NCBI GenBank assembly: GCA_964610305.1 | Contig: CAZSVL010000005.1 | Coordinates: 14,815-78,814 of the forward strand | Reading direction: 5' to 3' | Length of the DNA stretch: 64,000 bases | Source: an uncultured Gammaproteobacteria bacterium | GTDB lineage: Bacteria; Patescibacteriota; Patescibacteriia; Magasanikbacterales; JBBTXJ01 | Shown here: positions 1-64,000 of the stretch, piece by piece | Position numbering within the stretch: position 1 is the first letter of the stretch | Layout of the letters: each line of letters opens with the position of its first letter | Position numbers and translations under genes: made by a program | The notes under the pieces: model-generated | Told to the model about the DNA's origin: nothing | The model's database searches: none | Seen by the model: only the letters and a program-made list of their open reading frames with translations

Positions 1-719
1 ACTTCAGAGGTTTAGATACATCATTTGTAGAGCAGTTGGAAAAGCAGATTTCAGTACCGGAGTGTTTTGATGGCCTCGCCGTTGTACCCAAGTATTCCGT
101 GGTTAAGAGCACGGCTCCAGAGGATTGGCCTGGATTTAACCGGGCGCTGCATTTGCTTTTGGAAATTCTGAAAGGTTCAAGTTTTTTAAAGGTTGATTTG
201 GGAAAGGCAATTGGACCGCAGAATTTATGTGTTATTGGAGACACGCGACGCTTTATGGATGAGCTGAGTAGAGAGACGCCGGGCGACTGCCTTGTGTTTC
301 CTGTTCAGACAGGGCGTCGGTATGCGGGCAAAAGTCCTTTGGAGGCTAGAGCTGAAATGACTACGCAAGAGTTCGGCTTGGATCCGTTTATTGTTGGTTG
401 TTTGCTCTTGACTCATCCAAGGAGGCTTCAAAGAGAGCATTATCTTTATATTGATTGTCCTGGCGCAGAGTATATGCTCATTGGAGAGCGGAAGTTTATG
501 AGCGTTCCCGTGTGGCGACACGCTCCTGGAGGCATCCGGCTTGGCCTGCACCTAAAGCATGAGAGCAGTCAAAAGATCGGCTCTGCTACAGGCTTTAAAA
601 TAGATCTTGGTGGTATTACGGTTGCGGCTGCTGAGATTCCACCTGCTGACCCTCGTGGTCAGAGGGCTGCGCAGATTGATGGTGGACATCCTGACAAAAA
701 AAAGTTGCTAGAATTTTAG
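1..719 (+). CDS. hypothetical protein, 5'-truncated at window edge; paralog of 4225..5262
   Basis: Reading frame is open back to position 1 (ORF-track start at 36 is a TTG). Shares EGFDGLAV(V/I)PK, TPGDCLVxPVQTG, VGC(L/I)LLTH and the C-terminal KLLEF with the protein at 4225..5262. Confidence 0.45.
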   Translation, partial: FRGLDTSFVEQLEKQISVPECFDGLAVVPKYSVVKSTAPEDWPGFNRALHLLLEILKGSSFLKVDLGKAIGPQNLCVIGDTRRFMDELSRETPGDCLVFPVQTGRRYAGKSPLEARAEMTTQEFGLDPFIVGCLLLTHPRRLQREHYLYIDCPGAEYMLIGERKFMSVPVWRHAPGGIRLGLHLKHESSQKIGSATGFKIDLGGITVAAAEIPPADPRGQRAAQIDGGHPDKKKLLEF

Positions 720-762
720 ATTTATTCCGGACATGCTGATGCGCATGTCTTTTTTAATAAGC

Positions 763-791
763 TTGACCACGCTACCTTCTTGTGATACTCT
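763..791 (+). promoter_or_regulatory. candidate sigma70-type promoter TTGACC-17-TACTCT with TG-extended -10
   Basis: Hexamers read directly at 763-768 and 786-791, about 35 nt upstream of the sigma factor start. Confidence 0.3.
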
Positions 792-825
792 CTGTAAGAA
801 TTAGCTAAACTTAGCGTCTTCTATT

Positions 826-1341
826 ATGAGCATGAGCTCTAGAGAACAACAATTCTCCGCGCTTTATGAAGAGCTTGCCGCAAAGGTGTATCGGCACGTT
901 CGTCTTAGGGTAGGATCTGAGCATGATGCTGAGGACATTGTGGCGCAGACGTTTATGAAGAGCTGGGATTACGTGAATAAAGGAAAGATAATCCTGAATA
1001 AAAAAGCGTTTGTTTTCCGTGTGGCGAATAATTTAATTATTGATTGGTATCGCGCTAAAAACAGCAGGCCGATCCCTATGGAAGATGTGGAGGAGGCAAA
1101 ACTGGGTGTTGCAGAAGAAAATTGGGATGAGATTTTAGATGCGCGCCATACATTAGAGCAAGTAGAAAAAGCGCTTGATGAGCTAGATCCATCGTACCGG
1201 GATGCTATTGTGCTTCAGTATATGGAGGGCTATAGTGTAAAAGATGTTGCAAAGAAATTACGTGTTTCAGAGAATGTGGTCTACGTGCGTGTTCATCGGG
1301 GAAGAAAAAAACTTTTGGAACTTTTGGCAGGAGCGATGTAA
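826..1341 (+). CDS. RNA polymerase ECF-type sigma-70 family sigma factor
   Basis: Region 2 (IIDWYRAKNSRP) and region 4 HTH (DAIVLQYMEGYSVKDVAKKLRVSENVVYVRVHRGRKKL) are typical of sigma-24 family. Size 171 aa. Confidence 0.75.
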   Translation: MSMSSREQQFSALYEELAAKVYRHVRLRVGSEHDAEDIVAQTFMKSWDYVNKGKIILNKKAFVFRVANNLIIDWYRAKNSRPIPMEDVEEAKLGVAEENWDEILDARHTLEQVEKALDELDPSYRDAIVLQYMEGYSVKDVAKKLRVSENVVYVRVHRGRKKLLELLAGAM

Positions 1342-1363
1342 GTATTTCATCTTGTCATTCTGA

Positions 1364-1419
1364 ATGAAGTGAAGAATCTAATACGTTCGTAGGGGATCCT
1401 TCGCTTCGCTCAGGATGAC
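1364..1419. repeat. degenerate palindromic element of the GTCAT...ATGAC family, between the sigma and anti-sigma genes
   Basis: Starts GTCATTCTGAA and ends CTCAGGATGAC. Same end motifs as the inverted repeats flanking the GIY-YIG genes. Confidence 0.4.
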
Positions 1420-1435
1420 GGCAAGAAATTAAATC

Positions 1436-2578
1436 ATGAAAAATCATTTTAAAAATTTAGAGAGCAAATACGAGTGGACGCAGGCTCAGCATGAGCGTGT
1501 GAGGAGTAAGCTGCTTGCTCACATGAAATCAACGGTTGCGGACAAACCAAGCCGCGCATCTTTTTCATGGATGAAATTAGCGCCGGCTACATTGGGCGCT
1601 ATGGTTTTTGTTTTGCTTGGTGGTGCTGGCGTAACGGTGGTAGTGGCAAAAGACAGCAGCTCTCATCATCGTCTGTATCCGGTGCGAGTAATGACAGAGA
1701 AAGTGCGCACTCAGCTTACATGGAATGATAGAAAAAAAGCGGCCCGTGCATCAGCCTATGCGGCAGAACGTTTAGATGAGCTTAATGATCTGGCGCAAGC
1801 TCAGGCAGCCGCGGCGGGAAGAGCAAAAAGGACGGTTGATATTGCGGCAGACAGACGTCTTGCCGGCTTTAAAAAAAGCGTTCTGGCAATTAATGACTTT
1901 GCCAATATTGCAAAAAAACAAATGGAAGCTCTGGCAAAGGAGGGTGATGAAGAGGCAGAGGCTTTAGTTGCAGAGTTAGACGCTGTTTTGGATGCAACGC
2001 TGGGTATTATGTATACCGTTGAGACCAGCTCTGAGCCGCATGAGCCTATGCGCAAAGTAATTTCTGTAACACGTCAGCAGATTAGTCCTTTGGAGAGCAA
2101 TGTAGAGATTATGCTCAATAGAGTGGTGGTAGAGAGATGGGAAGGGAGCTCTGTTAAGCAAGCGTCTGGAGAAAGTACGGATTACATTTCACAAAAAAAT
2201 AATGAGTCTCAGAATAAATCAGCTATACAGAAAGTTGTGCAAGCCAAAACAATGCTTAAAAGGGCGGCTGAGCGACTAGAGAAGGCAAGAAGAATATACG
2301 GATATGATGCTGTGCATAGCATGAAAGAGGGTTACCAGCGCGCAGAGAGGATTATTTCTGAGGCTGAGTCTTTGCTAGAAAACGGAAAACCAAGAGATGC
2401 GTATCATCGTGCGGATGAGGCCCTTAGGACGGCCGCGCATATAAGAACATACGCTCCCGTTATCTCGCCCAGAACAAAAGTAATTGTAGATGAATCTAAT
2501 CAACTGAGGTTACACGTGTTGCCGCAATATGAAGCAGATTTGGCTGCAACCAGCACGCAAGCAACAAGTGGAGAATAA
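1436..2578 (+). CDS. putative anti-sigma factor / single-pass membrane protein with coiled-coil periplasmic domain
   Basis: Sits immediately downstream of the ECF sigma factor on the same strand. One TM segment (LAPATLGAMVFVLLGGAGVTVVVA). No catalytic motifs. Confidence 0.4.
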   Translation: MKNHFKNLESKYEWTQAQHERVRSKLLAHMKSTVADKPSRASFSWMKLAPATLGAMVFVLLGGAGVTVVVAKDSSSHHRLYPVRVMTEKVRTQLTWNDRKKAARASAYAAERLDELNDLAQAQAAAAGRAKRTVDIAADRRLAGFKKSVLAINDFANIAKKQMEALAKEGDEEAEALVAELDAVLDATLGIMYTVETSSEPHEPMRKVISVTRQQISPLESNVEIMLNRVVVERWEGSSVKQASGESTDYISQKNNESQNKSAIQKVVQAKTMLKRAAERLEKARRIYGYDAVHSMKEGYQRAERIISEAESLLENGKPRDAYHRADEALRTAAHIRTYAPVISPRTKVIVDESNQLRLHVLPQYEADLAATSTQATSGE

Positions 2579-2580
2579 AA

Positions 2581-2656
2581 AACCGCCACTTTTCTGTGAG
2601 ATCCCGGATAAATTGCTGCGCAATTTTCCGGGATGACATGGAAGGGCGGTTTTTTG
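2581..2656 (+). terminator. long hairpin plus T-run, putative intrinsic terminator; contains an internal ATCCCGGA...TCCGGGATGAC palindrome
   Basis: CCGCC at 2583-2587 pairs with GGGCGG at 2644-2649 and is followed by TTTTTT. The internal palindrome belongs to the same repeat family. Confidence 0.4.
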
Positions 2657-2667
2657 GTTTAAGATAT

Positions 2668-3019
2668 GTCATTCTGAACTTGATTCAGAATCTCACAGAA
2701 GTATGTCAGGATATAAATCTCTCCACTCCCTATTGTCTCTAGAAATCAAGTCTTCTTTCCAGGGACGTTTCCAGGCTTTCAGTTGCTTTTCTCGTGTGAT
2801 GGCTGACTCCGCATTTTCGTGAATGTCGTAATACACTAGTTTGTTTACGTTGTATTGCTTAGTAAAGCTTTCCTTGGCTCCCTCTCTGTGTTGCCACATT
2901 CTCTTTTTCAAATTACTCGTTACCCCAATGTACAAAACCGTATTGGTCTGATTGGATAAGATGTAGACGTAGTACTGTTTGTGCATTGCTGTTAGATCCT
3001 GAATCAAGTTCAGGATGAC
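2668..3019 (-). mobile_element. GIY-YIG gene cassette bounded by 25-bp terminal inverted repeats (putative small mobile element)
   Basis: Left end GTCATTCTGAACTTGATTCAGAATC (2668-2692). Right end GATCCTGAATCAAGTTCAGGATGAC (2995-3019), whose reverse complement is GTCATCCTGAACTTGATTCAGGATC. Each end is itself an internal palindrome. Confidence 0.5.
2693..2986 (-). CDS. GIY-YIG nuclease family protein (about 98 aa)
   Basis: YVYILSNQTNTVLYIGVTSNLKKRMWQHREG is a GIY-YIG/URI motif. ATG at 2986 is the likely start. The ORF-track extension to 3007 uses a TTG inside the inverted repeat. Confidence 0.75.
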   Translation of the reverse strand: MHKQYYVYILSNQTNTVLYIGVTSNLKKRMWQHREGAKESFTKQYNVNKLVYYDIHENAESAITREKQLKAWKRPWKEDLISRDNREWRDLYPDILL

Positions 3020-3080
3020 GAAGGGGTGTTCAGGATGACGAAGGGGTGTTCAGGATGACGAAGGGGTGTTCAGGATGACG
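3011..3080. repeat. tandem repeat, 20-bp unit CAGGATGACGAAGGGGTGTT x 3.5
   Basis: Perfect copies are read directly. The unit begins with the outer end of the right inverted repeat (TTCAGGATGACG) and sits between the GIY-YIG start and the trpS stop. Confidence 0.85.
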
Positions 3081-3081
3081 T

Positions 3082-4119
3082 CTACAAACCAATTTTTTTC
3101 CTGGCTTTTATCATGCTCTTCTCTGCAATAAAATGAGCCTTTCTGTTTGCCAGCTTTGAGAGTACGTCTCTTTTCAGCAGACCTGCACGTTTTTTTCTGA
3201 AGTTGCCAAAGTAATCTGAAATTGAGCGTGCTGTTGTTTGTTTGAGGTCTTTGTAAGAGATGGATTGGCCAGTAAAGCGCATGTTGTCTTTTTCTGAGCC
3301 AAAGTATTCTAGTAGTTTCAGCAGGTTGTACGCTCCAGCTACTCCTTCATTTTTTCCGGCTCCTGGTTTGAGAATCCATTCCCCTTTCCATGCTACAGGG
3401 ATTTTTCCGGTGCTCTCTGTTTTGGCTTTCTTAATTTTTTCTGCAATTGTTTTTGGAGAGTCGCTTAGATTGATGACGTTTTTTTCGCCATGAGATTTAC
3501 TCATTTTTTTATGAGGAGCGGTAAGGCTCATAACACGTGGGGTAGGGGTAAGGATGGGTCTGGCCTCTGGAAAGGTCTTTCCGTATCTATTGTTAAACCA
3601 GCGCGCAATTTTTCTAGTGAGCTCTACGTGTTGTACTTGGTCTTCTCCAACAGGCACGTGCGTCCCGCCGTAGAGTAGAATATCGGCCGCCTGCAAAACA
3701 GGGTAACTAAAGAGTCCATTATTAATATTATTTTTTTGATCTAATGACTTATCTTTAAATTGAGTCATCCGTGAGAGCTCTGCAATGGGCGTAACGCAAT
3801 TAAACATCCAGCCCAGCTCTGTGTGTTGAGGCACGGCCGATTGCAAAAAGAAAACAGACTTGCGATTGTTAATGCCAAGAGCAAAAAGCTCTGCTGCCAT
3901 CATTTTTACATTTTTTTTGAGCTCCTTGCTTTCAGGCGCTTGCGTCAGCACGTGCAAATCAGCAATAAAAAAGAAGCACTCGTTTTTTGGATCATCTTGC
4001 AATTGCTTCCAGTAGCGCAGCGCACCTAAATAATTTCCGATGTGAAGCGGTCCGCTTGGCTGAATGCCAGATACAATAGTGTGTTTCATAGTAGTCTTAT
4101 TGTAATCCCATATAGACAT
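3082..4119 (-). CDS. trpS: tryptophan--tRNA ligase
   Basis: Class I HIGH motif (PSGPLHIGNYLGA) and KMSKS (HKKMSKSHG). Overall TrpRS-like layout. True start may be the internal MKHTIVSG. Confidence 0.85.
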   Translation of the reverse strand: MSIWDYNKTTMKHTIVSGIQPSGPLHIGNYLGALRYWKQLQDDPKNECFFFIADLHVLTQAPESKELKKNVKMMAAELFALGINNRKSVFFLQSAVPQHTELGWMFNCVTPIAELSRMTQFKDKSLDQKNNINNGLFSYPVLQAADILLYGGTHVPVGEDQVQHVELTRKIARWFNNRYGKTFPEARPILTPTPRVMSLTAPHKKMSKSHGEKNVINLSDSPKTIAEKIKKAKTESTGKIPVAWKGEWILKPGAGKNEGVAGAYNLLKLLEYFGSEKDNMRFTGQSISYKDLKQTTARSISDYFGNFRKKRAGLLKRDVLSKLANRKAHFIAEKSMIKARKKIGL

Positions 4120-4224
4120 TTATGCAAAAAAATGCTATGGTGGTGCTACCGCGTCGGCCGGATGCCGGCATGTTCTGGATTCATGTGTGTTTGCTGTAGC
4201 GCAAAACGCTGCAGATTATCATGC

Positions 4225-5262
4225 ATGGAAAAGGAGGAGAAATTGGCAGAGCCAACAAGAAAGCAGCTGATAGCGCTTATGCAATTGCGTTTTGCGCCAG
4301 AGAATAGATTGTCCATTGATAGATGGCTGGCATACATAGCTGGTGTTTGTGGTGGGTTGATTGAAAAAGATGGACTGCAGCGCATCCTGCAGGGCGATCA
4401 CCCCAAAATTCAGATAGACATGGAATCAGTGGGTTTGGTGCCCGACATGCGAAGGTTTCAATTTTTTTGGAATCCCGTAGTTAGCGTTGAGCCTAGCGGT
4501 AAGTATGCCAACCAAGAGATTCTCTGCAGCGCTACGTATCCAGAAAACTGGCGTATGCTTCCAGTGGCAAGGCAAGCCGAGCTTTTAAAGCAGTTTTTTG
4601 ATGAGCTTGATGTCTCGCAGGTGCAGAAGGTTGCACAGGGGATTATGGTTCCTGAGGGTTTTGACGGCCTGGCAGTAATTCCAAAATTTGCAGCTATCGC
4701 AGATTTAGCTCATGACTACACGTTTCCTCCATTCAATGTTGCAATGAAGCGCTTGATGAGAGTTTTTAGCCAAGAATTTGAGGGATTTAAGCGCGACGCT
4801 TTTGCATGGTCTCCGGGCACCGCTGGACTATATGAGCCTACGAGAGCTTTTTTGGAGGAGTTGGCTGAGAGCACGCCAGGCGATTGTCTGGTGATGCCGG
4901 TTCAAACCGGCATACTTCATAGAGGTAGAAGTGTGCAGAGAGCGAGGGTGTGCTACACAGACGATGAGTATGGATTAGACATGTTTTCTGTGGGATGCAT
5001 ATTGCTTACCCATCAGGGGCGCTTGGCAGCTGACGCGCTGCATATCATCTGTCCGGGATCATCCGTTCAAAATTCTCTTCAGAGCCGAGTTGATTGGTCG
5101 TGCAATGGTGTTTGGCAAAAATCATCTTTGGTTGAACTTGTGCGACGCTCGAATTATAAACCCGTGAAAAACAGTGGGTGTGCAACTGCGCATTATCCAT
5201 TTAAAACCGGCGAAACGCAGTCGAGCACTGTGGATGAGAGCGCAAAGCTGCTAGAATTCTAA
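4225..5262 (+). CDS. hypothetical protein; paralog of the edge gene 1..719
   Basis: ORF-track start at 4042 overlaps trpS, so the in-frame ATG at 4225 (MEKEEKLAE) was chosen. Shares EGFDGLAVIPK, TPGDCLVMPVQTG and C-terminal KLLEF with the first gene. Confidence 0.45.
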   Translation: MEKEEKLAEPTRKQLIALMQLRFAPENRLSIDRWLAYIAGVCGGLIEKDGLQRILQGDHPKIQIDMESVGLVPDMRRFQFFWNPVVSVEPSGKYANQEILCSATYPENWRMLPVARQAELLKQFFDELDVSQVQKVAQGIMVPEGFDGLAVIPKFAAIADLAHDYTFPPFNVAMKRLMRVFSQEFEGFKRDAFAWSPGTAGLYEPTRAFLEELAESTPGDCLVMPVQTGILHRGRSVQRARVCYTDDEYGLDMFSVGCILLTHQGRLAADALHIICPGSSVQNSLQSRVDWSCNGVWQKSSLVELVRRSNYKPVKNSGCATAHYPFKTGETQSSTVDESAKLLEF

Positions 5263-5306
5263 ACCAAAAATCCTGCACTTGTTGAGTACAGGATTTTTTT
5301 GTTGTG

Positions 5307-5652
5307 GTCATCCCGGACTTGATCCGGGATCCAGGGAATACGGATATAAGTCTCTCCATTGAGGATTATGCTCTTCTATCAGATCAAGCTTCCATTTGCG
5401 TTTCCAATTTTTGAGCTGTTTTTCACGCGCAATAGCTTGGCTAGCAGATTTATATTCCTCAAAATGAACCAATTTTGATACATTGTATTCTTTTGTAAAT
5501 CCTTCTGCTTCTTTCTTTTTGTGTTGCCATGTTCGTTTGAGTACGTCGTTGCTTACACCGATGTAAATCGTACCATTTCTTTTACTAGCTAATATGTAGA
5601 CGTAGTACGATTTTGCCATATACACTGGATCCTGAATCAAGTTCAGGATGAC
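5307..5652 (-). mobile_element. second GIY-YIG cassette bounded by 25-bp terminal inverted repeats
   Basis: Left end GTCATCCCGGACTTGATCCGGGATC (5307-5331). Right end GATCCTGAATCAAGTTCAGGATGAC (5628-5652), identical to the right end of the first cassette. Confidence 0.5.
5308..5619 (-). CDS. GIY-YIG nuclease family protein (about 103 aa)
   Basis: YVYILASKRNGTIYIGVSNDVLKRTWQHKKK motif. ATG at 5619 is the likely start (track start at 5640 is again a TTG in the repeat). The C-terminal LDPGSSPG residues and the stop codon are encoded by the left inverted repeat. Confidence 0.75.
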   Translation of the reverse strand: MAKSYYVYILASKRNGTIYIGVSNDVLKRTWQHKKKEAEGFTKEYNVSKLVHFEEYKSASQAIAREKQLKNWKRKWKLDLIEEHNPQWRDLYPYSLDPGSSPG

Positions 5653-5658
5653 GATGTA

Positions 5659-7485
5659 TTACACTTCTATCACCACCGGAAGCACCATCGGCCTCTTGCG
5701 CGTTTTTTTAAACAACATGCTGCCTACTTCGTCCCGGATTTTATTTTTGAGAATGTGAGGGTCTGTGCCCGCCTTTTTATCATGCGCTGTTGCTAGTTTT
5801 TTCACTGATCTTCTTAGGTTTTCTATGAGCTCTCTGTTTTCTTTGAGGTACACAAAGCCGCGGCTTATAATGTCTGGATTATGAATCAGCTTTCCAGATT
5901 TTGTATCAAGCGTGCAGATCACCACCACCATGCCTTCTTCTGCTAGCACTTGTCTGTCGCGCAATACAATTTGGCTTTCGTTTGATACGCCCAGGCCATC
6001 AACAAATACATAGTCTGTTACCACCTTTTTCTTGGTGAGCTCTCCGTTTCCTTTTTTATCAAACTCCATTATCTGGCCGTTGTCTGCCACATAGATGTGA
6101 TCCTTTGGCCAACCAAGACTCTCTGCCACGGATGCGTTTTCGCGTAGCAAAAAGTGATTTCCTTCAATAGGAATATAATATTTTGGCTGGAAAAGCGTAA
6201 TCATGAGTTTTAGATCTTCTTTTTTTCCATGACCGCCCGCGTGCACGTCCATCATAGAGTAGTGTATTACGCGCGCCTCTTTTCTGTAGAGCGTGTCCAT
6301 GAGTCTTTGCACAGAGCGCTCGTTTCCGGGAACCACAGAAGAAGAAAAGATTACCGTATCGGTCTTTCTAATTTTCACGCTGCGGTGATCGCCGTTTGCA
6401 ATACGCATAAGTGCCGCGCGGCTCTCGCCTTGCGCGCCGGTGCATACAATTACAATTTTATCATCATCGTAGTTATCAATTTTGTTGATAGGGATGATGG
6501 TGTCTTTTTTTATGGGCCTAATAAAGCCAAGTTCTCTGGCAATCTCTACGTTTGTTTTCATGCTGTAGCCTTCAAACGCAACTTTTTTGCCGTGGACTTC
6601 CGCCAGATCTACAATTTGTTTTACGCGCGATAGCAAAGACGCAAACGTTCCAATAATAAGTCTGCCCGGCGCTTTTTCTATGATCCTGTCCAGCGTCTCG
6701 CCAATTTCTTTTTCTGAAATCTGATGGCCGGGGCGGTTGGCGTTTGTAGAGTCTCCCATAAGCGCCAAAACACCCTCTGATCCCACCTTAGCAATTCTCT
6801 GCAGATCTGCTGGTGGTTCACCAACCGGGTGAAAATCAAATTTCCAGTCTCCGGTGTGGATTACTGTGCCGTTTGGTGTTTTTACTACAATGCCGGCAGA
6901 GTCTGGAATGTTATGGTTGATGTGAAAGAAGCTCACTTCAAAATGTCCCAACTTAAGAACGTCTGTAATTTTTGACACCTTTATTTTAAGCGGAGGAGTA
7001 TTAAAATCTGTCTGGCGTTTTTTAATGATGCCGGCAGATGTTGGCAGGGCATAAATAGTTGGGTTTCCAATGTTAGGAACGGTGTGGGGGATTGCGCCAA
7101 TGTGGTCATAGTGACCGTGCGTAATGATAACGCCACGGATATTTTTTTCTTTTCCTTTTAGATAGCTCATGTTTGGCACAATGTAATCTATGCCAGGCAT
7201 GTCTTCTTCTGGAAATTGAAGACCCATGTCTATGAGGATGATGTCATTTTTGTACTCCAAAAGAGTGCAGTTGCGTCCAACCTCTTCTAATCCGCCAAGC
7301 ACAATAACGCGTAGCTTGTCGCCGCTTGGTGGTGGGACGGCAGCGGGCGTCCGTCTCTGTGGAGCTCGCCTTTTGTTTTGTCCCTGTCTGTTGTGAGGGC
7401 GCCGCTTTTGATGCGATTTTGCGCCCGTGGTTTTTCCGGCTGGTCGTCTTTGTTGCTGACGCCGCGGAGATGATTTAGTTGTCAT
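5659..7485 (-). CDS. rnj: ribonuclease J (metallo-beta-lactamase/beta-CASP RNase)
   Basis: HxHxDH motif (VIITHGHYDHIGA) and RNase J-like domain order. About 55-aa basic N-terminal extension (PRRQQQRRPAGKTT...). Confidence 0.85.
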   Translation of the reverse strand: MTTKSSPRRQQQRRPAGKTTGAKSHQKRRPHNRQGQNKRRAPQRRTPAAVPPPSGDKLRVIVLGGLEEVGRNCTLLEYKNDIILIDMGLQFPEEDMPGIDYIVPNMSYLKGKEKNIRGVIITHGHYDHIGAIPHTVPNIGNPTIYALPTSAGIIKKRQTDFNTPPLKIKVSKITDVLKLGHFEVSFFHINHNIPDSAGIVVKTPNGTVIHTGDWKFDFHPVGEPPADLQRIAKVGSEGVLALMGDSTNANRPGHQISEKEIGETLDRIIEKAPGRLIIGTFASLLSRVKQIVDLAEVHGKKVAFEGYSMKTNVEIARELGFIRPIKKDTIIPINKIDNYDDDKIVIVCTGAQGESRAALMRIANGDHRSVKIRKTDTVIFSSSVVPGNERSVQRLMDTLYRKEARVIHYSMMDVHAGGHGKKEDLKLMITLFQPKYYIPIEGNHFLLRENASVAESLGWPKDHIYVADNGQIMEFDKKGNGELTKKKVVTDYVFVDGLGVSNESQIVLRDRQVLAEEGMVVVICTLDTKSGKLIHNPDIISRGFVYLKENRELIENLRRSVKKLATAHDKKAGTDPHILKNKIRDEVGSMLFKKTRKRPMVLPVVIEV

Positions 7486-7627
7486 ATTTGTTGCGCGATA
7501 AAATCGCGAAAGATATAAAGAAAGTTAAAGTTATTGATTATTAATTTTTAGACACCCACTAGTTTAGTTGGTGTTTTGTGTCGGGATCCTACCGCCTGCT
7601 ACGCGGCTCCAGGATGACGCTTGCGCG

Positions 7628-9562
7628 TCATTTTTTCCAGACCTGTTTGGTCTTGATATACCACTTTTCAATGGTGTTAAAACGATCAGACGGTGTCAGA
7701 ATTCTAGACACCTCTGCCCCCTTAACATTAGAAGAGCCGGCGTAGGTGTACGTTGGAGCGTACAAAAAGACGGCTGGGTATTGTTTTTGCAAAATTTCTT
7801 GAAAGGCTACATATTTAAGGCCGCGCACCGTATCGTCCGTGCTTTCTCTGGCTTGCTCTAGCAGACCATCGGCCGCGCGATTCACAAAGTTAGCCAAGTT
7901 AAGCCCAGGGTAATCTGTTTGAGAAGAGTGCCAGAAAGGAAACGGATCTGGGTCTGCGCCAATAATTTCTCCATAAAGCAGAACATCATATTGTCTTGGA
8001 CGCAAAACTTCTGCATTTACATCTCTTGGGTTTGCGGTGTGTATGCTTACTTGCACGCCCAACTCTTGCCACATGGTAGCCACTTCTTTTGCCACGGCAG
8101 CAAGTTCCTGATCATTTACGGTAGTTATGGTGATTTGCAGTGGCTCGCTATTTTTAGCGCGATAAATGGCCTGCGTCTCTGACATTTCTGAATCTATAAG
8201 TTGCTGAATTTGCTCAGCAAATGGGTCTTCCGGTTCCTGCTCTGGATTCTCTTCTCTAGTTTCTTCTGACTGCTCTTCTGTCTCTTCTGCCGCAGCAATA
8301 TCTTCTAACTCAGCTCTTATTTGTTTATCACGAAGCTCAGCATACTCTTGCGGAGAAATTTCTTTCCAGCCAGCTGCAGAGATAAGCTCTAGAGCCTTGT
8401 CATAATCTGAGCCGTTCTCATGAAAACGCTCTTCATATCCCAGAAAACCTTCTAAAATAGGGGAGTTAATTATAGCCCCTTGTCCGTCCAAAACGTCTGT
8501 TAAAATTTTCTTTTTATCTACAATAAGATCCAGTGCTTGTCTAAGGCGAACATCTGCAAGTGCCTTATGCTGTTTTGAGTTGAAAAACAGAGCGGTGTAT
8601 TGCGGTAGCTGCAGTTCTCGCAGCGCAATGTGTTTTCTCTCCAAGTCTGATTTAAATTTTTTGGGAACAAAATGCAGCCCTTCTACACGTTTGCTTCGCA
8701 AGTCTTGTACCGCAAGATCATACGTGGGATAAAAACTAAATTGAATACCGTCTAAATACGGCGCGCCGCGGTGAAATTTATCAAATCGTTCTAGGGCTAA
8801 ATGCTGCACAAGGCCAGCGTCTGTTCTGACCAGCTCAGTAAACATAAAGGGGCCGTTTCCAATAGGCTTGCTATTATAAGGAGAAAGACGCGCGTTTCGC
8901 GGTTCAATATTTGCCCAAATATGTTGCGGCACTATGCCGGCGGTTAAGCTGCCTAAAAACGGCGCAAATGGTTTTTCTAAAACAAATTGCACGGTGTTAT
9001 CTGTTGGTGCGGAAACCGTGACGCCCTGAAAACTCACACGCAGCGGGCTGGCGTAGGTTGGGTCTTGAATGCTTTGAAAAGTAAAGACTACGTCTTGGGC
9101 AGAAAGCGGCTCGCCGTCATGCCAAAAAAGGTTCTCTGCAATGGTAAACGTATACGTAGTTTTATCCGCAGAGACTTCATAACTGCTGGCAATGTCAGTG
9201 GCTAGGTTTCCTGCCTCATCGTATCGCAAAAGTCCTGAGAAAAGCAGACGCGCAATATCGGTATCAACTTCATTTGCGGCCGCGTAGAGCGGGTTTATAA
9301 ACTGCGGCGCTCCCACCACTGCCTCTCTATAGAGGCCTCCTTGCTTGGGCATTTTTTCAAAAAATCTTGTGCTGGCGCTAAAACCAAGGCCAACTATGCC
9401 TATTATAAGAACGGCAATAGTGCCCTGCAGCGCCCTTTTTTCTTTTACCGAAAGAAAACGTCCCACATACCGCAACTGAGAGAGCGACGGCCATTTTTTG
9501 GGAGTTTTAAGATGTTTTATTGTTTTTTGTAATCTAGCAAGGAAGTGACTAGTCCACTTCAT
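7628..9562 (-). CDS. ABC transporter substrate-binding protein, family 5 (OppA/DppA-like peptide/nickel binding)
   Basis: N-terminal TM/signal anchor. SBP_bac_5-like segment FWHDGEPLSAQDVVFTF. Contains an acidic low-complexity insert (EETEEQSEETREENPEQEPEDP). Confidence 0.7.
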   Translation of the reverse strand: MKWTSHFLARLQKTIKHLKTPKKWPSLSQLRYVGRFLSVKEKRALQGTIAVLIIGIVGLGFSASTRFFEKMPKQGGLYREAVVGAPQFINPLYAAANEVDTDIARLLFSGLLRYDEAGNLATDIASSYEVSADKTTYTFTIAENLFWHDGEPLSAQDVVFTFQSIQDPTYASPLRVSFQGVTVSAPTDNTVQFVLEKPFAPFLGSLTAGIVPQHIWANIEPRNARLSPYNSKPIGNGPFMFTELVRTDAGLVQHLALERFDKFHRGAPYLDGIQFSFYPTYDLAVQDLRSKRVEGLHFVPKKFKSDLERKHIALRELQLPQYTALFFNSKQHKALADVRLRQALDLIVDKKKILTDVLDGQGAIINSPILEGFLGYEERFHENGSDYDKALELISAAGWKEISPQEYAELRDKQIRAELEDIAAAEETEEQSEETREENPEQEPEDPFAEQIQQLIDSEMSETQAIYRAKNSEPLQITITTVNDQELAAVAKEVATMWQELGVQVSIHTANPRDVNAEVLRPRQYDVLLYGEIIGADPDPFPFWHSSQTDYPGLNLANFVNRAADGLLEQARESTDDTVRGLKYVAFQEILQKQYPAVFLYAPTYTYAGSSNVKGAEVSRILTPSDRFNTIEKWYIKTKQVWKK

Positions 9563-9592
9563 ATAGTTGCGGATTTTATGAAATCCGCTGAT

Positions 9593-9811
9593 TTAAACAA
9601 AGAGATTTGCCAGTGCCGTGGCAAAGAAAAGCAAGGAAAGAAGAATAGTAGCACGGTAGAGCATTTTGTCAACACCGCGCTTAGTTGAGTATACATTTGA
9701 AGATCCTCCAAACACACCAGAGAGGCCGGTGCCCTTCTGCTGTAATAAAATGACCGCAATAAGCGCAATGCTTACAACCACCTGTAGTCCTGTTAGAAAA
9801 GTTTGTGTCAT
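9593..9811 (-). CDS. secG: preprotein translocase subunit SecG
   Basis: 72 aa with two TM segments and the LLQQKGTGLSGVFGGSS signature typical of SecG. Confidence 0.75.
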   Translation of the reverse strand: MTQTFLTGLQVVVSIALIAVILLQQKGTGLSGVFGGSSNVYSTKRGVDKMLYRATILLSLLFFATALANLFV

Positions 9812-9899
9812 GAAGTATTCTAGTTCTTAGGAGAGTATAGCATGGTAGCGTGTTTGGGTCAAGGGTGTGGGGGTAGCGTTTAGGGTGTAGCCTCTTAGC

Positions 9900-9986
9900 G
9901 TCATCCGCAGCTTGATTCAGGATCCAGGTAGGAATATAAGACGTACTCTATTTCTGCCCTAGATTCTGAATCAAGTTCAGAATGAC
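9900..9986. mobile_element. miniature gene-less derivative of the GIY-YIG inverted-repeat element (two repeats about 37 bp apart)
   Basis: GTCATCCGCAGCTTGATTCAGGATC (9900-9924) and GATTCTGAATCAAGTTCAGAATGAC (9962-9986). The internal GGAATATAAGACGTACTC resembles the GGATATAAGTCTCTCC that follows the repeats in the gene-carrying copies. Confidence 0.5.
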
Positions 9987-10050
9987 AAGCTGGACTACAC
10001 ACACCCTATACCCTAACCGCTACACGCTGAGGATATGCTATAATAGGTGC

Positions 10051-10812
10051 ATGTCATTTTCGGCAACCGATGGAGCCAAAAAACCGTTTTGGAAAAAGCC
10101 GTGGGGAATAGTACTCTTGGTGGTAGCAGGCATTTTTTTGATAATGCTTATTCTTTTTTCTTTGCTCACACTCTCCTTTTATAACCGGCTTTTGGCAGGA
10201 GAAGATTTATCTGAATATGCAGGAAGGAGCAGCTTTACGCAATCAGAAGCGTACGACAGAGCAGTGGAGTCAGAAGTTGCTCTTGCAGAGGTGGGCAGCA
10301 CGGATGATCCAAGTCTTGGCAATGAAAGCGCGCCCATAGAGATAGTAGAGTTTTTAGATTTTGAATGTCCTTTTTGCGCGGCGGAGTTTCCTATAATAAG
10401 AGAGATAGCCACCAAAAATCCAGAGCTCATAAGATATGTTGTAAGAGATTTTCCGCTAGAAGATCAGCATCCCGGAGCCACGCTTGCATCTGAGGCAAGC
10501 GAGTGCGCACATGAGCAAAATAGGTATTGGGCATATCATGATAAACTTTTTCAAAATCAACAGCCTTTCAGCAGAGAGGTGCTCATAGATTTAGCAGGGC
10601 AGGTGGGATTGATGGTAGATGATTTTACGCAGTGCTTGGATGAAGAGCGATATAAAACAGAGGTAATGGAAGATTTGCAGGCCGGAATAGATGCAGGCGT
10701 AGTGGGAACACCAACATTTTTTGTAAACGGATTTAAATTGCAGGGAGTAATTCCAACGGAGGCATGGGAAGAAATAGTACAACTAGCCGCTTCATTGCAG
10801 GTTTCATTGTAG
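10051..10812 (+). CDS. DsbA-like thiol:disulfide oxidoreductase, membrane-anchored
   Basis: CPFC active site (EFLDFECPFCAAEFP) and thioredoxin fold. N-terminal TM segment. Start set at ATG 10051 because the track start at 9982 lies inside the repeat element. Confidence 0.7.
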   Translation: MSFSATDGAKKPFWKKPWGIVLLVVAGIFLIMLILFSLLTLSFYNRLLAGEDLSEYAGRSSFTQSEAYDRAVESEVALAEVGSTDDPSLGNESAPIEIVEFLDFECPFCAAEFPIIREIATKNPELIRYVVRDFPLEDQHPGATLASEASECAHEQNRYWAYHDKLFQNQQPFSREVLIDLAGQVGLMVDDFTQCLDEERYKTEVMEDLQAGIDAGVVGTPTFFVNGFKLQGVIPTEAWEEIVQLAASLQVSL

Positions 10813-12896
10813 GCGCACTCTTTTTTGGGTGGGGGTTTTTTGTATTAGATGCAATGCCCACGCAAGCGGTGGGAGTAGGGGCGCATACGCTTAAAGACAT
10901 CTACAACGCCGGAAAAGGAAAAAAGCCAGAGAAAAAAGGTCCCATTTGTACTGGCGCAAATGCCGGCACACCTATGTGTACTCCTCAGTGTTGGAAAAAA
11001 GAGGACTGTAATGCAGTAAAGGGAGCAACAGGCGCAGACAGCATTTGGGAGGGTAATAAGACTACAGAGGTAATCTGCGGCCCAAAGGAGGATGGCTGGG
11101 GATTTTGTTATCCTGCGCCGGCAGATATCGCTCTTCAGGTTCCCATTGGCAGTTTGACTACGGCAAGCAATGCGGTTCAGTACGTAAAAGCTGCATACGT
11201 CTTTCTTTTGGGTATAGCAGGATTGGTTGCGGTAATAGTATTTATGCACGCCGGATTTTTGTGGCTGACTGCTGGCGGCAATGCGGCAAATATAAGCAGA
11301 GCAAAAGAATATATCCAAAACGCCAGCCTGGGAATGCTGCTGGTTTTTGGTAGCTACACCTTTTTATCAGTTATTAATCCAGATTTAGTAAATCTTAAAG
11401 TACCACGCGCGTATTTGTTTAGAAACCAAGCCTTGGATCTTCAAACGGCAAAAAATATGGAAGGGCAGTTTTGCGATACACAGAACGATGCGCTGGCATG
11501 CAAAGCAAGTTGTCAGGGTTGCGCGTGTGTGGGAATTAGAGAGAGCGGCATGAGTGTGCTTGGAAAATATGTTGCATGGGGAAGTACCGCCCTGGCAAGT
11601 GCTGGTTTGCTTGGTGGTAGCGGGATTTCTGCTTTGGCGCGCGGTGGTTGGTGGATAACTAAGAAGATAGGCAGCTTTTTTAAACACACGCACAGAGTAG
11701 TAGGTGCAACACTGGGCCCAAAGGCAAATGTTTTGTTATTTTTGGGAGAGCTGGCGGCATTAAATAGTGGAAAAGAAGCTTTTGAAGAATGGCTGGGAGG
11801 GAATCATGGCTTGCCTTTTGGAGGTGACAGGTTGGGGTTGTGCATAGCGGATAAAAATAAAAATATACCCATTGGTGGTAAATGTGTAGATGTAATTAAT
11901 TGTAAGGCAGGAGGTGGCAGCAAAGAGCTCAAATGTTTTCAAACAGATTGGATACCAAATGTAGGCGGTTTTGGATTTAAGATAGGTATTTGCTCTGATG
12001 GATCAGAAGGTTCTGCATGCGCAAATAATAATGATTGTGATACGCCCCTTATGTCTTGTGTGGATGGTCCAGATAACAGCAAATGGTGCTCAAAAGGAAC
12101 TAGTAGAAGTCAGGGAAGTCCATGCAATACAAACAATTGCCAAGACGATGCGTGTAGAAGATCGGCGCAGTGTGCGTCTGGATTGAGGTGTGCAATTGTA
12201 GAGGAGAACTGGTCTTCTTCTCTTCCTTTTGCTGATACTAACGGACACGGCTGGTGTGTTGATGGTTCCGGACCTACCGGTGCCGGAGGTTTGGCGGCGT
12301 GCACAGCAGATGGGGATTGCGACAAAACGGCAGGTGGACAACAGTTAAAATGTCTTGATGGGACTCTTGGTGGTGCACAGGGCAGTAAATCAAAAATCTG
12401 CACTTCTTTATGTGATAGTGATAAAAAATGTCAGGATATATGTCCGGAAGGAAAGACCTGTGTCTGTAGAGAAAATTCTGAGAAACGAAAAGTTTGTATG
12501 GCTCCATCAGCAAAGGTCGGGCAAGGAGAGCAGTGTGATACTAATGCATGTGAGGGCGATCTAAAGTGTACAAAATATAAAACTGATCTTGGGCGCGTAT
12601 GTACTAAAGGCGGATTAAATGATGTATGTACCATACAGAAAGAGTGTGGAGAAGGGTTATTGTGCGGCTTTAAGAGTGCTGAACAGACTGTCTGTATGGT
12701 AAAGGCGCCATTGCTGGTTCCATGTGAAAGTACCGATGAGTGCGTAGCTGTATACGGGGCAGAGTCACCTGCATTTTGTACGGAAGGAAGGATTGGACAG
12801 GTGAAAGTTTGCACACTCGGTTCCATAGGTGCGGTTTGCGCGTCTGACAATGATTGTAATGAAGGATCCTGTAAATACAATAAATGCAGCGAGTAG
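10764..12896 (+). CDS. large secreted/membrane cysteine-rich protein with a TrbC/VirB2-like pilin hairpin
   Basis: Signal or TM segment at the N-terminus. Two-TM hairpin [67 protein letters not shown] resembles T4SS pilin-like proteins. About 450 aa of Cys-rich repeats follow (C-x-DC-x-C periodicity). Exact start uncertain. Confidence 0.5.
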
Positions 12897-12941
12897 CCCA
12901 TACACTTGCAGCGTTTGAGAAACTGTGGTATGCTAACGCGC

Positions 12942-15785
12942 ATGCCAACGGTAAAATCTTCTTCAAAGCAGCCTTTTGATAAAATTTCTATAGTTGGAGC
13001 GCGTGAGCATAACCTCAAAAACGTCTCCATAGAGCTGCCAAAAAACAAGCTTGTAGTGATTACTGGCCTTTCTGGTTCCGGTAAATCTTCTCTTGCTTTT
13101 GATACCATTTATGCAGAGGGTCAGCGCAGATACGCTGAGTCTCTTTCTTCTTATGCGCGGCAATATATGGAGCTGCGAGACAAGCCAGATGTAGATGAGA
13201 TTACCGGCCTCTCCCCAACGGTGGCCATAGACCAGCGCGCCATGAGCAACAACCCGCGCTCTACGGTGGGAACCACCACAGAAGTATATGATTTGCTCCG
13301 TTTACTTTTTTCTAGAATTGGGCAACAGCATTGTCCGTATTGTGATGAGCCGGTAAAAGCGCACAGCGCAGGGCAAATAGTAGAAGAGATCAGAAAAATG
13401 GCCAGAACAGAGGCAGATATTTATCTTTTGGCGCCTCTTTTTGAAGATGTAAAAATGAAACCAAAAGAGTTGCTTCAGCGGCTAGAGAGAACTGGCTATG
13501 ATACCGTCCGTGCCAACGGCCTGCTTATGCCACTGAAAAATTTTGCAAAACACGCAAAGGCAGATACACCTTATACGGTGGAGTTGGTTATCCGCCACAT
13601 TACAGATATAAAAAGACAAAAACTCATGCAGCCGGTAGAGCAGGCGCTAGAATATGGAAACGGAAGGCTGCTAGTTTTAGATGAAGATACGGGAGATGAG
13701 CATGTGTTCTCAACCCTAGCGCGCTGCGGATCATGCGCCAGATCTTTTGATCCGGTTGAGCCCCGCAGTTTTTCATTTAACAGCCCTTATGGCGCTTGTC
13801 CGCGATGTACGGGACTAGGCATCACCCTAGAGGTTGATCCAGAATTGGCTATTCCCAACCCAAGGCTTACGCTGGCAGAAGGAGCCATTCAACCATGGAC
13901 AAGAATTACCGGCAGCAATGATAAATATCATAAACTACTAGAGGCCGTAGCGCGGGACGAGGGATTCTCTGTTCACACGCCAATACAAGACATGCGTCAG
14001 CGCGCTCTGGATTTGGTTATGTACGGAACAGACGGACGCATGCATGATGTAGAAGGAAAACAAACCGTATATGAAGGAGTAATACCAAACTTAACGCAGC
14101 GCCACGCCAGCACGGATTCTGATTATGTGAGAAAAGAAATAGAGCAGTACATGAGAGAAAAGCAGTGCCAGACGTGTAATGGGCAGCGATTAAAACAAGA
14201 AGCGCTCAGCGTTAAAGTGTGGGATTATTCTATTGCAGACATTGTGCAAATGAGCATAAATGAAGTAGTGGTATTTTTTGAGCAAAAACAAAAAAAGACT
14301 GGGCTAGAGAGCAAATTTGAAGAGATTGCTCAGCCTATTTTTAAAGAAGTGCTGACAAGAACGCGGGATCTGGCGCAAGTGGGACTAGGCTATATTCAAA
14401 TGGACAGATCCGTTGCTACGCTCTCTGGCGGAGAAGCGCAGCGCGTGCGGCTTTCTACGCAACTATCTACTGGATTAACCGGCGTTATCTATATTTTAGA
14501 TGAGCCAAGTATTGGTCTTCATCCAACGGATAATCTTAAATTAATAGATACGCTCAAGCAACTGCGGGATCTGGGTAACACGGTTATTGTGGTAGAGCAT
14601 GATCAGGAAATGATGGAGCATGCGGAGTATTTAGTAGATGTGGGGCCGGGCGCCGGAAAACATGGCGGAGAAATTATTGCGCAGGGAACCGTGGAGCAGG
14701 TTAAAAAGTTAGAAACGTCTACGGCTAGACATTTGGCTGGAAAAGATAAAATTGAGGTTCCAAAAAAATATAGGAAGACTAACAAGAAAAAAGTTATTAC
14801 GATTGAAGGCGCAACCGAAAATAATCTTCGCAACATTACGGTTGATATTCCGCTTGGTACGCTGTGCTGCATTACCGGAGTATCAGGTTCTGGAAAATCT
14901 ACCTTGGTTATAGATATTTTGGGCAAAGCGCTCTCAAAGCATTTTCACAGAGCAAAAGCAGAGCCCGGAGCTCATAAAAAATTAAAGGGTCTAAAAAATG
15001 TAGATAAAGTTATCGCCATAGACCAAAGCCCTATTGGAAGAACGCCACGATCCAACCCTGCAACATACACGGGCGTATTTACGGCTATCCGCGATGTGTT
15101 TACCAATGTGCCAGAGGCTAGAGCGCGCGGTTATGATGCCGGAAAGTTTTCTTTCAATGTAAAAGGTGGCGGACGTTGTGAGGCCTGCGCTGGAGAAGGA
15201 TATGTGCGAATCCCGATGCAATTTTTGTCTGATGTTTTTGTGGAATGTGAGGCGTGCGAGGGAAAACGCTATAACAAAGAAGCTTTGGATATTCACTACA
15301 GAAACAAGACTATTGCGGATGTTTTGAACATGACGGTAGAAGAGGCGCGTAATTTTTTTTCTGACACGCCAGCTATTGTAGACAAGTTGAAACTATTAGA
15401 GGATGTTGGTTTGGGGTATGTGCAACTTGGCCAGCCTGCAACCACGCTCTCTGGAGGAGAGGCGCAGCGTGTAAAATTAGCAACAGAGCTTTCCAGAAGA
15501 GCAACCGGAAAAACACTTTATATTTTGGACGAGCCAACAACCGGACTCCACTTTGATGATATAAAAAGATTACTCCACGTGCTTAACGCACTGGTAGATA
15601 AAGGAAACACGGTGCTCATAATTGAACACAACCTAGACGTAATAAAAGGAGCAGACTGGGTCATAGACATGGGTCCAGAGGGTGGAAGAAAAGGCGGAGA
15701 AGTAGTGGCGCAAGGAACACCAAAGGACGTAATAAAAATAAAAGAAAGCGTAACCGGATCATTTCTAAAACCACTACTAAAATAA
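12942..15785 (+). CDS. uvrA: excinuclease ABC subunit A
   Basis: GAREHNLKN, two ABC modules ([28 protein letters not shown] and [11 protein letters not shown]), two LSGGEAQR signatures, and zinc-finger CxxC pairs. Track start at 12906; ATG 12942 preferred. Confidence 0.9.
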
Positions 15786-15858
15786 AAGCGGCCACGGCCG
15801 CTTTTTGGGTTGACAAGCAGGCCATCTGTGATACCCTAATTTAAACCAAGGAGGCAGC

Positions 15859-16269
15859 GTGCTAGCAAGAGGAATGAGAGAGTGGGAGATGTTAGATTGG
15901 ATTGTGTTTAGTGTCATTGGTTGTATAGTCTCTGGGTTTATTGGGTTGGCAACGGCAGATGCAGCTGCGGCTAGAGATAAAAAAGTTGCCGCATCATCGT
16001 TTGCAACAAACATGGGCGAGTTTGTTACAGCGTTTGAAAATCCTCAGGAGCCGAATGTTAGATTCAAGTCTAAAGACGAGTGCGCCAAGACAACACACGC
16101 CTGGATTACCTATGATGCGGTTTCTTGGCAGACTCCTCCTGCAGTGGCCACGGTGAAGCTTAAAAGGAAGAGCGTGGCTTTGTATCAGCGGGTGACATGC
16201 GGCTGGGTTAAATCAAAGAATGAAAATCGGCTGACAGTAACGGTTTGTGACTGCAAGCTGGCACTTTAG
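15859..16269 (+). CDS. hypothetical small membrane-anchored protein
   Basis: GTG start at 15859 with a strong SD (AAGGAGG) 4 nt upstream. One TM segment (IVFSVIGCIVSGFIGLA). No known motifs. Confidence 0.4.
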   Translation: MLARGMREWEMLDWIVFSVIGCIVSGFIGLATADAAAARDKKVAASSFATNMGEFVTAFENPQEPNVRFKSKDECAKTTHAWITYDAVSWQTPPAVATVKLKRKSVALYQRVTCGWVKSKNENRLTVTVCDCKLAL

Positions 16270-16273
16270 TTTT

Positions 16274-16301
16274 TTAGCGCGAGGAAAAGTCGCGTTTTTT
16301 G
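16274..16301 (+). terminator. intrinsic terminator (GCGCGA...TCGCG hairpin plus T-run)
   Basis: Read directly after the stop at 16269. Confidence 0.5.
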
Positions 16302-16333
16302 TTCTGTTCATTTTATTGCCATAATGGTTCCAT

Positions 16334-17251
16334 ATGAATATCTACGCAAATAAAAATTACTGGATGATCGGTGGTACATTTTTTGCTGCTTTATTTATAG
16401 CAATGCTTTTTTTGGTGCAGCCAGTATTGGGTAGGTTGCTACCAACAGGTTATATAGGTGGAGAGCTGGTTATGAGCGCTGCTGGCACAGAGGTGTATTT
16501 TGTAAACGTGGATGGATTTAGGTACGTATTTCCCAACGAAAGAGTATATTTTAGTTGGTATGAAAATTTTGAAAGAGTGCGGCATGTTTCAGGATACGAG
16601 CTTGCAAGTATTCCTTTAGGTGGTGTGGTGCGCTATAGGCCAGCAACAAGATTAATTAAAGTGCCTGATGATCCTAAAGTGTACGCGGTCAAAGGCGGCG
16701 GAAAAGTGGCTTGGATTACCACAGAAGAATTGGCGGTAGAGCTTTATGGAACAGATTGGAATCAGAAAATTGATGATATGAACCCGTCATTTTTTGTGGC
16801 TTATGAGGTTGCAGACCCTATCATGGAAGCCGATGATTTTCATACAGACTTCATCAGAGAAAGCACTCCTACGGTTAGCTCAGATATTGGCTGCGGCGAT
16901 TATGCAGAGAATTTAGAGACATGCTCTTCTTATAGATGTCATAGGCCGGCGCTTTTGCCGCTTGTTGCAACACCTTCATACAGTAACATAATGGGTATGG
17001 TTGGTGATGAGTGCAGGGTGGCCACCGGTGTAACTGAAACAGCAAATGCAATTTCGGTAATTTGTATGTACTCTGCAGATGATTTGCCTGCGATAGCTGA
17101 GCATCAGAGATTGGTAGACAACGCTACTTCAATTACCAGTAGAACCTCTGTCAAATTTGGGGACGATGGTGTGCAAACGGAAAGCATTACAACCATTGAC
17201 GGAGTGGAATATGAGACGCCGTGGGTAACCGCGTGCGTGGCATCAGAATAA
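16334..17251 (+). CDS. hypothetical secreted/membrane-anchored protein
   Basis: N-terminal TM/signal (MIGGTFFAALFIAMLFLVQPVLG). No recognisable catalytic motif. Confidence 0.45.
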   Translation: MNIYANKNYWMIGGTFFAALFIAMLFLVQPVLGRLLPTGYIGGELVMSAAGTEVYFVNVDGFRYVFPNERVYFSWYENFERVRHVSGYELASIPLGGVVRYRPATRLIKVPDDPKVYAVKGGGKVAWITTEELAVELYGTDWNQKIDDMNPSFFVAYEVADPIMEADDFHTDFIRESTPTVSSDIGCGDYAENLETCSSYRCHRPALLPLVATPSYSNIMGMVGDECRVATGVTETANAISVICMYSADDLPAIAEHQRLVDNATSITSRTSVKFGDDGVQTESITTIDGVEYETPWVTACVASE

Positions 17252-17255
17252 TATT

Positions 17256-17284
17256 AAAAAATCGCCTTAGACGGCGATTTTTTA
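17256..17284. terminator. bidirectional intrinsic terminator shared by convergent genes (A-run, ATCGCC-TTAGAC-GGCGAT, T-run)
   Basis: Perfect 6-bp stem flanked by AAAAA and TTTTTT, between the converging 16334..17251 (+) and rplS (-) genes. Confidence 0.6.
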
Positions 17285-17632
17285 TTTCTTGGTTGCAACT
17301 TTTTTCTCCTTTAAGCGTTTCTTGAATTTTGGATCGCGGATAAAACCAAGTTTTGAGCGGCGGACCTTGAGGGTTTTTACCACCTCTATGCGGTCTACCA
17401 GTGGTGAGTAGATAGGAAATATTTTTTCTACTCCCACACCGTTGCTTACCTTGCGTACCGTAATGGTGGCGCCTGGTTGTTTGCCGTGTTTTGCGGCAAT
17501 AACGGTTCCTTCAAAAACCTGCACACGCTCTTTTACTTCACCTTTTTTTCCAACATCTTTAATTTTTTGGTGAACCCGCACAATCATGCCAGATTTTATC
17601 TGTGGTTTTTCTGCGGTTGTGGTTTCTGTCAT
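17282..17632 (-). CDS. rplS: 50S ribosomal protein L19
   Basis: GMIVRVHQKIKDVGKKGEVKERVQVFEGTVIAAKHG...TITVRKVSNGVGVEKIFPIYSP matches bL19 throughout. Confidence 0.85.
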   Translation of the reverse strand: MTETTTAEKPQIKSGMIVRVHQKIKDVGKKGEVKERVQVFEGTVIAAKHGKQPGATITVRKVSNGVGVEKIFPIYSPLVDRIEVVKTLKVRRSKLGFIRDPKFKKRLKEKKVATKK

Positions 17633-17729
17633 ATGCGCATCATTGTAGCAGGCATGTAAATATATGTCAATACGTAGTGCCTCATTTACAGATGTTTGAT
17701 ATTATAGAAGCGTAAGTACGTAATGTTAT

Positions 17730-19247
17730 ATGAAGAAAAATGAAGTAGTCCCGCCAACAGAGAGCGATTTTGATGGAAAAACAGAGAGACCCAAATCTTT
17801 TCTAGAAAAATTTAGACATGAGGGTGGTGGAAAGCTCAATAAGTTGGGCCGCATGGGTGCGCTTATTGTTTTAATGAATACGATGCCTACTCTAGAAGGG
17901 CAGTCTTTTGCCATGGATCAAGAGCCGGCAAAAAAATCTGGGACTATTGAGGACACCATGAGCGGCCCCGATATGGAAGAGCTTAAGGAGCTGCGGCCAA
18001 ATAATATTACCATAGATGATCATGAAATTACGCTGGATTATTCTGATGGATCAGGTGAGGGAACGGCAGAGACGGTGGTGGACGGAGACATGATTACCTC
18101 AGATGGCGTAGCAGAGTTTGAATACGGAGGAGCAGATTATGGTAATGCAGAGTTGCAGGAGAGTGAGAGAGACAATATAAAAGATCAGCTAAGAACCGTT
18201 ATAGATGGAGCACTCGCCGATTATAGTGAATGGGGAATAGATACTGATTCTGCGGTAGATAAAGTCTCTATTGGTGGGCCGGTTAGTTCTAGTCCAGAGG
18301 GAAATATTACACAGAAGGGGCAAGATGCAAATCAGAGATTATCAGAGCAGCGCGCGGAGATAATGAATGAGGTGGCGCAGGAGCTTTTGCAAGAATATGG
18401 TTTTAGTGAAGACATGGTGAGTGTTGATTTTTATGGAGAGGGCGTCTCTGGTGATATTACGGATTTAACCGATAGGCTAGAGAATGATTTGGGATTTGAT
18501 TTTGAGGGAAGTGATGATCAGGTGCGCTTAGAGACAAATGAATTTGTTGCAGATTATCATGATGGCAATTGGGATGCTATTTTTGATAGGCTTCCTGATG
18601 ATCTAGCGGAGAGTCCTGCACAAAAAGAAGCCCTCAAGCTAAAAATTGCAGAAATTTATGATCAGGAAATAGCGGCCGAGCGGTCTGCTGATGTGCAAGT
18701 ATCGCTTGAGAGCAAAGATGTAAAAGTTATAGCGCCAGAGAACCAAATGGCTACGACAGAAGATACGCCGCCAAAAAAAGTCGTGACGTTCTTAAAAGAG
18801 TATTATGATCCTGCCAAAAGAGGGTCTAACACACCTGGTGTGAATCCGCCATCTGGACCAACGGGATACCCACCGCCAGAACCTCGTGGGCCTAAGCCTC
18901 CTGTTGAGGGCGGTGTGCCTGTCCCGGTGCCTGTCCCAGAGCAGCCAAAGGATCCAAAGATGCCAGGAAGAGGAGAAACAGGTCCGCAAGGGATTCCATC
19001 TGATCCAGAGATTCCCATAGAGCCGCCGCAAGAAGTATCTGAACCCCAAACCGATCCAGAAGACCCGCCAGAGGATCCTCCAATAAAAACCACTGATCCA
19101 CCAGAGATAACAAAATATGAGAAATTCTTGAGAAGAAAAATGCTTAAGAAGAGCCCTAAGCATTACGTTGGACCTAAGCGAGCAAGAAAGGTAATGTCAA
19201 AACACATAGGAACAAAAGGCTCGGGGGGAAGAGGAGTATTTGGCTAA
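17730..19247 (+). CDS. hypothetical acidic protein with proline-rich C-terminal region
   Basis: Low-complexity PPSGPTGYPPPEPRGPKPPVEGGVPVPVPVPEQPKDP... tail. No catalytic motifs. Confidence 0.45.
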   Translation: MKKNEVVPPTESDFDGKTERPKSFLEKFRHEGGGKLNKLGRMGALIVLMNTMPTLEGQSFAMDQEPAKKSGTIEDTMSGPDMEELKELRPNNITIDDHEITLDYSDGSGEGTAETVVDGDMITSDGVAEFEYGGADYGNAELQESERDNIKDQLRTVIDGALADYSEWGIDTDSAVDKVSIGGPVSSSPEGNITQKGQDANQRLSEQRAEIMNEVAQELLQEYGFSEDMVSVDFYGEGVSGDITDLTDRLENDLGFDFEGSDDQVRLETNEFVADYHDGNWDAIFDRLPDDLAESPAQKEALKLKIAEIYDQEIAAERSADVQVSLESKDVKVIAPENQMATTEDTPPKKVVTFLKEYYDPAKRGSNTPGVNPPSGPTGYPPPEPRGPKPPVEGGVPVPVPVPEQPKDPKMPGRGETGPQGIPSDPEIPIEPPQEVSEPQTDPEDPPEDPPIKTTDPPEITKYEKFLRRKMLKKSPKHYVGPKRARKVMSKHIGTKGSGGRGVFG

Positions 19248-19261
19248 TTAAAAACGCCGCT

Positions 19262-19810
19262 TTATGCGGCGTTTTTAATTATGTCAGCAATTCTTGAAAT
19301 TGATTGTTTTAGTTTTCCATTTCTGTTATCTACCGTATGGTCATAGAGATTTTTGTGCTCTAGCCATTGTTTGGTATAGGACATTCTCTCCGCAATTTGA
19401 TCCTCAGTCATACCGCCTCTGCCTCGGATTCTTTGCTCTAGGTGCTCAAGAGGAGCTGTTATAAGAATAGAAGGTGTATCCGGAAGAAGCTCTTTTGCGC
19501 TCTTTACACCCTTGTAATCAATTTTCCAAATAAACACATCATTGCTTTCCTGCGCTTTTTTAATTGCTTTATAAGAAACACCATAGAGCTGGTCATTGTA
19601 TTGTCTGGCGTGCTCAAAAAATTTATCTTCTTTAAGATCTTCCAAGAATTTCTCTTTAGATACAAAGTGGTAAGGGTTTCCCTCTGATTCTCCCGGTCGC
19701 ATTTTTCTGGTAGTGGTAGTAATAATGCGTTTTATGGGCATGATTTTTTGTAGCCCAGAGATAATGCTGTCTTCTCCTGCTCCGGATGGTCCAGATAAAA
19801 TAATGATCAT
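19262..19810 (-). CDS. gmk: guanylate kinase
   Basis: P-loop ILSGPSGAGED and GMP-binding TTTTRKMRPGESEGNPYHFVSKEKF; layout matches guanylate kinase. 4-nt overlap with the upstream pseudouridine synthase gene. Confidence 0.75.
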   Translation of the reverse strand: MIIILSGPSGAGEDSIISGLQKIMPIKRIITTTTRKMRPGESEGNPYHFVSKEKFLEDLKEDKFFEHARQYNDQLYGVSYKAIKKAQESNDVFIWKIDYKGVKSAKELLPDTPSILITAPLEHLEQRIRGRGGMTEDQIAERMSYTKQWLEHKNLYDHTVDNRNGKLKQSISRIADIIKNAA

Positions 19811-20754
19811 ACTTTTGGCGTTAGCGTTTGCAGAAATTTTGCCAACTCATCCGGGAGCGGAATTTCAAAGTCAACTTTTTTTTCATCAAGATTAGTAAAC
19901 CCTAACTTGGTAGCATGCAAAAAGAGCCTTTTTGCAGAGTCATCAATTTTTTGATTCTGTCTTTTGTGTCTGTAGAGTGGATCTCCCACAACAGCATGAT
20001 CAATGGCAAAAAGATGCACGCGTATCTGATGGGTTCTTCCTGTTTTTGGTTTAACGCTTAGCAATGTTGCGTTTGCGTAGCGTTTTTTTATTTCATAGTC
20101 CGTGATAGCCTCCTTACCTTCTTGAGAATTTGGTCTGGCCGCCATTTTCCCGCCGTTTTTGCTTCTAGCAATAGGAAAATTTATGGTTCCTAGCTCATCT
20201 TCCAGGAGACCATGTACCAGAACAGAATATTCCTTATCTACGGTGCGAGATGCAAATTGGGATTTTAGATTATCGTAAGATTCCTGTGTTAAAGCTATTA
20301 CCATAAGGCCGCTTGCGTCTTTATCTAGTCGGTGCATTATACCGGGACGGAGCTCTGGATCATCGCCAACATCATGAGACTGTGGGTATTTTTGTTTAAT
20401 CCAACTTGCCAGTGTGTGTTTTTCCATTCGGTCTGTTGGGTGTGCCAAGAGACCGAAAGGCTTATTAATAATTACGTATTCATCAGTTTTTTCTATTACC
20501 TCTACTGGTAATGGTTTGCTTTTGTCCTCCGTAATGGCAATACTTGGTTTTGAGACAACGGTTTTAAATACAACAATGTCATTTTCTTTGAGAAAATGGT
20601 GTGGGGCTAAAATAGGATCATTGGCAACCGTGACGCCACCAATTTTAATAATTTTTTGAATTTTACTTCTGGAAATATCAGGAAGCATGCGTACCAAAAA
20701 ATGATCCAGGCGCGAGCCCGCATCGCTTAATTGAGCAATAAATGATGCTTTCAT
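19807..20754 (-). CDS. RluA-family pseudouridine synthase (RluD-like, N-terminal S4 domain)
   Basis: S4 domain at the N-terminus. Catalytic HRLDKDASGLMV motif. KPxG at INKPFGLLAHP. Confidence 0.8.
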   Translation of the reverse strand: MKASFIAQLSDAGSRLDHFLVRMLPDISRSKIQKIIKIGGVTVANDPILAPHHFLKENDIVVFKTVVSKPSIAITEDKSKPLPVEVIEKTDEYVIINKPFGLLAHPTDRMEKHTLASWIKQKYPQSHDVGDDPELRPGIMHRLDKDASGLMVIALTQESYDNLKSQFASRTVDKEYSVLVHGLLEDELGTINFPIARSKNGGKMAARPNSQEGKEAITDYEIKKRYANATLLSVKPKTGRTHQIRVHLFAIDHAVVGDPLYRHKRQNQKIDDSAKRLFLHATKLGFTNLDEKKVDFEIPLPDELAKFLQTLTPKV

Positions 20755-20775
20755 ATGAGCCGCAGTATAGCACGC

Positions 20776-20804
20776 TTGAAAAAAAGCGCAAAAGATGGTA
20801 TTAT
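20776..20804 (+). promoter_or_regulatory. candidate promoter TTGAAA-17-TATTAT for the third GIY-YIG gene
   Basis: Hexamers at 20776-20781 and 20799-20804 with exactly 17-nt spacing. Lies inside the 5' end of the opposite-strand pseudouridine synthase gene. Confidence 0.4.
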
Positions 20805-20813
20805 TTGTGCCGT

Positions 20814-21080
20814 ATGGCTTGCGTCTACATTTTAAGATCAGAAAGTGGAAGGTATTATGTGGGCAGTGCGATTGATGTTGATTCTCGTTTGAGACACCAT
20901 AAGGGCGGATTTACTCATTCAACTGCTCGCATGGGTAAGTTGGAGGTTGTGTTAGTGCAGCAGTATGAGACTCTGAAAGAAGCACGTTTCGTTGAAAGAA
21001 GGATAAAGAGAATGAAAAGGAAAGATTACATTGATAAGATGGTGGCCGACGGAAAAATCAAAATTAAGATGCGTGAGTAG
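20814..21080 (+). CDS. GIY-YIG nuclease family protein (about 88 aa), whose stop codon overlaps the tRNA 5' end
   Basis: VYILRSESGRYYVGSAIDVDSRLRHHKGG is a GIY-YIG motif. Track start at 20742 overlaps the pseudouridine synthase gene; ATG 20814 preferred. Final codons ATG CGT GAG TAG are the first 10 nt of the tRNA. Confidence 0.65.
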   Translation: MACVYILRSESGRYYVGSAIDVDSRLRHHKGGFTHSTARMGKLEVVLVQQYETLKEARFVERRIKRMKRKDYIDKMVADGKIKIKMRE

Positions 21081-21143
21081 CTCAACCGGCAGAGCGCGAA
21101 GCTTATACCTTCGTGGTTCCAGGTTCAAGTCCTGGCTCACGCA
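21071..21143 (+). tRNA. tRNA, anticodon UAU (Ile, AUA-decoding), 73 nt, no encoded CCA
   Basis: Manual cloverleaf: 7-bp acceptor stem GCGTGAG/CTCACGC, D-stem GCTC/GAGC, anticodon stem CGAAG/CTTCG with loop C-U-UAU-A-C, T-arm CCAGG-TTCAAGT-CCTGG, and 5-nt variable loop. All stems are Watson-Crick. Confidence 0.7.
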
Positions 21144-21195
21144 CGAGTAGCCCCGACGCCCGAAGGGGTCGGGGGGCCGACTGAAACGTCGGCCC

Positions 21196-21258
21196 TCAAC
21201 CGGCAGAGCGCGAAGCTTATACCTTCGTGGTTCCAGGTTCAAGTCCTGGCTCACGCAC
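21196..21258 (+). repeat. 63-bp perfect direct repeat of the tRNA 3' portion (D-loop to discriminator); partial pseudo-tRNA
   Basis: Identical to 21081-21143. It lacks the 5' acceptor strand and a D-stem partner. The 52-bp spacer holds two small GC hairpins. Confidence 0.8.
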
Positions 21259-21265
21259 AAAAGAG

Positions 21266-21292
21266 GCCCTTGACTAAGCAAGGGTTTTTTGT
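21266..21292 (+). terminator. intrinsic terminator CCCTTG-ACTAAG-CAAGGG plus TTTTTT
   Basis: Read directly after the partial tRNA copy. Confidence 0.6.
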
Positions 21293-21322
21293 TATGCTTT
21301 TTGCCAATGCCAAGGGGGCTAT

Positions 21323-21685
21323 GTGACAGAAGTGGACACCAGCAAAGTACACAAAGTTTTTGTTGAGTTAAACAATGACAGGAAGATGGGGTTTGTGTAT
21401 TTTTCGTGCAAGAAAGGGGTGAGGAGAGGCACACTTTTTGTGCATAAGCCCGCGCGCGTTAGAACAGCGCGGAGCATCGTGGTAGATGTGGATGGTGGAC
21501 AGGCCGGACACAAAGAAGACGTTACGCTTACACTAGATCCCGATGATTGGGTTTACGTTACCCTTGATAACGCCGGGTATTGCAAGGTGAGGGTGCGGCT
21601 CGCTCAAGTTCAGTGTGCCAATCTTGCAGGTCACGGCCGCTTTTATTTTGAAGTTCAGGGGGCGGATCAAGCCAGAGGAAGGTAA
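21323..21685 (+). CDS. hypothetical protein
   Basis: GTG start with an AAGGGGG SD. No recognisable motif. Could be non-coding. Confidence 0.3.
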   Translation: MTEVDTSKVHKVFVELNNDRKMGFVYFSCKKGVRRGTLFVHKPARVRTARSIVVDVDGGQAGHKEDVTLTLDPDDWVYVTLDNAGYCKVRVRLAQVQCANLAGHGRFYFEVQGADQARGR

Positions 21686-21689
21686 AGTG

Positions 21690-21718
21690 GGACGCTGTGG
21701 AAACGCAGCGTTTTTTTA
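21690..21718 (+). terminator. intrinsic terminator ACGCTG-TGGAAA-CGCAGCGT plus T7
   Basis: Read directly. Confidence 0.6.
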
Positions 21719-21721
21719 TTG

Positions 21722-21749
21722 TTGACACCTATTGACACCTTTTGATACC
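21722..21749 (+). promoter_or_regulatory. three direct repeats TTGA(C/T)ACC phased at 10 bp (candidate operator/promoter) immediately upstream of the HTH gene
   Basis: TTGACACC at 21722, TTGACACC at 21732 and TTGATACC at 21742. The gene start is 14 nt downstream. Confidence 0.4.
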
Positions 21750-21762
21750 ATAAAGCTTAACT

Positions 21763-22008
21763 ATGCCAGAGATTAAGCCACTTGAGGTGTACACCACCAA
21801 AGAAGCGCAGGAGCTTCTTAAGGTAAGCACCAGCACGATGAAACGTCTTTTAAAAAAGGGGCTCATACGTGCAAACAAAGTAGGGGGTCGCTACCGAATT
21901 TTAGGTAAAGAGCTTTTGCGTGTTGTCTCTCCGCAAGCGGAGCAGAAGGCTACAAAAGCGTACCTTGGCCTAAAGAAAAAGGTAGTTGAAGAGATAAAGG
22001 ATTGGTAG
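21763..22008 (+). CDS. helix-turn-helix DNA-binding protein (excisionase/MerR-like HTH_17 type), 81 aa
   Basis: YTTKEAQELLKVSTSTMKRLLKKGLIRANKVGGRYRI is an excisionase-family HTH signature. Confidence 0.55.
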   Translation: MPEIKPLEVYTTKEAQELLKVSTSTMKRLLKKGLIRANKVGGRYRILGKELLRVVSPQAEQKATKAYLGLKKKVVEEIKDW

Positions 22009-22020
22009 GGAGGCCCACTT

Positions 22021-22833
22021 ATGCAAACTATTATAAAGCCAGAACGCTGGCTTAAAATTGATTTTAAAGAATTGTGGCATTTTAGGGAGCTTTTTTATAT
22101 TTTTGCGTGGCGCGATGTGATGGTGCGGTACAAACAGACGGCCATAGGTATTGTGTGGGCCATTTTGCAACCATTTATTATGATGGTTGTTTTTAGTGTC
22201 TTTTTTGGAAAAGTCGCAGGCATTGATAGTGGCGATATTCCGTATCCCATTTTTTCATATATGGGTCTTTTGTACTGGAATTATTTTTCTAATGCGCTCA
22301 ATGGTGCATCTGCTAGTTTGGTGAGTAATCAGGCAATGGTGCAAAAAATTTATTTTCCTCGTTTGATTGTGCCGCTTTCTGGTATTTTTGTATTTTTGGT
22401 TGATTTTGTTTTTGCTGCCGTAGTTTTGGGTGGGCTTATGATTTATTACCACATACCTCCTACCTTTTTGGGTATTGCCATGGTTATCCCTTCATTGCTG
22501 ATCAGTACTATTGCCGCGGCCGGTCTCGGCCTCTTCTTTGCGGCGGTTAACGTAAAATTCAGAGACGTAAGATACGCGCTGCCATTTTTTATCCAACTGC
22601 TTATTTTTGTAACACCGGTTATCTATCCAACCGGTGTGCTTGGAAAATATGAGTGGCTCTGGTTTTTAAATCCTATGAGTGGCGTTATCTCTACCATGAG
22701 AACAGCTATGCTGGGAACGGGCGATATTAATTGGGTGTTGTATGGTGGAGCTGCTGCAGTATCTGTGTTTTTGCTTGTCTTGGGCGTGGTGTATTTTAAA
22801 AAAACAGAGCGTTATTTTGCCGATATTGTATGA
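22021..22833 (+). CDS. ABC-2 type polysaccharide/teichoic-acid exporter permease (Wzm/TagG-like)
   Basis: Six TM segments. N-terminal YKQTAIGIVWAILQPFIMMVVF typical of Wzm/KpsM. GGGAGG SD. Confidence 0.75.
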   Translation: MQTIIKPERWLKIDFKELWHFRELFYIFAWRDVMVRYKQTAIGIVWAILQPFIMMVVFSVFFGKVAGIDSGDIPYPIFSYMGLLYWNYFSNALNGASASLVSNQAMVQKIYFPRLIVPLSGIFVFLVDFVFAAVVLGGLMIYYHIPPTFLGIAMVIPSLLISTIAAAGLGLFFAAVNVKFRDVRYALPFFIQLLIFVTPVIYPTGVLGKYEWLWFLNPMSGVISTMRTAMLGTGDINWVLYGGAAAVSVFLLVLGVVYFKKTERYFADIV

Positions 22834-24095
22834 GGCCGGTAATTCAAGTAAAAAATTTGGGAAAAGAGTACCGCAAGGGGCGGCCAAGTGGTTATGTGGC
22901 TCTTAGAGATGTTTTTGCTGGAATCTTGATGAAGCCGTTTAAGTGGTTAAAGATAAAGGTAAGTGCTCCTGATGTTTTTTGGGCGCTCAAAGACATTAAT
23001 TTTGAAGTACATAAAGGTGAAGTGCTGGGCATAATTGGTTCAAACGGTGCAGGAAAATCTACGCTTTTGAAAGTGCTCTCTAGAATCACCTACCCCACAA
23101 CAGGAGAGGTTCGTATAAAAGGTATGGTGAGCAGTTTGCTTGAGGTGGGAACAGGATTTCATCCAGAATTATCAGGAAGAGAAAATGTTTATTTGAACGG
23201 TTCAGTTTTGGGTATGACGCGAAAAGAGATTAGGAAAAAATTTGATGATATTGTATCTTTTGCAGGAGTTGAAGAATTCATTGACATGCCCATAAAGCGC
23301 TACTCAAGTGGCATGCAGGTACGCCTTGCTTTTGCGGTGGCCGCTCATCTTGATCCTGATATTTTAATTGTTGATGAGGTTCTTGCGGTTGGCGATGCGG
23401 CGTTTCAGAAAAAATCCCTCGCTAAAATGGAGCGCGTAACACGCACGCACGGGCGGACGATTTTATTTGTTAGCCACAACATGAACGCCATTACCCGATT
23501 ATGCAAGCGCGTAATTTGGCTTGATGAAGGAAAAATAAGAATGGAGGGTTCTGCCAATAAAGTGGTAGACGCTTATTTAGAAGAATATGGAGGAGAAAGC
23601 GCACAGTTTGAATTCCCTCAGGTGGAGTCAGATGAAAAGAAAATTGTTTTAGAGCGCATTGGGATTTATGATCATAATGGCAAGCCGCAACGTAAGCTTG
23701 ATGTAAGCAAGCCTTTTGAGGTAAGAGTGGACTACACCGTAAAGAAAGATGTGCAGGGAGGATATGTGGGGGTGAACTTTTTTGACTTGACCACTAACAC
23801 GCAGCTGATGGAATCGTTGGATGTTGACACTAATCCTTCTTTGTATATGCAGCGCCGCGCAGGTTCTTATACAAGCACTTTCAGTTTCCCCGCTGGTCTT
23901 TTTAACGCTATTACGCTAAAATTATTTGTCCACGCCGGAGTTTTTCCAAACACCAAAAATAGCGTGCACAAAAGTATGGGGGATTTGACCATCTCCTTTT
24001 TTGATCACAACAGCTTTGCCACAAAAGTCATGAGTGGAAGGCGAAAAACCAGCTTGCTCATGAAGGTGCCTACACGTGTTATTTCTCGCCACTAG
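22830..24095 (+). CDS. ABC exporter ATP-binding protein (Wzt/TagH-like) with about 170-aa C-terminal extension domain
   Basis: Walker A GSNGAGKST, signature YSSGMQVRLAFA, Walker B ILIVDEVLAVGD, and an extra C-terminal domain as in Wzt. Overlaps Wzm by 4 nt. Confidence 0.8.
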   Translation: MRPVIQVKNLGKEYRKGRPSGYVALRDVFAGILMKPFKWLKIKVSAPDVFWALKDINFEVHKGEVLGIIGSNGAGKSTLLKVLSRITYPTTGEVRIKGMVSSLLEVGTGFHPELSGRENVYLNGSVLGMTRKEIRKKFDDIVSFAGVEEFIDMPIKRYSSGMQVRLAFAVAAHLDPDILIVDEVLAVGDAAFQKKSLAKMERVTRTHGRTILFVSHNMNAITRLCKRVIWLDEGKIRMEGSANKVVDAYLEEYGGESAQFEFPQVESDEKKIVLERIGIYDHNGKPQRKLDVSKPFEVRVDYTVKKDVQGGYVGVNFFDLTTNTQLMESLDVDTNPSLYMQRRAGSYTSTFSFPAGLFNAITLKLFVHAGVFPNTKNSVHKSMGDLTISFFDHNSFATKVMSGRRKTSLLMKVPTRVISRH

Positions 24096-25455
24096 TATGA
24101 ACAATCCACTGATTTCCATTATCATCAGGACAAAAAATGAAGAACGTTGGATTACGTTTTGTTTGGATATGATTGGCAGACAAACGTATAAAAATGTTGA
24201 GGTTATTTTGGTTGATAATCAGAGCACCGATAATACCGTGGCACTTGCTCAAAAGTATCCTTTAAATTTGGTAACCATAGATAAGTATATTCCTGGCAAG
24301 GCGCTTAATGATGGGATAAGGGCGTCTAAAGGCGAATTTATTGTTTGTGTTTCTGCTCATTGCATTCCAAGAGATGAGCATTGGCTTGCTACACTTCTGA
24401 AAAATTTTGAAGATCCGCAAGTGGCTGGCGTTTACGGAAGGCAGGAGCCGCTTGGTTTTAGCACGCCAGCAGACCAGCGGGATTTGGTAATTACCTTTGG
24501 TTTGGATAAGCGCATTCAAAAGAAAGATAGCTTTTTTCATAATGCTAATTCAATGGTGCGCCGCAGTATTTGGGAGCAGTTTCCTTTTGATGAGCAGGCA
24601 ACTAATATTGAGGACCGCATTTGGGGCAAGGCAGTGACGCAGGCCGGCTATAGCTTGGTGTATGAGCCAGAGGCATCAGTATTTCATCATCATGGCATCC
24701 ATCAAGCTAATAAAAAACCAGAACGCGTAGCTGGCGTGGCTCGCATTATTGCAGAAGTAGAAGACCATCTTGAGTTGGATAGATTGCCGGTGTCTCTTGA
24801 TCCCAGCAAGCTTGAGATAATTGCGTTTGTTCCGGTTCGTGGCCTGCCAGTTCAGGTTGGTAATCATAATTTGCTAGAGCGTTGCATAAAGAATCTGAAG
24901 AGTAGCTCATGGATTAAGAAAGTCTATGTGCTGGGCGATGAGCCAAGTTTAGAATCGCTTTGCCAGGCAGTGGGAGCTCATTTAATTGTGCGCCCGCCAG
25001 AGCTCTCAGAAAAAGAAACTTCTATTGATCAGGTTTTGGCTTTTGGGTATCGGCAGGTTTTGAGCATGGGAGTGGTGCCAGATATTGTGGTCTACGCTAA
25101 TTACCTCTTTCCGTTTAGGCCGCCAGCGCTTTTTGACACGCTTATTCACGATGTTCTCTATAAAGGACTAGATTCTGTGATTGCCGCTCGTCCCGAGTAT
25201 GGACCATATTGGGCCAAACAAGAAGGATCTTTTGAGAGAGTGGATTCTGGCTTTGCTTCAAGAGAAGTAAAGCAGCCCATGATGCAGGGGCTTATTGGTT
25301 TGGGGTGCGCATCGGTCCCCAAGTTTATTAAGGAAGGATCAATACTAGGAGAGCGTGTGGGAATGGTTGCATTTGATGATCCGCTGCACAGCATAAAAAT
25401 AAACAGCAGCACGGACCACTATCATAAAAAAATAGCAGAAGTATTTTTAACATAA
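24076..25455 (+). CDS. family 2 glycosyltransferase with C-terminal cytidylyltransferase-like domain
   Basis: N-terminal GT2 (ISIIIRTKNEERW...VEVILVDNQSTDNT). The C-terminal half (IAFVPVRG...VYVLGDE...LIVRPPELS) looks like a nucleotidyltransferase fold; that part is tentative. Confidence 0.55.
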   Translation: MLFLATSMNNPLISIIIRTKNEERWITFCLDMIGRQTYKNVEVILVDNQSTDNTVALAQKYPLNLVTIDKYIPGKALNDGIRASKGEFIVCVSAHCIPRDEHWLATLLKNFEDPQVAGVYGRQEPLGFSTPADQRDLVITFGLDKRIQKKDSFFHNANSMVRRSIWEQFPFDEQATNIEDRIWGKAVTQAGYSLVYEPEASVFHHHGIHQANKKPERVAGVARIIAEVEDHLELDRLPVSLDPSKLEIIAFVPVRGLPVQVGNHNLLERCIKNLKSSSWIKKVYVLGDEPSLESLCQAVGAHLIVRPPELSEKETSIDQVLAFGYRQVLSMGVVPDIVVYANYLFPFRPPALFDTLIHDVLYKGLDSVIAARPEYGPYWAKQEGSFERVDSGFASREVKQPMMQGLIGLGCASVPKFIKEGSILGERVGMVAFDDPLHSIKINSSTDHYHKKIAEVFLT

Positions 25456-25458
25456 AAT

Positions 25459-26511
25459 ATGAAAAATTTTTCCATTTTTGGCAGAGAGGTAGGAGAAGGA
25501 CGGCCCACTTTAATCATTGCAGAGGCGGGACTTAATCATAATGGGCAAATGTCTATTGCCAAGGAGCTCATTGATGTTGCCGCAGATGCGCTCTGCGATG
25601 TAGTGAAGTTTCAAAAAAGAGATGTTCCCAATTTGGTTACCAAGGAATTCATGGATAGCGCCGACACGCGCTTCCCTTCTTTTGGGAGAACATACAGGCA
25701 GATACGCGAGTACGTAGAATTTTCAGAAAGAGAACTTCTAGAGTTAAAAGAATATGCGCAGAGCAAAGACATTGCGTTTTTAGCAACGCCATTTGATATA
25801 CCATCCGCACAAATGCTTGAGCGTATTGGAGTGGAGGCTTACAAAAGCGCCAGTCATAATCTAACACACCTGCCGCTGCTAGAGCATTTGGCAAAACAAG
25901 GCAAGCCAATAATAGCGTCTACCGGCATGTCTACGCCGGAGGAGGTGGACGGGGCAGTGGCGGTTTTGCAAAAATACCAATGCCCATTTGCGCTGCTGCA
26001 TTGTGTGTCTTCTTACCCAACAAGAGCGCAGCTTATTAATTTGCGAGGAATGGATTATCTGCGCGAAAGATACGGAGTGCCCGTGGGATACTCAGGTCAT
26101 GAGGATTTGGCTATGGGATACTTGCCAACACTGGCTGCCGTTGCACGCGGTGCTGCTATTGTTGAGCGTCACATAACATTAGACACTCAAATGGAAGGAT
26201 TTGATCATAAGCTTTCAGTGGACCCATCTTCTCTAAAAAATATGGTGCGCGACATTAGGCTAGTGGATACTATGTTGGGATCAGGAGGAAAGCAACTACT
26301 CCCAGAAGAAATGGTAAAACGTGATCAGCAGCGTGTCTCCATTGTGGCCGCTCACAGTCTGCCGGCAAATACCGTGATTACCCAGGACATGCTTGCATTT
26401 AAAGGCCCGGGAACAGGAATAGCAGCTTATAAAGTAAATGAGGTTGTAGGAAGATCAACAAAAGAATTTATAACAGAAGATACCCTTATTACGTTTGACA
26501 TGCTTGTATGA
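25459..26511 (+). CDS. NeuB-family nonulosonic acid synthase (sialic/legionaminic/pseudaminic acid synthase)
   Basis: RPTLIIAEAGLNHNGQMSIAKELIDVAADALCDVVKFQKR is the NeuB TIM-barrel signature. C-terminal SAF domain present. Confidence 0.8.
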   Translation: MKNFSIFGREVGEGRPTLIIAEAGLNHNGQMSIAKELIDVAADALCDVVKFQKRDVPNLVTKEFMDSADTRFPSFGRTYRQIREYVEFSERELLELKEYAQSKDIAFLATPFDIPSAQMLERIGVEAYKSASHNLTHLPLLEHLAKQGKPIIASTGMSTPEEVDGAVAVLQKYQCPFALLHCVSSYPTRAQLINLRGMDYLRERYGVPVGYSGHEDLAMGYLPTLAAVARGAAIVERHITLDTQMEGFDHKLSVDPSSLKNMVRDIRLVDTMLGSGGKQLLPEEMVKRDQQRVSIVAAHSLPANTVITQDMLAFKGPGTGIAAYKVNEVVGRSTKEFITEDTLITFDMLV

Positions 26512-27401
26512 GCGATGAATTTAGAGGGGAAGATTTAGCTCCGTTAGTTTCTTATTTAACAGAGTACAGAGACTGTCTTGTGTGCGGCAGTGATAACAAT
26601 GAACTGTGGGCTAGTTTTGGTGTCTATAAAGCTGTTCAATGTAGCGACTGCAGTTTTGTTTGGATGAATCCATTTTGTAACAATCGAGGACTCAGCTTTT
26701 ATTATAGAGATTACATTGGCAAAAGGCGGTTGTCTGATGGGAAGAAAATGGAGCAGCGTGCCATCCAGTATCAGGAGGATGGTCGCTTTTTGGAAAATTT
26801 TGTGAAAGAAGGAAAGCTGCTGGATGTGGGATGTAATGGTGGCTTTTTTTTGGCATCACTTTCATCGGGTTTTGATAAGCATGGGGTAGAGATAGACATG
26901 CACGCCGTCATGTATGCGCGAGAACATCATAGATTTGGCAGCCAAGTGCTTTGCGTTGATTTAATGGAGTCTCCATATGAGAATGAGAGTTTTGATGTTA
27001 TCACCATGCGCGGCACAATAGAGCACATGCCTAATCCGGCGGGCGCCATTGAGAAAATTAGCAGCTTGCTAAAACCGGGGGGGTATTATTACGTCACCGC
27101 AACCCCAAATGTAGACAGTCCGGCGGCGCGCATATATCGGGAGCAATGGACGCTTTTTCATCCCGTGCAACATATTTATCATTTCAGTCCGCGAACCCTC
27201 TCTATTTTGTGCGAGCGATTTGATCTGGAATTGATTGCGGAGAGTTTTCCGTATGAGCAGACGCCTTATGCTGATGTTCCCAATGATGTGTCTGCAATTA
27301 TTGATGCAAAACGCCTGCGCGAAGCTGGAGAATCGTTGCCCGTGAGTGGGCCGTTTTGGGGTAGTATGATGAGTCTTGTTTTCAGAAAGAAGAATTTATG
27401 A
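26508..27401 (+). CDS. class I SAM-dependent methyltransferase with N-terminal CxxC...CxxC zinc ribbon
   Basis: Motif I LLDVGCNGGFF and LKPGGYYYV. N-terminal CLVCGS...CSDCSF. Confidence 0.65.
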   Translation: MSDEFRGEDLAPLVSYLTEYRDCLVCGSDNNELWASFGVYKAVQCSDCSFVWMNPFCNNRGLSFYYRDYIGKRRLSDGKKMEQRAIQYQEDGRFLENFVKEGKLLDVGCNGGFFLASLSSGFDKHGVEIDMHAVMYAREHHRFGSQVLCVDLMESPYENESFDVITMRGTIEHMPNPAGAIEKISSLLKPGGYYYVTATPNVDSPAARIYREQWTLFHPVQHIYHFSPRTLSILCERFDLELIAESFPYEQTPYADVPNDVSAIIDAKRLREAGESLPVSGPFWGSMMSLVFRKKNL

Positions 27402-29077
27402 CAATGCGGGAGTACAACCGGAGTTCATCACCGCGAATACTCGGTGTTATTTTAGCGCGCGGCGGATCTAAGGGTGTGCCACGAAAAAATATCAAGCCAC
27501 TTTTGGGCAAGCCTCTTATAGCATATACCATTGAGGAAGGTCTCAAATCCACTCACCTTACTGATTTGATCGTCTCTACTGAAGATAAGGAAATATCAGA
27601 CGTTGCAAAACAATGTGGCGCGCGCGTTCCTTTTGTTCGCCCTGATCATTTGGCAACAGACAACGCAACATCAAAAGCATGCTTGCAACACGCGGTTACA
27701 GAAATGGAAAAAATTACTGGCGAAAAATATGATTACATAATTGAGTTGATGTGCACCAATCCGCTTAAGAGTGTCCAGGACATTGATGCCATAATAGAGA
27801 AGCTGATTGAGACGCGGGCGGATTCCGTAATTGGTGTTGTCCAGCTTGACGACCATCATCCGGCAAGGATCAAAAAAATTGTGGATGATAGAATAGTGGA
27901 TTTTTGTATCCCGGAGCCAAACGGAGCGCGCAGGCAAGATCTAAAACCAGAGGCATACATTAGAAACGGCAGTATTTATGCCATGAAGCGTGATGTGCTC
28001 ATGATTCAAGACCGGCGGTATGGCACGCCAGATTCCAGGCCATACATTTTTCCTCCAGAGCGCTCCGTAAATATAGATAATAAAATAGATTGGGATATGG
28101 TGGAGCGCCGTATGTCAGAAGGAGCTGGTCAGAAGATACTATGCGCAACACCCATAAAGCATTTGAAAGGGGTATATGAATTGTTAGAGCAAGCTGGCCC
28201 AGTTTTGTACCACCCCTATATAAAAAAAGAGGAACTGACATCTTTGCTAAAGAGTGATCAAAGCATAACGGCACTTTTTGTAAATCCAAATAAAATGGGT
28301 TTTGTACTGGATCGGTCTGTGCTTAGCAATACGGGTGTAAAAGTCATCAATACCGCCTCAACCGGGCTCAATCATATTGCAGTAGAGCAAGTGCGGGAAC
28401 TGGGGATAGACATTCTATCTCTTACTGAAGATCGTCACATTATTGAACAGCTACCCTCTACCAGCGAGCTAGCTTTTGGTTTGATGTTGTCTCTGCTTCG
28501 TCCCATTGGGCCGTCTTTTGATTCTGTTAAATCAGGAAAGTGGGACTACGAGCCGTTTATGGGTCATCAGGTTCGTGGGTTAACCCTTGGGGTAATTGGA
28601 TACGGAAGATTGGGCAGTCTTATGGCTGAATACGGAAAAGCATTTGGTATGCGTGTGCTCGTTTATGATCCTCTTAAAAAAATTGATGGAGTTGAGCAAG
28701 TGGCGCTGAGTGTTTTGCTTGAAAACTCAGACGCGGTGTCTTTGCATGTTCATGTGAGCGATCAGACCAGAGGCATGATAAGCGCTTCTGCCATCAGGAC
28801 TATGAAAAAAGGTGCTGTTTTAATTAACACCTCCAGAGGTGAGATTGTGGACGAGCATGCTCTAACAGACGCTTTGCGGTCTGGACACCTAGGCGGTTAT
28901 GGTACTGATGTTTTGGCTGATGAGTTTGAAGACATAGAAAAAAGTCCACTTTTGACAGCTGCCAGAGACGGTTTGCCGGTGATTGTTACGCCACACATAG
29001 GAGGAATGACGTGGGAAGGTCAACAGCTTGCCTTTTCTCATGCTGCTAGAAAGTTTTTGAATAAGGAAAACGTATGA
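27398..29077 (+). CDS. bifunctional: N-terminal CMP-nonulosonate cytidylyltransferase (NeuA-like) fused to C-terminal D-isomer-specific 2-hydroxyacid dehydrogenase NAD-binding domain
   Basis: N-terminal GVILARGGSKGVPRKNIKPLLGKPLIAYTI is a CTP_transf_3 signature. C-terminal GVIGYGRLGSLMAEYGKAFGMRVLVYD Rossmann plus LINTSRGEIVDEHAL...HIGG is typical of 2-Hacid_dh. Confidence 0.7.
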   Translation: MTMREYNRSSSPRILGVILARGGSKGVPRKNIKPLLGKPLIAYTIEEGLKSTHLTDLIVSTEDKEISDVAKQCGARVPFVRPDHLATDNATSKACLQHAVTEMEKITGEKYDYIIELMCTNPLKSVQDIDAIIEKLIETRADSVIGVVQLDDHHPARIKKIVDDRIVDFCIPEPNGARRQDLKPEAYIRNGSIYAMKRDVLMIQDRRYGTPDSRPYIFPPERSVNIDNKIDWDMVERRMSEGAGQKILCATPIKHLKGVYELLEQAGPVLYHPYIKKEELTSLLKSDQSITALFVNPNKMGFVLDRSVLSNTGVKVINTASTGLNHIAVEQVRELGIDILSLTEDRHIIEQLPSTSELAFGLMLSLLRPIGPSFDSVKSGKWDYEPFMGHQVRGLTLGVIGYGRLGSLMAEYGKAFGMRVLVYDPLKKIDGVEQVALSVLLENSDAVSLHVHVSDQTRGMISASAIRTMKKGAVLINTSRGEIVDEHALTDALRSGHLGGYGTDVLADEFEDIEKSPLLTAARDGLPVIVTPHIGGMTWEGQQLAFSHAARKFLNKENV

Positions 29078-29991
29078 TTTCATCCGAGGTTATTCAAAAT
29101 GGACCGGGCAGATCTAGCAGGGTAGATGCCATCAGGCAAAGATTGGTGCGTTGGATTTCTCCAGCCAAGAGAGACAATCTTGCGGTGGTGTTAACCGCCA
29201 CTGTTCAGGTTCCCAGCGGGGTTCATATAAAAAGAACCAATACAGAGCTTCGCCACGATGATTATAAATGGGCTCTTAAAAAATGGCTTGGAAATCAATC
29301 CAGTGTTTCCAAGTTGGTGTTTGTTGAGAATTCTGGGTTTCCGCTGGATGAGCTGAAGGAAATTGCGCAGCACCACAATCCGTACGGCAAACGAGTAGAG
29401 TTTTTATCATTTGATTCAAGTGGAAGACAAAATAGAGACAAGAGTTTTGGGGAATTGATGATTATGCGCTACGCATTGGATAATTCTGTGCTTGTTGCAG
29501 AATCTGACTACATTGCTGAGGTTGGTGGGCGCGTATTTATCAGAAATTTCGACGCAATCATAAAAAGGATTCCAGAGCAGTTTGATGTTATCAGCTGCTG
29601 GCTTGGGAATTTTTCTAATGCCGATCTCAATTTGATTCTCATGAAAAAGAGCTTTTTTGATGAGCGCATTTTTCCGTATTTATCACGTTTTATTGATGTG
29701 GATAGAACGCTATCATATTTTGAGCGAGAATTTTCCAAGGCGGTGCATCTGTCTTTGGCTGATGATTATAGGTGGTATCCCTATCCCGTAGAGCCGTGGG
29801 TGCAAGGCATTGGCGGCGCCAAGAATAAATCTTATGGGCGCGGATTTTGGTACGTGATTAAGGGAACAATTATTACACGGCTGTTTTGCAGACAGTACAA
29901 AATGTCTCACGGTTACAACAGGAAACATATACTAGATATTTGGGACATAAAACCAGAGGCAAGACATAATTCTGTATTAAAGGTTCTATGA
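29074..29991 (+). CDS. hypothetical protein; stand-alone paralog of the C-terminal domain of the 933-aa protein at 39752..42553
   Basis: Shared blocks: KLVFVENSG vs KIVFVDNSA; VEFLSF; GRVFIRNFDAII vs GRVFVRNIDAIV; DYRWYPYPVEPWVQGIGGAKNKSY vs DYRWFPYSHEPVLQGMSGTKNISY. Confidence 0.45.
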   Translation: MISSEVIQNGPGRSSRVDAIRQRLVRWISPAKRDNLAVVLTATVQVPSGVHIKRTNTELRHDDYKWALKKWLGNQSSVSKLVFVENSGFPLDELKEIAQHHNPYGKRVEFLSFDSSGRQNRDKSFGELMIMRYALDNSVLVAESDYIAEVGGRVFIRNFDAIIKRIPEQFDVISCWLGNFSNADLNLILMKKSFFDERIFPYLSRFIDVDRTLSYFEREFSKAVHLSLADDYRWYPYPVEPWVQGIGGAKNKSYGRGFWYVIKGTIITRLFCRQYKMSHGYNRKHILDIWDIKPEARHNSVLKVL

Positions 29992-30443
29992 TATCCGGTG
30001 TTATAACAAAAGATATTGTTGAGCACCATGATGATCGTGGTTATTTTTCAGAATTAGTAAAAATGGGAGAGCCTACTTTTAAAGGTATAGCTCAGACCAG
30101 TTTTTCTCAGACTCATCCGGGTGTTATAAAGGCATTTCATTGGCATAAAAAAACCACGGAGATGTGGTGTCCTCTTTTTGGGAGCGCTCAAATTGTTCTC
30201 TATGATTTAAGAGAAGGGAGCCCAACACAGGGAGAGACTAATGTTTTTTACGGCGGTGGTAGAGCGCGCAAAATTATTGTAATACCGCCAGGCGTGGCTC
30301 ATGGCTACCGCGTTTTAGGTTCTGAGCCGCTGGGAATGCTTTATCACGCAAGTATCCCATATGATCCAAGTGCGCCCGACGAGTTCAGAATACCATTTGA
30401 TCACCCTCAAATAAATTTTGACTGGAAAACGCACCATCGTTGA
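29988..30443 (+). CDS. RmlC-like cupin sugar-nucleotide 3,5-epimerase / ketoisomerase family protein
   Basis: DDRGYFSEL, catalytic HxH region (FHWHKK), and IPPGVAHGYRVLG match the dTDP-4-dehydrorhamnose 3,5-epimerase fold. Confidence 0.6.
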   Translation: MISGVITKDIVEHHDDRGYFSELVKMGEPTFKGIAQTSFSQTHPGVIKAFHWHKKTTEMWCPLFGSAQIVLYDLREGSPTQGETNVFYGGGRARKIIVIPPGVAHGYRVLGSEPLGMLYHASIPYDPSAPDEFRIPFDHPQINFDWKTHHR

Positions 30444-30444
30444 T

Positions 30445-31401
30445 ATGTCTGCACAAAAAAACATTTTAGTTTTGGGTGCTGCAGGTTTTTTGGGATCCAA
30501 TATGATACGGCGCGTTTTGCTGGAAGATAATGTATCAGTTACCGCCGTGGATTCTTTGGATCCGGATTTGTACAGCTCTATGGATAATTTGAATGGAGTA
30601 CTGGACAAGATTACTTTTTTGCAAAAGGATGTTACCAATCCTAAAGTATTGCGAGAGATAATTCCTAATCACGATATTATTTTTTGCTGTGCTGCACAAA
30701 CGTCTCATTTAAGATCAGTGCAAGATCCTCTTTATGATGCAAAAGTGAATTGTATTGGCATTCTTATGCTGCTTGAAGCAGTGCGCACCCTTAATCCAGA
30801 AGCAACGGTTGTCTATCCGTCTACCAGCACCATAGTGGGGAAAGCATTTTCTGATGTCATTGATGAGAATCATAGAGAAAGGCCACTGGATATATATTCG
30901 GCAAACAAAGCAGCGGCCGATAAGTATTTTCAAATTTATCATTCGCTGCATGGGCTGAAAACCATCATACTTCGTTTCGCAAATTTGTATGGACCAGGAG
31001 GTAAGCCCTATCCCATTTTTGGTTTTATGAATTATTTTATTAGCCTAGCAGCTCAGGACAAGTCCATAACGGTTTATGGAGATGGGGCCCAAAAGAGAAA
31101 CACCATGTACATTGATGATGCAACGGACATAATGTGGTCGGCTGCTCACAATCCGCAACTAATTGGAGATCCTTATTATGCGGTTGCTGATGAGCATCAT
31201 AGTGTAGCAGATATTGCCAAACTCATGGTTCAGGTTTTCAAAAAGGGAAGTGTTGAGTTTATTCCGTGGCCAGACATAAGAAAAAAAATAGAGATAGAAC
31301 ATGTGCGCATTTCTCCAGCCGCTCTGCACAGAAGGACGGGGTGGAAGGCGCGTTATAGTCTGCAGGAGGGTCTAAAAAAAACAGCTGCGCATTATGATTG
31401 A
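30445..31401 (+). CDS. NAD-dependent epimerase/dehydratase (extended SDR)
   Basis: Rossmann ILVLGAAGFLGSN and YSANKAAADKY (YxxxK). ATG at 30445 sits directly after the upstream stop; track start 30418. Confidence 0.7.
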   Translation: MSAQKNILVLGAAGFLGSNMIRRVLLEDNVSVTAVDSLDPDLYSSMDNLNGVLDKITFLQKDVTNPKVLREIIPNHDIIFCCAAQTSHLRSVQDPLYDAKVNCIGILMLLEAVRTLNPEATVVYPSTSTIVGKAFSDVIDENHRERPLDIYSANKAAADKYFQIYHSLHGLKTIILRFANLYGPGGKPYPIFGFMNYFISLAAQDKSITVYGDGAQKRNTMYIDDATDIMWSAAHNPQLIGDPYYAVADEHHSVADIAKLMVQVFKKGSVEFIPWPDIRKKIEIEHVRISPAALHRRTGWKARYSLQEGLKKTAAHYD

Positions 31402-32335
31402 AGACAAGCCAATCGTTATAACGGGAGCCTTAGGTCATATTGGATCTGGCTTTATTCATAGAGGAATTACGCCGGGCGAGCATTTTATTTTGATAGACGA
31501 TTTAAGCTCTCAGCGATATGCCAGTATTTTTGGTCTACCAAAAGAGGCGCGGTATACCTTTATACAAGGCGATATAAATGAGATGGATTTTCAAGTAATT
31601 GAAGGTGCGCGTGTTGTTATTCATTTGGCGGCCATAACTGACGCTGCTAGCTCTCATGATAAAGCCCAGGAGGTGGAGCGCGTAAATTATGTGGGTCTAA
31701 AGCGCGTAGCTGACGCATGTTTGCAACATGGTGTACCGCTTATTTTTCCCTCAACCACATCGGTATATGGAAGCCAGGCACAACGCGTAGATGAGACGTG
31801 TAGAGAGTTGGCGCCGCAGAGTCCGTACGCGCAGGCAAAGCTTCAATCAGAAGAATATTTAAGGCACCTGCAAAGCCAAGGCTTAAAATTTGTGATCTGT
31901 AGATTTGGAACTATATTTGGTCCTTCTGCTGGATGGCGTTTTCATACGGCCGTTAACAAGTTTATCTGGCAAGCCGTAAATGGTCAGCCACTTACGGTTT
32001 GGAAAACGGCATGGCAACAACGAAGACCGTACTTAGATTTAGCGGATGCCATAGCTGCGCTCAGATTGATTATAGATAAGAATATCTATGATGGGCATAT
32101 CTATAACGTGCTCACTGCAAATTACACCGTGGAAGATATAGTAAAAAGCATTAAGAAATATGTGCCAAGCGTTAAAGTTAGTTACGTGGATAGCCCCATT
32201 ATGAATCAGCTGTCTTATGATGTTGATGGAAAGAAATTTGAGACGCAAGGATACTGCCCTCAAGGAAGTCTGGATTTAGGTATTTTTAATTCACTGCAAC
32301 AATTAAAAGGAATCAGCTCTACCTATGAATATTAA
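31394..32335 (+). CDS. NAD-dependent epimerase/dehydratase family protein (extended SDR)
   Basis: IVITGALGHIGSG Rossmann and YAQAKLQSE YxxxK. Confidence 0.65.
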   Translation: MIEDKPIVITGALGHIGSGFIHRGITPGEHFILIDDLSSQRYASIFGLPKEARYTFIQGDINEMDFQVIEGARVVIHLAAITDAASSHDKAQEVERVNYVGLKRVADACLQHGVPLIFPSTTSVYGSQAQRVDETCRELAPQSPYAQAKLQSEEYLRHLQSQGLKFVICRFGTIFGPSAGWRFHTAVNKFIWQAVNGQPLTVWKTAWQQRRPYLDLADAIAALRLIIDKNIYDGHIYNVLTANYTVEDIVKSIKKYVPSVKVSYVDSPIMNQLSYDVDGKKFETQGYCPQGSLDLGIFNSLQQLKGISSTYEY

Positions 32336-33494
32336 ACTTCAGCCTGTCATTGATTTTGGCATGATGCCTATTGCCAATGCTTTTGTTAAGCCGGGCCAAG
32401 TACGCGACGAGTATTTTTATAATATGGTGGTTGGCTATGATCCTCAGACGCATGCCATTGGATTATGTAATACCGTACCACCAGAGAAAATGTTTCATGA
32501 TGAGTATGCTTTTTTTTCTTCAACCTCAAAGGCAATGCAGCAGCATTTTTTTGACACTGCTGTTAGACTTTTGCCCTATGCAAAAGAAGGCATGGTTGTT
32601 GAGGTGGGGAGCAATGACGGGATTATGCTGGATGCGTGGAAGCATTTGGGTGTGCGCGCCATTGGGGTAGAGCCTTCAGGAAATGTAGCAGAAGAATCTA
32701 GAAAAAGAGGTCACAGCGTCTTGTCAGAGTTTATGAGTGAGCAAACCGTTGATACGATATTGCAGAAAGGAAAAGTGAGTTTGGTTTTTGGAGCCAACGT
32801 ATCGTGCCATATAGAAGATTTTATTTCTTACATAAAGTGCGTCACAAGACTCATAGGAAAAGAAGGTGTATTTGTTTTTGAGGATCCGTATTTTTTGGAC
32901 ATGGTTGCCAAGACCTCATATGACCAAGTTTATGATGAACATCTATGGTATTTTACGGTTAGTTTTATGAACAAGGTGCTAGCGCCAATGGGGTATCATG
33001 TTTTTGATGCAGAACATATTGGCGTGCATGGTGGACAACTGCGTATGTTTGTAGGCCACAAGGATTCTTTTGAAAAAACAGGAGCTGTTGATTACTGGTT
33101 GTCTTTAGAGCATGATCTTCCTACCAAGTTGGCTTTCTTTAAACACAATATAGAGAAGTCAAAAACAGCTTTGGTAGATTTATTGTATGGGCAGAAGAAG
33201 GCGGGAAAGCGGATGTGTGGTTTTGGCGCAAGCTCTAAGGGTGTTATTGTCGCAAATTACTGCGGTATTGGTCCAGACCTTTTGCCCTTCATCACAGACA
33301 ACACCCCAATCAAGCAAGGAACGTTATATCCGGGAGTCCACATACCGGTTGTTCCACAGGAGCAGTTTAAAAACGTAGATGTGGCCGTGCTGTTTGCGTG
33401 GAATCATTTTAAAGAGATAGATAGAAGTCAAAGAGATTTTCGTGATAGAGGTGGGCAATGGATTACCCACGTTCCTACTCCTAGAATTCTATGA
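32325..33494 (+). CDS. putative sugar C-methyltransferase / SAM-dependent methyltransferase (TylCIII-like architecture)
   Basis: N-terminal LQPVIDFGMMPIANAF resembles NDP-hexose C-methyltransferase N-terminal domains. MVVEVGSNDGIMLD is motif I. Family assignment is tentative. Confidence 0.5.
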   Translation: MNIKLQPVIDFGMMPIANAFVKPGQVRDEYFYNMVVGYDPQTHAIGLCNTVPPEKMFHDEYAFFSSTSKAMQQHFFDTAVRLLPYAKEGMVVEVGSNDGIMLDAWKHLGVRAIGVEPSGNVAEESRKRGHSVLSEFMSEQTVDTILQKGKVSLVFGANVSCHIEDFISYIKCVTRLIGKEGVFVFEDPYFLDMVAKTSYDQVYDEHLWYFTVSFMNKVLAPMGYHVFDAEHIGVHGGQLRMFVGHKDSFEKTGAVDYWLSLEHDLPTKLAFFKHNIEKSKTALVDLLYGQKKAGKRMCGFGASSKGVIVANYCGIGPDLLPFITDNTPIKQGTLYPGVHIPVVPQEQFKNVDVAVLFAWNHFKEIDRSQRDFRDRGGQWITHVPTPRIL

Positions 33495-34567
33495 CCGTGC
33501 CTTTTATTGATTTAAGGCAGGAGGCCGCTCAGATAAAATCTGATTATCTTTCTATTGTTTCAGAGATTCTTGACAGCGGATATTTCATGTTGGGGCAGCA
33601 CGTTGAGAAATTTGAAAAGGCTTTTGCTTTGAGACAAGGCGTGGCTCATTGTGTTGGTTTGAGCGCTGGGGCAGACGCTCTTTATTTGGCACTGCATACT
33701 TTGGGTATTGGCCAGGGGGATGAGGTAATTGTTCAAGGAAACGCATACAATGCCAGCGTTACCGCCATTTTAAGAGTAGGTGCCACGCCTGTTTTTGTTG
33801 ATGTGGATCTGCAGACAGCACGCATGATGACCGGCCAAATTGAGGCCGTCATTACTGAAAGAACTAAAGCGATAATGCCGGTACATTTGTACGGGCAGAG
33901 CAACAACATGGCCGCCATATCTCTTATTGCAAAGCAGCATGGTCTAAGGATCATAGAGGATTGCGCTCAGGCACATGACGCTCTTTGGGATGGAAAGCCC
34001 GTGGGTAGCTATTCAGACATTGCGGTGTTTAGTTTTTATCCGACAAAAAATTTGGGCGCCTTTGGAGATGCTGGTTGTATTGTTACCAACAATTGGGATC
34101 ATGCGGAGAAAATAAGAGCTTTGCGCAATCTTGGACAAGCTAAGAAAAATGATCACATATATGAAGGTTACAATATGCGTATGGACGTATTTGAGGCGGC
34201 GTGTCTTAATTTAAAAATGGAGCACTTATCATCATATACGCAAGCGCGGATTTCAGCCGCACAGTTTTACCACCAGAATCTAAAAAGTGTTACTCCTTTG
34301 GGGCAGGATCCTCGTGCGCAGCATGTCTATCATCTGTATGTAGTAGTGTGTGATGATCGTCAGAAAATAATAGATGCGCTAGAAAAAAAAGATATAGGCT
34401 ACGCCATTCATTATCCTCTCCCGGTTTATGATCAGCCTTTTTTTAAAGGAGAGCGACCAGACTGTCCAAATACTGATAGGCTTTGCAAAAGCATTTTGTC
34501 TCTCCCACTTTTTTCTAATATTAGTCAAGATCAGCAGCAAGAAGTTGTTGCTGCATTATCCATATGA
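33491..34567 (+). CDS. DegT/DnrJ/EryC1/StrS family PLP-dependent sugar aminotransferase
   Basis: FSFYPTKNLGAFGDAGCIVTNN, with the Lys in the PLP motif, and overall layout. Confidence 0.8.
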   Translation: MTVPFIDLRQEAAQIKSDYLSIVSEILDSGYFMLGQHVEKFEKAFALRQGVAHCVGLSAGADALYLALHTLGIGQGDEVIVQGNAYNASVTAILRVGATPVFVDVDLQTARMMTGQIEAVITERTKAIMPVHLYGQSNNMAAISLIAKQHGLRIIEDCAQAHDALWDGKPVGSYSDIAVFSFYPTKNLGAFGDAGCIVTNNWDHAEKIRALRNLGQAKKNDHIYEGYNMRMDVFEAACLNLKMEHLSSYTQARISAAQFYHQNLKSVTPLGQDPRAQHVYHLYVVVCDDRQKIIDALEKKDIGYAIHYPLPVYDQPFFKGERPDCPNTDRLCKSILSLPLFSNISQDQQQEVVAALSI

Positions 34568-35235
34568 ATGAAACAACAAGAATCGTCTCGTATGATCATC
34601 ACAACTTTCCCTTTGCTCCGATAACAGTCAATAATTTTAATACAGAACTTCCAGCACAAGTAACGGATCTTGGTGAGCTTCATGCTGTTGTCAAACGAAT
34701 GGGAATTGAATATGGTCCTATAACATCTGAGTCCTCTCAACAAAGCATTTTTCACGATCTGCACTACAAGTATCAGGAAGAAATGTTCTTGCCCTTGTAT
34801 CGCCGCTTTGTTAAAGAGGTAATTCATCCGCTATATGGTGAGCCAATAGTCTATCAAGCACGGCCAACTTTTAGAGTTCATCTTGTGGGCAACATGGCGG
34901 TGTCTGAGTTTCATAAGGATGGAGATTACAACCACCTTCCGGCGGAGCTTAATTTTTGGGTACCGCTGACACGCGTGTTTGATACTAATGCTGTGTGGAT
35001 TGAAAGTGAGGTGGGGGCGGCGGACTTTAAACCTCATGAGCTAAATTACGGACAGATGCTTATTTTTAAAGGAGTGGCATTAGATCATGGAAACAAGTCA
35101 AACACGACAGACAAAACACGGGTCAGCTTTGACTTTAGAGCTCTGCCCAAGAGGGATTTTGTAGAAACGGGAAAAACAACGCTTACTCAAAAAGTGCCGC
35201 TAGAGATTGGTGGCTACTATGATGTTATACAATAG
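34564..35235 (+). CDS. hypothetical protein (possible cupin/dioxygenase-like fold)
   Basis: No clear motif. HKDGDYNHLP...FRVHLVG hints at a metal-binding cupin. Sits inside the glycan cluster. Confidence 0.35.
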   Translation: MNETTRIVSYDHHNFPFAPITVNNFNTELPAQVTDLGELHAVVKRMGIEYGPITSESSQQSIFHDLHYKYQEEMFLPLYRRFVKEVIHPLYGEPIVYQARPTFRVHLVGNMAVSEFHKDGDYNHLPAELNFWVPLTRVFDTNAVWIESEVGAADFKPHELNYGQMLIFKGVALDHGNKSNTTDKTRVSFDFRALPKRDFVETGKTTLTQKVPLEIGGYYDVIQ

Positions 35236-35236
35236 T

Positions 35237-36352
35237 ATGAGCACGCATAATATAAGAATGGCTGATCCGTGGATTACAGAGCACGAGGTCTCAACTGTGA
35301 CAGACATGATGAGAAATGGCTGGAAGAATTATGATTACGTGGAAAAGTTTGAGCCAGCATTTGCCCGTTATCATGATAGAGTCTATGGGATCATGACTCC
35401 CAATTGTACTTCTGCACTTCATCTACTTTTGCTTGCTTTGGGCATAGAGCAAGGAGATGAGGTTATTGTGCCGGAGTGCACGTGGACAGGATCAGTTGCG
35501 CCTATTACTTATGTTGGTGCGGTTCCTGTTTTTTGTGACATTCAGGTAGATAATTGGTGTTTGGATCCGGATTCTGTTGTCGGGAGAATTACAGAAAAAA
35601 CCAAGGCTATTATTGCGGTAGATCTGTATGGAAATATGCCAGATATGGATCGTTTGCAAGCTATCTGTGATGAGCGCGGAATTTATTTGATAGAAGATGC
35701 GGCAGAGGCTTTAGGATCTAAGTATAAAGGAAAGAGGGCTGGAGCTTTTGGTGTGGGAAGTGTGTTTAGTTTTCACAGAACCAAAACGCTGACAACGGGA
35801 GAGGGCGGGATGTTGCTCCTTGATGATCAAAAGCTATATGAGCGGGCTATGTTCTTGCGGGATCACGGGAGATCAAAGACTGTGTCTTATTACACACTTG
35901 AGGCTACGCCAAAATATATGCCGTCAAATTTGCAGGCGGCTATAGGTTATGCTCAATTTGAGCGACTAGGAGAGTTGGTGGCCAGAAAACGCGAGATTTT
36001 CTTTGGATACAAACAGCGTTTGGCAGATGTGGCGGATATTACCATGAATGAAGAGTCTGAAAACGTCTATAACGGTGTATGGGCGCCATCTGTTGTTTTT
36101 GGATCAAAGCACGGTGTCAGCAAACAGATGGTAATGGCCGGGCTTAAAAAACAAGGGTTGCCATCAAGGCCGTTTTTCTATCCCATGTCTATGCTGCCGG
36201 CATATGCGTGCTACGGTAGTGGAGATTCGGTTAGAAATCCTGTTGCTTATGACGTAAGCGCGCGGGGCATAACGCTACCAGCGGCTTATGATATAACAGA
36301 AGATCAAATGGATATCTATTGTGCCGGCATAAAAAATATTTTACATGGCTGA
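35237..36352 (+). CDS. DegT/DnrJ/EryC1/StrS family PLP-dependent sugar aminotransferase (second copy)
   Basis: VFSFHRTKTLTTGEGGMLLLDD motif. ATG 35237 sits directly after the upstream stop; track start 35207. Confidence 0.8.
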   Translation: MSTHNIRMADPWITEHEVSTVTDMMRNGWKNYDYVEKFEPAFARYHDRVYGIMTPNCTSALHLLLLALGIEQGDEVIVPECTWTGSVAPITYVGAVPVFCDIQVDNWCLDPDSVVGRITEKTKAIIAVDLYGNMPDMDRLQAICDERGIYLIEDAAEALGSKYKGKRAGAFGVGSVFSFHRTKTLTTGEGGMLLLDDQKLYERAMFLRDHGRSKTVSYYTLEATPKYMPSNLQAAIGYAQFERLGELVARKREIFFGYKQRLADVADITMNEESENVYNGVWAPSVVFGSKHGVSKQMVMAGLKKQGLPSRPFFYPMSMLPAYACYGSGDSVRNPVAYDVSARGITLPAAYDITEDQMDIYCAGIKNILHG

Positions 36353-37115
36353 AAACGCTAAAATTGGGATCTGCGCCGCCTTTAAGATGGGCTATAAAGT
36401 GTTGGAGTTTGTGATAAGAGAGGCTCAGTTTAGGCCCGCCGTTGTCTTTACCTCTCACAGAGACGACTCAGAATATGAGGGTATGATTTTTGCGTTGTGC
36501 GAATATTACAACATCCCCTGCGAGAGAAAAGTAAACGTGAACAAGAAAGAGGCGCACAGCACATTGGATTCATACAATTTGGATCTGATGATTTTGGCTT
36601 GGTGGCCATCAATAGTAAAGGGGGAGGCTATCTCAAAAACAGCAAAAGGTTGGCTTAACATGCATCCTAGCCTTCTTCCCTTTAATCGTGGCAAGCATCC
36701 GTACTACTGGTCAATTGTAGAGGGAACGCCTTTTGGCGTAACCCTTCATTTGATAGATGAAGGTGTGGATACAGGCCCGCTTCTTTTTCAAAAAGAGATT
36801 GCCGTTGAGTTTGAGGACACAGGAGAGACGCTTTATCAAAAGGGTTTGGATACTATATATGATCTTTTTGTTGAGAGTTTTGAGAATATCCGCGCTTTAA
36901 AATTGCAACCACTGCCACAGACAGATGCGCACGCCACGTTTAGATTGAGCAAAGAGTTGGATCCTCATACGCAGATAGATTTAGAAAAAGAGTATCGCGC
37001 AGAAGATTTGATAAATCGGCTTCGTGGACGCACCTTTTTGCAAGGTGACAGTGCTTTTTGTGTTCGTAATGGAAAGAAGTATTTACTAAAAATTATTATA
37101 GAGCCTCAAGATTAA
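36345..37115 (+). CDS. sugar N-formyltransferase (Formyl_trans_N family)
   Basis: WLNMHPSLLPFNRGKHPYYWSIVEGTPFGVTLHLIDEGVDTGPLLFQ matches the formyltransferase catalytic core (N/H/D triad region). Confidence 0.7.
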   Translation: MAENAKIGICAAFKMGYKVLEFVIREAQFRPAVVFTSHRDDSEYEGMIFALCEYYNIPCERKVNVNKKEAHSTLDSYNLDLMILAWWPSIVKGEAISKTAKGWLNMHPSLLPFNRGKHPYYWSIVEGTPFGVTLHLIDEGVDTGPLLFQKEIAVEFEDTGETLYQKGLDTIYDLFVESFENIRALKLQPLPQTDAHATFRLSKELDPHTQIDLEKEYRAEDLINRLRGRTFLQGDSAFCVRNGKKYLLKIIIEPQD

Positions 37116-37116
37116 T

Positions 37117-38955
37117 ATGGCAGAGCATTGGTATGGTGTAGCGCAGGACATCGCAGATTGCAAACGCTTGCAAAGGTGGGGTAGAAAAAAGAAATTGACT
37201 ATTATTACCTGTTCGCTTGAAGCGCGCCTTTTTTTGGAGGACAGCGGGACGGAAACTATCTATGTATGGGATATATTTGATATGGAGCAGCTGATTGATC
37301 AGGCTTTTTTTAAGGCAAAAGAAATGACGTTGGAAGATGCCTTTGGTGATGTGCTCTATAAAAAAGCAGCAATTCACCGCATGCATGTGGAATTTTTAAG
37401 TCACGCTGTTGCTTCAAAGATGCTTGCTGATAAAATTGTTGCCTACGTTCAAGAGCGCGCTGGCAGCGTGGTGATCGCCAAAATCTCACACATATTTTTT
37501 GGTCCATATTTTCCGTTGGCTCAGAGAAAAATGCAGCGCAACCCACTATTGCTTGAGTTTATTGTAGAAGTCTCTAATAGAGAGGGTGTAAAAAATGTGC
37601 GCCAGGGAGTGGATATGTTTTTTGCCTCTTTGTGGGCTCCGGTTGTATACCGATATGCCATATCAAAGCAGATCATCTCTGATGCTATGTCTTTGCTGTG
37701 GGGGGCTGCCAGCAAAATAAAGACAATTGACGATTTGCTTGCTTCTCATTCGCAGGTTCATATTCTCAGTATTGGATGGGGAAGGGATTTACATAGGATG
37801 CTTTCTTTGTCAGAGTTGCATCAGGAGCTTGAGGCGTCAGGTAAAAGAGCTGTTCATGTTTTGTGGCGCCCAAAAAAATTATCGGATAAGGATCAGTCAG
37901 TCGGCCCAACATTACGTATTAGAGAACAGATTAAAAAGGGGGTTACGTATGGACCATCCATTTCAATGTTGGGTTTAAAGAGGTGGCGCACGTTGTTTGC
38001 GTTTTATAGATCAGCCGCGCATTATAAAGCGTTTAGCCCAACCTTAGAAAAGCTGAGTAGCTCATCGGTGTACCGATTAAATATTTTGTATAACGCCTTT
38101 TTTTCTTATCGTGAAACATTTTTGACATCATTGATAACTGCAAAAATAATAAAAAAAGTAAGACCAAAAGTCATGTTGGGTTCAGATAGTGGTGGGGAGA
38201 GTGCGCGATCTGAGATGATAGTAGCTCAATCGGCTGGCATAAGGACTGTTAGTACGCCTCATGGGTATCAGGCTTACGCCATGGAGAGTTATAATTATTT
38301 GGCTGATAAGGTTCTCACCTACGGAACAGCTACGGCCGGTATTTTAAAGCACTGTGGTGTTCAGGAAGAGAGAATTTCTGTAGTGGGGTCTAGTCACAAG
38401 CGTTCAGGAAAAAACTCTCTAGGGTCTCCCATTAAAGTGGTCATAGGAACACGAAGTTGGGGAGGGCTGTGGTCTAACTACAGCAGTGTTCATCCAAAGT
38501 TAGATAAGAATTTTAGGGAATTGCTTCATGCGCTTAAGAAAGATGATCGGTTTGAAGTCACCATAAAATCTCATCCCAACGGAGATTTGCACGGATATTA
38601 TGATCTATTAGTTGATCGTATGGGAAGCGACAGAATAAGACATATTGCGGCTGGTTGGAGAGCGGAGGTTTTTGAGCAGAAGTGCGATATTTTAATTTGT
38701 ATGGGAGATTGTCCAAGTCTCTATGTCTCAGCGCTCTACTTAAACAAACCTATAATATTTGTTGAGGGTTGTATGAGTATGACACAGAAAAAAATGGGAT
38801 ACGTGTACGATGGTTGTGCTTCAGTTGTTAGCGATGGCGGGCAGGCATATCTGGCTTGCCTTGCAGATTTAGCAAATGATGCAGAATTTAAAGACGCATT
38901 TGGGATCGTGCAAAATACTGGCAAGAGCGTGTCCAAAATATTAACGACATTTTAA
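37117..38955 (+). CDS. large hypothetical protein (612 aa), paralog of N-terminal 600 aa of the protein at 39752..42553; candidate glycosyltransferase by context
   Basis: Collinear similarity with the 933-aa protein: TPHGYQAYAMESYNYLADKVL vs IPHGYKAYAVRPYDYLARFVL; GTRSWGGLWSN vs ATRSWGGMWSN; KSHPNGDLHGYYDLLV vs KSHPNGDYHEYYDLIV; MGDCPSLYVSAL vs LGDCPSFFVTAL. No family assigned. Confidence 0.5.
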   Translation: MAEHWYGVAQDIADCKRLQRWGRKKKLTIITCSLEARLFLEDSGTETIYVWDIFDMEQLIDQAFFKAKEMTLEDAFGDVLYKKAAIHRMHVEFLSHAVASKMLADKIVAYVQERAGSVVIAKISHIFFGPYFPLAQRKMQRNPLLLEFIVEVSNREGVKNVRQGVDMFFASLWAPVVYRYAISKQIISDAMSLLWGAASKIKTIDDLLASHSQVHILSIGWGRDLHRMLSLSELHQELEASGKRAVHVLWRPKKLSDKDQSVGPTLRIREQIKKGVTYGPSISMLGLKRWRTLFAFYRSAAHYKAFSPTLEKLSSSSVYRLNILYNAFFSYRETFLTSLITAKIIKKVRPKVMLGSDSGGESARSEMIVAQSAGIRTVSTPHGYQAYAMESYNYLADKVLTYGTATAGILKHCGVQEERISVVGSSHKRSGKNSLGSPIKVVIGTRSWGGLWSNYSSVHPKLDKNFRELLHALKKDDRFEVTIKSHPNGDLHGYYDLLVDRMGSDRIRHIAAGWRAEVFEQKCDILICMGDCPSLYVSALYLNKPIIFVEGCMSMTQKKMGYVYDGCASVVSDGGQAYLACLADLANDAEFKDAFGIVQNTGKSVSKILTTF

Positions 38956-38984
38956 GCGCACTAAGCGCATGAAAAGTAACTTTT

Positions 38985-39761
38985 ATGAGAGCATATAATT
39001 CTGGCTTTGTTGACTATAACCCGCAAGGGCTAGTTTTAGAAATTGCTTCAGGGCTGAATCCCACCTTTGAGGCAGATGTATTACTGGAAGCAGACAGATC
39101 ATTTATAGAGCCCTTAACCAAACGAGGTTATGCCGCACTATACGGTGACGCACTGAATCTTCCTTTTAAAGACAAGAGTTTTGATTATATTAGCTGTTTG
39201 CATTTGGCGGAGCATTTTGAGAAGCATGAGTTGGTTCAGTTTTTTTCAGAGCTGCAGCGCGTGGCGTCAAGAGGGTATCTAGAGGTTCCCTCAATTTACT
39301 GGGAACTGATGGCCAACTGTGATGCGCCGCTGGTTGGAGAAGGGACTATAGATGGGCATCATAAACAATTGTGTTTTCTGCACGACGGCGTGCTGCACAT
39401 GATAAGGAAATCTGATGAGAAAAATCCAGAGCATCAGCTACTCAGAGCTCTTTTCTTTAATGCTATCAACGCTGACGCTACGGCGGAAAATATTGAGATA
39501 ATGATGATAGGATTTCAGTGGGAAGGGGAGATTAAGGTAGAGTTTCATGAATCTCTTGCGGCAGTTCCTGAATATTTGAGCAGAGCAATGGTCTATCGGT
39601 TAAAAAAATATGGCGAGAGTAAAAAAAGTAAGACACCGCTGGCGCGGATGATTCACGGATATCTAAAGGCGCTTAAGGATAAAAAAAGAAAGAGAGAAAA
39701 ATCGGACAAGCAACGGTTAAAAGGGCGTAAACAATTTAATATAGAAGATCTTTGCAGGTGA
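38985..39761 (+). CDS. class I SAM-dependent methyltransferase-like protein with Lys-rich C-terminus
   Basis: LVLEIASGLNP motif I-like; GDALNLPFKDKSFDYISCLHLAEHF is a Methyltransf_11 pattern. Confidence 0.5.
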   Translation: MRAYNSGFVDYNPQGLVLEIASGLNPTFEADVLLEADRSFIEPLTKRGYAALYGDALNLPFKDKSFDYISCLHLAEHFEKHELVQFFSELQRVASRGYLEVPSIYWELMANCDAPLVGEGTIDGHHKQLCFLHDGVLHMIRKSDEKNPEHQLLRALFFNAINADATAENIEIMMIGFQWEGEIKVEFHESLAAVPEYLSRAMVYRLKKYGESKKSKTPLARMIHGYLKALKDKKRKREKSDKQRLKGRKQFNIEDLCR

Positions 39762-42553
39762 TTTTTCAGGGCTGTATGAAATACGGTTTTATAACGGAAA
39801 CAATTGAGGATTGTAAGCAGGTTCTAAAATGGTCAGCGTCTGTTGGCAAGGCTGAGATTGTTGTGATTGCTTTGTCTTTGGAATCTTTTGAATATTTTAA
39901 GCGCAACAGTTCTTTAAAGATTTCATGTTTGCATATCTGGGACATAGCAGACATGGAAACTATTATTGATGAGGCGTTTGTTGATGCCGAGCAGTCATTT
40001 AAAGAATGGATGAATCTTTTTTCTGACCGTGAAGATTCTCTATTTGATGTTGCCGTTCAGCACCGTTTTCATATTGAGTTCTTAAACCACGCACATGTTT
40101 GCTTGAGTGTGGCAACTCTAATGGCTACCTATTTTAAAGAGAGCGGGTTAACGTATGTGGTGTCTGCCGTGCATCCGGTTTTTGCTGGCCCCTTTTTTCC
40201 TAATCATCACAAGAATATAAGACGCAGTTTTCTTTTTAAGTCCATTTCTTATGAGATTTTTGTAAGAAAGAATGTTTCCTGCCGTTTTATTGATAAGAGA
40301 TCTTGGTTTGTACTCAAGGCTATTCCCGCTCTGCTTTGGTTTCGTGTGATAAGTAGATTGCTAAGAGATGGGGCTATATTTGTCGTTGATAGGTTGCGCA
40401 AGCGCCCAACACTTGAGCGCATGTTTGCTGCGGGACCCAAGCATGCCGATGTTGTTTGGTCTGGGTGGGGTAATGATTTGTCTGTCTATTTCTTGCCTTC
40501 AGAAGTTCATAGGCTTTCTGTTGAAAGTGGGTACACATCGGTACATATGGTAAGCAGGCCACAAAAGCTGAAGGAGCACAATGCTAACTTTGTTAAGGAG
40601 CATGACAATCTTTTTTTTCATACGCCCGATGAGATTCACAAAGCAGTTTCACATGGTCCTCGGATATCGCTTTTTCCTCTGTCAACGTTGAAGCGGTATG
40701 TAGGATCATTTTTACGATCCACCATTCCTCACCGATTTCGCGCTTTAAAAAATCCTAGCGGCATGCCTTCTTTTAAAGCACTTCTTGCGCTAAAAGGATT
40801 TAGGTGCGCCATGGCATTTAATGTTTTTATTGCTTATAGAGAAGCCTTCTTTTCAAAAGAGCTAAGTCTGGCAATAGCTAAGCGTTTTAATCCTGCTTTT
40901 TTTGTGGGGACCGATAGCGCTAACGTTGCCTGCCGGGCAGAGCTTGCTGTTATGAATGCTCGGGGAGTAACCACTCTTAGCATACCTCACGGCTATAAGG
41001 CCTATGCGGTGCGACCTTATGATTATTTGGCTCGTTTTGTTTTGGCGCCTGGTAGTATGAGTAAATCTCTTGCGGTTTCTGTCGGCGTGCCTGAGGAAGA
41101 TGCAAAGATTGTTGGGTGTCGAGAAATAGGGAGAAAGAAAATTTATGACGCAACTAAACAAAAAGTAAAAGTTGTTATAGCAACGAGGAGTTGGGGAGGT
41201 ATGTGGTCTAATATGGGAGTTGTTCAGAAAGAGTACGATATTCAGCTGCGATCTCTAATTGAAGGTTTGTCAAAAAAGGCATCTTATGAGACCGTAGTAA
41301 AATCGCATCCAAACGGTGATTATCATGAGTACTATGATCTTATTGTCTCTGGGCTTGGTAGTCCATCGGTAAAACATGTTAGTAAGGGGTGGAAGAGGGA
41401 TTATTTTTTGGATCAGTGTGATGTTGCCGTATTTTTGGGGGATTGTCCCAGCTTCTTTGTGACCGCTCTTATGAGCGGGATACCGTGCGTTTTTATAAAG
41501 GGGACCATGAGCAAGTCTCAAAAGAGAATGAATTATTCTTTTGATAGATGCGCTTATGTGGTTGATGATGTTCAGCAAGCCTTAGAAGCTATAGATAGTC
41601 TTGCCTCTGGCACTGAGTTTGCACACGTGGCTTTGGATAAGCAGAACTCACGCGTTGATGAGCTCAGGGGTGCGCAAGCTCCAGAGGAGGTCGCAATGCA
41701 ATTAATTTCAAAATTTTCTATGCCTATCTCAAATGAGAGGAGCCAAAAAACAGATATAGCTCTTTTGCTTGTTGCAACCATTAACATAGGAAACAAGGCG
41801 CTACTAAAGCGCAATAATACCAAAGAGCGTTTGCTGGATTATGAGCAGTCATTGCGTTTGTGGTTGAAACAAAAAAGCATCAGTAAGATTGTTTTTGTAG
41901 ATAATTCAGCATACAGTCTTGATAGTTTAAAAAAGGTTGCGGCAGAGCATAATACGCTTGGCAAAGAGGTTGAATTTCTCTCTTTTAATTTTGTTTCTCC
42001 AACTGATTCAAATATTGCATTGGGCGAACTGGTGTCTATTGATCACGCGCTGGAGAATTCAAAGCTATTGAGTACTTGCGACTCTTTTGTTAAGATGACT
42101 GGCCGGGTATTCGTTCGTAATATTGATGCTATTGTGAAGGATTTAGATGCAGGCTTTCACATGGTCTCCCGGCTTTCTGAGAATTTAACGTATGTAGATA
42201 GCGCTTCTGTTATCTTCAATAAAAAGTTTTATCTTGAAATGGTTTCTGGTTTCTGCAAAGATGAACTTAAGAGAGTGATTGAGCGAGGAGAGAGGACTGA
42301 TATTGAAAGGTTGTTTGCAAAAGCCTTGCATAGAGGTGTTGCGCTAGACTACCGGTGGTTCCCCTATTCTCATGAGCCGGTTTTGCAAGGCATGTCTGGA
42401 ACAAAAAATATTTCATATGCAAAAAGACACAATGCCTACAGAGCACTAAAGATGCATGTTTTTGGGAGAATGTTTTATAGGCTTACCAGAACATCTTGGG
42501 GGGAGAGTTCTGGCCGCAGACATTTAATGGATAGGTGGGGGATAGAAAAATAG
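39752..42553 (+). CDS. very large hypothetical protein (933 aa): N-terminal region paralogous to 37117..38955 plus C-terminal domain paralogous to 29074..29991; candidate nonulosonate/glycan transferase by context
   Basis: Paralogy blocks as listed for the two partner genes. No recognisable catalytic signature. Confidence 0.5.
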   Translation: MQVIFQGCMKYGFITETIEDCKQVLKWSASVGKAEIVVIALSLESFEYFKRNSSLKISCLHIWDIADMETIIDEAFVDAEQSFKEWMNLFSDREDSLFDVAVQHRFHIEFLNHAHVCLSVATLMATYFKESGLTYVVSAVHPVFAGPFFPNHHKNIRRSFLFKSISYEIFVRKNVSCRFIDKRSWFVLKAIPALLWFRVISRLLRDGAIFVVDRLRKRPTLERMFAAGPKHADVVWSGWGNDLSVYFLPSEVHRLSVESGYTSVHMVSRPQKLKEHNANFVKEHDNLFFHTPDEIHKAVSHGPRISLFPLSTLKRYVGSFLRSTIPHRFRALKNPSGMPSFKALLALKGFRCAMAFNVFIAYREAFFSKELSLAIAKRFNPAFFVGTDSANVACRAELAVMNARGVTTLSIPHGYKAYAVRPYDYLARFVLAPGSMSKSLAVSVGVPEEDAKIVGCREIGRKKIYDATKQKVKVVIATRSWGGMWSNMGVVQKEYDIQLRSLIEGLSKKASYETVVKSHPNGDYHEYYDLIVSGLGSPSVKHVSKGWKRDYFLDQCDVAVFLGDCPSFFVTALMSGIPCVFIKGTMSKSQKRMNYSFDRCAYVVDDVQQALEAIDSLASGTEFAHVALDKQNSRVDELRGAQAPEEVAMQLISKFSMPISNERSQKTDIALLLVATINIGNKALLKRNNTKERLLDYEQSLRLWLKQKSISKIVFVDNSAYSLDSLKKVAAEHNTLGKEVEFLSFNFVSPTDSNIALGELVSIDHALENSKLLSTCDSFVKMTGRVFVRNIDAIVKDLDAGFHMVSRLSENLTYVDSASVIFNKKFYLEMVSGFCKDELKRVIERGERTDIERLFAKALHRGVALDYRWFPYSHEPVLQGMSGTKNISYAKRHNAYRALKMHVFGRMFYRLTRTSWGESSGRRHLMDRWGIEK

Positions 42554-42557
42554 AGAT

Positions 42558-43574
42558 ATGAAAAAAGAGAAGATATTTATTACCGGTATTGCAGGTTTTT
42601 TGGGGAGTCACCTTGCGGATGCCTTCATCAAGCAGGGATACCACGTAACCGGATGCGATAACATGATAGGGGGGTATCATGATAATGTGCCGCATGAAGC
42701 GGAATTTTTTCAATATGACTGTACGGATCTTCATGCCATGAAGAAAGTAATGGAAGATGTTGATATTGTGTATCATTGTGCAGCAACAGCGTATGAAGGG
42801 TTGAGCGTCTTTTCACCTCACTTGGTAACTAGAAATATAGTTGATGCCACCGTCTCAACGGTGACGGCAGCAATACACAATAAGGTAAAACGTTTTGTCT
42901 ACTGTTCCTCTATGGCTCGCTACGGAAAAAACAGAGTACCATTTACAGAGGATATGGAGCCGCGTCCGCAGGATCCTTATGGGATAGGAAAACATGCTGG
43001 AGAGCTCATGCTGCGTAATTTATCTGAGGTTCATGGCATGGAGTACGTTATTGCGGTGCCACACAATATAATTGGAGATAGGCAGAAGTACGATGATCCT
43101 TTCAGAAACGTTGCGTCTATTATGATTAACTTAATGCTCAGCGGCAGGCAGCCTATAATTTATGGTGATGGAAATCAAAAGCGTTGTTTTAGTTTTGTGC
43201 AGGATGATATCAAGGTTCTTGAAAAACTAGCATTTACACATGATGCTCACATTTTAAATAATGTTATCAATATCGGGCCGGACGAAGAGTTTGTAACCAT
43301 AAATGAGCTGGCGCAGGTTATAGCGCGTCTTATTGGTTTTGATTTGAATCCTGTCTACATGCCAGCGCGTCCGCAGGAAGTGGAATTGGCGAATTGTTCT
43401 GCTGATAAAGCAAGAAGGTGTCTTGGCTATAAAACCGAGCATTCACTAGAACAAGGACTTCAGGTCATGATTGATTCAATAAAACAGTTGGGAGTAAAAC
43501 CATTCAGATACCATCTTGATTTAGAAATTATAAATGAAAAAACACCTAGAACATGGAAGGACAGATTGTTTTAA
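42558..43574 (+). CDS. NAD-dependent epimerase/dehydratase (extended SDR; UDP-sugar 4-epimerase/4,6-dehydratase-like)
   Basis: IFITGIAGFLGSHL Rossmann; YGIGKHAGE YxxxK. Confidence 0.7.
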   Translation: MKKEKIFITGIAGFLGSHLADAFIKQGYHVTGCDNMIGGYHDNVPHEAEFFQYDCTDLHAMKKVMEDVDIVYHCAATAYEGLSVFSPHLVTRNIVDATVSTVTAAIHNKVKRFVYCSSMARYGKNRVPFTEDMEPRPQDPYGIGKHAGELMLRNLSEVHGMEYVIAVPHNIIGDRQKYDDPFRNVASIMINLMLSGRQPIIYGDGNQKRCFSFVQDDIKVLEKLAFTHDAHILNNVINIGPDEEFVTINELAQVIARLIGFDLNPVYMPARPQEVELANCSADKARRCLGYKTEHSLEQGLQVMIDSIKQLGVKPFRYHLDLEIINEKTPRTWKDRLF

Positions 43575-43623
43575 AGAAGACCAAAGCCTTGATTCTATAG
43601 CTGCGCTCTGATACAGTAGCTTC

Positions 43624-45738
43624 ATGAAAAAAGAAATTGAGAAGTCCTACGATGCCGGGGCTCATGAGGATATAATTTATAAAAAATGGGAAGATGCCGG
43701 ATACTTTGATCCGGATATTTTAGTTAAAGAGGGTGTAGCAGAAAAAGATGCGGAGCCATTTTGTATTATTATGCCACCACCCAATGCAAACGGCTCACTG
43801 CATATTGGCCATGCTGTTTTTGTGACACTAGAGGATATTATGACGCGCTATGCTCGTATGCAGGGTAAGCGTGCGCTGTGGCTTCCTGGTGCAGACCACG
43901 CTGGTTTCGAAACGCAAGTGGTGTATGATAAAAAGCTAGAGAAAGAAGGACGTTCTCGTTTTAAAATGGATAGAGATGAGTTGTGGCAAGAAATTTATGA
44001 TTTTACGCAGTCGCACAAGCACGTAATGGAGGGCCAGCTAAGAAAGCTGGGAGCTAGCTGCGATTGGTCACGAAACAAGTTTACTCTGGAAGACAACATC
44101 ATAAAGACCGTGCATGATACCTTTGAGAAAATGTATGAGGACGACCTTGTTTATCGGGCAGACAGGATGGTCAACTGGTGTACAAAACACCAAACATCAC
44201 TCTCAGAATTGGAAACTAAGCATCCACAACAAACTGATGCGCTTTATTATTTAAAATATGGACCCATCACCGTTGCAACAGTTCGTCCCGAGCCTATTTT
44301 TGCTGACACGGCCGTTGCAGTACATCCTGAAGATGCCCGTTATAAGGATTTGATTGGCACTAAGGTACCTATTCCACTTTCTGGAAAACAGATACCGGTT
44401 ATAGCAGATGAAATGGTGGATCCTGAGTTTGGAACCGGCGCGGTTAAGGTAACGCCTAGTGTAGACCCAAATGATTTTGAAGTTGCCAAGAGACACAGTC
44501 TAGAGATTATAGAAATTGTAGATCAATTTGGAAAAATGATGGAATCCGCTGGAGTCTATGCGGGCATGAGTGTTGCAAAGGCGCGAGAAGCCATAGTGGG
44601 TGATCTACAAAAAGCAGGGGCTATAGAAAAAATTGATGAGAACTATACTCACGCCGTATCTGTTTGCTACAAGTGCAATAGAATACTAGAGCCGCGCATT
44701 TTGCCGCAATGGTTTGTAGCCATGACAAAGGAGCCAAAAAGTGGAGGTAAATCGCTCCGTGATCGTGCCGTTAAAGCGGTTAAAGAGAAGCGAGTACAAT
44801 TTGTACCCAAGCGAATGGAGAAGATATTCATGCATTGGATGGAGAATTTAAAAGACTGGAACATATCAAGGCAGATTGTATGGGGAATTAGAATTCCTGT
44901 TTGGTATAAGGATGATCAGATTCATGTAGGCGATGATCCAGGAGAAGGATGGACACAAGAGACTGATGTTTTTGATACGTGGTTCTCTTCTGGTCAGTGG
45001 CCTTTTGCAACGCTTCAGAATGGAAAAAGCGGAGACTTTGACACCTTCTACCCAACATCAGTAATGGAGACGGGGCATGATATTATTTTCTTTTGGGTCG
45101 CTCGGATGATTATGTTTGGTACCTACGTGGCTGGCGATATTCCTTTTAAAACCGTATATCTGCATGGCATGGTGCGGGACAAGGATCGCCAAAAAATGAG
45201 CAAATCAAAAGGCAATGTTATAGACCCGCTTGGTGTAGTTGATCAATACGGAGCAGACGCATTGCGCATGGCGCTCATTGTGGGAAACACGCCCGGCACG
45301 GATGTCGTAATTTCTGAGCAAAAAATAAAAGGATATAGAAATTTTGCTAATAAGATTTGGAACATAAACAGATTTTTGATGATGAATTTGCCAGAGGATT
45401 TTGAATTTCAAGGAGAATATAAGCCTGGTACTGACAGAGAAAAAGAAATTATGGATCAGCTTGTGCAGGTGGTGGAAAAAACAACTAAAGATATTGATGA
45501 GTTTAAATTTTATCAAGCGGCAGAAGGGCTATACCACTACGTATGGGATGAATTTGCGGCAAAGATAGTAGAAGAATCTAAAGAGAATTTTGAGGATCGG
45601 CAGGATTTGTTGCTTGCTGTTTGGAGCTCAGCTCTTAAGATGCTGCATCCTTTTATGCCTTTTGTGTCGGAGGCTTGCTGGCAGCATTTGCCCATAAAAT
45701 ATAAACGTCAGTTGATAGTTGAAAAATGGCCATCATAA
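43624..45738 (+). CDS. valS: valine--tRNA ligase (compact, 704 aa)
   Basis: PPPNANGSLHIGHA (HIGH), KMSKSKGNVIDP (KMSKS), and ValRS-like editing region GTGAVKVTPSVDPNDFEVAKRH. Lacks the usual C-terminal coiled-coil extension. Confidence 0.75.
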   Translation: MKKEIEKSYDAGAHEDIIYKKWEDAGYFDPDILVKEGVAEKDAEPFCIIMPPPNANGSLHIGHAVFVTLEDIMTRYARMQGKRALWLPGADHAGFETQVVYDKKLEKEGRSRFKMDRDELWQEIYDFTQSHKHVMEGQLRKLGASCDWSRNKFTLEDNIIKTVHDTFEKMYEDDLVYRADRMVNWCTKHQTSLSELETKHPQQTDALYYLKYGPITVATVRPEPIFADTAVAVHPEDARYKDLIGTKVPIPLSGKQIPVIADEMVDPEFGTGAVKVTPSVDPNDFEVAKRHSLEIIEIVDQFGKMMESAGVYAGMSVAKAREAIVGDLQKAGAIEKIDENYTHAVSVCYKCNRILEPRILPQWFVAMTKEPKSGGKSLRDRAVKAVKEKRVQFVPKRMEKIFMHWMENLKDWNISRQIVWGIRIPVWYKDDQIHVGDDPGEGWTQETDVFDTWFSSGQWPFATLQNGKSGDFDTFYPTSVMETGHDIIFFWVARMIMFGTYVAGDIPFKTVYLHGMVRDKDRQKMSKSKGNVIDPLGVVDQYGADALRMALIVGNTPGTDVVISEQKIKGYRNFANKIWNINRFLMMNLPEDFEFQGEYKPGTDREKEIMDQLVQVVEKTTKDIDEFKFYQAAEGLYHYVWDEFAAKIVEESKENFEDRQDLLLAVWSSALKMLHPFMPFVSEACWQHLPIKYKRQLIVEKWPS

Positions 45739-45769
45739 AAAAGAGCCCGCAGCGATGCGGGTTTTTTGG

Positions 45770-46261
45770 TCATGGTGCCCAGTTCTTAAGTCGTCCAAAT
45801 GCGCGGACGTATTTCCTTAGGCGTAGAGAGTCCTCATCAGTGATGGTCCCAAGCCTGGAGGTGTCCATATTGTGTTTGATGTCTGCCATCTTCACGATTC
45901 GTGCAATGGGATTTTCAGCGGCACGCACAATGAAGTCTTCGTACTGTTCACCTTCTCTTTTGGTGAGGCAGTCTACCGCATCCACCACATCTGTCGGGAA
46001 GCCGTGCTCAATCAGTTGACCAAGCGTAACGGTGGTATCCTCAATTACATCATGCAATAAAGCCACCATAACAATTAATTCATGCCAGAGATGGTTGGCG
46101 GTGTCCAAAGTGTGAGTGACATTGAATTTAGCGGCAAGAGAGAGCGCAAGGGTGGAAACCGTAAGAGGGTGCATAATGTAGGGCACACCTATTCTGTCTG
46201 TTTGGCCACGATGAGCAGTGGCAGCTAAAATGAGCGCATCTTCTACTGTTTTTCTTTCCAT
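45770..46261 (-). CDS. HD-domain phosphohydrolase, (p)ppGpp hydrolase-like small alarmone hydrolase
   Basis: HRGQTDRIGVPYIMHPLTV and ALLHDVIEDT match the RelA/SpoT-type HD domain. Start set at ATG 46261 (AAGGAGGT SD, 7-nt spacer); track start 46288. Confidence 0.6.
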   Translation of the reverse strand: MERKTVEDALILAATAHRGQTDRIGVPYIMHPLTVSTLALSLAAKFNVTHTLDTANHLWHELIVMVALLHDVIEDTTVTLGQLIEHGFPTDVVDAVDCLTKREGEQYEDFIVRAAENPIARIVKMADIKHNMDTSRLGTITDEDSLRLRKYVRAFGRLKNWAP

Positions 46262-46325
46262 TGTTCCTACCTCCTTTATTAAAATCATAGCCTTTTAGGA
46301 GGCAATTTGTCAACGGCTCAAATCC

Positions 46326-48359
46326 ATGTCACAATGTAATCTCTTTTGCATGATAGATTACAAAAACGAATTAAACGAGGAGCAGTACAGGGTCGTCACT
46401 CAAGGTGATGGTCCTTGTTTAGTTTTGGCGGGCGCTGGTTCGGGAAAAACAAGAACTATAACCTACAGAGTGGCTTATCTTTTGGAAAAAGGGATCGCGC
46501 CACAGAACATTTTATTGCTCACTTTTACCAACAAGGCGGCTAATGAGATGGTAAGCAGGGTGGAACAGCTACTCGGGAAAAAACCAGAGGGGATCTGGGG
46601 TGGCACCTTCCACAAATTTGGGCACAAATTAATGCGTATGTACGCTGATACTCTGGGGTATAAAAAAGGTTTCACCATTGCGGATGCAAGCGATTCAAAG
46701 GAGCTTATAAAGATATGTATAAAAGAGGAGGGCATGAAAAATGTGCGTGGTTTTCCTGGAGCGGGTACCGTCGGTAACATTTTAAGTTTTGCGCGCAATG
46801 CTCAAATTTCAATAGATGAAGTTTTGGATTGGAAGTATCAACAGTATGAAGCCTATGCGCCTCATTTTCAAAATATAGATGAGCGATACAGAGATAAAAA
46901 AATGACCGCCCAGGTCATGGATTTTGATGATTTATTATTTAATGTGGTTAAACTTTTTGAGCATAACGATTCGCTCAGAGAAAAATACGCCAAGCAGTTT
47001 GAGTACATTTTAGTAGACGAGTATCAGGACACCAATGCGCTGCAGGCAAAGATGATAGATCTGTTAGCGCCACCACAGAATAATATTTTGGTAGTAGGAG
47101 ATGACGCACAGAGTATTTATAGTTTTAGAGCAGCAGATATTCAAAATATTTTGGGATTTGAGCAAAATTATAAAGAGGCAAAAATTTTTAAGCTAGAGGT
47201 AAACTACAGAAGCACACCAGAGATTCTCGCGCTTTCAAATGAGAGTATTGGAAACAATAAAAAACAGTTCGCAAAGGAGCTCAGCGCGGTAAATACTGAA
47301 GGAGAAAAGCCGGAGCTCACCACCTACGCTGACACGGCGCAGGAGGCAACGCAAATTGGCAGACATATTAGAGATTTAATTGACGGTGGCCTGCCTAGAT
47401 CTGAGATCGCTATTTTGTTTAGGGCAAGTGCCCATAGCCAAGAGGTAGAAATGGAGTTGGTAAAGCGTGATATTCCTTATGATTATAGAGGGGGTCAGCG
47501 TTTTTTTGAGAGATCTCATGTGAAAGATGTGTTGGCGTATCTGCGGCTAGCGCATAACCCAAAAGATAGTATTGCGTGGATGCGCGTGCTTTCAATGTAT
47601 GATGGCATTGGCACCATCACCGCACAAAAGATAATCACACGTGTTGTTGAGTTTCCAGGGCTTGCTTCATTAAATGTAGACGTGGTTGCAGAAGGGCTCA
47701 ATGCGCGCTCAAATGTGGGTTGGCAAAAATTTGCGGGAGATGCTCATAGGTTAAAACAAGCAAGAGGAGGCGGGCCCTCCCAGCTGATACGCGCCGTGCT
47801 CGCGGGCAATTATAACGATATTCTAGAAAAAGAATACGAGAACGCAAAAGAACGCATTGAAGATATTCAGCAGATGGCCACGTTTGCAGAGAAAATTAAT
47901 GATCTTGGTTTCTTTTTAGGAGAGGCAACTCTTGCAGAGCAGCATTCAAATAAACTCAACGAAAAAGAAAAAGTACCTAAGGTGGTGCTCTCAACTATTC
48001 ACCAATCAAAAGGTCTTGAGTGGGATACGGTTTTTGTACTCAGAGTAGCAGCCGGACAATTTCCCAGCGAGTACGCTATTGTAGATGAATCAGACTTGGA
48101 AGAAGAGAGAAGGCTTTTTTATGTGGCCTCAACAAGAGCGCGCAAACAACTCTTCTTTAGCTATCCGCTCATGATGGGAAATGATAATCCGTATTTGCTT
48201 GAGCCTTCTCCCTTTGTATCAGAATTGCCCGATTCAGTATTTAAGGAAGTTGACAATGACGACTATCAATTAGTTGATGCAGAATCTGCAGATTATGACG
48301 GCGATGAAAAGCCACATTGGGCGCGTGAATTTCTTAAGAGTATAGACGACTACAGTTAG
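46326..48359 (+). CDS. ATP-dependent DNA helicase, UvrD/PcrA family
   Basis: Motif I LVLAGAGSGKTRTITYRVAYLL, motif II VDEYQDTN, and conserved C-terminal helicase motifs. Real start may be the internal MIDYKNELNEEQ. Confidence 0.85.
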   Translation: MSQCNLFCMIDYKNELNEEQYRVVTQGDGPCLVLAGAGSGKTRTITYRVAYLLEKGIAPQNILLLTFTNKAANEMVSRVEQLLGKKPEGIWGGTFHKFGHKLMRMYADTLGYKKGFTIADASDSKELIKICIKEEGMKNVRGFPGAGTVGNILSFARNAQISIDEVLDWKYQQYEAYAPHFQNIDERYRDKKMTAQVMDFDDLLFNVVKLFEHNDSLREKYAKQFEYILVDEYQDTNALQAKMIDLLAPPQNNILVVGDDAQSIYSFRAADIQNILGFEQNYKEAKIFKLEVNYRSTPEILALSNESIGNNKKQFAKELSAVNTEGEKPELTTYADTAQEATQIGRHIRDLIDGGLPRSEIAILFRASAHSQEVEMELVKRDIPYDYRGGQRFFERSHVKDVLAYLRLAHNPKDSIAWMRVLSMYDGIGTITAQKIITRVVEFPGLASLNVDVVAEGLNARSNVGWQKFAGDAHRLKQARGGGPSQLIRAVLAGNYNDILEKEYENAKERIEDIQQMATFAEKINDLGFFLGEATLAEQHSNKLNEKEKVPKVVLSTIHQSKGLEWDTVFVLRVAAGQFPSEYAIVDESDLEEERRLFYVASTRARKQLFFSYPLMMGNDNPYLLEPSPFVSELPDSVFKEVDNDDYQLVDAESADYDGDEKPHWAREFLKSIDDYS

Positions 48360-48375
48360 AGCCAAGTTTTTTAAA

Positions 48376-48420
48376 TAAAAAACCCCCACGCTTTGCTTTC
48401 AAAACGTGGGGTGTTTGGTT
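48376..48420. terminator. bidirectional intrinsic terminator (CCCCACG...CGTGGGG) between convergent genes
   Basis: 7-bp GC-rich stem with T/A-rich runs on both sides. Confidence 0.55.
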
Positions 48421-48431
48421 TATGAATACGG

Positions 48432-49463
48432 CTACTGATTACGCCGCATCTCACTAAGCGCTACGGTCATCATTCGGGCAGCCGCTTGGTGGAGCGGGGT
48501 AAAGGGCTCTCCGCTTCTGATAGCGGCATCCAGAGTGGTAGCAGTGGTTTTAATCATCTGCTCTGAACCTTCTGCCGCTGATCCAATGGACTCAATGAGA
48601 CCTTCTGCCAGACTGGGATCCATGAGGTGTTGCACGTTTGAGCTCTCTAGCAGGGCAATGAGAGCGGAAACAGGCGTCAGATGTGATGGAAGATCCTCTT
48701 GATGAATCTCATCAGTTGAAGCTCCTACGCCAGCCATCCATTCAACAGCGTGAAGCAGGGTGCTGTCAGCCGTCATGCCGTCAACCTTACCCGTTACACT
48801 GGGAAGAGCTCTTCTCATGGAACGGATGATATCCTCGGAGAGGAATGGCCTAATACCGCATTTAGCGCATTTGGCAGAATCAAGATTGAAGGCATAAACA
48901 TTGACACTAACAGGCGTCTTGCAACCAGGACATCCTCGTCTTGCGTACATGCCGTCACAATCCAAGTAGCCTGCAACATCAGGAATCAGATCATGGGCGC
49001 TTAGCCTCTGTAGATCATCAGGCGTGATATCAGACAGCAGACTCCAAGGGTCAAACCGACCCACATCAATAGGCTCTTCCCCATCCCTGTCTTCACACAA
49101 GTGCCAGCTGATGGGGGAAAGACTTCTGTTGGCCATCTGGTTGCCAATTAAGACTTTGGCGGCAGCCAGGTCTTCGCCACGGATTACTCCCACAATTTCG
49201 TCATCACGGGTGGTGCCTTCAAGCTTCCAAACGTACCTGATGGTAATCTTGGTAGAGTCACGCCTTCTTTGCAGATAATAGCGGCGGAACCACTCTTGCC
49301 TCTCCGGCGAATGATCTCTACGATATTGCGCGATTACCTGCTCTGCCGATTCGGCACCGGGAGCGATCAATAGTGAGCTGTGGTCAAGGTTATCACCTTC
49401 AAGCGGCGGCAATGGCACGGCGATGCTCGGCAGCTGGGGTCTGTAGATACTTAGATCTTTCAT
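48432..49463 (-). CDS. hypothetical protein with CxxC...CxxC zinc ribbon; tandem paralog of 49460..50632
   Basis: GCPGCKTPVSVNVYAFNLDSAKCAKCGI. Shares D(V/T)GRFD...L(L/I)(S/G)D(I/M)(T/P)P(D/E)... and the ribbon position with its upstream neighbour. Visibly GC-richer than surrounding genes. Confidence 0.45.
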   Translation of the reverse strand: MKDLSIYRPQLPSIAVPLPPLEGDNLDHSSLLIAPGAESAEQVIAQYRRDHSPERQEWFRRYYLQRRRDSTKITIRYVWKLEGTTRDDEIVGVIRGEDLAAAKVLIGNQMANRSLSPISWHLCEDRDGEEPIDVGRFDPWSLLSDITPDDLQRLSAHDLIPDVAGYLDCDGMYARRGCPGCKTPVSVNVYAFNLDSAKCAKCGIRPFLSEDIIRSMRRALPSVTGKVDGMTADSTLLHAVEWMAGVGASTDEIHQEDLPSHLTPVSALIALLESSNVQHLMDPSLAEGLIESIGSAAEGSEQMIKTTATTLDAAIRSGEPFTPLHQAAARMMTVALSEMRRNQ

Positions 49464-50632
49464 GATGCCTCCTTTGAGGGGCTTTTGTTCTCCGTTAAAA
49501 CGTTCTTTCCTAGGTCACGAACAAGCTCTTCAATACTCCAAACGAAAATTTGAAGCGTTTTGACAAGAAGGCTTCGTTGCCATTCAAATAACTCGCCATG
49601 CTCTTTTTGTAGAGCCTTATCAGAACCACGAATCCAATCATTGAGTGAAGAGAGGATGCGTAGTTGTGTTCTGAGTTCTTCCAGTTTGACTTTTCTTTTT
49701 TTTGGCTCATATTGAGCATAGCATGTTTCAGCAACGCGCATAAAAGCTTCTCTGTGTACGCCTAGGTGCAAAATGCTTGCGGCAGAATTTTTGTACAACC
49801 AAGAGATGTTATCTGGATTCCATGATACATAATCTGGATTGTCTGATTCTGGACGATACGTCCTTCCGTAATACGAGAGCGGCATGCCCAAAAGCTTAAC
49901 TTTGTAGACCCAGCAGAATATGGGAAGCGCTGTTACATCCAAAAGTAGTGTTGCATTCTCAACATGCTGCGGAACGGAGGCGTGCAGGATTTGCGGACCG
50001 TCGCTTTTCCTGAGATGCTTTAAAAAGCGTTTAATGGTTTTATCAAGGATTTCTCCGTGATCTCCTATATTGTCACACACAGGACAATTGAACTCTGGTG
50101 GGTACAGGGTAAGCATGCGTCTTCCTACCGGCCCGCTGCAGTTAGCGCAGCGCCGTAGAAAAAGCAGTCCATCAAAATCCCAGTCTTCAGAACCAGTTTT
50201 TATTGAAACGGTTCCCCGCTGAGCAATTTCAGCGAACTTTTCATCTGGCATATCACCAATTAGATCAATGTGATCAAACCTGCCCGTGTCCAAAAGCAAG
50301 GTTAGTTGAAAATCATCATAGATTTCCCAACGAATGCCGGTTCGTAGATTCCCGCCGTTGCGCGATGCAATGGCTAGGCGAATGACATCCATGTCTGGCT
50401 CTCCAAAAAATGAAGCCAGCAGCCTGTCTTCGCTTTTTTTTGTGCGATCAGCATCCTGAACTTCGCGCAACAACGTGCGACCCATTTTTTGTTCAATCCA
50501 ATAGATTATTCTGGAGTGGCACCAGGGTCCCTGGAACACGGCTCTGAAACAATCAAATACGGTTGGTTCAGCGTTATCTTCTTGTGTTGTCAAAGGACTT
50601 TCAAAGCGAGTCAATGCAGTGGAAGGTTCCAT
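49460..50632 (-). CDS. hypothetical protein with CxxC...CxxC zinc ribbon; first gene of two-gene operon
   Basis: CANCSGPVGRRMLTLYPPEFNCPVCDN. 4-nt overlap with the downstream paralog. No known family recognised. Confidence 0.45.
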   Translation of the reverse strand: MEPSTALTRFESPLTTQEDNAEPTVFDCFRAVFQGPWCHSRIIYWIEQKMGRTLLREVQDADRTKKSEDRLLASFFGEPDMDVIRLAIASRNGGNLRTGIRWEIYDDFQLTLLLDTGRFDHIDLIGDMPDEKFAEIAQRGTVSIKTGSEDWDFDGLLFLRRCANCSGPVGRRMLTLYPPEFNCPVCDNIGDHGEILDKTIKRFLKHLRKSDGPQILHASVPQHVENATLLLDVTALPIFCWVYKVKLLGMPLSYYGRTYRPESDNPDYVSWNPDNISWLYKNSAASILHLGVHREAFMRVAETCYAQYEPKKRKVKLEELRTQLRILSSLNDWIRGSDKALQKEHGELFEWQRSLLVKTLQIFVWSIEELVRDLGKNVLTENKSPSKEAS

Positions 50633-50722
50633 GCTTTACTCCAATGTGTTTAATGATTTGTGTTTCTATAATGGTACCAGATTAGTAGGAAAAAAGTATC
50701 ATACAAAGGGCGGTTTGTCAAG

Positions 50723-50751
50723 CTTTACAGGATAATGAGGTTATGGTATAA
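50723..50751 (+). promoter_or_regulatory. candidate promoter TTTACA-17-TATAAC (TGG-extended) upstream of ndk
   Basis: Hexamers at 50723-50728 and 50746-50751. Confidence 0.45.
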
Positions 50752-50783
50752 CTGTGGCAACAAAAATTACTTATTATCACGCC

Positions 50784-50834
50784 GTCATCGCGAGGAAGCC
50801 TGCCCCGGACTTGATCCGGGGTGGCGATCCCGCC
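50784..50834. repeat. palindromic element GTCATCGCGAG...CCCCGGACTTGATCCGGGG...GCGATCCCGCC plus T-run (same family as the GIY-YIG inverted repeats)
   Basis: Contains the CCGGACTTGATCCGG palindrome seen at 5311-5327. Its ends match the in-gene copy at 53609-53647. Confidence 0.4.
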
Positions 50835-50881
50835 TTTTTTGACGAGATTGCTTCGCCTGCAGCTCGCAATGACCAAAAAAT

Positions 50882-51370
50882 ATGAATTTTGAAGGAATTC
50901 ACGAAAAAACACTTGTCTTAGTAAAACCAGACGCTATACAGCGCGGGCTTATTGGAGATATCATTTCTCGTTTTGAAAAAAAGGGAATGAAGCTGGTGGC
51001 ACTCAAGCTCTCTCAGCCCGGAAAAGAGGTTTGGGCAAAGCATTACGCTCACATTGCCGATAAGCCATTTTATGGCGCGTATGAAGAATTTATTACCAGC
51101 ACGCCAGTTGTTGCTATGGTGTGGGAAGGTCTAGAGGTGGTAAATGCGGTCCGTCTTATCACAGGCATCACCAAAGCAAGAGAAGCAGAGGCCGGATCAA
51201 TAAGAGGAGACTTTGCCATGAGTGTAGCATGCAACGTAATTCATGCATCAGACAGCGTAGACAATGCAAAAGTAGAGGTAGAGCGATTCTTTAATGGCGA
51301 TGAGCTCTATGAATATGACAGAACAGATTACCTGCATTTATACATGGCGGATGAGCGCGGAGAAGAATAA
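50882..51370 (+). CDS. ndk: nucleoside diphosphate kinase
   Basis: KTLVLVKPDAIQRGLIGDIISRFEKKG with the active-site NVIHASDS region. 162 aa. Confidence 0.85.
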   Translation: MNFEGIHEKTLVLVKPDAIQRGLIGDIISRFEKKGMKLVALKLSQPGKEVWAKHYAHIADKPFYGAYEEFITSTPVVAMVWEGLEVVNAVRLITGITKAREAEAGSIRGDFAMSVACNVIHASDSVDNAKVEVERFFNGDELYEYDRTDYLHLYMADERGEE

Positions 51371-51384
51371 ACCTATCCACAAAA

Positions 51385-51409
51385 AAGACGCCTTCACGGG
51401 CGTTTTTTG
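51385..51409 (+). terminator. intrinsic terminator GACGCC-TTCAC-GGGCGT plus T6
   Basis: Read directly after the ndk stop. Confidence 0.6.
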
Positions 51410-51412
51410 GTC

Positions 51413-51441
51413 TTGACAATCTTAAAAGAGGGTCATATACT
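51413..51441 (+). promoter_or_regulatory. near-consensus promoter TTGACA-17-TATACT
   Basis: 51413-51418 and 51436-51441. Drives the structured region that follows. Confidence 0.5.
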
Positions 51442-51447
51442 AAAAGT

Positions 51448-51632
51448 AGCCTTTATTGACTAGGCACAATACTTGTCCGACAATCTTACGTATAGGGAAG
51501 CCTATATCTCAGCGCCCCGTGGGGCTCTGGTGCGGCTACCCACCTGGCTCGTTAGCTCACGGGACAAGGTATAGCTTAGATTACATGAAGGTAAAGACAT
51601 TAGTCTGAGGCCCCGGTCAGCCGGGGTTTTGG
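51448..51632 (+). ncRNA. candidate structured small RNA or cis-regulatory leader of unknown class
   Basis: About 185 nt with no ORF. Bounded by the consensus promoter and a CCCCGG-TCAG-CCGGGG-UUUU terminator that ends 12 nt before the start of the next gene. Internal GC hairpins (CCCCGUGGGG, GGUG...CACC). Confidence 0.3.
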
Positions 51633-51643
51633 ATTTTAATGAG

Positions 51644-52342
51644 ATGCAAAGAATTATGACTTTCAGACAAGTAATGGTAGAGCTTAAAAAGTTGGGCACT
51701 GCTCAAAACAGAAAAATATATAAGAACCATGGCGGTGGGGATAATGTTTATGGTGTGAGCTACGCCAATTTGTATAAGATTCAAAAGAAGATCAAGACAG
51801 ATCACGATCTTGCAATGAAGCTTTATCAAAGCAATGTGGTGGATGCTATGGTTTTGGGGTTGCTTATTGCAGACCCTAAGAAATTAAGCAGAGCTGAGGC
51901 TGAAGGCCTGGTAAAAGTGGCAGATTTTTCTATGGTTTGTTTTTATATTGGCAGGTTGGTGGCTAAGAGTGGTCACTGGAAACCTCTTATAAAAAAATGG
52001 ACGAAGTCTAAAAAAGAGTATGTACGATCAGCTGGATACGTTACGCTTAGTTCAGTGCTCCGCGATAATGCAGATGAAATTTCTGATGCTTATGCGCTGC
52101 AAGTACTTAAGATCATAGAGAAAGAGATTCACGGATCGCCCAATATAGCTCGTTATTCCATGAATAATGCCGTGATAGCAATAGGCACTTACAAAGACGG
52201 CGTTTATAAAGAAGCAATCGCCGCTGCTAAAAGAATTGGAAAAGTACACGTAGACCACAAAAAAACAAACTGTAAAACGCCAGAGGCCGTCTCTTATATT
52301 AAGAAGGCGCGGGCGCACAGAAAGAAGAAGAAAAAAAAGTGA
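51644..52342 (+). CDS. DNA alkylation repair protein (AlkC/AlkD-like HEAT-repeat glycosylase family)
   Basis: LGTAQNRKIYKNHGGGDNVYGVSYANLYKI matches the DNA_alkylation family N-terminus. Lys-rich tail. Confidence 0.55.
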   Translation: MQRIMTFRQVMVELKKLGTAQNRKIYKNHGGGDNVYGVSYANLYKIQKKIKTDHDLAMKLYQSNVVDAMVLGLLIADPKKLSRAEAEGLVKVADFSMVCFYIGRLVAKSGHWKPLIKKWTKSKKEYVRSAGYVTLSSVLRDNADEISDAYALQVLKIIEKEIHGSPNIARYSMNNAVIAIGTYKDGVYKEAIAAAKRIGKVHVDHKKTNCKTPEAVSYIKKARAHRKKKKKK

Positions 52343-52349
52343 TAAGGTC

Positions 52350-52378
52350 TTGACAAAACAGCAAAATTGTGGTATGTT
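52350..52378 (+). promoter_or_regulatory. promoter TTGACA-17-TATGTT
   Basis: Followed by AAAGGAGG SD and the ATG at 52400. Confidence 0.5.
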
Positions 52379-52399
52379 TCTTCTCTGAAAGGAGGGGAA

Positions 52400-52759
52400 A
52401 TGACTGATACTATTGTCAAAAAGTTTGCCTACGCATTTGCTGGTCTGCATGCAGGCTGGCAGAGTGAGAGCAGCTTTAGGTTTCAGGTAGTCATTGGAGC
52501 GCTCGTCATCTTAGCCGGATTGTTTTTTGGCATTTCGCGGTTTGAGTGGCTTTTTGTTAGCCTTGCTATTGGTATGGTTCTCTCGCTAGAGATGATCAAC
52601 ACTGTGCTGGAGAAATTTCTGGATATCGTGAATCCAGAGCTAGATGAGCGGGTCAGAAAAGTAAAAGACATGGCCGCTGGTGTGGTTTTTATCGCATCTA
52701 TGACAGCAACAGTCATCGGCGTTTTGGTCTTCATTCCATACATAATGGCACTTTATTAG
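52400..52759 (+). CDS. dgkA: diacylglycerol kinase / undecaprenol kinase (DgkA family)
   Basis: Three TM segments; EMINTVLEKFLDIVNPE and KDMAAGVVFIAS motifs. Start at ATG 52400 after SD; track start 52367. Confidence 0.75.
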   Translation: MTDTIVKKFAYAFAGLHAGWQSESSFRFQVVIGALVILAGLFFGISRFEWLFVSLAIGMVLSLEMINTVLEKFLDIVNPELDERVRKVKDMAAGVVFIASMTATVIGVLVFIPYIMALY

Positions 52760-52856
52760 CCGCAAGGGAGCGTAGTACCTTTGTGGTTTTTTATTTGCTT
52801 AAAGTAATGAAAAACGCTACCCTTTAAATAGGTGCATTAATAATAATTCTAATAAT

Positions 52857-53270
52857 ATGCCAGAAATTACGCATAGTTATGCGGCGATCGCTGCCGCAAT
52901 GGCCGCCTCCATAGTTTTGGGAATGCTGTGGTACGGGCCGTTTTTTGGAAAAATGTGGATGAAGCTTGTCGGCATGTCTGAGGCAGACATGAAAAAAGCA
53001 AAAGAGAAGGGAATGGGAAAGACCTACGCCATAATGGTTCTGGCCACCCTTGTAATGACTACGGTTCTCTGCATAGTCTTGCAGGCTTTTGGGGCGGAGA
53101 CAGCAAAAGAAGCCGGAAAAGTTGGCTTTTGGGTGTGGCTTGGTTTTGTGGCTACCACTACGGTAGATGGTGTGCTCTGGAAAAACGAGCCGTGGAAGCT
53201 CTGGGTTTTAAACAACGCGTATCGTCTTATTTCACTTAAGCTAATGGCTATTATTTTAGTCACTCTGTAA
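52857..53270 (+). CDS. hypothetical integral membrane protein (DUF1761-like)
   Basis: Four predicted TM segments. No catalytic motif. Confidence 0.4.
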   Translation: MPEITHSYAAIAAAMAASIVLGMLWYGPFFGKMWMKLVGMSEADMKKAKEKGMGKTYAIMVLATLVMTTVLCIVLQAFGAETAKEAGKVGFWVWLGFVATTTVDGVLWKNEPWKLWVLNNAYRLISLKLMAIILVTL

Positions 53271-53271
53271 T

Positions 53272-53454
53272 ATGAAAAAACATACACTACATACGCTTGC
53301 CGGCTTTACGTTTTTAGTAGCTGCCGCACTTCATTTATCACGGTTTGTGACAAAAGCAGATTTAGCGTATGGCAGCTACGTTATTCCACTGTGGTTTTCT
53401 GTTGTGGTAGGACTCTGGGCGGCCTTTCTAAGTTACAAGAGCTTTAAAAGTTAA
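53272..53454 (+). CDS. hypothetical small membrane protein (60 aa)
   Basis: Two hydrophobic segments. May be spurious. Confidence 0.25.
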   Translation: MKKHTLHTLAGFTFLVAAALHLSRFVTKADLAYGSYVIPLWFSVVVGLWAAFLSYKSFKS

Positions 53455-54188
53455 TGAGAATAAATAAGTTCTTAACACAAGCAAATTATTGTTCACGCCG
53501 TGAGGCGGACCGTTTGATTGAAAAAGGTTTAATCAAAATCAATGACACGGTCGCTCAGCTTGGACAGCAAGTGCAAACGGGCGACCGTGTTTTTGTTGTT
53601 ACCCACCCGTCATCCCGAGCGAGCAAAGCGAGTCGAGGGATCCCGCCAAATTGGACAGAAGTAACTTTAGGCACTGAAGAGAAAATATATCTGGCTTATC
53701 ACAAGCCAGTGGGTGTTATTTGCGCCACTGACACAACCAAACCAGACAACATTATTGACGCCATAAATTATACAGAGCGTGTCTATCCTGTTGGTCGGCT
53801 TGACGTTGCCAGCTCTGGTTTAATACTGCTTACCAATGATGGAGATATTGTTAACAAAATTCTCAAAGGTAAGCAAAAGATAGAGAAAGAGTATGTGGTA
53901 GACGTTGATAAGATTGTAACTGAAAAAAAATTGGGAAAATTAAAAAAAGGTATTGTATTGGACTGGCATAAAACACTGCCTGCAAAAATAAAAAGGACAG
54001 GTACAAAACGTTTTTCAATAACTATAGTAGAGGGAAGAAACAGGCAAATCAGACGCATGTGTGAAGCGGTTGGATGGAAGGTGGTTCGGCTTCATAGGGT
54101 GCGTATTGGTTCGTTGTGTCTTGGAAGTTTAAGGGTGGGAGAATATAGAGAGTTAGAGAGTCCTCCTCTTGACAATAATGGCCAATAA
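53454..54188 (+). CDS. rRNA pseudouridine synthase, RsuA/RluB family (S4 domain plus PseudoU_synth_2), carrying an in-frame palindromic-element insertion
   Basis: S4 domain at N-terminus. YHKPVGVICA (KPxG) and the catalytic Asp in GRLDVASSGLILLTNDG. Confidence 0.75.
   Translation: MRINKFLTQANYCSRREADRLIEKGLIKINDTVAQLGQQVQTGDRVFVVTHPSSRASKASRGIPPNWTEVTLGTEEKIYLAYHKPVGVICATDTTKPDNIIDAINYTERVYPVGRLDVASSGLILLTNDGDIVNKILKGKQKIEKEYVVDVDKIVTEKKLGKLKKGIVLDWHKTLPAKIKRTGTKRFSITIVEGRNRQIRRMCEAVGWKVVRLHRVRIGSLCLGSLRVGEYRELESPPLDNNGQ
53609..53647 (+). repeat. palindromic GTCATCCCGAG...GGGATCCCGCC element inserted in-frame in the pseudouridine synthase linker (encodes HPSSRASKASRGIPP)
   Basis: Same end motifs as the intergenic copy at 50784-50834 and the GTCATCC/GGATC ends of the GIY-YIG inverted repeats. 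Lies between the S4 domain and the catalytic domain. Confidence 0.45.
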
Positions 54189-54216
54189 TGCTAGGTTTTT
54201 ATAAGGTGTCGCCAAA

Positions 54217-54918
54217 GTGGTAGCACAAAAACGCAACACGTCAAAGGACACGTTGCACATCAAAGGAGGACACGACATGGGAGCTGTCATGTCAAGTCGT
54301 CTTGCGGCAGAGTTAGATCATGCGCTTGAGAGGAATGGTTGGTGTATGAAGGATGTCAAAGCACTTGCAGCAGGAGATGTGCTCTCAAAATTACGTCTGG
54401 TGATTTTGGGTTTGGCAGAGGTGGTGACGGTTCAGTATCCGGTGTCGCAATCTGTTAAAGGTGCAGATCTTTCTGCTGAGAGGCTTACTCAAATACTCAA
54501 CGCAGGAACATTCGGTGTTACACGTGAATCAAGACTGGCACTTGAATGGTTAATCGCCAATCGGGCGCCGTTGAAAAATAAGGATTGTGATTTTGTCCTT
54601 TTGACGCACGCTGAACTAGGTCTTAAAAGTGAGGCAAAATCTCCCACACTTAAGCAGATTGCAGATCATGCACGAGCCCTTGGTCTGCGTCTGTGTGATC
54701 CTCGCCATGTCATTGCCCTTGCCTCTTCCGCACAGATTGATGATGTCATGGAGCCCCTTATTGTTATGAGCAGAGGCTTTGTCATCCGTAGCATGGGAGA
54801 AGCTAAGTGCAAATTTCAAATTGAACGCACGGAAACAGGTGATAACCTGGTTTCACGAGTGTTTGACCACTACAGTCAGATACCTGTGGGACGTGGCTTG
54901 TTCATTTTTAGGGTGTAA
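54217..54918 (+). CDS. hypothetical protein
   Basis: No recognisable motif. Visibly GC-richer than neighbours. Confidence 0.4.
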   Translation: MVAQKRNTSKDTLHIKGGHDMGAVMSSRLAAELDHALERNGWCMKDVKALAAGDVLSKLRLVILGLAEVVTVQYPVSQSVKGADLSAERLTQILNAGTFGVTRESRLALEWLIANRAPLKNKDCDFVLLTHAELGLKSEAKSPTLKQIADHARALGLRLCDPRHVIALASSAQIDDVMEPLIVMSRGFVIRSMGEAKCKFQIERTETGDNLVSRVFDHYSQIPVGRGLFIFRV

Positions 54919-54930
54919 AGCAGGTTTATT

Positions 54931-54958
54931 CGATCGTCTTTCGGGCGATCGTTTTTTT
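54931..54958 (+). terminator. hairpin CGATCG...CGATCG plus T7
   Basis: Read directly after the stop at 54918. Confidence 0.45.
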
Positions 54959-54969
54959 ATTGTGATACA

Positions 54970-55800
54970 ATGCGTGTAATGACGAAGCTATCTCCACAAG
55001 AAGTGCAAAAATTCAGAAAAATAGTTTGGGATTACTACAAAAAAAGCGGGCGGAGTTTTCCGTGGCGCAAAACGCGTAGTCCATACAGAATATTGGTTTC
55101 TGAAGTCATGCTTCAGCAAACGCAGACCGAGCGCGTCATGAAATTTTATGGGCCTTTTTTAAAGATGTTTCCTAGTTTTAAAGTGCTTGCTAAGTCGCCA
55201 CTGAAAAAAGTGCTCAACGCGTGGCAGGGGCTTGGGTACAACAGAAGAGCACTGTCTCTTCATAAGATGGCAGATCAAGTGGTAACGGAATCTGGCGGCA
55301 GACTCCCAAAAAGCGTGGAGAGTCTTATGCATCTGCCGGGTATTGGCGCCTACACGGCAAATGCCATCCGAGCTTTTGTACATGATTTGCCAGCAGTTTT
55401 CATTGAAACAAACATTCGCTCCGTCTACATTCACCATTTTTTTTCAAAAAAGAAGAAAGTAAGCGACAAAGAAATAGAAAAATTGGTGGAGAAAACACTA
55501 GATAAAAAAAGACCCAGAGAATGGTATTACGCCCTCATGGACTACGGTGTTCATCTAAAAAAAGTGCACGGCAACCCAAACAAGCGTAGCAAGCATTACA
55601 CCAAGCAATCAAAATTTGAGGGATCGGTACGGCAAGTTAGGGGGGCGATAATTAGAATATTGACTGGTAGCATGGGATTAACAAAGGCAGCTTTATTAAA
55701 AACACTTTCCTTTCCACCAGATGTCATAGAAATAGTTTTGGAACAGTTGCAAAAAGAGGGATTTCTTGATAAAAAGGGAAAGCGTTATGTAATAAGATAA
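54970..55800 (+). CDS. HhH-GPD superfamily base-excision DNA glycosylase (endonuclease III/MutY-like, no Fe-S cysteine cluster seen)
   Basis: EVMLQQTQTERV and LPGIGAYTANAIRAFV helix-hairpin-helix motifs. The C-terminal CxxxxxxCxxCxxxxxC motif is absent. Confidence 0.6.
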   Translation: MRVMTKLSPQEVQKFRKIVWDYYKKSGRSFPWRKTRSPYRILVSEVMLQQTQTERVMKFYGPFLKMFPSFKVLAKSPLKKVLNAWQGLGYNRRALSLHKMADQVVTESGGRLPKSVESLMHLPGIGAYTANAIRAFVHDLPAVFIETNIRSVYIHHFFSKKKKVSDKEIEKLVEKTLDKKRPREWYYALMDYGVHLKKVHGNPNKRSKHYTKQSKFEGSVRQVRGAIIRILTGSMGLTKAALLKTLSFPPDVIEIVLEQLQKEGFLDKKGKRYVIR

Positions 55801-55801
55801 A

Positions 55802-56521
55802 ATGGACTCAACACTCACAATAAAAAATCTTACGAAGAAATACGGTGAAAAAGTTGCTCTAGATAACATCTCGCTAGAAATAAAGAAGGGCGAGTTTTTT
55901 GGTTTTTTGGGGCCTAATGGAGCCGGGAAGACTACCACTATAAACTGTATTGTGGGGATTAATACTATTCAGAGCGGCTCAATAAATTTGTTTGGTTTGG
56001 ATGTAGTTAAAGATTATAGAGAGGCGCGCGCAAAAGTGGGCATCTCTCCTCAAGAGTTTAATGTTGATATTTTTGCGGCGCCAGAGAAAATTTTGTATTA
56101 CGTTGGTGGCTACTATGGCATGAGCAAAAAAGAGAGGAATAAGCGCATAGATGAGCTCTGCGAGCAGCTTGGTTTGCAGGAGCACAGAGATAAGCCCTTT
56201 AGAACACTCTCTGGTGGGCTCAAGCGTAGAGTTATGCTGGCACGCGCTCTTATTCATGATCCAGAGCTTTTGATTTTAGATGAGCCAACGGCCGGAGTAG
56301 ACGTTGAGCTGCGGCTTGAGCTGTGGGAGCATCTGCGGCGCATAAACAAGCAAGGAAAAACTATTTTGTTTACCTCTCATTATTTGGAAGAAGTGGAAAA
56401 ACTCTGCAGCAGAATCGCTATTATTAATAAGGGAAAATTGGTTGCGGTAGAGAACACATCAGAGATGACAAAAGACGGCACGCTTGAAAAGCGGTACTTG
56501 GAATTAACCAAAAAAGTATGA
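55802..56521 (+). CDS. ABC transporter ATP-binding protein (ABC-2 type exporter)
   Basis: Walker A GPNGAGKTT, signature LSGGLKRRVMLA, Walker B LLILDEPTAGVD. Confidence 0.85.
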   Translation: MDSTLTIKNLTKKYGEKVALDNISLEIKKGEFFGFLGPNGAGKTTTINCIVGINTIQSGSINLFGLDVVKDYREARAKVGISPQEFNVDIFAAPEKILYYVGGYYGMSKKERNKRIDELCEQLGLQEHRDKPFRTLSGGLKRRVMLARALIHDPELLILDEPTAGVDVELRLELWEHLRRINKQGKTILFTSHYLEEVEKLCSRIAIINKGKLVAVENTSEMTKDGTLEKRYLELTKKV

Positions 56522-57279
56522 ACTGGGCTGGAATGCTAACACTTTTGGATAAGGAATTTCAAAGGACGCGGCGCGTTTTTGTGCAGACACTTATTACGCC
56601 GTGGATATCCGCACTTTTGTACATATTCATCTTTGGCTACATTGTGGGTCAGCGGATAGATCTTATCTCTGGCATGCGCTACATAGATTTTGTTCTGCCC
56701 GGCATTGTGATGATGAATATTATTCAAAGCTCTTTTGGACAGGCTGGTTTCTCCCTTTATTTTCAGCGGTTTGCTCGGCATATAGAAGAGATGCTGGTGG
56801 CGCCGTTTTCATATTTGGAGATGGTTATTGGTTTTGTGCTAGGCGGCATAGCCCGTGGAATGCTGGTGGGAATAGGTGTGTATGTAATTTCAATATTTTT
56901 CTCTGCTGCAAACATGGCCCACGTTGGACTGTTTCTTCTCTATGGGGTGGCGGTCTCAATAATATTTAGCTTTTTGGGGCTTATTGTTGGTTTGTGGGCC
57001 GAGCAATTTGAGCATCTTTCTATTCTATCCACTTTTGTAATTACACCTCTCATATATGTTGGTGGCGTCTTTAACTCAATTGACATGCTGCCGCCGGCGC
57101 TTCAGACGCTTGTGCGCTTTAATCCTTTCTTTTACTTTGTAGATGGGCTGCGCTACTCAATGCTCGGAATCTCAGAGGCTAACACGGCACTTGGGTGGGT
57201 TGTCATTGTATCGCTAATAATTGTTTTAGGTTCTATCGTATGGTATCTTTTCTACAAAGGTTGGAAATTAAGAAATTAA
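56518..57279 (+). CDS. ABC-2 family transporter permease
   Basis: Six TM segments. 4-nt overlap with the ATPase gene. Confidence 0.7.
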   Translation: MNWAGMLTLLDKEFQRTRRVFVQTLITPWISALLYIFIFGYIVGQRIDLISGMRYIDFVLPGIVMMNIIQSSFGQAGFSLYFQRFARHIEEMLVAPFSYLEMVIGFVLGGIARGMLVGIGVYVISIFFSAANMAHVGLFLLYGVAVSIIFSFLGLIVGLWAEQFEHLSILSTFVITPLIYVGGVFNSIDMLPPALQTLVRFNPFFYFVDGLRYSMLGISEANTALGWVVIVSLIIVLGSIVWYLFYKGWKLRN

Positions 57280-57280
57280 T

Positions 57281-58237
57281 ATGATGCAAGACGCAATCAA
57301 GAATTTTTCAAAACAATTTGAGTGGGAACCAAAGATGGAAAACGGTTCCGTAGAGGATCATGACCGGTTTATTGTCTGTGGGATGGGTGGATCTGCACTA
57401 GCGGCGGATATTCTCTCTGCGGTGGATCCAATGCTGGATATAATTGTTCATAGAGATTACGCACTTCCTTCTCCTCATGATATAAACAAGAGGCTTATTA
57501 TTTTTAGCTCTTATTCTGGGAACACGGCAGAGGTTTTGGACGCGTTTGATTTAGCTCTTGAACATAAAGAAGATCTTGCAATGGCGGTACTTACCACGGG
57601 CGGAGAGTTGCTCAAAAAGGCGCAAGACAACAATGTGTCTTACATTCAAATGTCAGACACCGGTATTCAGCCGCGTTCTGCCCTTGGATTTAATTTGCGC
57701 GGGCTACTTGCCTTTGTAAACAGGCCATCACTCATAAAAATGGTAGAAGAGTTGTCAGAGGAGTTGGGAGATTATAAGAAAGAAGGAGTTGAATTGGCTG
57801 GGCAGCTGCAGGACAAGATTCCTGTTATTTATTCATCAAGCACCAACAGAGCCATTGCCTACAATTGGAAAATTAAACTTAATGAAACCGGAAAAGTCCC
57901 CGCATTTTACAATGTTGTTCCAGAGCTTAATCATAATGAAATGACCGGGTTTGATGTGAGTGAAAAAGCAGGTGGCTTGCTTAAGAACTTAGCGTTTGTT
58001 TTTCTTACTGATGAAGATGACGATAAGCGGAACCAAAAGAGGTTTGAAGTGCTGCAGAAACTCTACAGAGAGCGAGGCATGACCGTAATAAAAAAACCCC
58101 TAGGGGGAGAAGGGTTTGCAAAAGTATTTAACTCGCTTTTACTCGCCGATTGGACAGCGGTCACGCTAGCCGAATACTACGGGCACGAATCAGAGCAGGT
58201 GCCAATGGTGGAGGAGTTTAAAAAACTTATAGCCTAG
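57281..58237 (+). CDS. bifunctional phosphoglucose/phosphomannose isomerase (SIS domain, archaeal-type PGI/PMI)
   Basis: FIVCGMGGSALAADIL SIS motif; size and layout of the PGI/PMI family. Confidence 0.55.
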   Translation: MMQDAIKNFSKQFEWEPKMENGSVEDHDRFIVCGMGGSALAADILSAVDPMLDIIVHRDYALPSPHDINKRLIIFSSYSGNTAEVLDAFDLALEHKEDLAMAVLTTGGELLKKAQDNNVSYIQMSDTGIQPRSALGFNLRGLLAFVNRPSLIKMVEELSEELGDYKKEGVELAGQLQDKIPVIYSSSTNRAIAYNWKIKLNETGKVPAFYNVVPELNHNEMTGFDVSEKAGGLLKNLAFVFLTDEDDDKRNQKRFEVLQKLYRERGMTVIKKPLGGEGFAKVFNSLLLADWTAVTLAEYYGHESEQVPMVEEFKKLIA

Positions 58238-59384
58238 CAACTTCCGCGGCGTCAGCCGCGGTTTTTGTAAGCTGCTCCACGTCAAGAGCTTGCTCTGCTA
58301 TATGAATTTCACTGAGTTTTGCCTTGGTTTCTACCTGCCGTGGCGCAAAAAGAGTGCAGCAGTCATCATGCGGCTGCTGAGAAATCTCCAATGTCCCAAT
58401 GCTCTGGGCTTTTTTTATTATATCCTTTTTATCAAATCCAATGAGCGGGCGCAGTACTGGCATGCTCAGAACTTCAGAAGTGGCGGTCATATTTTCTATG
58501 GTCTGTGATGCCACTTGGCCCAGCGCCTCTCCGGTGATAATAGCTTTTGCTTTCTCTTTTTGTGCGATGCGCTGCGCAATACGCATCATAAAACGACGAT
58601 AGAAAATAATGCGGAATTTTTCTGGTACACTCATCATTATTTTTCTTTGAACATCAGCAAAAGCCACTTCATAAAGCTTCATGTTTGGTTGAAATTTTTT
58701 GAGCACCTCGGTGAGCTCGCGGACTTTTTCAATGCTGAATTCAGAGGTAAACGGGGCAGAGTGAAAATGCACGGGAATAATCTGAGCGCCGCGCTTCATA
58801 ATCTGCCACGCAGCCACAGGAGAGTCTATGCCGCCACTGAGCATCACCACCATTTTTCCTGATACCCCAACAGGCAGACCGCCCGGACCCTGAATTTTTT
58901 TTGTGTAGATAAATGCGGAGCCGTTTGCAATTTCAATAAAACAAGTGTTATCTGGCTTTTCTAGTTTTACGGCTAGGCTGTGTTTTTTATTTATTGCAGC
59001 ACCAACACGAACGTTAATTTCCTGAGAGGAAAGCGGAAAATTCTTATCAGATCTCTGCGTGGTCACTCTAAAGTTTCCAGCTTTGTCACTCATCTGCTCA
59101 AGCGCCTGCTTTTCAATAGCTTCTATATCAAAAGAGACTTTGCTAGCAAAGGCAAAATTGGCGATCCCAAACACATGGCGCAGAGCCTGCGTTACTTTTT
59201 CCACATTAGCTTCTGGTTTAAGCACTAAAAGAAGACGTCCATATAGACGCTTAACATCAACAAGAGATCCCGCAGCTTGATCCTTTAGAACACTCTTTAC
59301 ATTAGAAATCAGCTGCTTTTCAAAGACAATTCTATTCTTGCCCTTCAGACCAATTTCATCGTAGTGCACAATAGCATTTTGCAT
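58227..59384 (-). CDS. thiI: tRNA 4-thiouridine(8) synthase
   Basis: THUMP-like N-terminus and PP-loop VVMLSGGIDSPVAAW (SGGxDS). Confidence 0.8.
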   Translation of the reverse strand: MQNAIVHYDEIGLKGKNRIVFEKQLISNVKSVLKDQAAGSLVDVKRLYGRLLLVLKPEANVEKVTQALRHVFGIANFAFASKVSFDIEAIEKQALEQMSDKAGNFRVTTQRSDKNFPLSSQEINVRVGAAINKKHSLAVKLEKPDNTCFIEIANGSAFIYTKKIQGPGGLPVGVSGKMVVMLSGGIDSPVAAWQIMKRGAQIIPVHFHSAPFTSEFSIEKVRELTEVLKKFQPNMKLYEVAFADVQRKIMMSVPEKFRIIFYRRFMMRIAQRIAQKEKAKAIITGEALGQVASQTIENMTATSEVLSMPVLRPLIGFDKKDIIKKAQSIGTLEISQQPHDDCCTLFAPRQVETKAKLSEIHIAEQALDVEQLTKTAADAAEVARL

Positions 59385-59434
59385 AGCCGCAGTATTACAT
59401 ATTTTTCGCTAAATATCAAGCTATTTGACGTGTG

Positions 59435-59463
59435 TTGACAAATAGGAGATTATATGTTATAGT
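59435..59463 (+). promoter_or_regulatory. promoter TTGACA-17-TATAGT
   Basis: 59435-59440 and 59458-59463, 10 nt upstream of the ATG at 59473. Confidence 0.45.
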
Positions 59464-59472
59464 GGTTCGTTT

Positions 59473-61326
59473 ATGAAATACGTTAAATCTAACACAGAGG
59501 CTCTCCAGGAGAGGCACAAAAAAGTGTACGAGGATTTTTTTGCCCAGCAAGAGGTGGTGATATCTTCAGGCTTTTGTTATTCTATGGCTTCTGGTCTTTC
59601 TTGGCGTGTTGGTGCACCTGCGATTCACCACAAGCTTCCTTTTAAATGCTACGTTGGAATAAGTAGGGGCGAGGCGAAAGGTAAGATTACCGCAGGTAAG
59701 GTGCAGTATTTTTCTGCTCGGTTGAATCAATTTAGAGAGCCGGATTTTGATCCTGTAAGATGGGATGTTGGGATTCCAAGAGTGGAAAAACTTTTAAATA
59801 ATAAATTAGGAAAAGATTTTGACGGCTGTACGGTTTCTGTTTTGATGGAGAGATCAGAGGATAGAGGAATTGACACAGCACTTTCACAGACCATTATTGC
59901 TGCCATATATTTAAGGTATAAGTTGGCTACCGTAACTGAGATAAATAATTTTGCTCGGCTTTCTCACAAAGAGGTGGCGCAGAAGCAAACGCCAATTTCT
60001 AAGTTGTACAGGGAAATTCACACTGAAGGGCTGAAGATTTCTTCTGTTATCCAAATGGGTTCCGCAGCCGGTTCCTCTGGTTTTTCAAATCTTATGTATT
60101 CTGAATTTCCCACCGTACATGTAACTGAAGAGAGAGCCGGAAGTGTGAGGAAACCATATGGGGACCAATCCTACGAGCCTATTAATGTTCTTGACGATGT
60201 GCAGAGAGTAGAAAAAATGAAATGGTGGGGTTATAGGCTTAATGAGCTTTCAGATGTGCAGGGAGAGTTTCCCCTTGAGGTTGTGAGCATCTTTCCGGGA
60301 TCAGCGCGTATTTTATATTCTGCCTCTGCCTACACCTCTAGCGTGCTTTTACCTAGCTTTGATACGTTACGCGACGACATAAAAGAGATGTTTTCTGATA
60401 TAGATACCAATGATAACAAACGCATCCCTCCATTTTTAAAGTATGTAACTCAAGATGGTAAGTATTGGCAAGATTATGCAAGAGGACAAGTTTATTCTCG
60501 TCTGTATCTTTTGCGTGCTCTAGTAAATTTATACAAAAATAAGCTATCTTCAGCTACAACCGAGGATTTTTTGGAAGCCATAAAGTCAATGTTTGGGCTG
60601 AATGCGCCATTTGAAGAGACGCCGTCACGTAATATTCAAACCATTGTTCGAGCTCTTAGGCGTAAGGCAAATCAAAAAGGTATTCCTATTGCTGTTAGAT
60701 CTCACTTTTGGGGAAAGCAGGATGGAAACATTTTAGTATATTTTCCTCCGAAAAAATTTAGAGACGCAATAAATGAGGTGGTAGAAGACATGAAACAAGA
60801 AGTAGATTCTTCTATCCATATAGATTTTAGCTCTTGGCTTGATGGGTGGGGCACAGACGGTATCCGTGTAGAGCAATCCATATCAGACGGAGTATTTTCT
60901 GATTTTACCAACCAAAATGCAAAGCGCGTGATTCAATATGGGCCTAAGGGGATAAAGACAGATATTGTAGAGCGCGTCTCTCGCAGCAAATACGACATTC
61001 TTCTGAGTAAAATTGACGACAAGATATTTGTAGGTGGGCAGGAGTGTACCTCTAAGGATTTACCATCTCAAAAGGCAACCATAGAGATACTATCTGTTTT
61101 AATTGAAAAAGCGGGGATTGCTGTTTCAAATGCTGATTTGCCTAAAAATACTTACACATCATACAGAAATGAGCTTCAGGGCAAGATAATTACGCCCCTA
61201 TGTAAGCTGGTAGAGGATAGATTAGAAAAGAATTTGGCGCTTAAAATAGAGGGTAAATTAATGAATTTTGACGTAACTCTGGATTTGGGCAACCTTAAAA
61301 TTGGTGTTTTAGATAAGATTTCCTAA
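59473..61326 (+). CDS. large hypothetical protein (617 aa) with a possible GHMP-kinase-like glycine-rich motif
   Basis: MGSAAGSSGFS resembles the GHMP kinase PxGSGLGSSAA loop. Otherwise no recognised domains. Confidence 0.4.
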   Translation: MKYVKSNTEALQERHKKVYEDFFAQQEVVISSGFCYSMASGLSWRVGAPAIHHKLPFKCYVGISRGEAKGKITAGKVQYFSARLNQFREPDFDPVRWDVGIPRVEKLLNNKLGKDFDGCTVSVLMERSEDRGIDTALSQTIIAAIYLRYKLATVTEINNFARLSHKEVAQKQTPISKLYREIHTEGLKISSVIQMGSAAGSSGFSNLMYSEFPTVHVTEERAGSVRKPYGDQSYEPINVLDDVQRVEKMKWWGYRLNELSDVQGEFPLEVVSIFPGSARILYSASAYTSSVLLPSFDTLRDDIKEMFSDIDTNDNKRIPPFLKYVTQDGKYWQDYARGQVYSRLYLLRALVNLYKNKLSSATTEDFLEAIKSMFGLNAPFEETPSRNIQTIVRALRRKANQKGIPIAVRSHFWGKQDGNILVYFPPKKFRDAINEVVEDMKQEVDSSIHIDFSSWLDGWGTDGIRVEQSISDGVFSDFTNQNAKRVIQYGPKGIKTDIVERVSRSKYDILLSKIDDKIFVGGQECTSKDLPSQKATIEILSVLIEKAGIAVSNADLPKNTYTSYRNELQGKIITPLCKLVEDRLEKNLALKIEGKLMNFDVTLDLGNLKIGVLDKIS

Positions 61327-61346
61327 AAAGCAGACATAGACGAGGA

Positions 61347-61382
61347 TAAAATAATGGCTCAACAAAGCCATTATTTTGTTTC
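61347..61382 (+). terminator. intrinsic terminator AAAATAATGGCT-CAACAA-AGCCATTATTTT plus GTTTC
   Basis: 12-bp perfect stem, read directly. Confidence 0.5.
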
Positions 61383-61476
61383 TCAGATTTTTCAGTATTT
61401 TTCATTCTCAGATCCGTTAAGATAGTAACAAAGATCTGACGCGGTGTTGGATCAGGTTCCTTCAAGGAGTTCAGTT

Positions 61477-61584
61477 ATGTCGTGTGGTCTCGGTGGTCCC
61501 AACAGCAATCCGTTTGCCCCCAACCCCTACATCACGCCTCCCGCTATCCTGCCTGAGGATGCGCGGCGGATCCTGGGGCAGTAA
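61477..61584 (+). CDS. small ORF, 35 aa, MSCGLGGPNSNPFAPNPYITPPAILPEDARRILGQ
   Basis: AAGGAG SD 7 nt upstream of the ATG. Cys/Gly/Pro-rich. Below the 60-aa cutoff of the ORF track. Confidence 0.35.
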   Translation: MSCGLGGPNSNPFAPNPYITPPAILPEDARRILGQ

Positions 61585-61633
61585 GGGGCAGAGCGGAAAG
61601 GCTTATTGAGTGAGGGCGCAGAGTTCACTCTAG

Positions 61634-61698
61634 GGGATAGGCGTGCGTATCTATCCCCCTTTATACCAAAGCGGAAGTGGTCCGATTTGGTTAGAGGG
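61634..61698 (+). repeat. bipartite hairpin element copy 1 (hairpin A GGGGATAG/CTATCCCC, then CCCUUUAUACC...GGUUAGAGGG long hairpin)
   Basis: Shared with copies 2 and 3. The base of the second hairpin is conserved and the apical parts differ with compensating pairs. Confidence 0.6.
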
Positions 61699-61717
61699 TG
61701 CAAAACAGGAGAGAAAA

Positions 61718-61879
61718 ATGGCACTGGGAATTTTCTGCGCACTTGCTGCTGCCGCGGCCGGTGCGGCTGCAGCAGCTGCTGTAGATGAGGTAACCAGCGG
61801 GTGCGGATGTGGTCATGGGCGCTATGGCCCCACGTACTGTAGTGAACATGCGCCGCCTGATGATTATCCAACTGATTAA
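61718..61879 (+). CDS. small ORF, 53 aa, MALGIFCALAAAAAGAAAAAAVDEVTSGCGCGHGRYGPTYCSEHAPPDDYPTD
   Basis: AGGAGAG SD 6 nt upstream. Ala-rich hydrophobic N-terminus, then a Cys/Gly-rich acidic C-terminus. The track ORF 61643..61879 starts inside the hairpin element. Confidence 0.4.
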   Translation: MALGIFCALAAAAAGAAAAAAVDEVTSGCGCGHGRYGPTYCSEHAPPDDYPTD

Positions 61880-61916
61880 CATGAGGCAAGTATTTACCCC
61901 AAAAGAGGAGGGTGTT

Positions 61917-62027
61917 ATGGATTGTGGTGGATGCATTCCGGGGCCGTATACCGGCTCGTCTGATCATTTGTTGAATGATGATTTGTGCACAAATGAGCTT
62001 ATGGTGGGTACCAGTGTATTATCCTGA
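61917..62027 (+). CDS. small ORF, 36 aa, MDCGGCIPGPYTGSSDHLLNDDLCTNELMVGTSVLS
   Basis: AAGAGGAGGG SD 4 nt upstream. CGGC...P motif similar to the 61477 peptide. Confidence 0.4.
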   Translation: MDCGGCIPGPYTGSSDHLLNDDLCTNELMVGTSVLS

Positions 62028-62131
62028 GCCTACTAGTAATTGCCATTTCTGTGGGACATCTCATGACTCTAGGAGTACGTGTCCCACGATTCCGCGCTGC
62101 TTGGGAGTGATGAGTGGTTGGGAGAATCCTA

Positions 62132-62230
62132 ATGTGTGATCCGATTACCTTGTTGGTTCTCGCTGGCGCTGCAGCGATCGCGACGTCCGCCGCACTTTCG
62201 TCATCGGATGATGATGACTGTCACAATTGA
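62132..62230 (+). CDS. small ORF, 32 aa, MCDPITLLVLAGAAAIATSAALSSSDDDDCHN
   Basis: GGGAGAA SD upstream. Ala-rich hydrophobic stretch then SSDDDDCHN. Preceded by GTGGGACA...TGTCCCAC hairpin. Confidence 0.35.
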   Translation: MCDPITLLVLAGAAAIATSAALSSSDDDDCHN

Positions 62231-62236
62231 GTAGCT

Positions 62237-62296
62237 GGAGGACAATGTGTCCTCCCCTTTATACCTCATCAGAGCGGTTCTGATGAGGTTAGAGGG
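62237..62296 (+). repeat. bipartite hairpin element copy 2 (GGAGGACA-AUG-UGUCCUCC, then CCCUUUAUACCUCAUCAGA-gcggu-UCUGAUGAGGUUAGAGGG)
   Basis: Starts 6 nt after the stop of the 62132 ORF. Confidence 0.6.
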
Positions 62297-62314
62297 CAGC
62301 ACAAGGAGTTTGCC

Positions 62315-62422
62315 ATGCGTTCAGACATTGATGTGATCTTGGACAACACTTCCCCTACGCGGATTCACCGCGACAACATGGGTCAGATTGTGCGGATTGG
62401 TCCACCGATCCTGCGACCTTAG
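62315..62422 (+). CDS. small ORF, 35 aa, MRSDIDVILDNTSPTRIHRDNMGQIVRIGPPILRP
   Basis: AAGGAG SD 7 nt upstream. Confidence 0.35.
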   Translation: MRSDIDVILDNTSPTRIHRDNMGQIVRIGPPILRP

Positions 62423-62437
62423 CCGTAGTTCATACTT

Positions 62438-62499
62438 GGAGGATACGCTTGTATCCTCCCCTTTATACCGCACCAGAGATTTCTGGTTCGGTTAGAGGA
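62438..62499 (+). repeat. bipartite hairpin element copy 3 (GGAGGAUAC-gcuu-GUAUCCUCC, then CCCUUUAUACCGCACCAGA-gauu-UCUGGUUCGGUUAGAGGA)
   Basis: Starts 16 nt after the stop of the 62315 ORF. Followed by further hairpins and a T7 run at 62565-62571. Confidence 0.6.
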
Positions 62500-62632
62500 T
62501 AACGCAATTAAGATACGCGAAGCTACGCAATTGCATATGGCGCGCGTGCAAGGAATTGCATACGTTTTTTTCGCTAGCATGCAGGGTAACCGTATTGCCG
62601 GCTCCAGACAGGTTTTTGGTAAAATTTAGCAA

Positions 62633-62654
62633 CAGCCGCCTTTGGCGGTTTTTG
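62633..62654 (+). terminator. short hairpin GCCGCC-UUUG-GCGG plus U5
   Basis: Read directly. Weak. Confidence 0.3.
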
Positions 62655-62658
62655 CACT

Positions 62659-62832
62659 ATGTACACAAGACTCAAATGCATAAAATGCAATGCAGACGCG
62701 CGTGGCTATGAATGTGCCATGTGCGGCCTTATCATGTATGCGTTTGATGCATTCCATGAGTGTGGTAGTGGTCAAGTACTTCCGCGCTGCGGCGGATGTT
62801 TGACAAATGAGGTGGAATGCGATTGTATATAA
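62659..62832 (+). CDS. small Cys-rich ORF, 57 aa (CxxC x3 plus CxC), zinc-ribbon-like
   Basis: MYTRLKCIKCNADARGYECAMCGLIMYAFDAFHECGSGQVLPRCGGCLTNEVECDCI. No obvious SD. Confidence 0.3.
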   Translation: MYTRLKCIKCNADARGYECAMCGLIMYAFDAFHECGSGQVLPRCGGCLTNEVECDCI

Positions 62833-62855
62833 AAAAGAAAAGAGAGGAGGAAAGG

Positions 62856-63482
62856 ATGAAAAGTGTAATCTTGTTTGACGTGGGTGGAGTGATAGATGGT
62901 GGTGGTGCGGTTTCGGGTAATCAAACTACGCCAGCTCTTTTTTCTGAGAGGTTCGGTGTTGATCCGCAGGCTTTTATTCTAGCTCGTAGGAAAGCATGGC
63001 GTCCTTTAAAACTCGGGAAGATTTCTGTAGTAGATTTTTGGACCTCCATTTTCAACGAGTTGGAAATTCCGGTTGATATCGCCGCAGCAATGGAAGTGTA
63101 TGAGGGTACGATAAGCGCGGTTCCTGGAATGCTGGATCTTGTGTCAGAATTGAATGACGGGGGCTATACTCTGGCGCTAGCCAACAATGAGGGTCGCGAG
63201 TTTGATGATTTGCGTGAAAGTAAGTTCGATTATTTTCGGTTATTCAAACACCGTTTTCCTTCCTGGAAGTTAGGTCTGGGCAAGCCCGACCCTGCTTATT
63301 TCCAGGAAGTGTTGAAACGTGGTAATTGGAGTCCGCAGCAATGCATTTTTGTGGATGATAAAATGATTAACGTGCAAGCCTCAATAAAGGAAGGCATTAC
63401 AGGAATTCATTGTGAAGCAAACGCAAGGATTCTTCGCTCAGCTCTTATCAGCTTGGGTGTTAAACTATTCAATCAGGCTTAA
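62856..63482 (+). CDS. HAD-superfamily hydrolase (subfamily IA-like)
   Basis: Motif I LFDVGGVI, GKPDP, and FVDD. AGAGGAGGAAAGG SD. Track start 62817. Confidence 0.65.
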   Translation: MKSVILFDVGGVIDGGGAVSGNQTTPALFSERFGVDPQAFILARRKAWRPLKLGKISVVDFWTSIFNELEIPVDIAAAMEVYEGTISAVPGMLDLVSELNDGGYTLALANNEGREFDDLRESKFDYFRLFKHRFPSWKLGLGKPDPAYFQEVLKRGNWSPQQCIFVDDKMINVQASIKEGITGIHCEANARILRSALISLGVKLFNQA

Positions 63483-63518
63483 TGCACCCGTCTGAGGAAC
63501 ACTCGCAAGGAGGATGAT

Positions 63519-64000
63519 ATGAAAAAGCTTGACTTTCTGGCATTCGTATCTGCAATGCGCGGCCCCTTGTATCAGTGTGGGCAGATTGCACTGAAGTTAA
63601 AGGGTAAGACGGTCAAGAGGGATAAAGCTCCTGATTCGTCCGTCCAGCTAAGCACGGCTGTAGGTGATGTAGATGAGTTGTGTCAGGAAATAATTCTAAT
63701 GCGCGCAGCAGAGGTTACGCCGTGGATTGAGATTCGTTCTGAGGAACAGAATGTTTGTCCTAAGGCAATCCGAGAGTTGTTTGAAAAAAACAGCTCCCGG
63801 TTTACACTAGTAATTGACCCACTTGACGGGACTGATGAATTTTTTAGAGCTGGGAATGAGTTTGGTCATATGGTTGGAATCCATGACAAACAAAGCGGTC
63901 GTATGAGCTGTGGAATGATATTTATTCCTGAAGAACAAGTGTTGTATTTCGCAATCCGTGGTATGGGTGCGTTTACGGCTTCTGGGTTGTTTGGTGAAGT
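63519..64000 (+). CDS. inositol monophosphatase / CysQ-family phosphatase, 3'-truncated at window edge
   Basis: VIDPLDGTDEF is the IMPase-family metal-binding signature. AAGGAGG SD. No stop before position 64000. Confidence 0.55.
   Translation, partial: MKKLDFLAFVSAMRGPLYQCGQIALKLKGKTVKRDKAPDSSVQLSTAVGDVDELCQEIILMRAAEVTPWIEIRSEEQNVCPKAIRELFEKNSSRFTLVIDPLDGTDEFFRAGNEFGHMVGIHDKQSGRMSCGMIFIPEEQVLYFAIRGMGAFTASGLFGE

Follow-up and report, generated by a model that had tools for sequence, protein, structure and literature searches.

Positions 20805–21194 of the 64-kb stretch of DNA analyzed here (hereafter, the window) probably constitute a selfish cassette that has inserted into a gene for tRNA-Ile(UAU), interrupting one copy of the tRNA while an intact copy is kept. 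We assign this interpretation a probability of about 75%. The cassette would be composed of a minimal GIY-YIG gene that abuts the intact tRNA, a short piece left over from the 5′ part of a tRNA, and a conserved double hairpin located at the boundary between tRNA positions 10 and 11 in the D-arm. The 64-bp duplicate of tRNA sequence that follows would be the displaced 3′ portion of the hairpin-split tRNA copy, and not an att site. The features of the locus are collected in Table 1.

Table 1. Features of the tRNA-Ile(UAU) locus, in window coordinates
Feature	Position	Strand	Basis
Native tRNA-Ile promoter, predicted (TTGAAA, 17 nt, TG-n-TATTAT)	20776..20804	+	Promoter scan, 10/12 matches, extended -10
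Left junction and 9-nt leader TTGTGCCGT	20805..20813	+	Direct comparison, window vs L086
88-aa putative GIY-YIG nuclease gene, UPF0213/Slx1-like type	20814..21080	+	PF01541, 1.1e-10
Intact tRNA-Ile(UAU)	21071..21143	+	ARAGORN (21071-21144); Rfam 68.7 bits (21071-21143)
GAGTAG, 5′ remnant of split copy (tRNA positions 5-10)	21145..21150	+	Sequence reading
Hairpin 1: CCCCGAC / GCCCGAAGGG / GTCGGGG	21151..21174	.	Member of 7-bp-stem hairpin family
Hairpin 2: GGCCGAC / TGAAAC / GTCGGCC	21175..21194	.	Near-identical to hairpin 2 of L021
Displaced tRNA 3′ part (positions 11-73 plus 1 base)	21195..21258	+	64/64 identical to 21081-21144
Intrinsic terminator, predicted, of the tRNA transcription unit	21261..21290	+	Terminator scan

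The promoter scan predicts a sigma-70-type promoter with an extended −10 element at the start of the locus. This native tRNA-Ile promoter appears now to drive both the GIY-YIG ORF and the tRNA. The 3′ end of the ORF, ATG CGT GAG TAG, consists of 'AT' plus tRNA positions 1–10, and its TAG stop codon is U8-A9-G10 (positions 8–10) of the tRNA. The initial annotation had proposed that the ORF is fused onto the 5′ end of a well-folded tRNA, and both elements of this description are borne out. ARAGORN and Rfam identify this tRNA-Ile(UAU) as the sole tRNA of the window, and it is predicted to be the working copy.

The initial annotation also described a perfect 63-bp copy of the tRNA located 52 bp downstream. 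The repeat is indeed exact, but it measures 64 bp and runs from D-stem position 11 to one base beyond the discriminator. None of 100 shuffles gave any match. The gap is short as described, but it is 50 bp in length (21145–21194) and structured, being formed by GAGTAG and a 44-bp double hairpin. As had been noted, the partial copy lacks the 5′ acceptor strand, since it starts at position 11. It scores just 30.5 bits with Rfam and receives no ARAGORN call. An Rfam search of the spacer found the tRNA alone, and the hairpin module matches no Rfam family.

Because the spacer is made of a tRNA 5′ remnant and two hairpins, the second copy can be read as a tRNA that has been split at the D-arm between positions 10 and 11. 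The sequence at 21141–21150 (GCACGAGTAG), which overlaps the 3′ end of the intact tRNA, resembles tRNA positions 1–10 with two mismatches. Remnants of 3–10 nt corresponding to GAGTAG precede the hairpins at loci L021, L039, L040, L060, L077, L034, and L006. We considered a functional split or spliced tRNA and rejected it, since hairpin-bearing copies are truncated or decayed and the copy in the window is without tRNA positions 1–4.

L001, an independent assembly of SRR8146441 from Logan, matches the window exactly until ∼30 nt into the repeat and then breaks. This is where a break is expected with k = 31, and therefore the 64-bp repeat is not an artefact of one assembler. Most loci of this type have a hairpin module ahead of the ORF, but the window has none there, which makes its left junction, located between the −10 box and the ORF, atypical.

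Comparison with a congener demonstrates that the arrangement in the window is an insertion. The congener contig, L086, carries L19, Gmk, RluD, a divergent tRNA-Ile, a 122-aa ORF, HTH_17, ABC2, ABC, GT2, and NeuB in the same order as the window, and the RluD proteins are 78% identical. The L086 locus consists of the promoter, the 10-nt leader GGCTGCGCCT, one tRNA-Ile(UAU), and a terminator directly after it; the GIY gene, the hairpins, and the duplicate are all missing. The promoters are identical through the last T of TATTAT and differ from there on, the window having its 9-nt leader TTGTGCCGT in place of the native leader. The intact tRNA of the window is 97% identical to that of L086, with a compensated change at pair 4:69 as the sole difference. 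The displaced 3′ part directly precedes the terminator, as does the single tRNA of L086.

This filled/empty comparison involves one pair, the window and L086, and its junction was read by direct sequence comparison. In the more distant contigs L088 and L089, rluD is divergent from a lone tRNA-Ile and the cassette is missing, and a metagenome scan with RluD found one relative with 40% identity. The cassette is therefore present or absent at an otherwise syntenic locus. The initial annotation pointed out that relatives sharing the duplication without inserted DNA would indicate a simple local duplication. L086 shows neither duplication nor insert, so this objection falls away.

The combination of GIY-YIG gene, tRNA, and double hairpin recurs in 80 species, next to a wide variety of tRNAs. 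An initial homolog search yielded four metagenome relatives, and all three readable contigs adjoin tRNAs with hairpin-split fragments. A profile search returned 2858 relatives of 86–90 aa which, where named, are from Patescibacteria. Scanning of one genome per species yielded 80 loci, nearly all of them labelled Patescibacteria (some automated MAG titles differ), in which the position of the tRNA relative to the GIY stop codon was determined by using ARAGORN and an HMM. A tRNA on the same strand starts between −32 and +84 nt from the stop at ∼73 of the 80 loci, and within ∼10 nt of it in most. Loci lacking such a tRNA have disrupted tRNAs or contig ends. Twelve tRNA types adjoin the GIY genes: Arg, Thr, Phe, Val, Ile, Lys, Ala, Asn, Met, His, Pro, and Gly.

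At 27 of the 80 loci, and also at L003 and in the window, the tRNA begins precisely 7 nt upstream of the stop, such that U8A9G10 forms the stop codon. At ∼25 loci the stop lies 3–9 nt upstream of tRNA position 1. The simplest explanation for the overlap is that it is a by-product of an ORF that abuts a tRNA, since 27 of 80 equals the one-in-three expectation for a random reading frame. A regulatory role for the overlap was set aside on the same grounds.

Median identity in the protein family is 53%, and a pair of copies from a single MAG share 55% identity. Similar GIY proteins lie beside the same tRNA type in 33% of cases compared to 15% by chance, and GIY sequence also correlates with hairpin type, with both correlations being confounded by host phylogeny. 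Proteins that are 70–74% identical can adjoin different tRNAs. This divergence and the pattern of tRNA neighbors suggest that the family is old and persistent, that it sometimes switches target, and that it does not undergo transposon-like bursts. No real relatives of the family were found on viral contigs, and thus a phage origin is unsupported.

Hairpins containing CCGAC..GTCGG are present at most 130 bp upstream of the ATG at 70 of 83 loci. There are mostly two, and in some cases (L012, L026, L041, and L045) the loop of one hairpin contains another. Before these hairpins lies a tRNA 5′ fragment that ends at position 10 (...TAG) or position 15 (...TAGCTCAG), and after them come a few bases of positions 11 or 16 onward and then the ATG. 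The split points are always at 10/11 or 15/16 in the D-arm. At 27 of 63 loci, the acceptor strand of the fragment is that of the adjacent intact tRNA, compared with a background of 1.2%. Hairpins are found just 3′ of the intact tRNA at 19 of 74 loci, and at ∼13 of these 19, as in the window, the sequence continues with a 3′ tRNA part from the same isoacceptor. The identity of this part to the intact tRNA extends from 100% (64/64 in the window, 59/59 in L021, and 55/55 in L040) down to ∼67%.

The hairpin stem comprises 7 bp of the form NN-CCGAC/GTCGG-NN. Among 250 hairpins, the outer two pairs are complementary in 81% and make use of three to four pair types, and so covary, whereas the next position out pairs in 20%. 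U-G and C-A departures from pairing are equally frequent in the stems. This symmetry suggests that selection acts on DNA or on both strands, and not on one RNA strand. The TGAAAC loop of hairpin 2 in the window is the second commonest in the family. Hairpin density is 3.4 per kb near GIY genes versus 0.079 per kb elsewhere in the loci, the 64-kb window has two such hairpins, both in the spacer, and there are a few solo double hairpins outside tRNAs. The hairpins are thus almost confined to GIY cassettes.

Acceptor-stem pairing was analyzed for L034, L039, L044, L029, L021, L013, and the window to compare split and intact copies. L034 is a tRNA-Ile(UAU) locus that is split at 10/11. To the left are the fragment GCGCCTG-TAG, hairpins, CTCAAT, and the GIY gene; to the right are an intact tRNA-Ile (acceptor GCGCGCG), TAG, hairpins, and a 3′ part ending in CAGGCGC. 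The outer halves, GCGCCTG...CAGGCGC, pair with each other at 7 of 7 positions and do not pair with the intact gene. The intact tRNA is 85%–89% identical to the tRNA-Ile beside related GIY genes of other species (L026, L005, and L007), whereas its identity to the split resident copy is 68%. In L039, L044, L029, and L077, the stems of the split 3′ copy also differ from those of the intact tRNA, and a foreign tRNA lies beside the GIY gene in L034, L039, and L044. The fact that split and intact copies are different alleles indicates that, at least in some cases, a foreign working tRNA came in together with the nuclease gene, leaving the resident tRNA gene split.

Hairpin modules that are nearly identical and bear matching tRNA fragments flank the GIY gene and tRNA on both sides in L027, L077, L039, and L021. 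Extra modules consisting of fragment, hairpin, and fragment separate the GIY gene from the intact tRNA in L055, L008, L014, and L024, and in L055 the remnant of a GIY C terminus also lies between them. The two-sided and extra modules look like the products of repeated insertion at a regenerated site. In the window, the two tRNA copies are mutually identical and of native type (97% to L086), indicating that the event was recent within the population or that the copies were homogenized by conversion. On its own, the window fits import, local duplication within the cassette, or gene conversion equally well.

The 88-aa protein is a putative nuclease of the GIY-YIG superfamily. Residues 1–70 match PF01541 with 42.1 bits against a cut-off of 22.6. 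Residues Y5, Y15, R25, H29, and E61, which are invariant in 42 family members, are present. The public gene call, P0001, is 73 aa and short at the N terminus, and the ATG at 20814 is backed by the family alignment. An AF2 model (pLDDT 86.5) has the topology E-E-H-H-E-H-H, which corresponds to the GIY-YIG topology plus one basic C-terminal helix. The best PDB matches found with Foldseek are 1zg2, Slx1 (TMq 0.66), and the N-terminal domain of UvrC. The closest solved proteins are, in order, UPF0213 proteins BH0048 and EF2693, Slx1, and the UvrC N-terminal domain, and the match to I-TevI is much weaker. Two other GIY genes are present in the window, and these are bracketed by inverted palindromes.

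Enzymes of the Seg type carry an extra DNA-binding region. In contrast, the window protein consists of the catalytic domain and the one basic C-terminal helix, and neither the profile scan nor the AF2 model reveals a separate DNA-binding domain in its 88 aa. In this it is unlike characterized GIY-YIG homing enzymes, and therefore recognition of a long site is doubtful.

Mobility of the cassette could be brought about as follows. The nuclease would start recombination in cassette-free genomes, at tRNA D-arm DNA or at hairpins, and repair would then copy the cassette in by a homing-like process. The cassette would either provide the sole functional copy of an essential tRNA or occupy its leader. 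Tied to this copy, and in the window placed between it and the native promoter, the gene would be expressed from the tRNA promoter and would be hard to lose. A full form, with a module on each side, could give rise to the common form of the element (fragment-hairpin-fragment-GIY-tRNA) if its two 3′ tRNA parts recombined with each other, and the perfect 64-bp repeat in the window would be exactly such a substrate for recombination. The window has the form GIY-tRNA-remnant-hairpins-3′ part, with the left module missing. If RNase P processes the co-transcript, then the mRNA from loci with the overlap would be left without a stop codon. The presumed target sequence is still present in the intact tRNA next to the gene, and this would pose a self-cleavage problem for the nuclease.

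A different mobility mechanism is conceivable, although we consider it rather unlikely. The double hairpins might be the ends of a transposon that inserts into tRNA D-arms, with the Slx1-like nuclease cutting extruded hairpins or cruciforms. Staggered cuts around the hairpin module would then duplicate the module on both sides, which agrees with the near-identical modules flanking the GIY gene and tRNA at four loci described above. This proposal overlaps with the selfish-cassette interpretation, from which it differs in mobility mechanism only, and its probability is not additional. It is consistent with the presence of the structure-specific nuclease Slx1 among the closest solved relatives, and with a protein that has no DNA-binding domain. 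The invariant CCGAC/GTCGG core suggests a recognized site, and the nesting of hairpins within hairpin loops, the few solo double hairpins outside tRNAs, and the palindromes around the other two GIY genes of the window also fit. However, transposition bursts are not seen, as two copies within one MAG are hardly more alike (55%) than the family median (53%). Insertion into a single-copy tRNA gene would also be lethal unless the tRNA travels with the element, and we know of no GIY-YIG transposase. Small protein size and affinity to Slx1 favor hairpin ends, whereas the divergence pattern and co-transfer of tRNAs favor homing by means of a double-strand break.

We regard two further explanations as improbable. 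One is a coincidence of local events, in which a tRNA was duplicated in tandem, REP-like hairpins were then inserted, and the GIY-YIG gene is an unrelated neighbor. The two copies in the window are indeed identical and of native type, and GC hairpin repeats are common in bacteria. However, hairpins are 43 times denser beside GIY genes than elsewhere, the split is always at one of two D-arm sites, nearly all loci have the ORF directly against the 5′ end of a tRNA, and in L034, L039, L044, and L029 the split copy is a different allele from the intact one.

The second is a host function in which the nuclease and a tRNA-like or hairpin RNA would belong to one conserved operon that serves, for example, to process tRNAs, to control their quality, or to regulate by means of decoy tRNA fragments. 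The strict co-orientation and likely co-transcription with tRNAs are in keeping with such a role, as are the maintenance of hairpins by covariation and an alternative fold in which the second copy is the pairing partner of the 5′ acceptor strand. Its chances are similarly slim given that the cassette is missing from congeners at the same locus, that tRNA identity differs among loci, and that fragments decay and GIY remnants occur (L055). The strand symmetry of U-G and C-A departures also argues against selection at the RNA level.

The initial annotation interpreted the repeat as a signature of site-specific integration, and this is correct to the extent that foreign DNA has been inserted at a tRNA gene. 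An integrase scar, in which the 64-bp repeat represents attL and attR of an island that is mostly lost or located elsewhere, is nevertheless very improbable. Att sites are classically recognized by direct repetition of a tRNA 3′ portion, and an excisionase-family HTH gene is located 0.5 kb downstream (TIGR01764, 37.5 bits). On the other hand, there is no recombinase gene between 12.9 and 30 kb, the repeats are 50 bp apart, and neither a repeat search nor a search allowing up to three mismatches found a third copy of the repeat in the 64-kb window that might mark an island border. The spacer is accounted for by a tRNA 5′ remnant and hairpins typical of the family, and the same structure accompanies GIY genes in ∼80 species. 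Furthermore, the HTH gene and the glycan cluster, both noted downstream in the initial annotation, are, together with the TGACACC repeats, in the same order in L086 beside a single, unduplicated tRNA and without a GIY gene. It follows that HTH_17, these repeats, and the ABC/GT2/NeuB glycan cluster are neighbors conserved between the two contigs, and not island cargo.

A group I intron is rejected because a search of 20700–21400 at E ≤ 1 gave no intron family, the interruption lies in the D-arm rather than the anticodon loop, and the ORF is outside the tRNA. REP/RAYT and IS200/IS605 elements are likewise rejected because the associated protein is GIY-YIG rather than an HUH (Y1) transposase; no HUH gene is present among the ORFs profile-scanned between 12.9 and 30 kb.

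Among known systems, SegB of phage T4 is the closest functional analog of the selfish cassette, and UPF0213 and Slx1 proteins are the closest structural relatives. SegB is described as a free-standing GIY-YIG homing endonuclease that is encoded in the phage tRNA gene cluster (PMC2330249; also PMC13096335). As with the cassette, a GIY-YIG gene is located among tRNA genes, is reported to promote the inheritance or amplification of the neighboring tRNA region, and is present in some relatives and absent from others. SegB is a phage protein, whereas the family in the window is cellular, is represented by an 88-aa protein, and has no relatives on viral contigs. The abstract on SegB describes no ORF-tRNA fusion, hairpin module, or split tRNA copy (PMC2330249).

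The UPF0213/YhbQ proteins (1zg2, 1ywl) and Slx1 are the best sequence and fold matches. UPF0213 proteins resemble the window protein in having a single domain of ∼90–100 aa, but they have no established function or genomic association. Slx1 differs in having a RING/PHD domain and the partner Slx4, and it acts in repair and is not mobile.

Genomic islands and prophages located at tRNA genes resemble the cassette because insertion keeps a working tRNA and leaves a direct tRNA repeat. However, these elements depend on tyrosine or serine recombinases, and their multi-kb cargo is flanked by duplicates of the 3′ part only, whereas the cassette has no recombinase, splits the D-arm, keeps a full tRNA copy, and carries one 88-aa nuclease as its cargo. 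In fungal mitochondria, mobile endonuclease ORFs carry a replacement piece of the target gene, as in Allomyces atp6, and double-hairpin elements are also found. The endonuclease ORF fused to a host gene, the displaced duplicate fragment, and the mobile double hairpins are all reminiscent of the cassette. The Allomyces case differs in that it is organellar, the target is protein-coding, the hairpins are different, and a link between hairpin and nuclease is not established there.

GIY-YIG ORFs also occur, sparsely, in insertions within CPR rRNA genes that are neither group I nor group II introns (PMC11270868). [quoted passage not shown] The bacterial group is the same, and these locations match sites 15/16 and 10/11 of the D stem-loop. 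The study concerns rRNA genes, with tRNAs unmentioned (PMC11270868). A cassette of GIY-YIG gene, tRNA, and double hairpin was not found described in the full-text literature searched, whose coverage is incomplete, and so its novelty is unproven. The cassette seems akin to free-standing homing-type nuclease cassettes, and there is a substantial chance that it represents a distinct element class.

We tentatively suggest, at somewhat less than even odds, that these loci belong to an undescribed class of mobile element that is ubiquitous in Patescibacteria. In such elements, a minimal UPF0213/Slx1-like GIY-YIG protein with conserved CCGAC/GTCGG double hairpins as its sites in cis would invade tRNA D-arms and would carry or regenerate a replacement tRNA, a gene-for-gene hostage strategy that would leave the host unable to lose the element.

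Two points are relevant to genome annotation. The rule that a repeat of a tRNA 3′ portion marks an integrase att site is unsafe in Patescibacteria genomes, and the public call of the GIY-YIG gene in the window is N-terminally truncated. If our interpretation is true, it would explain a very abundant CPR gene family that so far has no explanation (2858 relatives in one search), as well as the frequent assembly breaks beside tRNA genes in CPR genomes. A selfish gene would be able to colonize essential, single-copy tRNA genes without causing death of the host. This would tie the UPF0213/YhbQ nucleases, which are of unknown function, to hairpin DNA and to the turnover of tRNA genes, including horizontal tRNA replacement. 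If these loci do represent an undescribed element, then this would be the first biological role for the widespread UPF0213/YhbQ family.

Two GIY-YIG genes within the first 10 kb of the window look like a second kind of nuclease cassette, judging from the repeats around them. Each gene has a palindrome, GTCATCCTGAACTTGATTCAGGATC, on both of its sides, with the copies in inverted orientation. This palindrome is distinct from the hairpins of the tRNA-Ile cassette, and the putative cassettes would be bounded by hairpins or by terminal inverted repeats (TIRs). On one side (3008-3080), a 20-bp unit, GTTCAGGATGACGAAGGGGT, is also repeated in tandem about four times. Both genes share 36% identity with the third GIY-YIG gene of the window, and neither adjoins a tRNA. 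Further solo copies and variants of this palindrome family (GTCATCC...GGATC) are located in spacers of this same 10-kb region, which suggests that these palindromes form a dispersed hairpin repeat tied to the second GIY-YIG subfamily. Two paralogous ORFs also lie ~2 kb or less from the subfamily-2 genes, with two ORFs intervening in one case. Farther along the window, a 505-aa ORF gave no match in Pfam.

Positions of the subfamily-2 nuclease genes, palindromes and additional ORFs in the window
Feature	Position	Strand	Remarks
GIY-YIG gene	2693-2986	minus	locus 2668-3080
GIY-YIG gene	5308-5619	minus	locus 5299-5654
GTCATCC...GGATC palindrome family	1353-1425, 2598-2640, 7575-7620, 9898-9990		solo copies and variants; intergenic spacers
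Two paralogous ORFs	36-719 and 4042-5262		44% identity over 142 aa
505-aa ORF	17730-19247		upstream of gmk; C-terminal half very proline-rich

The public gene call for the nuclease of the tRNA-Ile cassette (P0001; window 20859-21080) begins at an internal GTG codon and yields a product of 73 aa. This start omits the first strand of the domain, including the GIY tyrosine, and the missing N terminus probably explains why the public record carries no Pfam domain.

Hairpins of the cassette type can also amplify in tandem, as is shown by locus L012, where a GCCGAC-GTAAA-GTCGGC hairpin is part of a 23-bp unit that forms a tandem array downstream of the cassette (2440-2520). tRNA disruptions of other kinds also occur beside members of the GIY-YIG family. 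At L007 (430-700), a tRNA-Ile is split within its anticodon loop, and the insert carries another tRNA-Ile. A hairpin replaces the anticodon arm in a tRNA-Met copy at L004 (4245-4320), and the interruption of a tRNA-Thr at L064 (2250-2440) falls after the anticodon stem.

The cassette-free congeneric contig L086 carries an extra 89-aa ORF, apparently hydrophobic, between the tRNA terminator and a 122-aa ORF (4491-4760, minus strand). This ORF is absent from the window, so the intergenic hotspot of the cassette insertion has also undergone a second indel. Three phased TGACACC/TGATACC repeats precede the HTH_17 gene (window 21690-21762) and are conserved in L086 (3960-4010). These repeats are probably an operator of the downstream ABC/glycan cluster, with no relation to the tRNA cassette.

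A tRNA-Ile with a UAU anticodon is unusual in bacteria, which normally rely on a modified CAU tRNA made with TilS. The tRNA-Ile of the window (21071-21143) has a genomically encoded UAU anticodon, and tRNA-Ile(UAU) is also found in several relatives (L086, L087 and L088). This recurrence hints that AUA decoding in this lineage may be independent of TilS.

What the first reader, a model, noticed from the sequence alone, without database searches (positions are those of the whole stretch)
22021..43574. 21-kb co-oriented glycan locus for an N-formylated, methylated nonulosonic-acid-type sugar with Wzm/Wzt export
Every gene from 22021 to 43574 is on the + strand with overlapping or abutting boundaries. 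The locus contains a NeuB-family synthase, a NeuA-type CMP-transferase, two DegT aminotransferases, a sugar N-formyltransferase, three SAM methyltransferases (one C-methyltransferase-like), four SDR epimerase/dehydratases and an RmlC-like cupin. That gene set is what you expect for a legionaminic/pseudaminic-acid-like di-amino nonulosonate carrying a formyl group and methyl decorations. A GT2 protein and an ABC-transporter-dependent exporter whose ATPase has a Wzt-type C-terminal binding domain are also present.
Basis: established knowledge. Interest (0 to 1): 0.6.

Follow-up and report, generated by a model that had tools for sequence, protein, structure and literature searches.

The report
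Two-module surface-glycan operon in a CPR bacterium
This is a real 21.5-kb operon for a cell-surface sugar polymer in a probable candidate-phyla-radiation (CPR) bacterium. It most likely makes two kinds of sugar, a methylated sialic-acid-like acid and separate branched, formylated amino sugar(s), and it contains two protein families with no known function.

Summary
Nineteen co-oriented, overlapping or abutting genes (22021-43574) encode Wzm/Wzt, a GT2, NeuB, a CMP-transferase, two DegT aminotransferases, an N-formyltransferase, three methyltransferases and an RmlC-like cupin. There are three SDRs, not four.

- The CMP-transferase is fused to a D-2-hydroxyacid dehydrogenase.
- Three "blank" genes are built from two unannotated domain families, each present twice.
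- An HTH gene (21763-22008) probably starts the operon.

The interpretation, a single N-formylated, methylated Leg/Pse-type di-amino nonulosonate, is only partly supported. No Leg, Pse or Kdo equivalog HMM reaches its cutoff. No 4,6-dehydratase, acetyltransferase or recognisable NeuC/LegG/PseG is present. The aminotransferases and C-methyltransferase most resemble NDP-hexose C3/C4 aminotransferases and KijD1/TcaB9.

In related loci the NeuB–methyltransferase–CMP-transferase–dehydrogenase core recurs with different amino-sugar modules. The best reading is therefore a composite locus with three parts:
- a self-contained module for an O-methylated ulosonic acid of unknown identity;
- a variable NDP-amino-sugar module (3-C-methyl, 3-amino and/or 4-formamido);
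- assembly and TagGH/Wzm-Wzt-type export.

This is a new variant of a known kind and of moderate interest.

The parts
21763..22008 (+). 81-aa helix-turn-helix protein.
   Evidence: ORF. The equivalent 81-aa gene in L002 carries PF12728 HTH_17 directly upstream of Wzm. A promoter-like site at 21722-21751 and a terminator-like hairpin at 21689-21714 lie just before it.
22021..22833 (+). Wzm/TagG-type ABC-2 permease.
   Evidence: PF01061, 56.9 bits. Galactan Wzm model, 63.9 bits, below its cutoff.
22830..24095 (+). Wzt/TagH-type ATPase with a ~170-aa C-terminal extension that is a probable Wzt_C carbohydrate-binding domain.
   Evidence: ABC_tran, 83.7 bits. Wzt_C, 26.5 bits, which is below the gathering score of 30.4, at aa 267-355. 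Best NCBIfam matches are the TagH teichoic-acid exporter (207 bits) and galactan Wzt (203 bits), both below cutoff.
24076..25455 (+). Two-domain protein: an N-terminal GT2 domain and a C-terminal degenerate cytidylyltransferase-like domain.
   Evidence: PF00535, 91 bits, aa 14-166. The C-terminal half has a weak CTP_transf_3 match (E = 0.0012, 19.2 bits, below the gathering score) and a collinear BLASTP match to the CMP-transferase domain (E = 0.05). An orthologue lies next to NeuB in L002 and L004. Short GT2s lie next to NeuB or the CMP-transferase in L005, L006 and L007.
25459..26511 (+). NeuB-family ulosonic acid synthase with a SAF domain.
   Evidence: PF03102, 247 bits, plus SAF. TIGR03569 NeuB, 318 bits (cutoff 400); PseI, 201 bits (cutoff 340). 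PDB NeuB, 9e-53 to 1e-45; PseI, 3e-32.
26508..27401 (+). SAM methyltransferase MT1, linked to NeuB. Probably O-methylates the ulosonic acid.
   Evidence: Methyltransf_23, 83 bits. Orthologues lie between NeuB and the CMP-transferase in L002 and L004. Other methyltransferases flank NeuB in L007.
27398..29077 (+). Fusion protein: a NulO-type cytidylyltransferase (aa ~14-236) and a D-2-hydroxyacid dehydrogenase (aa ~260-555).
   Evidence: CTP_transf_3, 84 bits, and 2-Hacid_dh_C, 165 bits. PseF, 146 bits (cutoff 206); PGDH, 169 bits (cutoff 454). GxGxxG, RG, E and PH motifs are visible in the sequence. The fusion is widespread at ~40% identity, including Leptospira yasudae, Magnetococcales and Flavobacteriaceae.
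29074..29991 (+). 'C-dom' protein, an uncharacterised ~245-aa family (copy 1). Candidate transferase.
   Evidence: No Pfam, NCBIfam or PDB match. 38% identical to the C-terminus of the 933-aa protein. The profile search found 941 representative clusters at E <= 1e-10, N-dom and C-dom relatives together; most of those listed are ~240-aa C-dom-only proteins. Elsewhere the family is fused to MTase, GT2+MTase or GT61.
29988..30443 (+). Short RmlC-like cupin. Probably an NDP-4-keto-sugar 3- and/or 5-epimerase.
   Evidence: PF00908, 63.5 bits. PDB RmlC, 8e-11; GDP-4-keto-heptose 3,5-epimerases, ~1e-8; EvaD, 4e-5. The catalytic His aligns with that of E. coli RfbC.
30418..31401 (+). SDR1, an NDP-sugar epimerase or ketoreductase. 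Not a 4,6-dehydratase.
   Evidence: PF01370, 144 bits. The motif is STSTIVG...YSANK, without D-E. PDB hits are 4-epimerases, ~1e-28. The real start is probably the ATG at 30445.
31394..32335 (+). SDR2, an NDP-sugar C4-dehydrogenase or 4-epimerase-like enzyme.
   Evidence: PF01370, 124 bits. The motif is STTSVYG...YAQAK. Best PDB hit is 6vo6, 2.5e-22. From memory, 6vo6 is C. jejuni Cj1427, a GDP-heptose C4-dehydrogenase.
32325..33494 (+). NDP-sugar 3-C-methyltransferase of the KijD1/TcaB9/TylC3 type.
   Evidence: Methyltransf_14, 135.5 bits, and the Zn domain Methyltransf_13, 37 bits. PDB 5t64, 1e-88; TcaB9, 4e-85.
33491..34567 (+). DegT-1 (AT3), a sugar C3-aminotransferase type.
   Evidence: PF01041, 358 bits. 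PDB 7b0d, 6e-92; WlaRG 5u1z, 1e-82; DesV, 2e-77; QdtB, 2e-77. PseC, 238 bits (cutoff 423).
34564..35235 (+). 223-aa protein, weakly 2OG-Fe(II)-oxygenase-like. Role unknown; possibly a sugar hydroxylase.
   Evidence: No Pfam hit. TIGR04324 'sporadic carbohydrate cluster 2OG-Fe(II) oxygenase', 47.8 bits (cutoff 150). Conserved in L002.
35207..36352 (+). DegT-2 (AT4), a sugar C4-aminotransferase type (perosamine-synthase/LegC-like).
   Evidence: PF01041, 335 bits. PDB 7b0m, 3e-69; perosamine synthetase, 8e-60. LegC family, 248 bits (cutoff 420).
36345..37115 (+). Sugar N-formyltransferase with the Rv3404c/VioF-type architecture.
   Evidence: Formyl_trans_N, 89.6 bits, and N_formyltrans_C, 35.2 bits. 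PDB LgrA F-domain, 2e-24; PseJ, 1.5e-20; Rv3404c, 1.9e-20 full length. The N-x-H...D motif is present.
37117..38955 (+). 'N-dom' protein, an uncharacterised ~620-aa GT-B-fold family (copy 1) with an invariant K-S-H-P motif. Candidate CMP-ulosonate glycosyltransferase; alternatively an NDP-sugar hydrolase or epimerase.
   Evidence: No Pfam, NCBIfam or PDB sequence hit. The AF2 model has pLDDT 87.8 and pTM 0.90. Foldseek finds a GT-B fold, with UDP-GlcNAc 2-epimerases at 1e-10 and GT1 glycosyltransferases at 1e-8. About 20 strongly matching (E <= 1e-97) full-length representative clusters. The family is found with NeuB and/or the CMP-transferase/dehydrogenase genes in all 6 related loci with usable flanks.
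38985..39761 (+). Atypical SAM methyltransferase MT3.
   Evidence: Methyltransf_11, 32.8 bits, over aa 52-97 only. An orthologue lies next to C-dom in L010 (212 bits).
39752..42553 (+). 933-aa fusion of N-dom (copy 2, aa ~9-650) and C-dom (copy 2, aa ~660-930). Candidate bifunctional glycan-assembly enzyme.
   Evidence: 34% identical to the 612-aa protein and 38% to the 305-aa protein. HMM hits: A2, 779 bits; A3, 274 bits. The only word-search match is the protein itself. The database copy is 925 aa, so the start is probably 39776.
42558..43574 (+). SDR3, an NDP-sugar 4-epimerase-like enzyme.
   Evidence: PF01370, 155 bits. LegB model, 114 bits (cutoff 475); GalE, 104 bits (cutoff 262). The motif is SSMARYG...YGIGK.

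Best explanation
This is a composite operon for an ABC-transporter-exported cell-surface glycopolymer, in a probable Patescibacteria (CPR) genome. It has three functional blocks.

(A) A self-contained ulosonic acid module: GT2/CMPt-like protein, NeuB, MT1, and the CMP-transferase::D-2-hydroxyacid-dehydrogenase fusion.
- NeuB condenses PEP with an ordinary, manno-type hexose. This is inferred.
- The product is O-methylated and modified by the dehydrogenase. This is inferred, and the chemistry is unknown.
- The product is activated as a CMP-sugar. This rests on domain-level evidence.

(B) A variable NDP-amino-sugar module: cupin, SDR1, SDR2, 3-C-methyltransferase, C3-aminotransferase, oxygenase-like protein, C4-aminotransferase and N-formyltransferase.
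- It works on an NDP-4-keto-hexose and gives one of two outcomes.
- One outcome is a kijanose/tetronitrose-like 3-amino-3-C-methyl-4-formamido sugar.
- The other outcome is two sugars: a vancosamine-like 3-amino-3-C-methyl sugar and a 4-formamido sugar.
- Enzyme classes are shown by homology. Order, nucleotide carrier and stereochemistry are inferred.
- The 4-keto intermediate probably comes from the Cj1427-like SDR2, or from a dehydratase encoded elsewhere.

(C) Assembly and export.
- The GT2, two copies of a new GT-B-fold family (N-dom) and two copies of a second new family (C-dom) build the chain on a lipid carrier at the cytoplasmic face. One copy of each new family is fused into the 933-aa protein.
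- MT3 may methylate (cap) the chain.
- Wzm/Wzt, whose ATPase carries a probable Wzt_C-like extension, exports the chain.

The nearest functional analogy in a single-membrane cell is a teichulosonic-acid, S-layer-glycan or O-antigen type polymer made by the ABC-dependent route.
For: Operon structure and full synteny in L002.

Block A:
- NeuB, CTP_transf_3 and 2-Hacid_dh_C are all well above Pfam thresholds.
- The CMP-transferase is NulO-type rather than KdsB-type.
- Orthologues of NeuB, MT1, the CMP-transferase and the dehydrogenase (380-414 bits) occur in L004 together with FdtA, DegT and hexapeptide acetyltransferases.
- In L007 (Cand. Uhrbacteria) NeuB, the CMP-transferase and the dehydrogenase (364-476 bits; the flanking methyltransferase matches MT1 only weakly, 51 bits) occur with a true Gmd (459 bits, cutoff 415), a C4-aminotransferase and methyltransferases.
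- So the acid module recurs while the amino-sugar module changes.

Block B:
- C-methyltransferase, 1e-88 to KijD1/TcaB9.
- AT3, 6e-92 to 2e-77 to C3-aminotransferases.
- AT4, 3e-69 to 8e-60 to C4-aminotransferases.
- The formyltransferase has the dTDP-sugar N-formyltransferase architecture and catalytic motif.
- The cupin and SDRs resemble the epimerase and C4-dehydrogenase/reductase set.

Block C:
- N-dom has a confident GT-B model and an invariant KSHP motif.
- That motif aligns with VKVHP, IKHHP and IKPHP of E. coli KpsC, KpsS and NeuS.
- Distant N-dom relatives hit Glyco_transf_4 weakly.
- N-dom and C-dom are fused or adjacent.
- C-dom is fused to GT2, GT61 or methyltransferase domains elsewhere and sits in a NeuB-less polysaccharide cluster.
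- Wzm/Wzt.
Against: - No glucose-1-P or mannose-1-P nucleotidyltransferase, 4,6-dehydratase, 2,3-dehydratase or 3,4-ketoisomerase is in the window. The amino-sugar route cannot be written step by step.
- No initiating polyprenyl-phosphate transferase or ligase is in the cluster.
- The identity of the ulosonic acid and the role of the dehydrogenase domain are unknown.
- The best structural matches of N-dom are UDP-GlcNAc 2-epimerases, the family of NeuC and LegG. Known CMP-sugar GT-B transferases were not in the top 50.
- The hhalign probabilities against KpsC, KpsS and NeuS are below 7%.
- The fold of C-dom was not determined.
- Formyltransferase-like genes also accompany short-NeuB modules in L005, L010 and L011. 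A formylated acid is therefore not excluded.
- The Wzt_C score is below threshold.
Confidence: 0.55

Rival explanations
1. One reading: a non-canonical Leg-like pathway to a 7-N-formyl (and methylated) nonulosonate.
- SDR2, or a dehydratase encoded elsewhere, makes an NDP-4-keto sugar.
- AT4 aminates C4.
- The formyltransferase replaces LegH.
- N-dom acts as the LegG/NeuC/PseG-like NDP-sugar hydrolase or 2-epimerase.
- NeuB condenses the free sugar with PEP.
- The fusion protein activates the product.
- AT3, the C-methyltransferase and the cupin make a second sugar.
For: - The top NCBIfam hit of AT4 is the LegC family (248 bits), and that of SDR3 is LegB (114 bits).
- The formyltransferase is about as close to PseJ, a Pse-pathway formyltransferase (1.5e-20), as to Rv3404c.
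- N-dom is GT-B and its best Foldseek hits are UDP-GlcNAc 2-epimerases (1e-10).
- N-dom is found with NeuB and/or the CMP-transferase/dehydrogenase genes in every related locus with usable flanks.
- No other candidate supplies a free hexose to NeuB.
- Formyltransferase-like genes sit beside short-NeuB modules in L005, L010 and L011.
Against: - All Leg and Pse equivalog scores are far below cutoff, and no acetyltransferase or dehydratase motif is present.
- L004 has the orthologous acid module and N-dom, but its only aminotransferase lies next to FdtA (so, by context, C3-type) and it has no formyltransferase.
- N-dom is duplicated here and is fused or adjacent to C-dom. That fits transferases better than a hydrolase.
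- The formyltransferase carries the C-terminal dimerisation domain of dTDP-sugar N-formyltransferases, which PseJ lacks (192-217 aa).
Confidence: 0.22
2. The ulosonic acid is only a chain-terminating cap.
- NeuB, MT1 and the CMP-transferase make a methylated Kdn- or Neu-like residue.
- This residue is added once per chain, like the beta-Kdo cap that WbbB adds in Klebsiella O12.
- The Wzt C-terminal domain recognises the cap.
- The polymer backbone consists of the amino sugars.
For: - The Wzt ATPase has a C-terminal extension with a Wzt_C-like match (E = 7e-6).
- A large multidomain protein (933 aa) and several methyltransferases are present, as in WbdD, WbbB and WsaE-type terminators. That comparison is from established knowledge; the domain data are.
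- An HP-motif GT-B domain is present.
Against: - Wzt_C is below the gathering score.
- The related Uhrbacteria locus L007 keeps the acid module, N-dom and C-dom but has a Wzy_C/ligase-like protein and no ABC transporter in the 22 kb seen. The acid is therefore not tied to Wzt recognition.
- Nothing measures stoichiometry.
Confidence: 0.15
3. The NeuB, CMP-transferase and dehydrogenase genes make Kdo or another 8-carbon acid, and the locus is an ordinary LPS or Kdo-containing capsule cluster.
For: CTP_transf_3 also covers KdsB. There are weak KdsB-subfamily hits of 41-49 bits.
Against: - The synthase is NeuB family (247 bits), not KdsA. The NulO-type PseF model scores 146 bits against 49 bits for KdsB.
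- No KdsD, KdsC or KdsA is in the window.
- The genome context is CPR-like, with no outer-membrane or LPS genes seen.
Confidence: 0.03

Closest known systems
ABC-transporter-dependent glycan pathways (O-antigen Wzm/Wzt, e.g. E. coli O9a and Klebsiella O12 WbbB; Geobacillus S-layer glycan WsaE; wall teichoic acid TagGH)
   Same: - An ABC-2 permease plus an ATPase with a C-terminal extension.
- All glycosyltransferases are cytoplasmic, and no Wzx or Wzy is present.
- Large multidomain transferases and methyltransferases that could cap the chain.
- The ATPase's best curated matches are TagH and galactan Wzt.
   Different: - The host appears to be a CPR bacterium.
- The transferases are two unannotated families instead of GT4, GT1 or GT99.
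- The Wzt_C match is below threshold.
- No initiating transferase is in the cluster.
Nonulosonic acid pathways (NeuBAC; LegBCHGIF; PseBCHGIF) and teichulosonic acids or Kdn polymers of Gram-positive bacteria
   Same: - A NeuB-family synthase with a SAF domain and a NulO-type CMP-transferase.
- A methyltransferase adjacent to the synthase. O-methyl Kdn and Pse-associated methylases are known from memory, not tested here.
   Different: - No 4,6-dehydratase, N-acetyltransferase or recognisable hydrolysing epimerase or PseG.
- Every equivalog HMM is below cutoff.
- The CMP-transferase is fused to an apparently intact D-2-hydroxyacid dehydrogenase, which has no counterpart in the described pathways.
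Branched-chain amino-sugar pathways of actinomycete antibiotics (kijanose KijD1/D2/D7, tetronitrose TcaB9, epivancosamine EvaA-E) and Holden-type sugar N-formyltransferases (Rv3404c, VioF, WlaRD, WbkC)
   Same: - A 3-C-methyltransferase at 1e-88 to KijD1/TcaB9.
- A C3-aminotransferase, a C4-aminotransferase, an RmlC/EvaD-like cupin and SDR reductase/epimerase candidates.
- A formyltransferase with the same two-domain architecture.
   Different: - No 2,3-dehydratase (EvaA/KijB1), no 4,6-dehydratase and no N-oxygenase.
- The context is a surface-polymer operon, not a secondary-metabolite cluster.
- The product carries N-formyl rather than nitro or carbamate groups.
C. jejuni capsule heptose-modification cassette (Cj1427 C4-dehydrogenase, Cj1430 3,5-epimerase, Cj1428 reductase)
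   Same: - The cupin-SDR1-SDR2 triad.
- SDR2's best solved relative is 6vo6 (2.5e-22).
- The cupin hits GDP-4-keto-heptose epimerases (~1e-8).
   Different: - Similarity is low.
- The substrate nucleotide and sugar are unknown.
- Here the 4-keto intermediate would be diverted to methylation and amination.
- The identity of 6vo6 as Cj1427 is from memory.
Leptospira-type O-antigen module: CMP-transferase::2-hydroxyacid-dehydrogenase fusion, small GT2, short NeuB, LIC12162-family transferase, MBOAT
   Same: - The same fusion protein (40% identity) with an adjacent GT2 and NeuB-family gene.
- A formyltransferase neighbour in L005.
   Different: - There the NeuB is ~230 aa without a SAF domain.
- The large partner is LIC12162 family (TIGR04331), not N-dom. 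No profile similarity was found.
- That module is itself uncharacterised.

Membership tests
Legionaminic acid pathway (LegB/C/H/G/I/F) | LegB NDP-GlcNAc 4,6-dehydratase | tested here: not met
   The best candidate is SDR3, at 113.8 bits against the TIGR04180 cutoff of 475. None of the three SDRs has a T-D/S-E dehydratase motif.
Legionaminic acid pathway (LegB/C/H/G/I/F) | LegC aminotransferase | tested here: not met
   AT4 scores 247.6 bits against the TIGR04181 cutoff of 420. Its nearest solved relatives are perosamine synthases.
Legionaminic acid pathway (LegB/C/H/G/I/F) | LegH N-acetyltransferase (hexapeptide repeat) | tested here: not met
   No hexapeptide or GNAT domain is found in any of the 19 proteins. 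A formyltransferase is present instead.
Legionaminic acid pathway (LegB/C/H/G/I/F) | LegG/NeuC hydrolysing 2-epimerase (Epimerase_2) | tested here: inconclusive
   There is no PF02350 hit. However, N-dom has a GT-B fold and UDP-GlcNAc 2-epimerases are its best Foldseek matches (1e-10, TM 0.5-0.6). The hhalign comparison with E. coli NeuC and WecB is not significant.
Legionaminic acid pathway (LegB/C/H/G/I/F) | LegI/NeuB synthase and LegF CMP-transferase | tested here: inconclusive
   Family level is met: PF03102 at 247 bits and PF02348 at 84 bits. Equivalog level is not met: TIGR03569 at 318 bits against a cutoff of 400.
Pseudaminic acid pathway (PseB/C/H/G/I/F) | All six enzymes at equivalog level | tested here: not met
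   PseB scores at most 25.5 bits (cutoff 408). PseC scores 238 (cutoff 423.5). PseI scores 201 (cutoff 340). PseF scores 146 (cutoff 206). No PseH or PseG is found.
Kdo pathway (KdsA/KdsB) | KdsA synthase and KdsB-type cytidylyltransferase | tested here: not met
   The synthase is NeuB family. KdsB subfamily models score at most 48.6 bits against a cutoff of 193.
ABC-transporter-dependent glycan export with a Wzt carbohydrate-binding domain | ABC-2 permease and ABC ATPase encoded together | tested here: met
   PF01061 at 56.9 bits (gathering score 26.9) and PF00005 at 83.7 bits (gathering score 25), in overlapping genes.
ABC-transporter-dependent glycan export with a Wzt carbohydrate-binding domain | Wzt_C domain on the ATPase | tested here: inconclusive
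   PF14524 at 26.5 bits, below the gathering score of 30.4, E = 7e-6, covering profile positions 5-92 of 143.
NDP-sugar 3-C-methyltransferases (TcaB9/KijD1/TylC3) | Zn-binding N-domain, SAM domain and C-methyltransferase C-domain, with full-length similarity to characterised members | tested here: met
   PF08421 at 37.3 bits (cutoff 31.3) and PF08484 at 135.5 bits (cutoff 23.5). PDB 5t64 at 1.1e-88 over aa 8-389.
Sugar N-formyltransferases (Rv3404c/VioF/WlaRD type) | Formyl_trans_N core with the Asn-His-Asp motif, plus the N_formyltrans_C dimerisation domain | tested here: met
   PF00551 at 89.6 bits and PF18216 at 35.2 bits, both above cutoff. NMHPSLLP and DTG are seen in the sequence. The equivalog NF005755 scores only 82 bits against 238, so substrate identity is not established.
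Kijanose / epivancosamine-type 2,3,6-trideoxy branched amino-sugar pathway | NDP-hexose 2,3-dehydratase (EvaA/KijB1) and 4,6-dehydratase | tested here: not met
   No such domains are found in the cluster or in the rest of the window. They could be encoded elsewhere in the genome.
Bacterial CMP-sugar GT-B transferases (GT38, GT52, GT80 sialyltransferases; GT99, GT107 Kdo transferases) - for N-dom | GT-B fold with an HP motif at the start of the C-terminal Rossmann domain | tested here: met
   AF2 pLDDT 87.8 with a GT-B fold by Foldseek. K484, H486 and P487 are invariant in 22 sequences. The motif sits after strand 479-484.
Bacterial CMP-sugar GT-B transferases (GT38, GT52, GT80 sialyltransferases; GT99, GT107 Kdo transferases) - for N-dom | Significant sequence, profile or structure similarity to a member | tested here: not met
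   The hhalign probabilities against E. coli K1 KpsC, KpsS and NeuS are 1-6%, although the motifs align. None of these families is in the top 50 Foldseek hits. N-dom is therefore not filed as a member.

The most novel reading that the evidence does not exclude
The conserved core (NeuB, methyltransferase, CMP-transferase::D-2-hydroxyacid dehydrogenase, small GT2) makes a not-yet-described modified ulosonic acid. The fusion enzyme is shared with Leptospira O-antigen loci and many uncultured bacteria. N-dom is a new glycosyltransferase family that installs this acid; it has a GT-B fold and an HP motif, and nearly all members seen come from uncultured bacteria, the one named genome being a CPR (Uhrbacteria). 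C-dom is a second new, widespread glycan-transferase family. The same polymer would carry a C3-branched, N-formylated amino sugar, a type otherwise known mainly from actinomycete antibiotics. That would give a first genetic blueprint of a CPR surface glycopolymer.
Probability: 0.35. Interest if true: 0.65.

Novelty: new variant of a known kind. Interest (0 to 1): 0.45.

Why it matters
- CPR (Patescibacteria) cells live attached to hosts, and almost nothing is known about their surface glycans. This locus, conserved in at least one relative and modular across others, gives concrete candidates.
- It exposes a widespread, uncharacterised CMP-transferase/2-hydroxyacid-dehydrogenase fusion that also sits in Leptospira O-antigen regions.
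- It exposes two protein families with no Pfam or PDB match that are tied to glycan assembly. One has about 20 strongly matching full-length representative clusters; the other accounts for most of the 941 clusters found at E <= 1e-10.
- It also shows that listing a locus's domains can wrongly merge two sugar pathways into one.

Tried and rejected
- A single-sequence AF2 model of the 612-aa protein was useless (pLDDT 36). The alignment-based model worked, but this left no prediction for C-dom.
- The word-based homologue search with the 933-aa protein found only the protein itself.
- PDB profile searches with N-dom and C-dom found nothing. Pfam scans of 29 C-dom members also found nothing.
- hhalign comparisons were not significant:
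  - N-dom against LIC12162 proteins;
  - C-dom against the GT2 and CMP-transferase domains;
  - N-dom against E. coli KpsC, KpsS, NeuS, NeuE, NeuC and WecB.
- Literature searches gave nothing useful for a NulO pathway with a 2-hydroxyacid dehydrogenase, for LIC12162, for PDB 7B0D/7B0M, or for formyl plus 3-C-methyl sugars.
- The NCBI record and organism name could not be recovered.
- Rejected: Kdo pathway; canonical Pse pathway; any of the SDRs as a 4,6-dehydratase; horizontal-transfer island. For the last, GC is 0.41-0.46 inside against 0.41-0.48 outside, and the cluster has the same chromosomal neighbours in L002.

Full report
**1. The observation**

- The ORF listing finds 19 consecutive + strand ORFs from 22021 to 43574.
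- Thirteen of the 18 junctions overlap by 4-29 nt, and the largest gap is 29 nt.
- Three TTG or GTG starts are probably too far upstream. For example, the database copy of the last large protein is 925 aa, not 933.
- Roughly 70% of the other genes in the window are also on the + strand. Orientation alone is therefore only about a 1e-3 event.
- The coupling, and complete gene-for-gene synteny in a related metagenomic contig, establish an operon. In that contig (L002) the fusion protein is 79% identical and the flanks are the same: UvrA, Gmk and RluD.
- GC content is not distinct from the flanks.
- The flanks are housekeeping genes: UvrA, guanylate kinase, pseudouridine synthase, ValRS and UvrD.
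- Several features point to a Patescibacteria (CPR) genome:
  - DUF5667 and a weak T4SS-pilin-like hit;
  - tRNA-Ile(UAU);
  - a ValRS of only 704 aa;
  - the only GTDB species representative carrying the N-dom family is a Candidatus Uhrbacteria MAG.
- The organism itself could not be named.

**2.

- Pfam and NCBIfam confirm:
  - Wzm and Wzt;
  - a GT2;
  - NeuB with a SAF domain;
  - a CTP_transf_3 cytidylyltransferase;
  - two DegT aminotransferases;
  - an N-formyltransferase;
  - three methyltransferases, one a sugar C-methyltransferase;
  - an RmlC-like cupin.
- There are three SDRs, not four.
That domain scores 165 bits, and its NAD-binding and catalytic motifs look intact.
- The Wzt_C match is real but below threshold (26.5 bits against 30.4).
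- Four genes have no Pfam match. One (34564-35235) weakly resembles a "sporadic carbohydrate cluster" 2OG-Fe(II) oxygenase.
- The other three are made of two domains:
  - The 612-aa protein is 34% identical to the N-terminal ~640 aa of the 933-aa protein. I call this domain N-dom.
  - The 305-aa protein is 38% identical to the C-terminal ~280 aa of the 933-aa protein. I call this domain C-dom.
- An 81-aa HTH gene (21763-22008) lies 12 nt upstream of Wzm. It is preceded by promoter-like and terminator-like sites and is conserved in L002.

**3.

- No equivalog model reaches its cutoff:

| Model | Score (bits) | Cutoff (bits) |
|---|---|---|
| NeuB/LegI | 318 | 400 |
| PseI | 201 | 340 |
| PseF | 146 | 206 |
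| PseC | 238 | 423 |
| LegC | 248 | 420 |
| LegB | 114 | 475 |
| PseB | 25 | 408 |

- No hexapeptide or GNAT acyltransferase, PseG or Epimerase_2 protein is present.
- The three SDRs read STSTIVG, STTSVYG and SSMARYG at the catalytic Ser/Thr position. They lack the acid pair of 4,6-dehydratases.
- The cytidylyltransferase is clearly NulO-type rather than KdsB-type (146 against 49 bits). Kdo is therefore excluded, but a Kdn-, Neu- or Leg-configured acid is not.

**4. What the amino-sugar enzymes resemble**

- The C-methyltransferase matches KijD1 and TcaB9 over its full length (1e-88 and 4e-85).
- DegT-1 is closest to C3-aminotransferases: 7b0d, WlaRG, DesV and QdtB, at 6e-92 to 2e-77.
- DegT-2 is closest to C4-aminotransferases: 7b0m and perosamine synthase, at 3e-69 to 8e-60.
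- The formyltransferase has the two-domain architecture of dTDP-sugar N-formyltransferases such as Rv3404c and VioF, and the Asn-His-Asp motif. It is equally distant from PseJ and from the gramicidin F-domain.
- The cupin keeps the RmlC catalytic His. It also hits GDP-4-keto-heptose epimerases and EvaD.
- SDR2's best solved relative is 6vo6 (2.5e-22). I recall this as the C. jejuni C4-dehydrogenase Cj1427. If that is right, the cupin-SDR1-SDR2 triad could generate and epimerise a 4-keto sugar without a 4,6-dehydratase.
- From established chemistry, C3-methylation needs a 4-keto sugar. A 3-amino hexose cannot be a NeuB substrate that cyclises to a pyranose nonulosonate. At least the AT3 and C-methyltransferase product must therefore be a separate sugar.
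- The product is one of two options, and the data do not decide between them:
  - a kijanose/tetronitrose-like 3-amino-3-C-methyl-4-formamido sugar;
  - two sugars, one vancosamine-like and one Qui4NFo- or Per4NFo-like.
- The 2,3-dehydratase, 4,6-dehydratase and nucleotidyltransferase are not in the window.

**5. Comparative evidence for modularity**

- A profile search of 1.84 billion representatives found 941 clusters at E <= 1e-10. About 20 are strongly matching (E <= 1e-97) full-length N-dom proteins, and most of the rest listed are ~240-aa C-dom-only proteins.
- None of these has a Pfam or PDB sequence match.
- Six related loci carry N-dom with usable flanks. All six also carry NeuB-family and/or CMP-transferase/dehydrogenase genes. 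Four of the six (and L008, which has little flank) also carry C-dom.
- The loci compare as follows:
  - In L004, orthologues of GT2, NeuB, MT1, the CMP-transferase, the dehydrogenase, C-dom and N-dom accompany FdtA, one DegT and hexapeptide acetyltransferases.
  - In the Uhrbacteria locus L007, the same core accompanies a bona fide GDP-mannose 4,6-dehydratase (459 bits, cutoff 415), a C4-aminotransferase, methyltransferases and a Wzy_C/ligase-like protein instead of an ABC transporter.
- So the acid module is constant while the amino-sugar module and the export mode vary. This is the main argument that the acid is made independently of AT3, AT4 and the formyltransferase.
- A methyltransferase is adjacent to NeuB in all three loci. 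This supports a methylated acid.
- The CMP-transferase::dehydrogenase fusion is widespread at ~40% identity. In Leptospira yasudae and another bacterium it sits with a small GT2, a ~230-aa NeuB without SAF, a LIC12162-family transferase and an MBOAT. I found no characterisation of this module.

**6. The two new families**

- *N-dom.*
  - With a 22-sequence alignment, AF2 gives a confident model (pLDDT 87.8, pTM 0.90).
  - Foldseek places it in the GT-B superfold. UDP-GlcNAc 2-epimerases are at 1e-10 and GT1 glycosyltransferases, MurG and HepE at 1e-8 to 1e-7.
  - K484, H486 and P487 are invariant.
  - hhalign against E. coli K1 KpsC, KpsS and NeuS is not significant. Even so, in each case it places KSHP on their HP motif.
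  - Distant relatives hit Glyco_transf_4 weakly.
  - Duplication, and fusion or adjacency with C-dom, favour a transferase.
  - The NeuC/LegG/PseG-like alternative is kept as the main rival. It would restore a Leg-like route.
- *C-dom.*
  - Elsewhere it is fused to GT2, GT61 and methyltransferase domains, and it lies in a NeuB-less Wzy-type polysaccharide cluster.

**7. Verdict**

- The locus is real.
- It is a new variant of ABC-transporter-dependent glycan synthesis.
- My confidence in the composite model is about 0.55.

Noticed in passing
window 21763-22008 (+): An 81-aa HTH protein lies directly upstream of Wzm. It follows a promoter-like site (21722-21751) and a terminator-like hairpin (21689-21714). 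The same gene, carrying PF12728 HTH_17, is in L002. It is probably the first gene or regulator of the operon.
   Followed up: partly
window 21071-21144 (+): tRNA-Ile with anticodon UAU, which is rare in bacteria. It lies ~0.9 kb upstream of the cluster.
   Followed up: no
window 43624-45738 (+): The valyl-tRNA synthetase is only 704 aa. It matches profile positions 1-696 of 860, so the usual C-terminal coiled-coil domain is missing.
   Followed up: no
window 24796-25455 (+): The C-terminal half of the GT2 protein looks like a degenerate cytidylyltransferase domain. The Pfam CTP_transf_3 match has E = 0.0012, below threshold, and the BLASTP match to the neighbouring CMP-transferase domain is collinear. 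The two-domain form is conserved in L002 and L004.
   Followed up: partly
L005 10001-13124 and L006 10001-13116: In Leptospira yasudae and an unnamed bacterium, the CMP-transferase::2-hydroxyacid-dehydrogenase fusion is followed by a ~225-aa GT2 and a ~230-aa NeuB without a SAF domain. A LIC12162-family transferase and an MBOAT lie nearby. This recurrent module is apparently uncharacterised.
   Followed up: partly
P0143, P0147, P0155; L017 8001-8732: The C-dom family is fused to a methyltransferase, to GT2 plus a methyltransferase, or to GT61 in other proteins. As a stand-alone gene it sits in a Wzy-type polysaccharide cluster without NeuB.
   Followed up: partly
window 55802-57279 (+) and 57281-58237 (+): A second ABC-2 transporter pair (ATPase plus permease) is followed by a bacterial-type phosphoglucose/phosphomannose isomerase (bact-PGI_C). 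The isomerase could supply hexose phosphates for the glycan.
   Followed up: no
window 826-2578 (+) and 10764-12896 (+): An ECF-type sigma factor is followed by a DUF5667 protein. A 710-aa protein has a weak T4SS-pilin match. These features helped assign the window to a CPR-like genome.
   Followed up: no
window 16334-19247, 48432-50632, 59473-61326: Several sizeable ORFs (305, 505, 343, 390 and 617 aa) have no Pfam match at all.
   Followed up: no

Follow-up and report, generated by a model that had tools for sequence, protein, structure and literature searches.

Gene organisation of the locus

The window, which is the whole stretch of 64,000 nucleotides analysed here, carries on its forward strand an operon headed by an ABC-2 permease (Wzm) and an ATPase (Wzt) whose tail weakly matches the carbohydrate-binding Wzt_C domain (22021..24095; Pfam, NCBIfam). 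Wzm and Wzt at the operon head define an ABC-transporter-dependent glycan pathway, and the pair lies likewise upstream in the related loci L007 and L016. It is followed (24076..29077) by a GT2 fusion (24076-25455), a NeuB-family synthase, a methyltransferase and a fusion of a CMP-sugar synthetase with a D-2-hydroxyacid dehydrogenase. The order of this NeuB-containing module is kept in L003, L006/L016, L007, L009, L011 and L012, and its cytidylyltransferase is closest to nonulosonate (PseF-type) synthetases (E 1e-42). The first-pass annotation had described the cluster as otherwise lacking an obvious nonulosonate transferase; with the GT2 fusion, the cluster does have another transferase.

Immediately downstream, also on the forward strand, is an open reading frame for a 305-aa protein (29074..29991), here called C, which consists of a stand-alone C module with a predicted GT-A-like fold. 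Between C and the next protein of interest lie variable sugar-nucleotide tailoring genes (29988..37115, forward strand), namely a cupin, two epimerase/dehydratases, a C-methyltransferase, two DegT aminotransferases, a 223-aa protein with a weak oxygenase match and an N-formyltransferase. The content of this interval differs among related loci, whereas the positions of the C-type and N-type genes are constant. An open reading frame for a 612-aa protein, A (37117..38955, forward strand), follows and consists of a stand-alone N module with a predicted GT-B fold. It is separated by a 258-aa methyltransferase (38985..39761, forward strand), homologues of which lie beside or near the N-type gene in L005, L009/L010, L011 and L012, from the single-chain N+C protein B (39752..42553, forward strand). 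B has 933 aa when read from the TTG at 39752; in the public annotation the gene begins at the ATG at 39776, for a product of 925 aa. Adjoining B is a 338-aa LegB-like epimerase/dehydratase (42558..43574, forward strand), and both B and this gene are absent from the locus of the closest relative.

Three related proteins and a single-chain fusion

The three proteins had been described as paralogues, and BLASTP bears this out: A aligns with residues 1-623 of B at 32% identity (614 collinear columns, E 1e-111), and C aligns with residues 631-932 of B at 36% identity (E 4e-54). The likeness of both pairs is far beyond chance. All of the motifs quoted earlier were found (PHGY, TRSWGG, KSHPNGD, GDCPS, VEFLSF, GRVF(I/V)RN and DYRW), as was the lack of a nameable family, since A, B and C have no Pfam, NCBIfam or PDB-sequence match. 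The same holds for the 24 N-family and 44 C-family members searched, none of which shows significant sequence similarity to a glycosyltransferase family that has been characterised.

In B, the N module (about aa 1-630) is joined through a linker to the C module (about aa 665-933). A search with the N+C profile showed that B is the only protein that matches both halves among the best 150 matches in 1.84 billion representatives; B is a C-type/N-type gene pair fused in one chain. Its N module is 32.5% identical to A and 34.9% identical to P0011, a homologue from another metagenome, while its C module is 36.4% identical to C and 48.4% identical to its closest homologue, from Candidatus Uhrbacteria. 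Since the modules of B are no closer to A and C than to homologues from other genomes, a recent in-genome duplication of A and C was ruled out as the origin of B.

The N module has a predicted GT-B fold with an HP motif

Structure prediction had been proposed as a check for a glycosyltransferase-like fold, and the AlphaFold models and Foldseek searches return a GT-B fold for the N module and a GT-A-like fold for the C module. The model of the N module, built for A, is confident (pLDDT 88.7, pTM 0.90) and indicates an accessory domain plus a GT-B fold. From the strand order in the secondary-structure string of the model, the accessory alpha/beta-helical domain would span about aa 1-205 and the GT-B core about aa 210-612. 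Foldseek returned 188 PDB chains at E<=1e-3, and the top 50 are all GT-B enzymes. The matches include 2-epimerases, the GT1 enzyme CalG, MurG, HepE and the Cps3 multienzyme 8qoy, at low TM-scores (0.31-0.38) when normalised by query length. With Pfam, weak matches to Glyco_transf_4 were obtained for 4/24 N members (best E 9.7e-6).

Conservation is concentrated in the C-terminal Rossmann domain, where 18 of 164 columns are conserved in at least 90% of the N family, compared to 7/220 and 6/204 elsewhere; the most conserved part of the module is therefore the putative donor-binding domain. In the strand-loop after the second strand of this domain, A carries the HP motif K484-S-H486-P487 (38566..38577, forward strand), in which K484, H486 and P487, together with D490, are invariant in 24/24 N-family members. 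The corresponding motif of B is K517-S-H-P520 (41300..41311, forward strand). In profile alignments, the K-x-H-P of the N family lines up with IKHHP of KpsS, VKVHP of KpsC and IKPHP of NeuS. The HP-motif histidine of CMP-Kdo and CMP-sialic-acid transferases binds or protonates the CMP phosphate (PMC2169525, PMC10148158). A second motif of A, P-H382-G-Y (38257..38268, forward strand), lies in the N-terminal Rossmann domain of the GT-B core; H382 is invariant and is a candidate catalytic base.

We compared the N module with the HP-motif transferases for CMP-ulosonic acids, namely the sialyl- and polysialyltransferases of GT38, GT52 and GT80 and the beta-Kdo transferases KpsC/KpsS (GT107) and WbbB (GT99). 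Like these, the N module is predicted to be GT-B, has K-x-H-P after a strand of the C-terminal Rossmann domain, and is linked in most loci to NeuB and CMP-synthetase genes and to ABC-transporter pathways. At the end of a strand it also has an acidic residue, D357, which precedes the HP motif by 129 residues; the two motifs of the NmB polysialyltransferase are similarly spaced, by 125 residues (PMC2169525). However, only half of the sialyltransferase D/E-D/E-G motif is kept: it reads D-S-G and lacks the second acid, the catalytic one in PmST1. No N-module counterpart was identified for the Asp nucleophile and Glu base of the retaining Kdo transferases, the N module has an extra domain of ~200 aa, and no HP-motif CMP-sugar transferase is among its top 50 structural matches. 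Nor does the N module have a Pfam match to these families, and profile comparison is insignificant (for KpsC/KpsS, outside the HP stretch). The suggestion that the proteins are Maf/KpsC-like was not upheld, and membership in Maf, KpsC/KpsS or TagF was ruled out, since no member matches the Maf, Capsule_synth (KpsC/KpsS) or Glyphos_transf (TagF) models.

The nearest solved folds are UDP-GlcNAc 2-epimerases and the locus has no NeuC/PseG step, which makes a precursor-hydrolase role a live rival, although we consider it unlikely. The N module would then be the missing NeuC/LegG/PseG-step hydrolase, or a hydrolysing 2-epimerase, that frees a 6-carbon sugar for the NeuB-family synthase to use with PEP, and sugar transfer would be left to the C module and the GT2 enzyme alone. 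In Foldseek, the 2-epimerases (WecB, MnaA, NeuC/LegG; Epimerase_2) rank first (E 1e-11), among them the hydrolysing NeuC (5xvs, 5zlr), and the ten best-ranked chains have target-normalised TM-scores of 0.52-0.58; 3/24 N members have faint Pfam matches to Epimerase_2. With hhalign, 239 collinear columns were aligned with E. coli WecB, pairing D357 with D95 and H486 with H213, but the alignment is insignificant (probability 7.9%) and comparison with the NeuC profile yields nothing (P 0.18). In this low-confidence alignment, the positions that match E117 and E131, catalytic acids of the epimerases, are non-acidic or unconserved, and the N proteins are ~250 aa longer than epimerases, with their extra domain. 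In known nonulosonate pathways the hydrolase step follows the aminotransferase/acyltransferase step, and the N-type gene always lies after the last aminotransferase or acyltransferase gene. In addition, neither the window nor the related loci contain an Epimerase_2 or PseG-type gene, although NeuB and CMP-synthetase are present. In contrast, a precursor enzyme would not be expected to be fused to a GT-A-like module, as in B, or to be encoded in so tight a pair with the C-type gene, and two N copies in one locus would be redundant. Moreover, in one lineage (L027/L028) the C-N pair is accompanied by 6-deoxyhexose genes and occurs with no NeuB, CMP-synthetase or aminotransferase gene within ~6 kb; the occurrence of the pair without NeuB speaks against a role limited to making nonulosonate precursors.

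The two invariant histidines, one in each Rossmann domain (H382 and H486), and the T-R-S-W motif that follows strand 1 of the C-terminal domain bear on another reading, presumably being similar to features of TagF. The N module would here be a TagF-like phosphotransferase or polymerase that uses a CDP-activated alcohol or hydroxy-acid to make a teichoic-acid-like phosphodiester polymer, with a substrate supplied, for example, by the cytidylyltransferase/2-hydroxyacid dehydrogenase fusion in analogy to the reductase/cytidylyltransferase pairs that make CDP-ribitol. In every NeuB-type locus, the cytidylyltransferase is either fused to the dehydrogenase or encoded next to it, and TagF chemistry, too, releases CMP, which fits the HP motif. 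The capsule multienzyme 8qoy gives the longest structural alignment (702 columns, E 5e-9), but it ranks 17th with an rmsd of 25 A, and Glyphos_transf (PF04464) matches 0/24 N members even at E<=10. Since the cytidylyltransferase is closest to PseF-type synthetases and lies beside NeuB, a CMP-nonulosonate is the simpler product, and we regard the TagF-like role as very improbable.

The C module has a predicted GT-A-like fold with no DXD motif

The C-module model is likewise confident (pLDDT 87.2) and indicates a fold like that of GT-A enzymes and nucleotide-diphospho-sugar transferases. Most Foldseek matches are GT-A glycosyltransferases, such as GfsA (the best, E 3e-7), hyaluronan synthase, LH3, COLGALT1 and LgtC, with low query-normalised TM-scores (0.34-0.44). 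In an alignment of 106 sequences, the conserved residues of C are R54, R60, D63, Y64, N86, S87, G126, E127, K149, G152, R153, N158, E217 and G245. The invariant R153 belongs to T-G-R, and G152-R153 corresponds to the G-R-V-F of B (42101..42112, forward strand). By eye, from the strand order in the model rather than a computed superposition, T-G-R appears to occupy the DXD position of GT2-type enzymes. When the C-family profile was compared with GT2 domains, no match emerged, and a motif-by-motif mapping onto GT2 therefore has no support. The absence of DXD is shared with metal-independent GT-A enzymes (GT6 Bogt6a, GT14 C2GnT-L, the GT29/GT42 sialyltransferases and GT2 WrtF). In Bogt6a and C2GnT-L, basic residues neutralise the donor phosphate (PMC12595478), a role that the invariant basic residues of the C module could play. 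WrtF is among the fold matches of the C module; however, the module has no sequence relationship to these enzymes, and GT42 and GT29 are not among its top structural matches.

The lack of DXD, with R54 and R60 invariant after the first strand, would also suit a nucleotidyltransferase or another Rossmann-like small-molecule transferase (CofC/FbiD/MobA-type) acting on a phospho-hydroxy-acid or sugar phosphate. Foldseek matches of this type, which have the highest target-normalised TM-scores for the C module (0.45-0.49), comprise the cytidylyltransferase 6oew (E 3e-6), DUF2064 (3cgx), RmlA, GDP-mannose and ADP-glucose pyrophosphorylases, CofC (2i5e) and FbiD (7p97), and in most loci the C-type gene lies directly downstream of the 2-hydroxyacid dehydrogenase. 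Nevertheless, we judge this reading improbable: the majority of the structural matches are glycosyltransferases, NTP_transferase, CTP_transf and MobA Pfam matches are lacking, and L007 and L011 have an RmlA-type nucleotidyltransferase besides the C-type gene. Distant C members are found among glycosyltransferase genes in Wzx/Wzy loci, and fusions elsewhere join the C module with GT2 plus a methyltransferase, with GT61 or with a methyltransferase, partners that are typical of glycan-synthase modules.

Distribution and pairing of N-type and C-type genes

With ~30 clusters in 1.84 billion representatives, the N family is very rare, and Candidatus Uhrbacteria is the one named genome among its sources. 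The C family is much larger; of the 1967 profile matches, most are probably C-type. In 10/10 distinct loci with upstream context, the C-type gene is upstream of the N-type gene; the two abut in L004, L018 and L027/L028 and elsewhere bracket variable sugar-nucleotide genes. The pair is mostly preceded by the NeuB, methyltransferase, CMP-synthetase and 2-hydroxyacid-dehydrogenase module and by Wzm-Wzt. A GT1-like gene directly follows the N-type gene in L002, L003, L006, L011 and L012, and in L027 it lies two genes further downstream. Co-occurrence with nonulosonate genes, another check proposed earlier, holds for the N family, which shares an operon with NeuB and CMP-synthetase in 6/7 loci having sufficient upstream context; it does not extend to L027/L028 or to the wider C family, which is also found in Wzx/Wzy-type loci that have no nonulosonate genes.

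Proposed role of the paired modules

Multi-domain polymerases and terminators of ABC-transporter pathways include WbbB, WbdA/WbdD, the TagF-like Cps3 (8qoy) and WsaE-type fusions of glycosyltransferase and methyltransferase. B resembles them in joining GT-B and GT-A-like modules, in its adjoining methyltransferase genes, in the C modules fused elsewhere to GT2 and methyltransferase domains, and in an operon headed by Wzm and a Wzt with a C-terminal domain. In contrast to these enzymes, the N and C modules are outside their families and are separate genes in most genomes, and neither a coiled-coil nor a TPR ruler domain was observed.

The favoured reading, at about even odds, is that A, B and C are cooperating GT-A-like/GT-B glycosyltransferases for an ABC-transporter-exported glycan. 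In such a pathway, the N and C modules would together assemble, and might also polymerise or cap, the glycan at the cytoplasmic face before export by Wzm/Wzt; the fused B would be comparable to bifunctional polymerases. By analogy with other GT-B enzymes, the C-terminal Rossmann domain of the N module would bind the nucleotide donor, H486 of K-S-H-P may act on the phosphate of the departing nucleotide, stabilising or protonating it in the manner of CMP-dependent sialyl- and Kdo-transferases, and D357 and H382 on the other Rossmann domain may activate the acceptor. In the C module, R153, R54 and R60 could neutralise phosphate in place of a metal, with E217 as candidate base. The CMP-activated NeuB product of the locus is the favoured donor for one of the two modules; its assignment to the N module in particular is tentative and rather doubtful. 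The earlier proposal of a new CMP-sugar glycosyltransferase family agrees with the predicted folds, the HP motif and the NeuB linkage, and it is qualified by the live hydrolase reading of the N module. Taken together, these results make it plausible that A, B and C are new enzymes that add sugars; their gene pair is found in surface-sugar clusters of rare uncultured bacteria.

A long glycan operon encodes three related proteins, one of them a fusion

The window contains one long operon on the + strand (22021-43574), which opens with genes for Wzm and Wzt, the latter with a weak Wzt_C tail. These are followed, all on the + strand, by a GT2 fusion gene (24076-25455), genes for a NeuB-family synthase and a methyltransferase, a gene in which a CMP-sugar synthetase (CTP_transf_3) is fused to a D-2-hydroxyacid dehydrogenase (27398-29077), and C, a 305-aa ORF (29074-29991). 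Next come genes for a cupin, two epimerase/dehydratases, a C-methyltransferase, a DegT protein, a 223-aa protein, a second DegT protein and an N-formyltransferase, and then A, a 612-aa ORF (37117-38955), a methyltransferase gene, B, a 933-aa ORF with a TTG start (39752-42553), and a gene for a 338-aa LegB-like epimerase with which the operon ends at 43574.

The GT2 fusion carries a C-terminal tail of ~230 aa that is weakly cytidylyltransferase-like (CTP_transf_3, E 0.003; NTP_transf_3, E 0.0018), and in two of the related loci compared with the window (L007 and L011) the equivalent GT2 is fused instead to a TylF-type O-methyltransferase. For the synthetase part of 27398-29077 PseF was nearest, below the cut-off; synthetase and dehydrogenase are separate adjacent genes in L003, L006, L007 and L012, always inside a NeuB/methyltransferase/synthetase/dehydrogenase module. 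The 223-aa protein (34564-35235), conserved in L009, matches TIGR04324 ("sporadic carbohydrate cluster" 2OG-Fe(II) oxygenase) weakly and below threshold, and has no other match. Outside the operon, a tRNA-Ile gene (anticodon TAT) lies at 21071-21144, and a second tRNA-like Rfam match (30.5 bits against a threshold of 29) with no ARAGORN call lies at 21186-21257. Several large ORFs there have no Pfam match at E ≤ 1e-4: 10764-12896 (710 aa), 17730-19247 (505 aa), 48432-50632 (343 + 390 aa) and 59473-61326 (617 aa).

The first-pass annotation had described A, B and C as three paralogous proteins of no nameable family, and the comparisons agree with this: all three ORFs lie on the + strand as described, and all motifs quoted for them are found in the sequences. 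A aligns collinearly with B residues 11-623 (32% identity, E 1e-111), and C aligns with B residues 631-932 (36% identity, E 4e-54); we refer to these two parts as the N module and the C module. None of the three proteins matches a Pfam or NCBIfam model, A giving no more than a sub-threshold Glyco_transf_4 match (E 0.048, Pfam), and a search of PDB sequences with B found no relative. The start of B is ambiguous, since the longest ORF runs from the TTG at 39752, with a 10-nt overlap with the methyltransferase gene before it, and the public gene call (P0001) starts at the ATG at 39776 and gives 925 aa.

L009 is the locus of the closest relative, with orthologues of A (64% identical) and C (81% identical). 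Its operon ends with A, the methyltransferase and ValRS; B and the 338-aa epimerase are absent, and they are therefore a lineage-specific addition in the window. At this operon end, 39752-43574 of the window corresponds to an insertion or deletion of ~3.8 kb relative to L009 (11877-14805), where the valyl-tRNA synthetase gene directly follows the methyltransferase gene in the place of B and the LegB-like epimerase. We considered whether B is a recent duplicate of A and C and rejected this, since homologues of other lineages are at least as close to its modules as A and C are. From these sequence distances, B thus appears to be an old or acquired pair of N and C modules that was later fused, and the fusion points to a joint function of the two modules. 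In other proteins the C module is joined to GT2 and a methyltransferase (P0033), to GT61 (P0039) and to a methyltransferase (P0029); fusion to glycosyltransferase or methyltransferase domains is the usual behaviour of glycan-synthase modules.

The N family is very rare and the C family is large

Each window protein looked up is a singleton at 90% identity, and word-index searches with B and with the three-protein alignment recovered nothing but B itself. The families were recovered by an exhaustive HMMER search of 1.84 billion representatives with a profile of B, A and C, which gave 1967 proteins at E ≤ 1e-3. Among the best 150 of these, 31 besides B match the N module, ~20 of them full-length (600-670 aa), and the other 118 match the C module, mostly as stand-alone proteins of ~240 aa; B alone among these matches covers the two modules. 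By these counts the N family is very rare and the C family large. A single species representative among 185,579 genomes, a Candidatus Uhrbacteria MAG, has an N-family protein, and no N-family homologue was found in plasmids (tblastn). As this MAG is the sole named relative, the window may plausibly come from the candidate phyla radiation (CPR). For the C family, tblastn gave a single weak match in an unannotated phage contig, and a metagenome scan with a narrower C-family alignment gave 11 mostly short loci. Across 24 N-family and 44 C-family members the module itself has no Pfam, NCBIfam or PDB-sequence match; PDB sequence searches with both family profiles likewise gave nothing meaningful, and no conserved membrane helix was found by hydropathy scan.

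The N module has a GT-B fold and an HP motif

The suggestion that the three proteins are glycosyltransferases agrees with the predicted folds of both modules (Foldseek). The model of A (AlphaFold2, 24-sequence alignment; pLDDT 88.7, pTM 0.90), read from strand order, has an accessory alpha/beta-helical domain (~aa 1-205) and then a GT-B core. The N-terminal Rossmann domain of this core has seven strands and opens with the invariant S-G-W-G loop, and the C-terminal Rossmann domain begins at ~aa 436. GT-B enzymes are marked by two Rossmann-like domains with a cleft between them, and the model accords with this; at E ≤ 1e-3 it matched 188 PDB chains, of which the top 50 are all GT-B enzymes or GT-B-fold epimerases. 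UDP-GlcNAc 2-epimerases came first (3beo, 1.5e-11; including NeuC 5xvs and 5zlr), followed by CalG-type GT1, MurG, HepE and the TagF-like capsule multienzyme 8qoy. The TM-scores are modest, 0.31-0.38 by query length and 0.45-0.58 by target length except for 8qoy (0.23), which is much longer than the other matches.

With residue numbers as in A, W221, H382 (S-T-P-H-G-Y), P545 and the residues K484, H486, P487 and D490 (I-K-S-H-P-N-G-D) are invariant in 24/24 N-family members, and D357 (G-S-D-S-G), R364, G530 and T445, S447 and W452 (T-R-S-W-G-G-L-W-S-N) are nearly invariant. Conservation in the family is highest in the C-terminal Rossmann domain, the part that holds the nucleotide donor in GT-B enzymes, with 18/164 columns at ≥90% compared to 7/220 and 6/204 elsewhere.

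The proposed resemblance to Maf or KpsC did not hold at the profile level. Neither A, B nor any of the 24 N members matches the profile of the KpsC/KpsS beta-Kdo transferases (GT107, Capsule_synth PF05159) at E ≤ 10, A, B, C and the family members have no Pfam match to MAF_flag10/DUF115 (PF01973), and no Maf structure is among the top 50 fold matches of either module. Comparison of the N profile with single E. coli proteins (KpsC, KpsS, NeuS, NeuE, NeuC and WecB) by hhalign gave probabilities below 9% throughout, all statistically insignificant and without discrimination; KpsC and KpsS scored 3.8% and 8.7% over 73-89 columns around the HP motif. A lesser alternative is that the N module is a TagF-like phosphotransferase. 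The sole link to these enzymes is the fold match to 8qoy (E 5e-9, rank 17, rmsd 25 Å), and the Glyphos_transf profile (PF04464) has no match in the 24 N members at E ≤ 10.

Other GT-B families were no closer. Glyco_transf_4 matches weakly in 4/24 N members and Glycos_transf_1 (GT4) in one (E 0.092); the GT4 E-x7-E motif is absent, the corresponding region reading G-E-x-P-S-x4-A-L without the two Glu. Epimerase_2 (PF02350) has no match above threshold among the 24 members, three of which match below it (best E 0.055), and the hhalign probabilities were 7.9% for WecB and 0.3% for NeuC. In UDP-GlcNAc 2-epimerases D95, E117 and E131 (numbered as in E. coli WecB) are the catalytic acids; in the low-confidence WecB alignment D357 stands opposite D95, and the non-acidic Y/F and mostly P stand opposite E117 and E131. 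The N module thus falls outside Maf, KpsC/KpsS, TagF, Epimerase_2 and GT4.

Bacterial sialyl- and polysialyltransferases of GT38, GT52 and GT80 are marked by an HP motif and a D/E-D/E-G motif whose second acid is essential (PMC2169525), and both the bacterial sialyltransferases and the beta-Kdo transferases use the HP histidine to contact or protonate the phosphate of CMP (PMC2169525, PMC10148158). The HP motif is present in the N family as K484-S-H486-P487, invariant in 24/24, and this K-x-H-P aligns with I-K-H-H-P of KpsS, V-K-V-H-P of KpsC and I-K-P-H-P of NeuS; comparable stretches are P-V-H-L-N-P in WecB and V-F-H-P in NeuC. In contrast, the D/E-D/E-G motif is incomplete: the N family has G-S-D-S-G, in which D357 is conserved but the residue before the Gly is S, A, V or I and never acidic. 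The equivalence of D-S-G and D/E-D/E-G is drawn from spacing (129 residues to the HP motif, compared to 125 in the NmB polysialyltransferase) and strand position, without superposition. In the retaining Kdo transferases KpsC/KpsS and WbbB the triad consists of an Asp nucleophile, the HP-motif His and a Glu base (PMC10148158); the HP His is invariant in the N family, and the alignment is too unreliable to place equivalents of the Asp and Glu. The N module would work most like the HP-motif GT-B transferases, yet stands outside them, having no profile match and an incomplete D/E-D/E-G motif. In the E. coli UTI89 kps/neu cluster (L014, 18473-19621), NeuE, named "DUF6716 putative glycosyltransferase" in RefSeq, contains K-H-P-H, a further case of an HP-type motif in a little-studied protein of a sialic-acid cluster.

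The C module has a GT-A fold without a DXD motif

The model of C (106 sequences; pLDDT 87.2, pTM 0.84) has a GT-A, or nucleotide-diphospho-sugar-transferase, fold and matched 141 PDB chains at E ≤ 1e-3 (Foldseek). The best match was the galactofuranosyltransferase GfsA (8yrl, 3e-7), followed by hyaluronan synthase, LH3, COLGALT1 and LgtC, with low TM-scores of 0.34-0.49 by either normalisation. Conserved residues of the family (numbered as in C) are R54, R60, D63, Y64, N86, S87, G126, E127, K149, G152, R153, N158, E217 and G245. There is no DXD motif in the C family, and T-G-R stands at the place expected from strand order (placed by eye). Metal-independent GT-A enzymes in which basic residues replace the metal are known but few (PMC12595478).

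None of the 44 C members matches Glycos_transf_2 on the C module, GT2 matches coming from fused partner domains alone, and hhalign of the family against 9 GT2 domains gave a probability of 0.2%. A mapping by eye of C-family motifs onto GT2 (ENSG as DDgS, GKGxGE, TGR as DXD, FEH as ED) is conjectural and gained no support from the profile comparison. That the C module is a nucleotidyltransferase is another lesser alternative: 6oew, RmlA, CofC and FbiD are among its fold matches, but the likeness to sugar-phosphate and CMP-sugar nucleotidyltransferases stops at the fold, since the module has no Pfam or NCBIfam match to NTP_transferase, CTP_transf_3 or NTP_transf_3, and the loop after its first strand reads L-T-A-T-I-x-P...R-x-D-x3-R, compared to G-x-G-x-R. 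The C module is thus a GT-A fold that is neither GT2 nor a recognisable nucleotidyltransferase.

C-type and N-type genes are syntenic, and N-type genes are mostly linked to nonulosonate genes

Related loci were scanned with the family HMMs and the window's proteins. Upstream context was available in 10 distinct loci (the window, L002, L003, L004, L006/L016, L009, L011, L012, L018 and L027/L028), and in all 10 the N-type gene has a C-type gene upstream of it. The pair is directly adjacent in L004, L018 and L027/L028; in the remaining loci the two genes bracket 4 to 10 variable sugar-nucleotide genes, which are of FdtA/C-methyl/amino/formyl types in some loci, GDP-mannose-dehydratase-based in Uhrbacteria and Rml-type in L027. 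Immediately upstream of the C-type gene lies the NeuB/methyltransferase/CMP-synthetase/2-hydroxyacid-dehydrogenase module in the window, L003, L006, L007, L009, L011, L012 and L017, a GT2 in that module being present or absent by locus. In addition, a GT1-like gene directly follows the N-type gene in L002, L003, L006, L011 and L012 and lies two genes further downstream in L027, and Wzm-Wzt stands at the operon head in the window, L007 and L016.

An association with neuB and CMP-synthetase genes, expected of a CMP-sugar transferase family, was seen for the N family in 6/7 loci whose upstream sequence reaches 6 kb or more, but it does not extend to L027/L028 or to the wider C family. L027 and L028 are marine metagenome contigs (the C protein is seen on 16 contigs) in which a C-type gene (267 aa) abuts an N-type gene (658 aa; L027 4205-6985, L028 6523-9303) amid dTDP-6-deoxyhexose-type genes and two Antibiotic_NAT genes; neither contig yielded a homologue of the NeuB, CMP-synthetase, dehydrogenase or aminotransferase. 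C-family members also occur without nonulosonate genes in a Haematobacter plasmid EPS locus (GDP-fucose genes, Wzx, EpsG-type polymerase), in L008 (GT2, GT25, GT10, Wzx) and in L024 (FdtA, C-methyltransferase, DegT, DUF4422, GT17). The C family is therefore a general glycan-locus enzyme family, of which the NeuB-linked proteins are one clade.

We know of no described nonulosonate pathway with a D-2-hydroxyacid dehydrogenase, so the product of these loci is probably an undescribed nonulosonate derivative; literature searches on nonulosonate in Patescibacteria, or nonulosonate with a 2-hydroxyacid dehydrogenase, found nothing relevant. One step in nonulosonate synthesis has no assigned gene: searches by phmmer, with NeuC and WecB of E. 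coli as queries, found no NeuC/LegG homologue in window 22021-43574, L003, L006, L009, L011 or L012, and the gene tables obtained contain no Epimerase_2 or PseG-type domain, although NeuB and CMP-synthetase are present. The main rival reading is that the N module supplies this NeuC/LegG/PseG-type hydrolase step, as no locus has such a gene and the nearest solved folds are epimerases. We consider it unlikely, since two of the epimerase acids have no conserved counterparts (in the low-confidence alignment), the N module has an extra domain and is paired and fused with the C module, and the pair occurs without NeuB in L027.

Discussion

We give an even chance to the reading that the N and C modules cooperate as a pair of GT-B and GT-A-like glycosyltransferases, with B as its single-chain version. 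Paralogy, folds, conserved motifs, synteny and the fusion are observed; transferase activity, donor and residue roles are inferred. The pair would build or cap a glycan that Wzm/Wzt would export; H486 may act on the leaving phosphate, H382 and D357 on the acceptor side, R153, R54 and R60 may replace the metal, and E217 is a candidate base. For the N module, both the HP motif and the conserved donor domain speak for a CMP-activated donor; the position of its gene beside amino-sugar genes and the NeuB-less pair of L027 call for caution. The C gene follows the CMP-synthetase module, which makes C the other candidate for a CMP-activated donor.

A more specific version seems doubtful to us. In it, the C-N pair would be a new machine of two components, joined in one chain in B, that polymerises or caps a glycan in uncultured bacteria that may be CPR; the N proteins would be a new GT-B family of CMP-nonulosonate transferases in which K-x-H-P and a His base replace D/E-D/E-G; and the C proteins would be a large new metal-independent GT-A family of the order of a thousand 50%-identity clusters across bacteria, annotated "hypothetical protein" (a label seen in the one annotated record examined, that of the Haematobacter plasmid locus).

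Both modules are unclassified families of known folds, and if they are transferases, two glycosyltransferase families are missing from Pfam, NCBIfam and PDB. They are a well-defined target for biochemistry and annotation, and current understanding is not contradicted. The C family is a widespread GT-A-like family without the metal-binding DXD, and naming it would improve the annotation of glycan loci. The N family, rare and of GT-B fold, seems to be restricted to little-known uncultured bacteria, and the surface glycans of these have, to our knowledge, never been characterised. The conserved NeuB/methyltransferase/CMP-synthetase/2-hydroxyacid-dehydrogenase module points to an undescribed nonulosonic-acid derivative, and the enzyme that transfers it, or the missing hydrolase step, is probably among these proteins.
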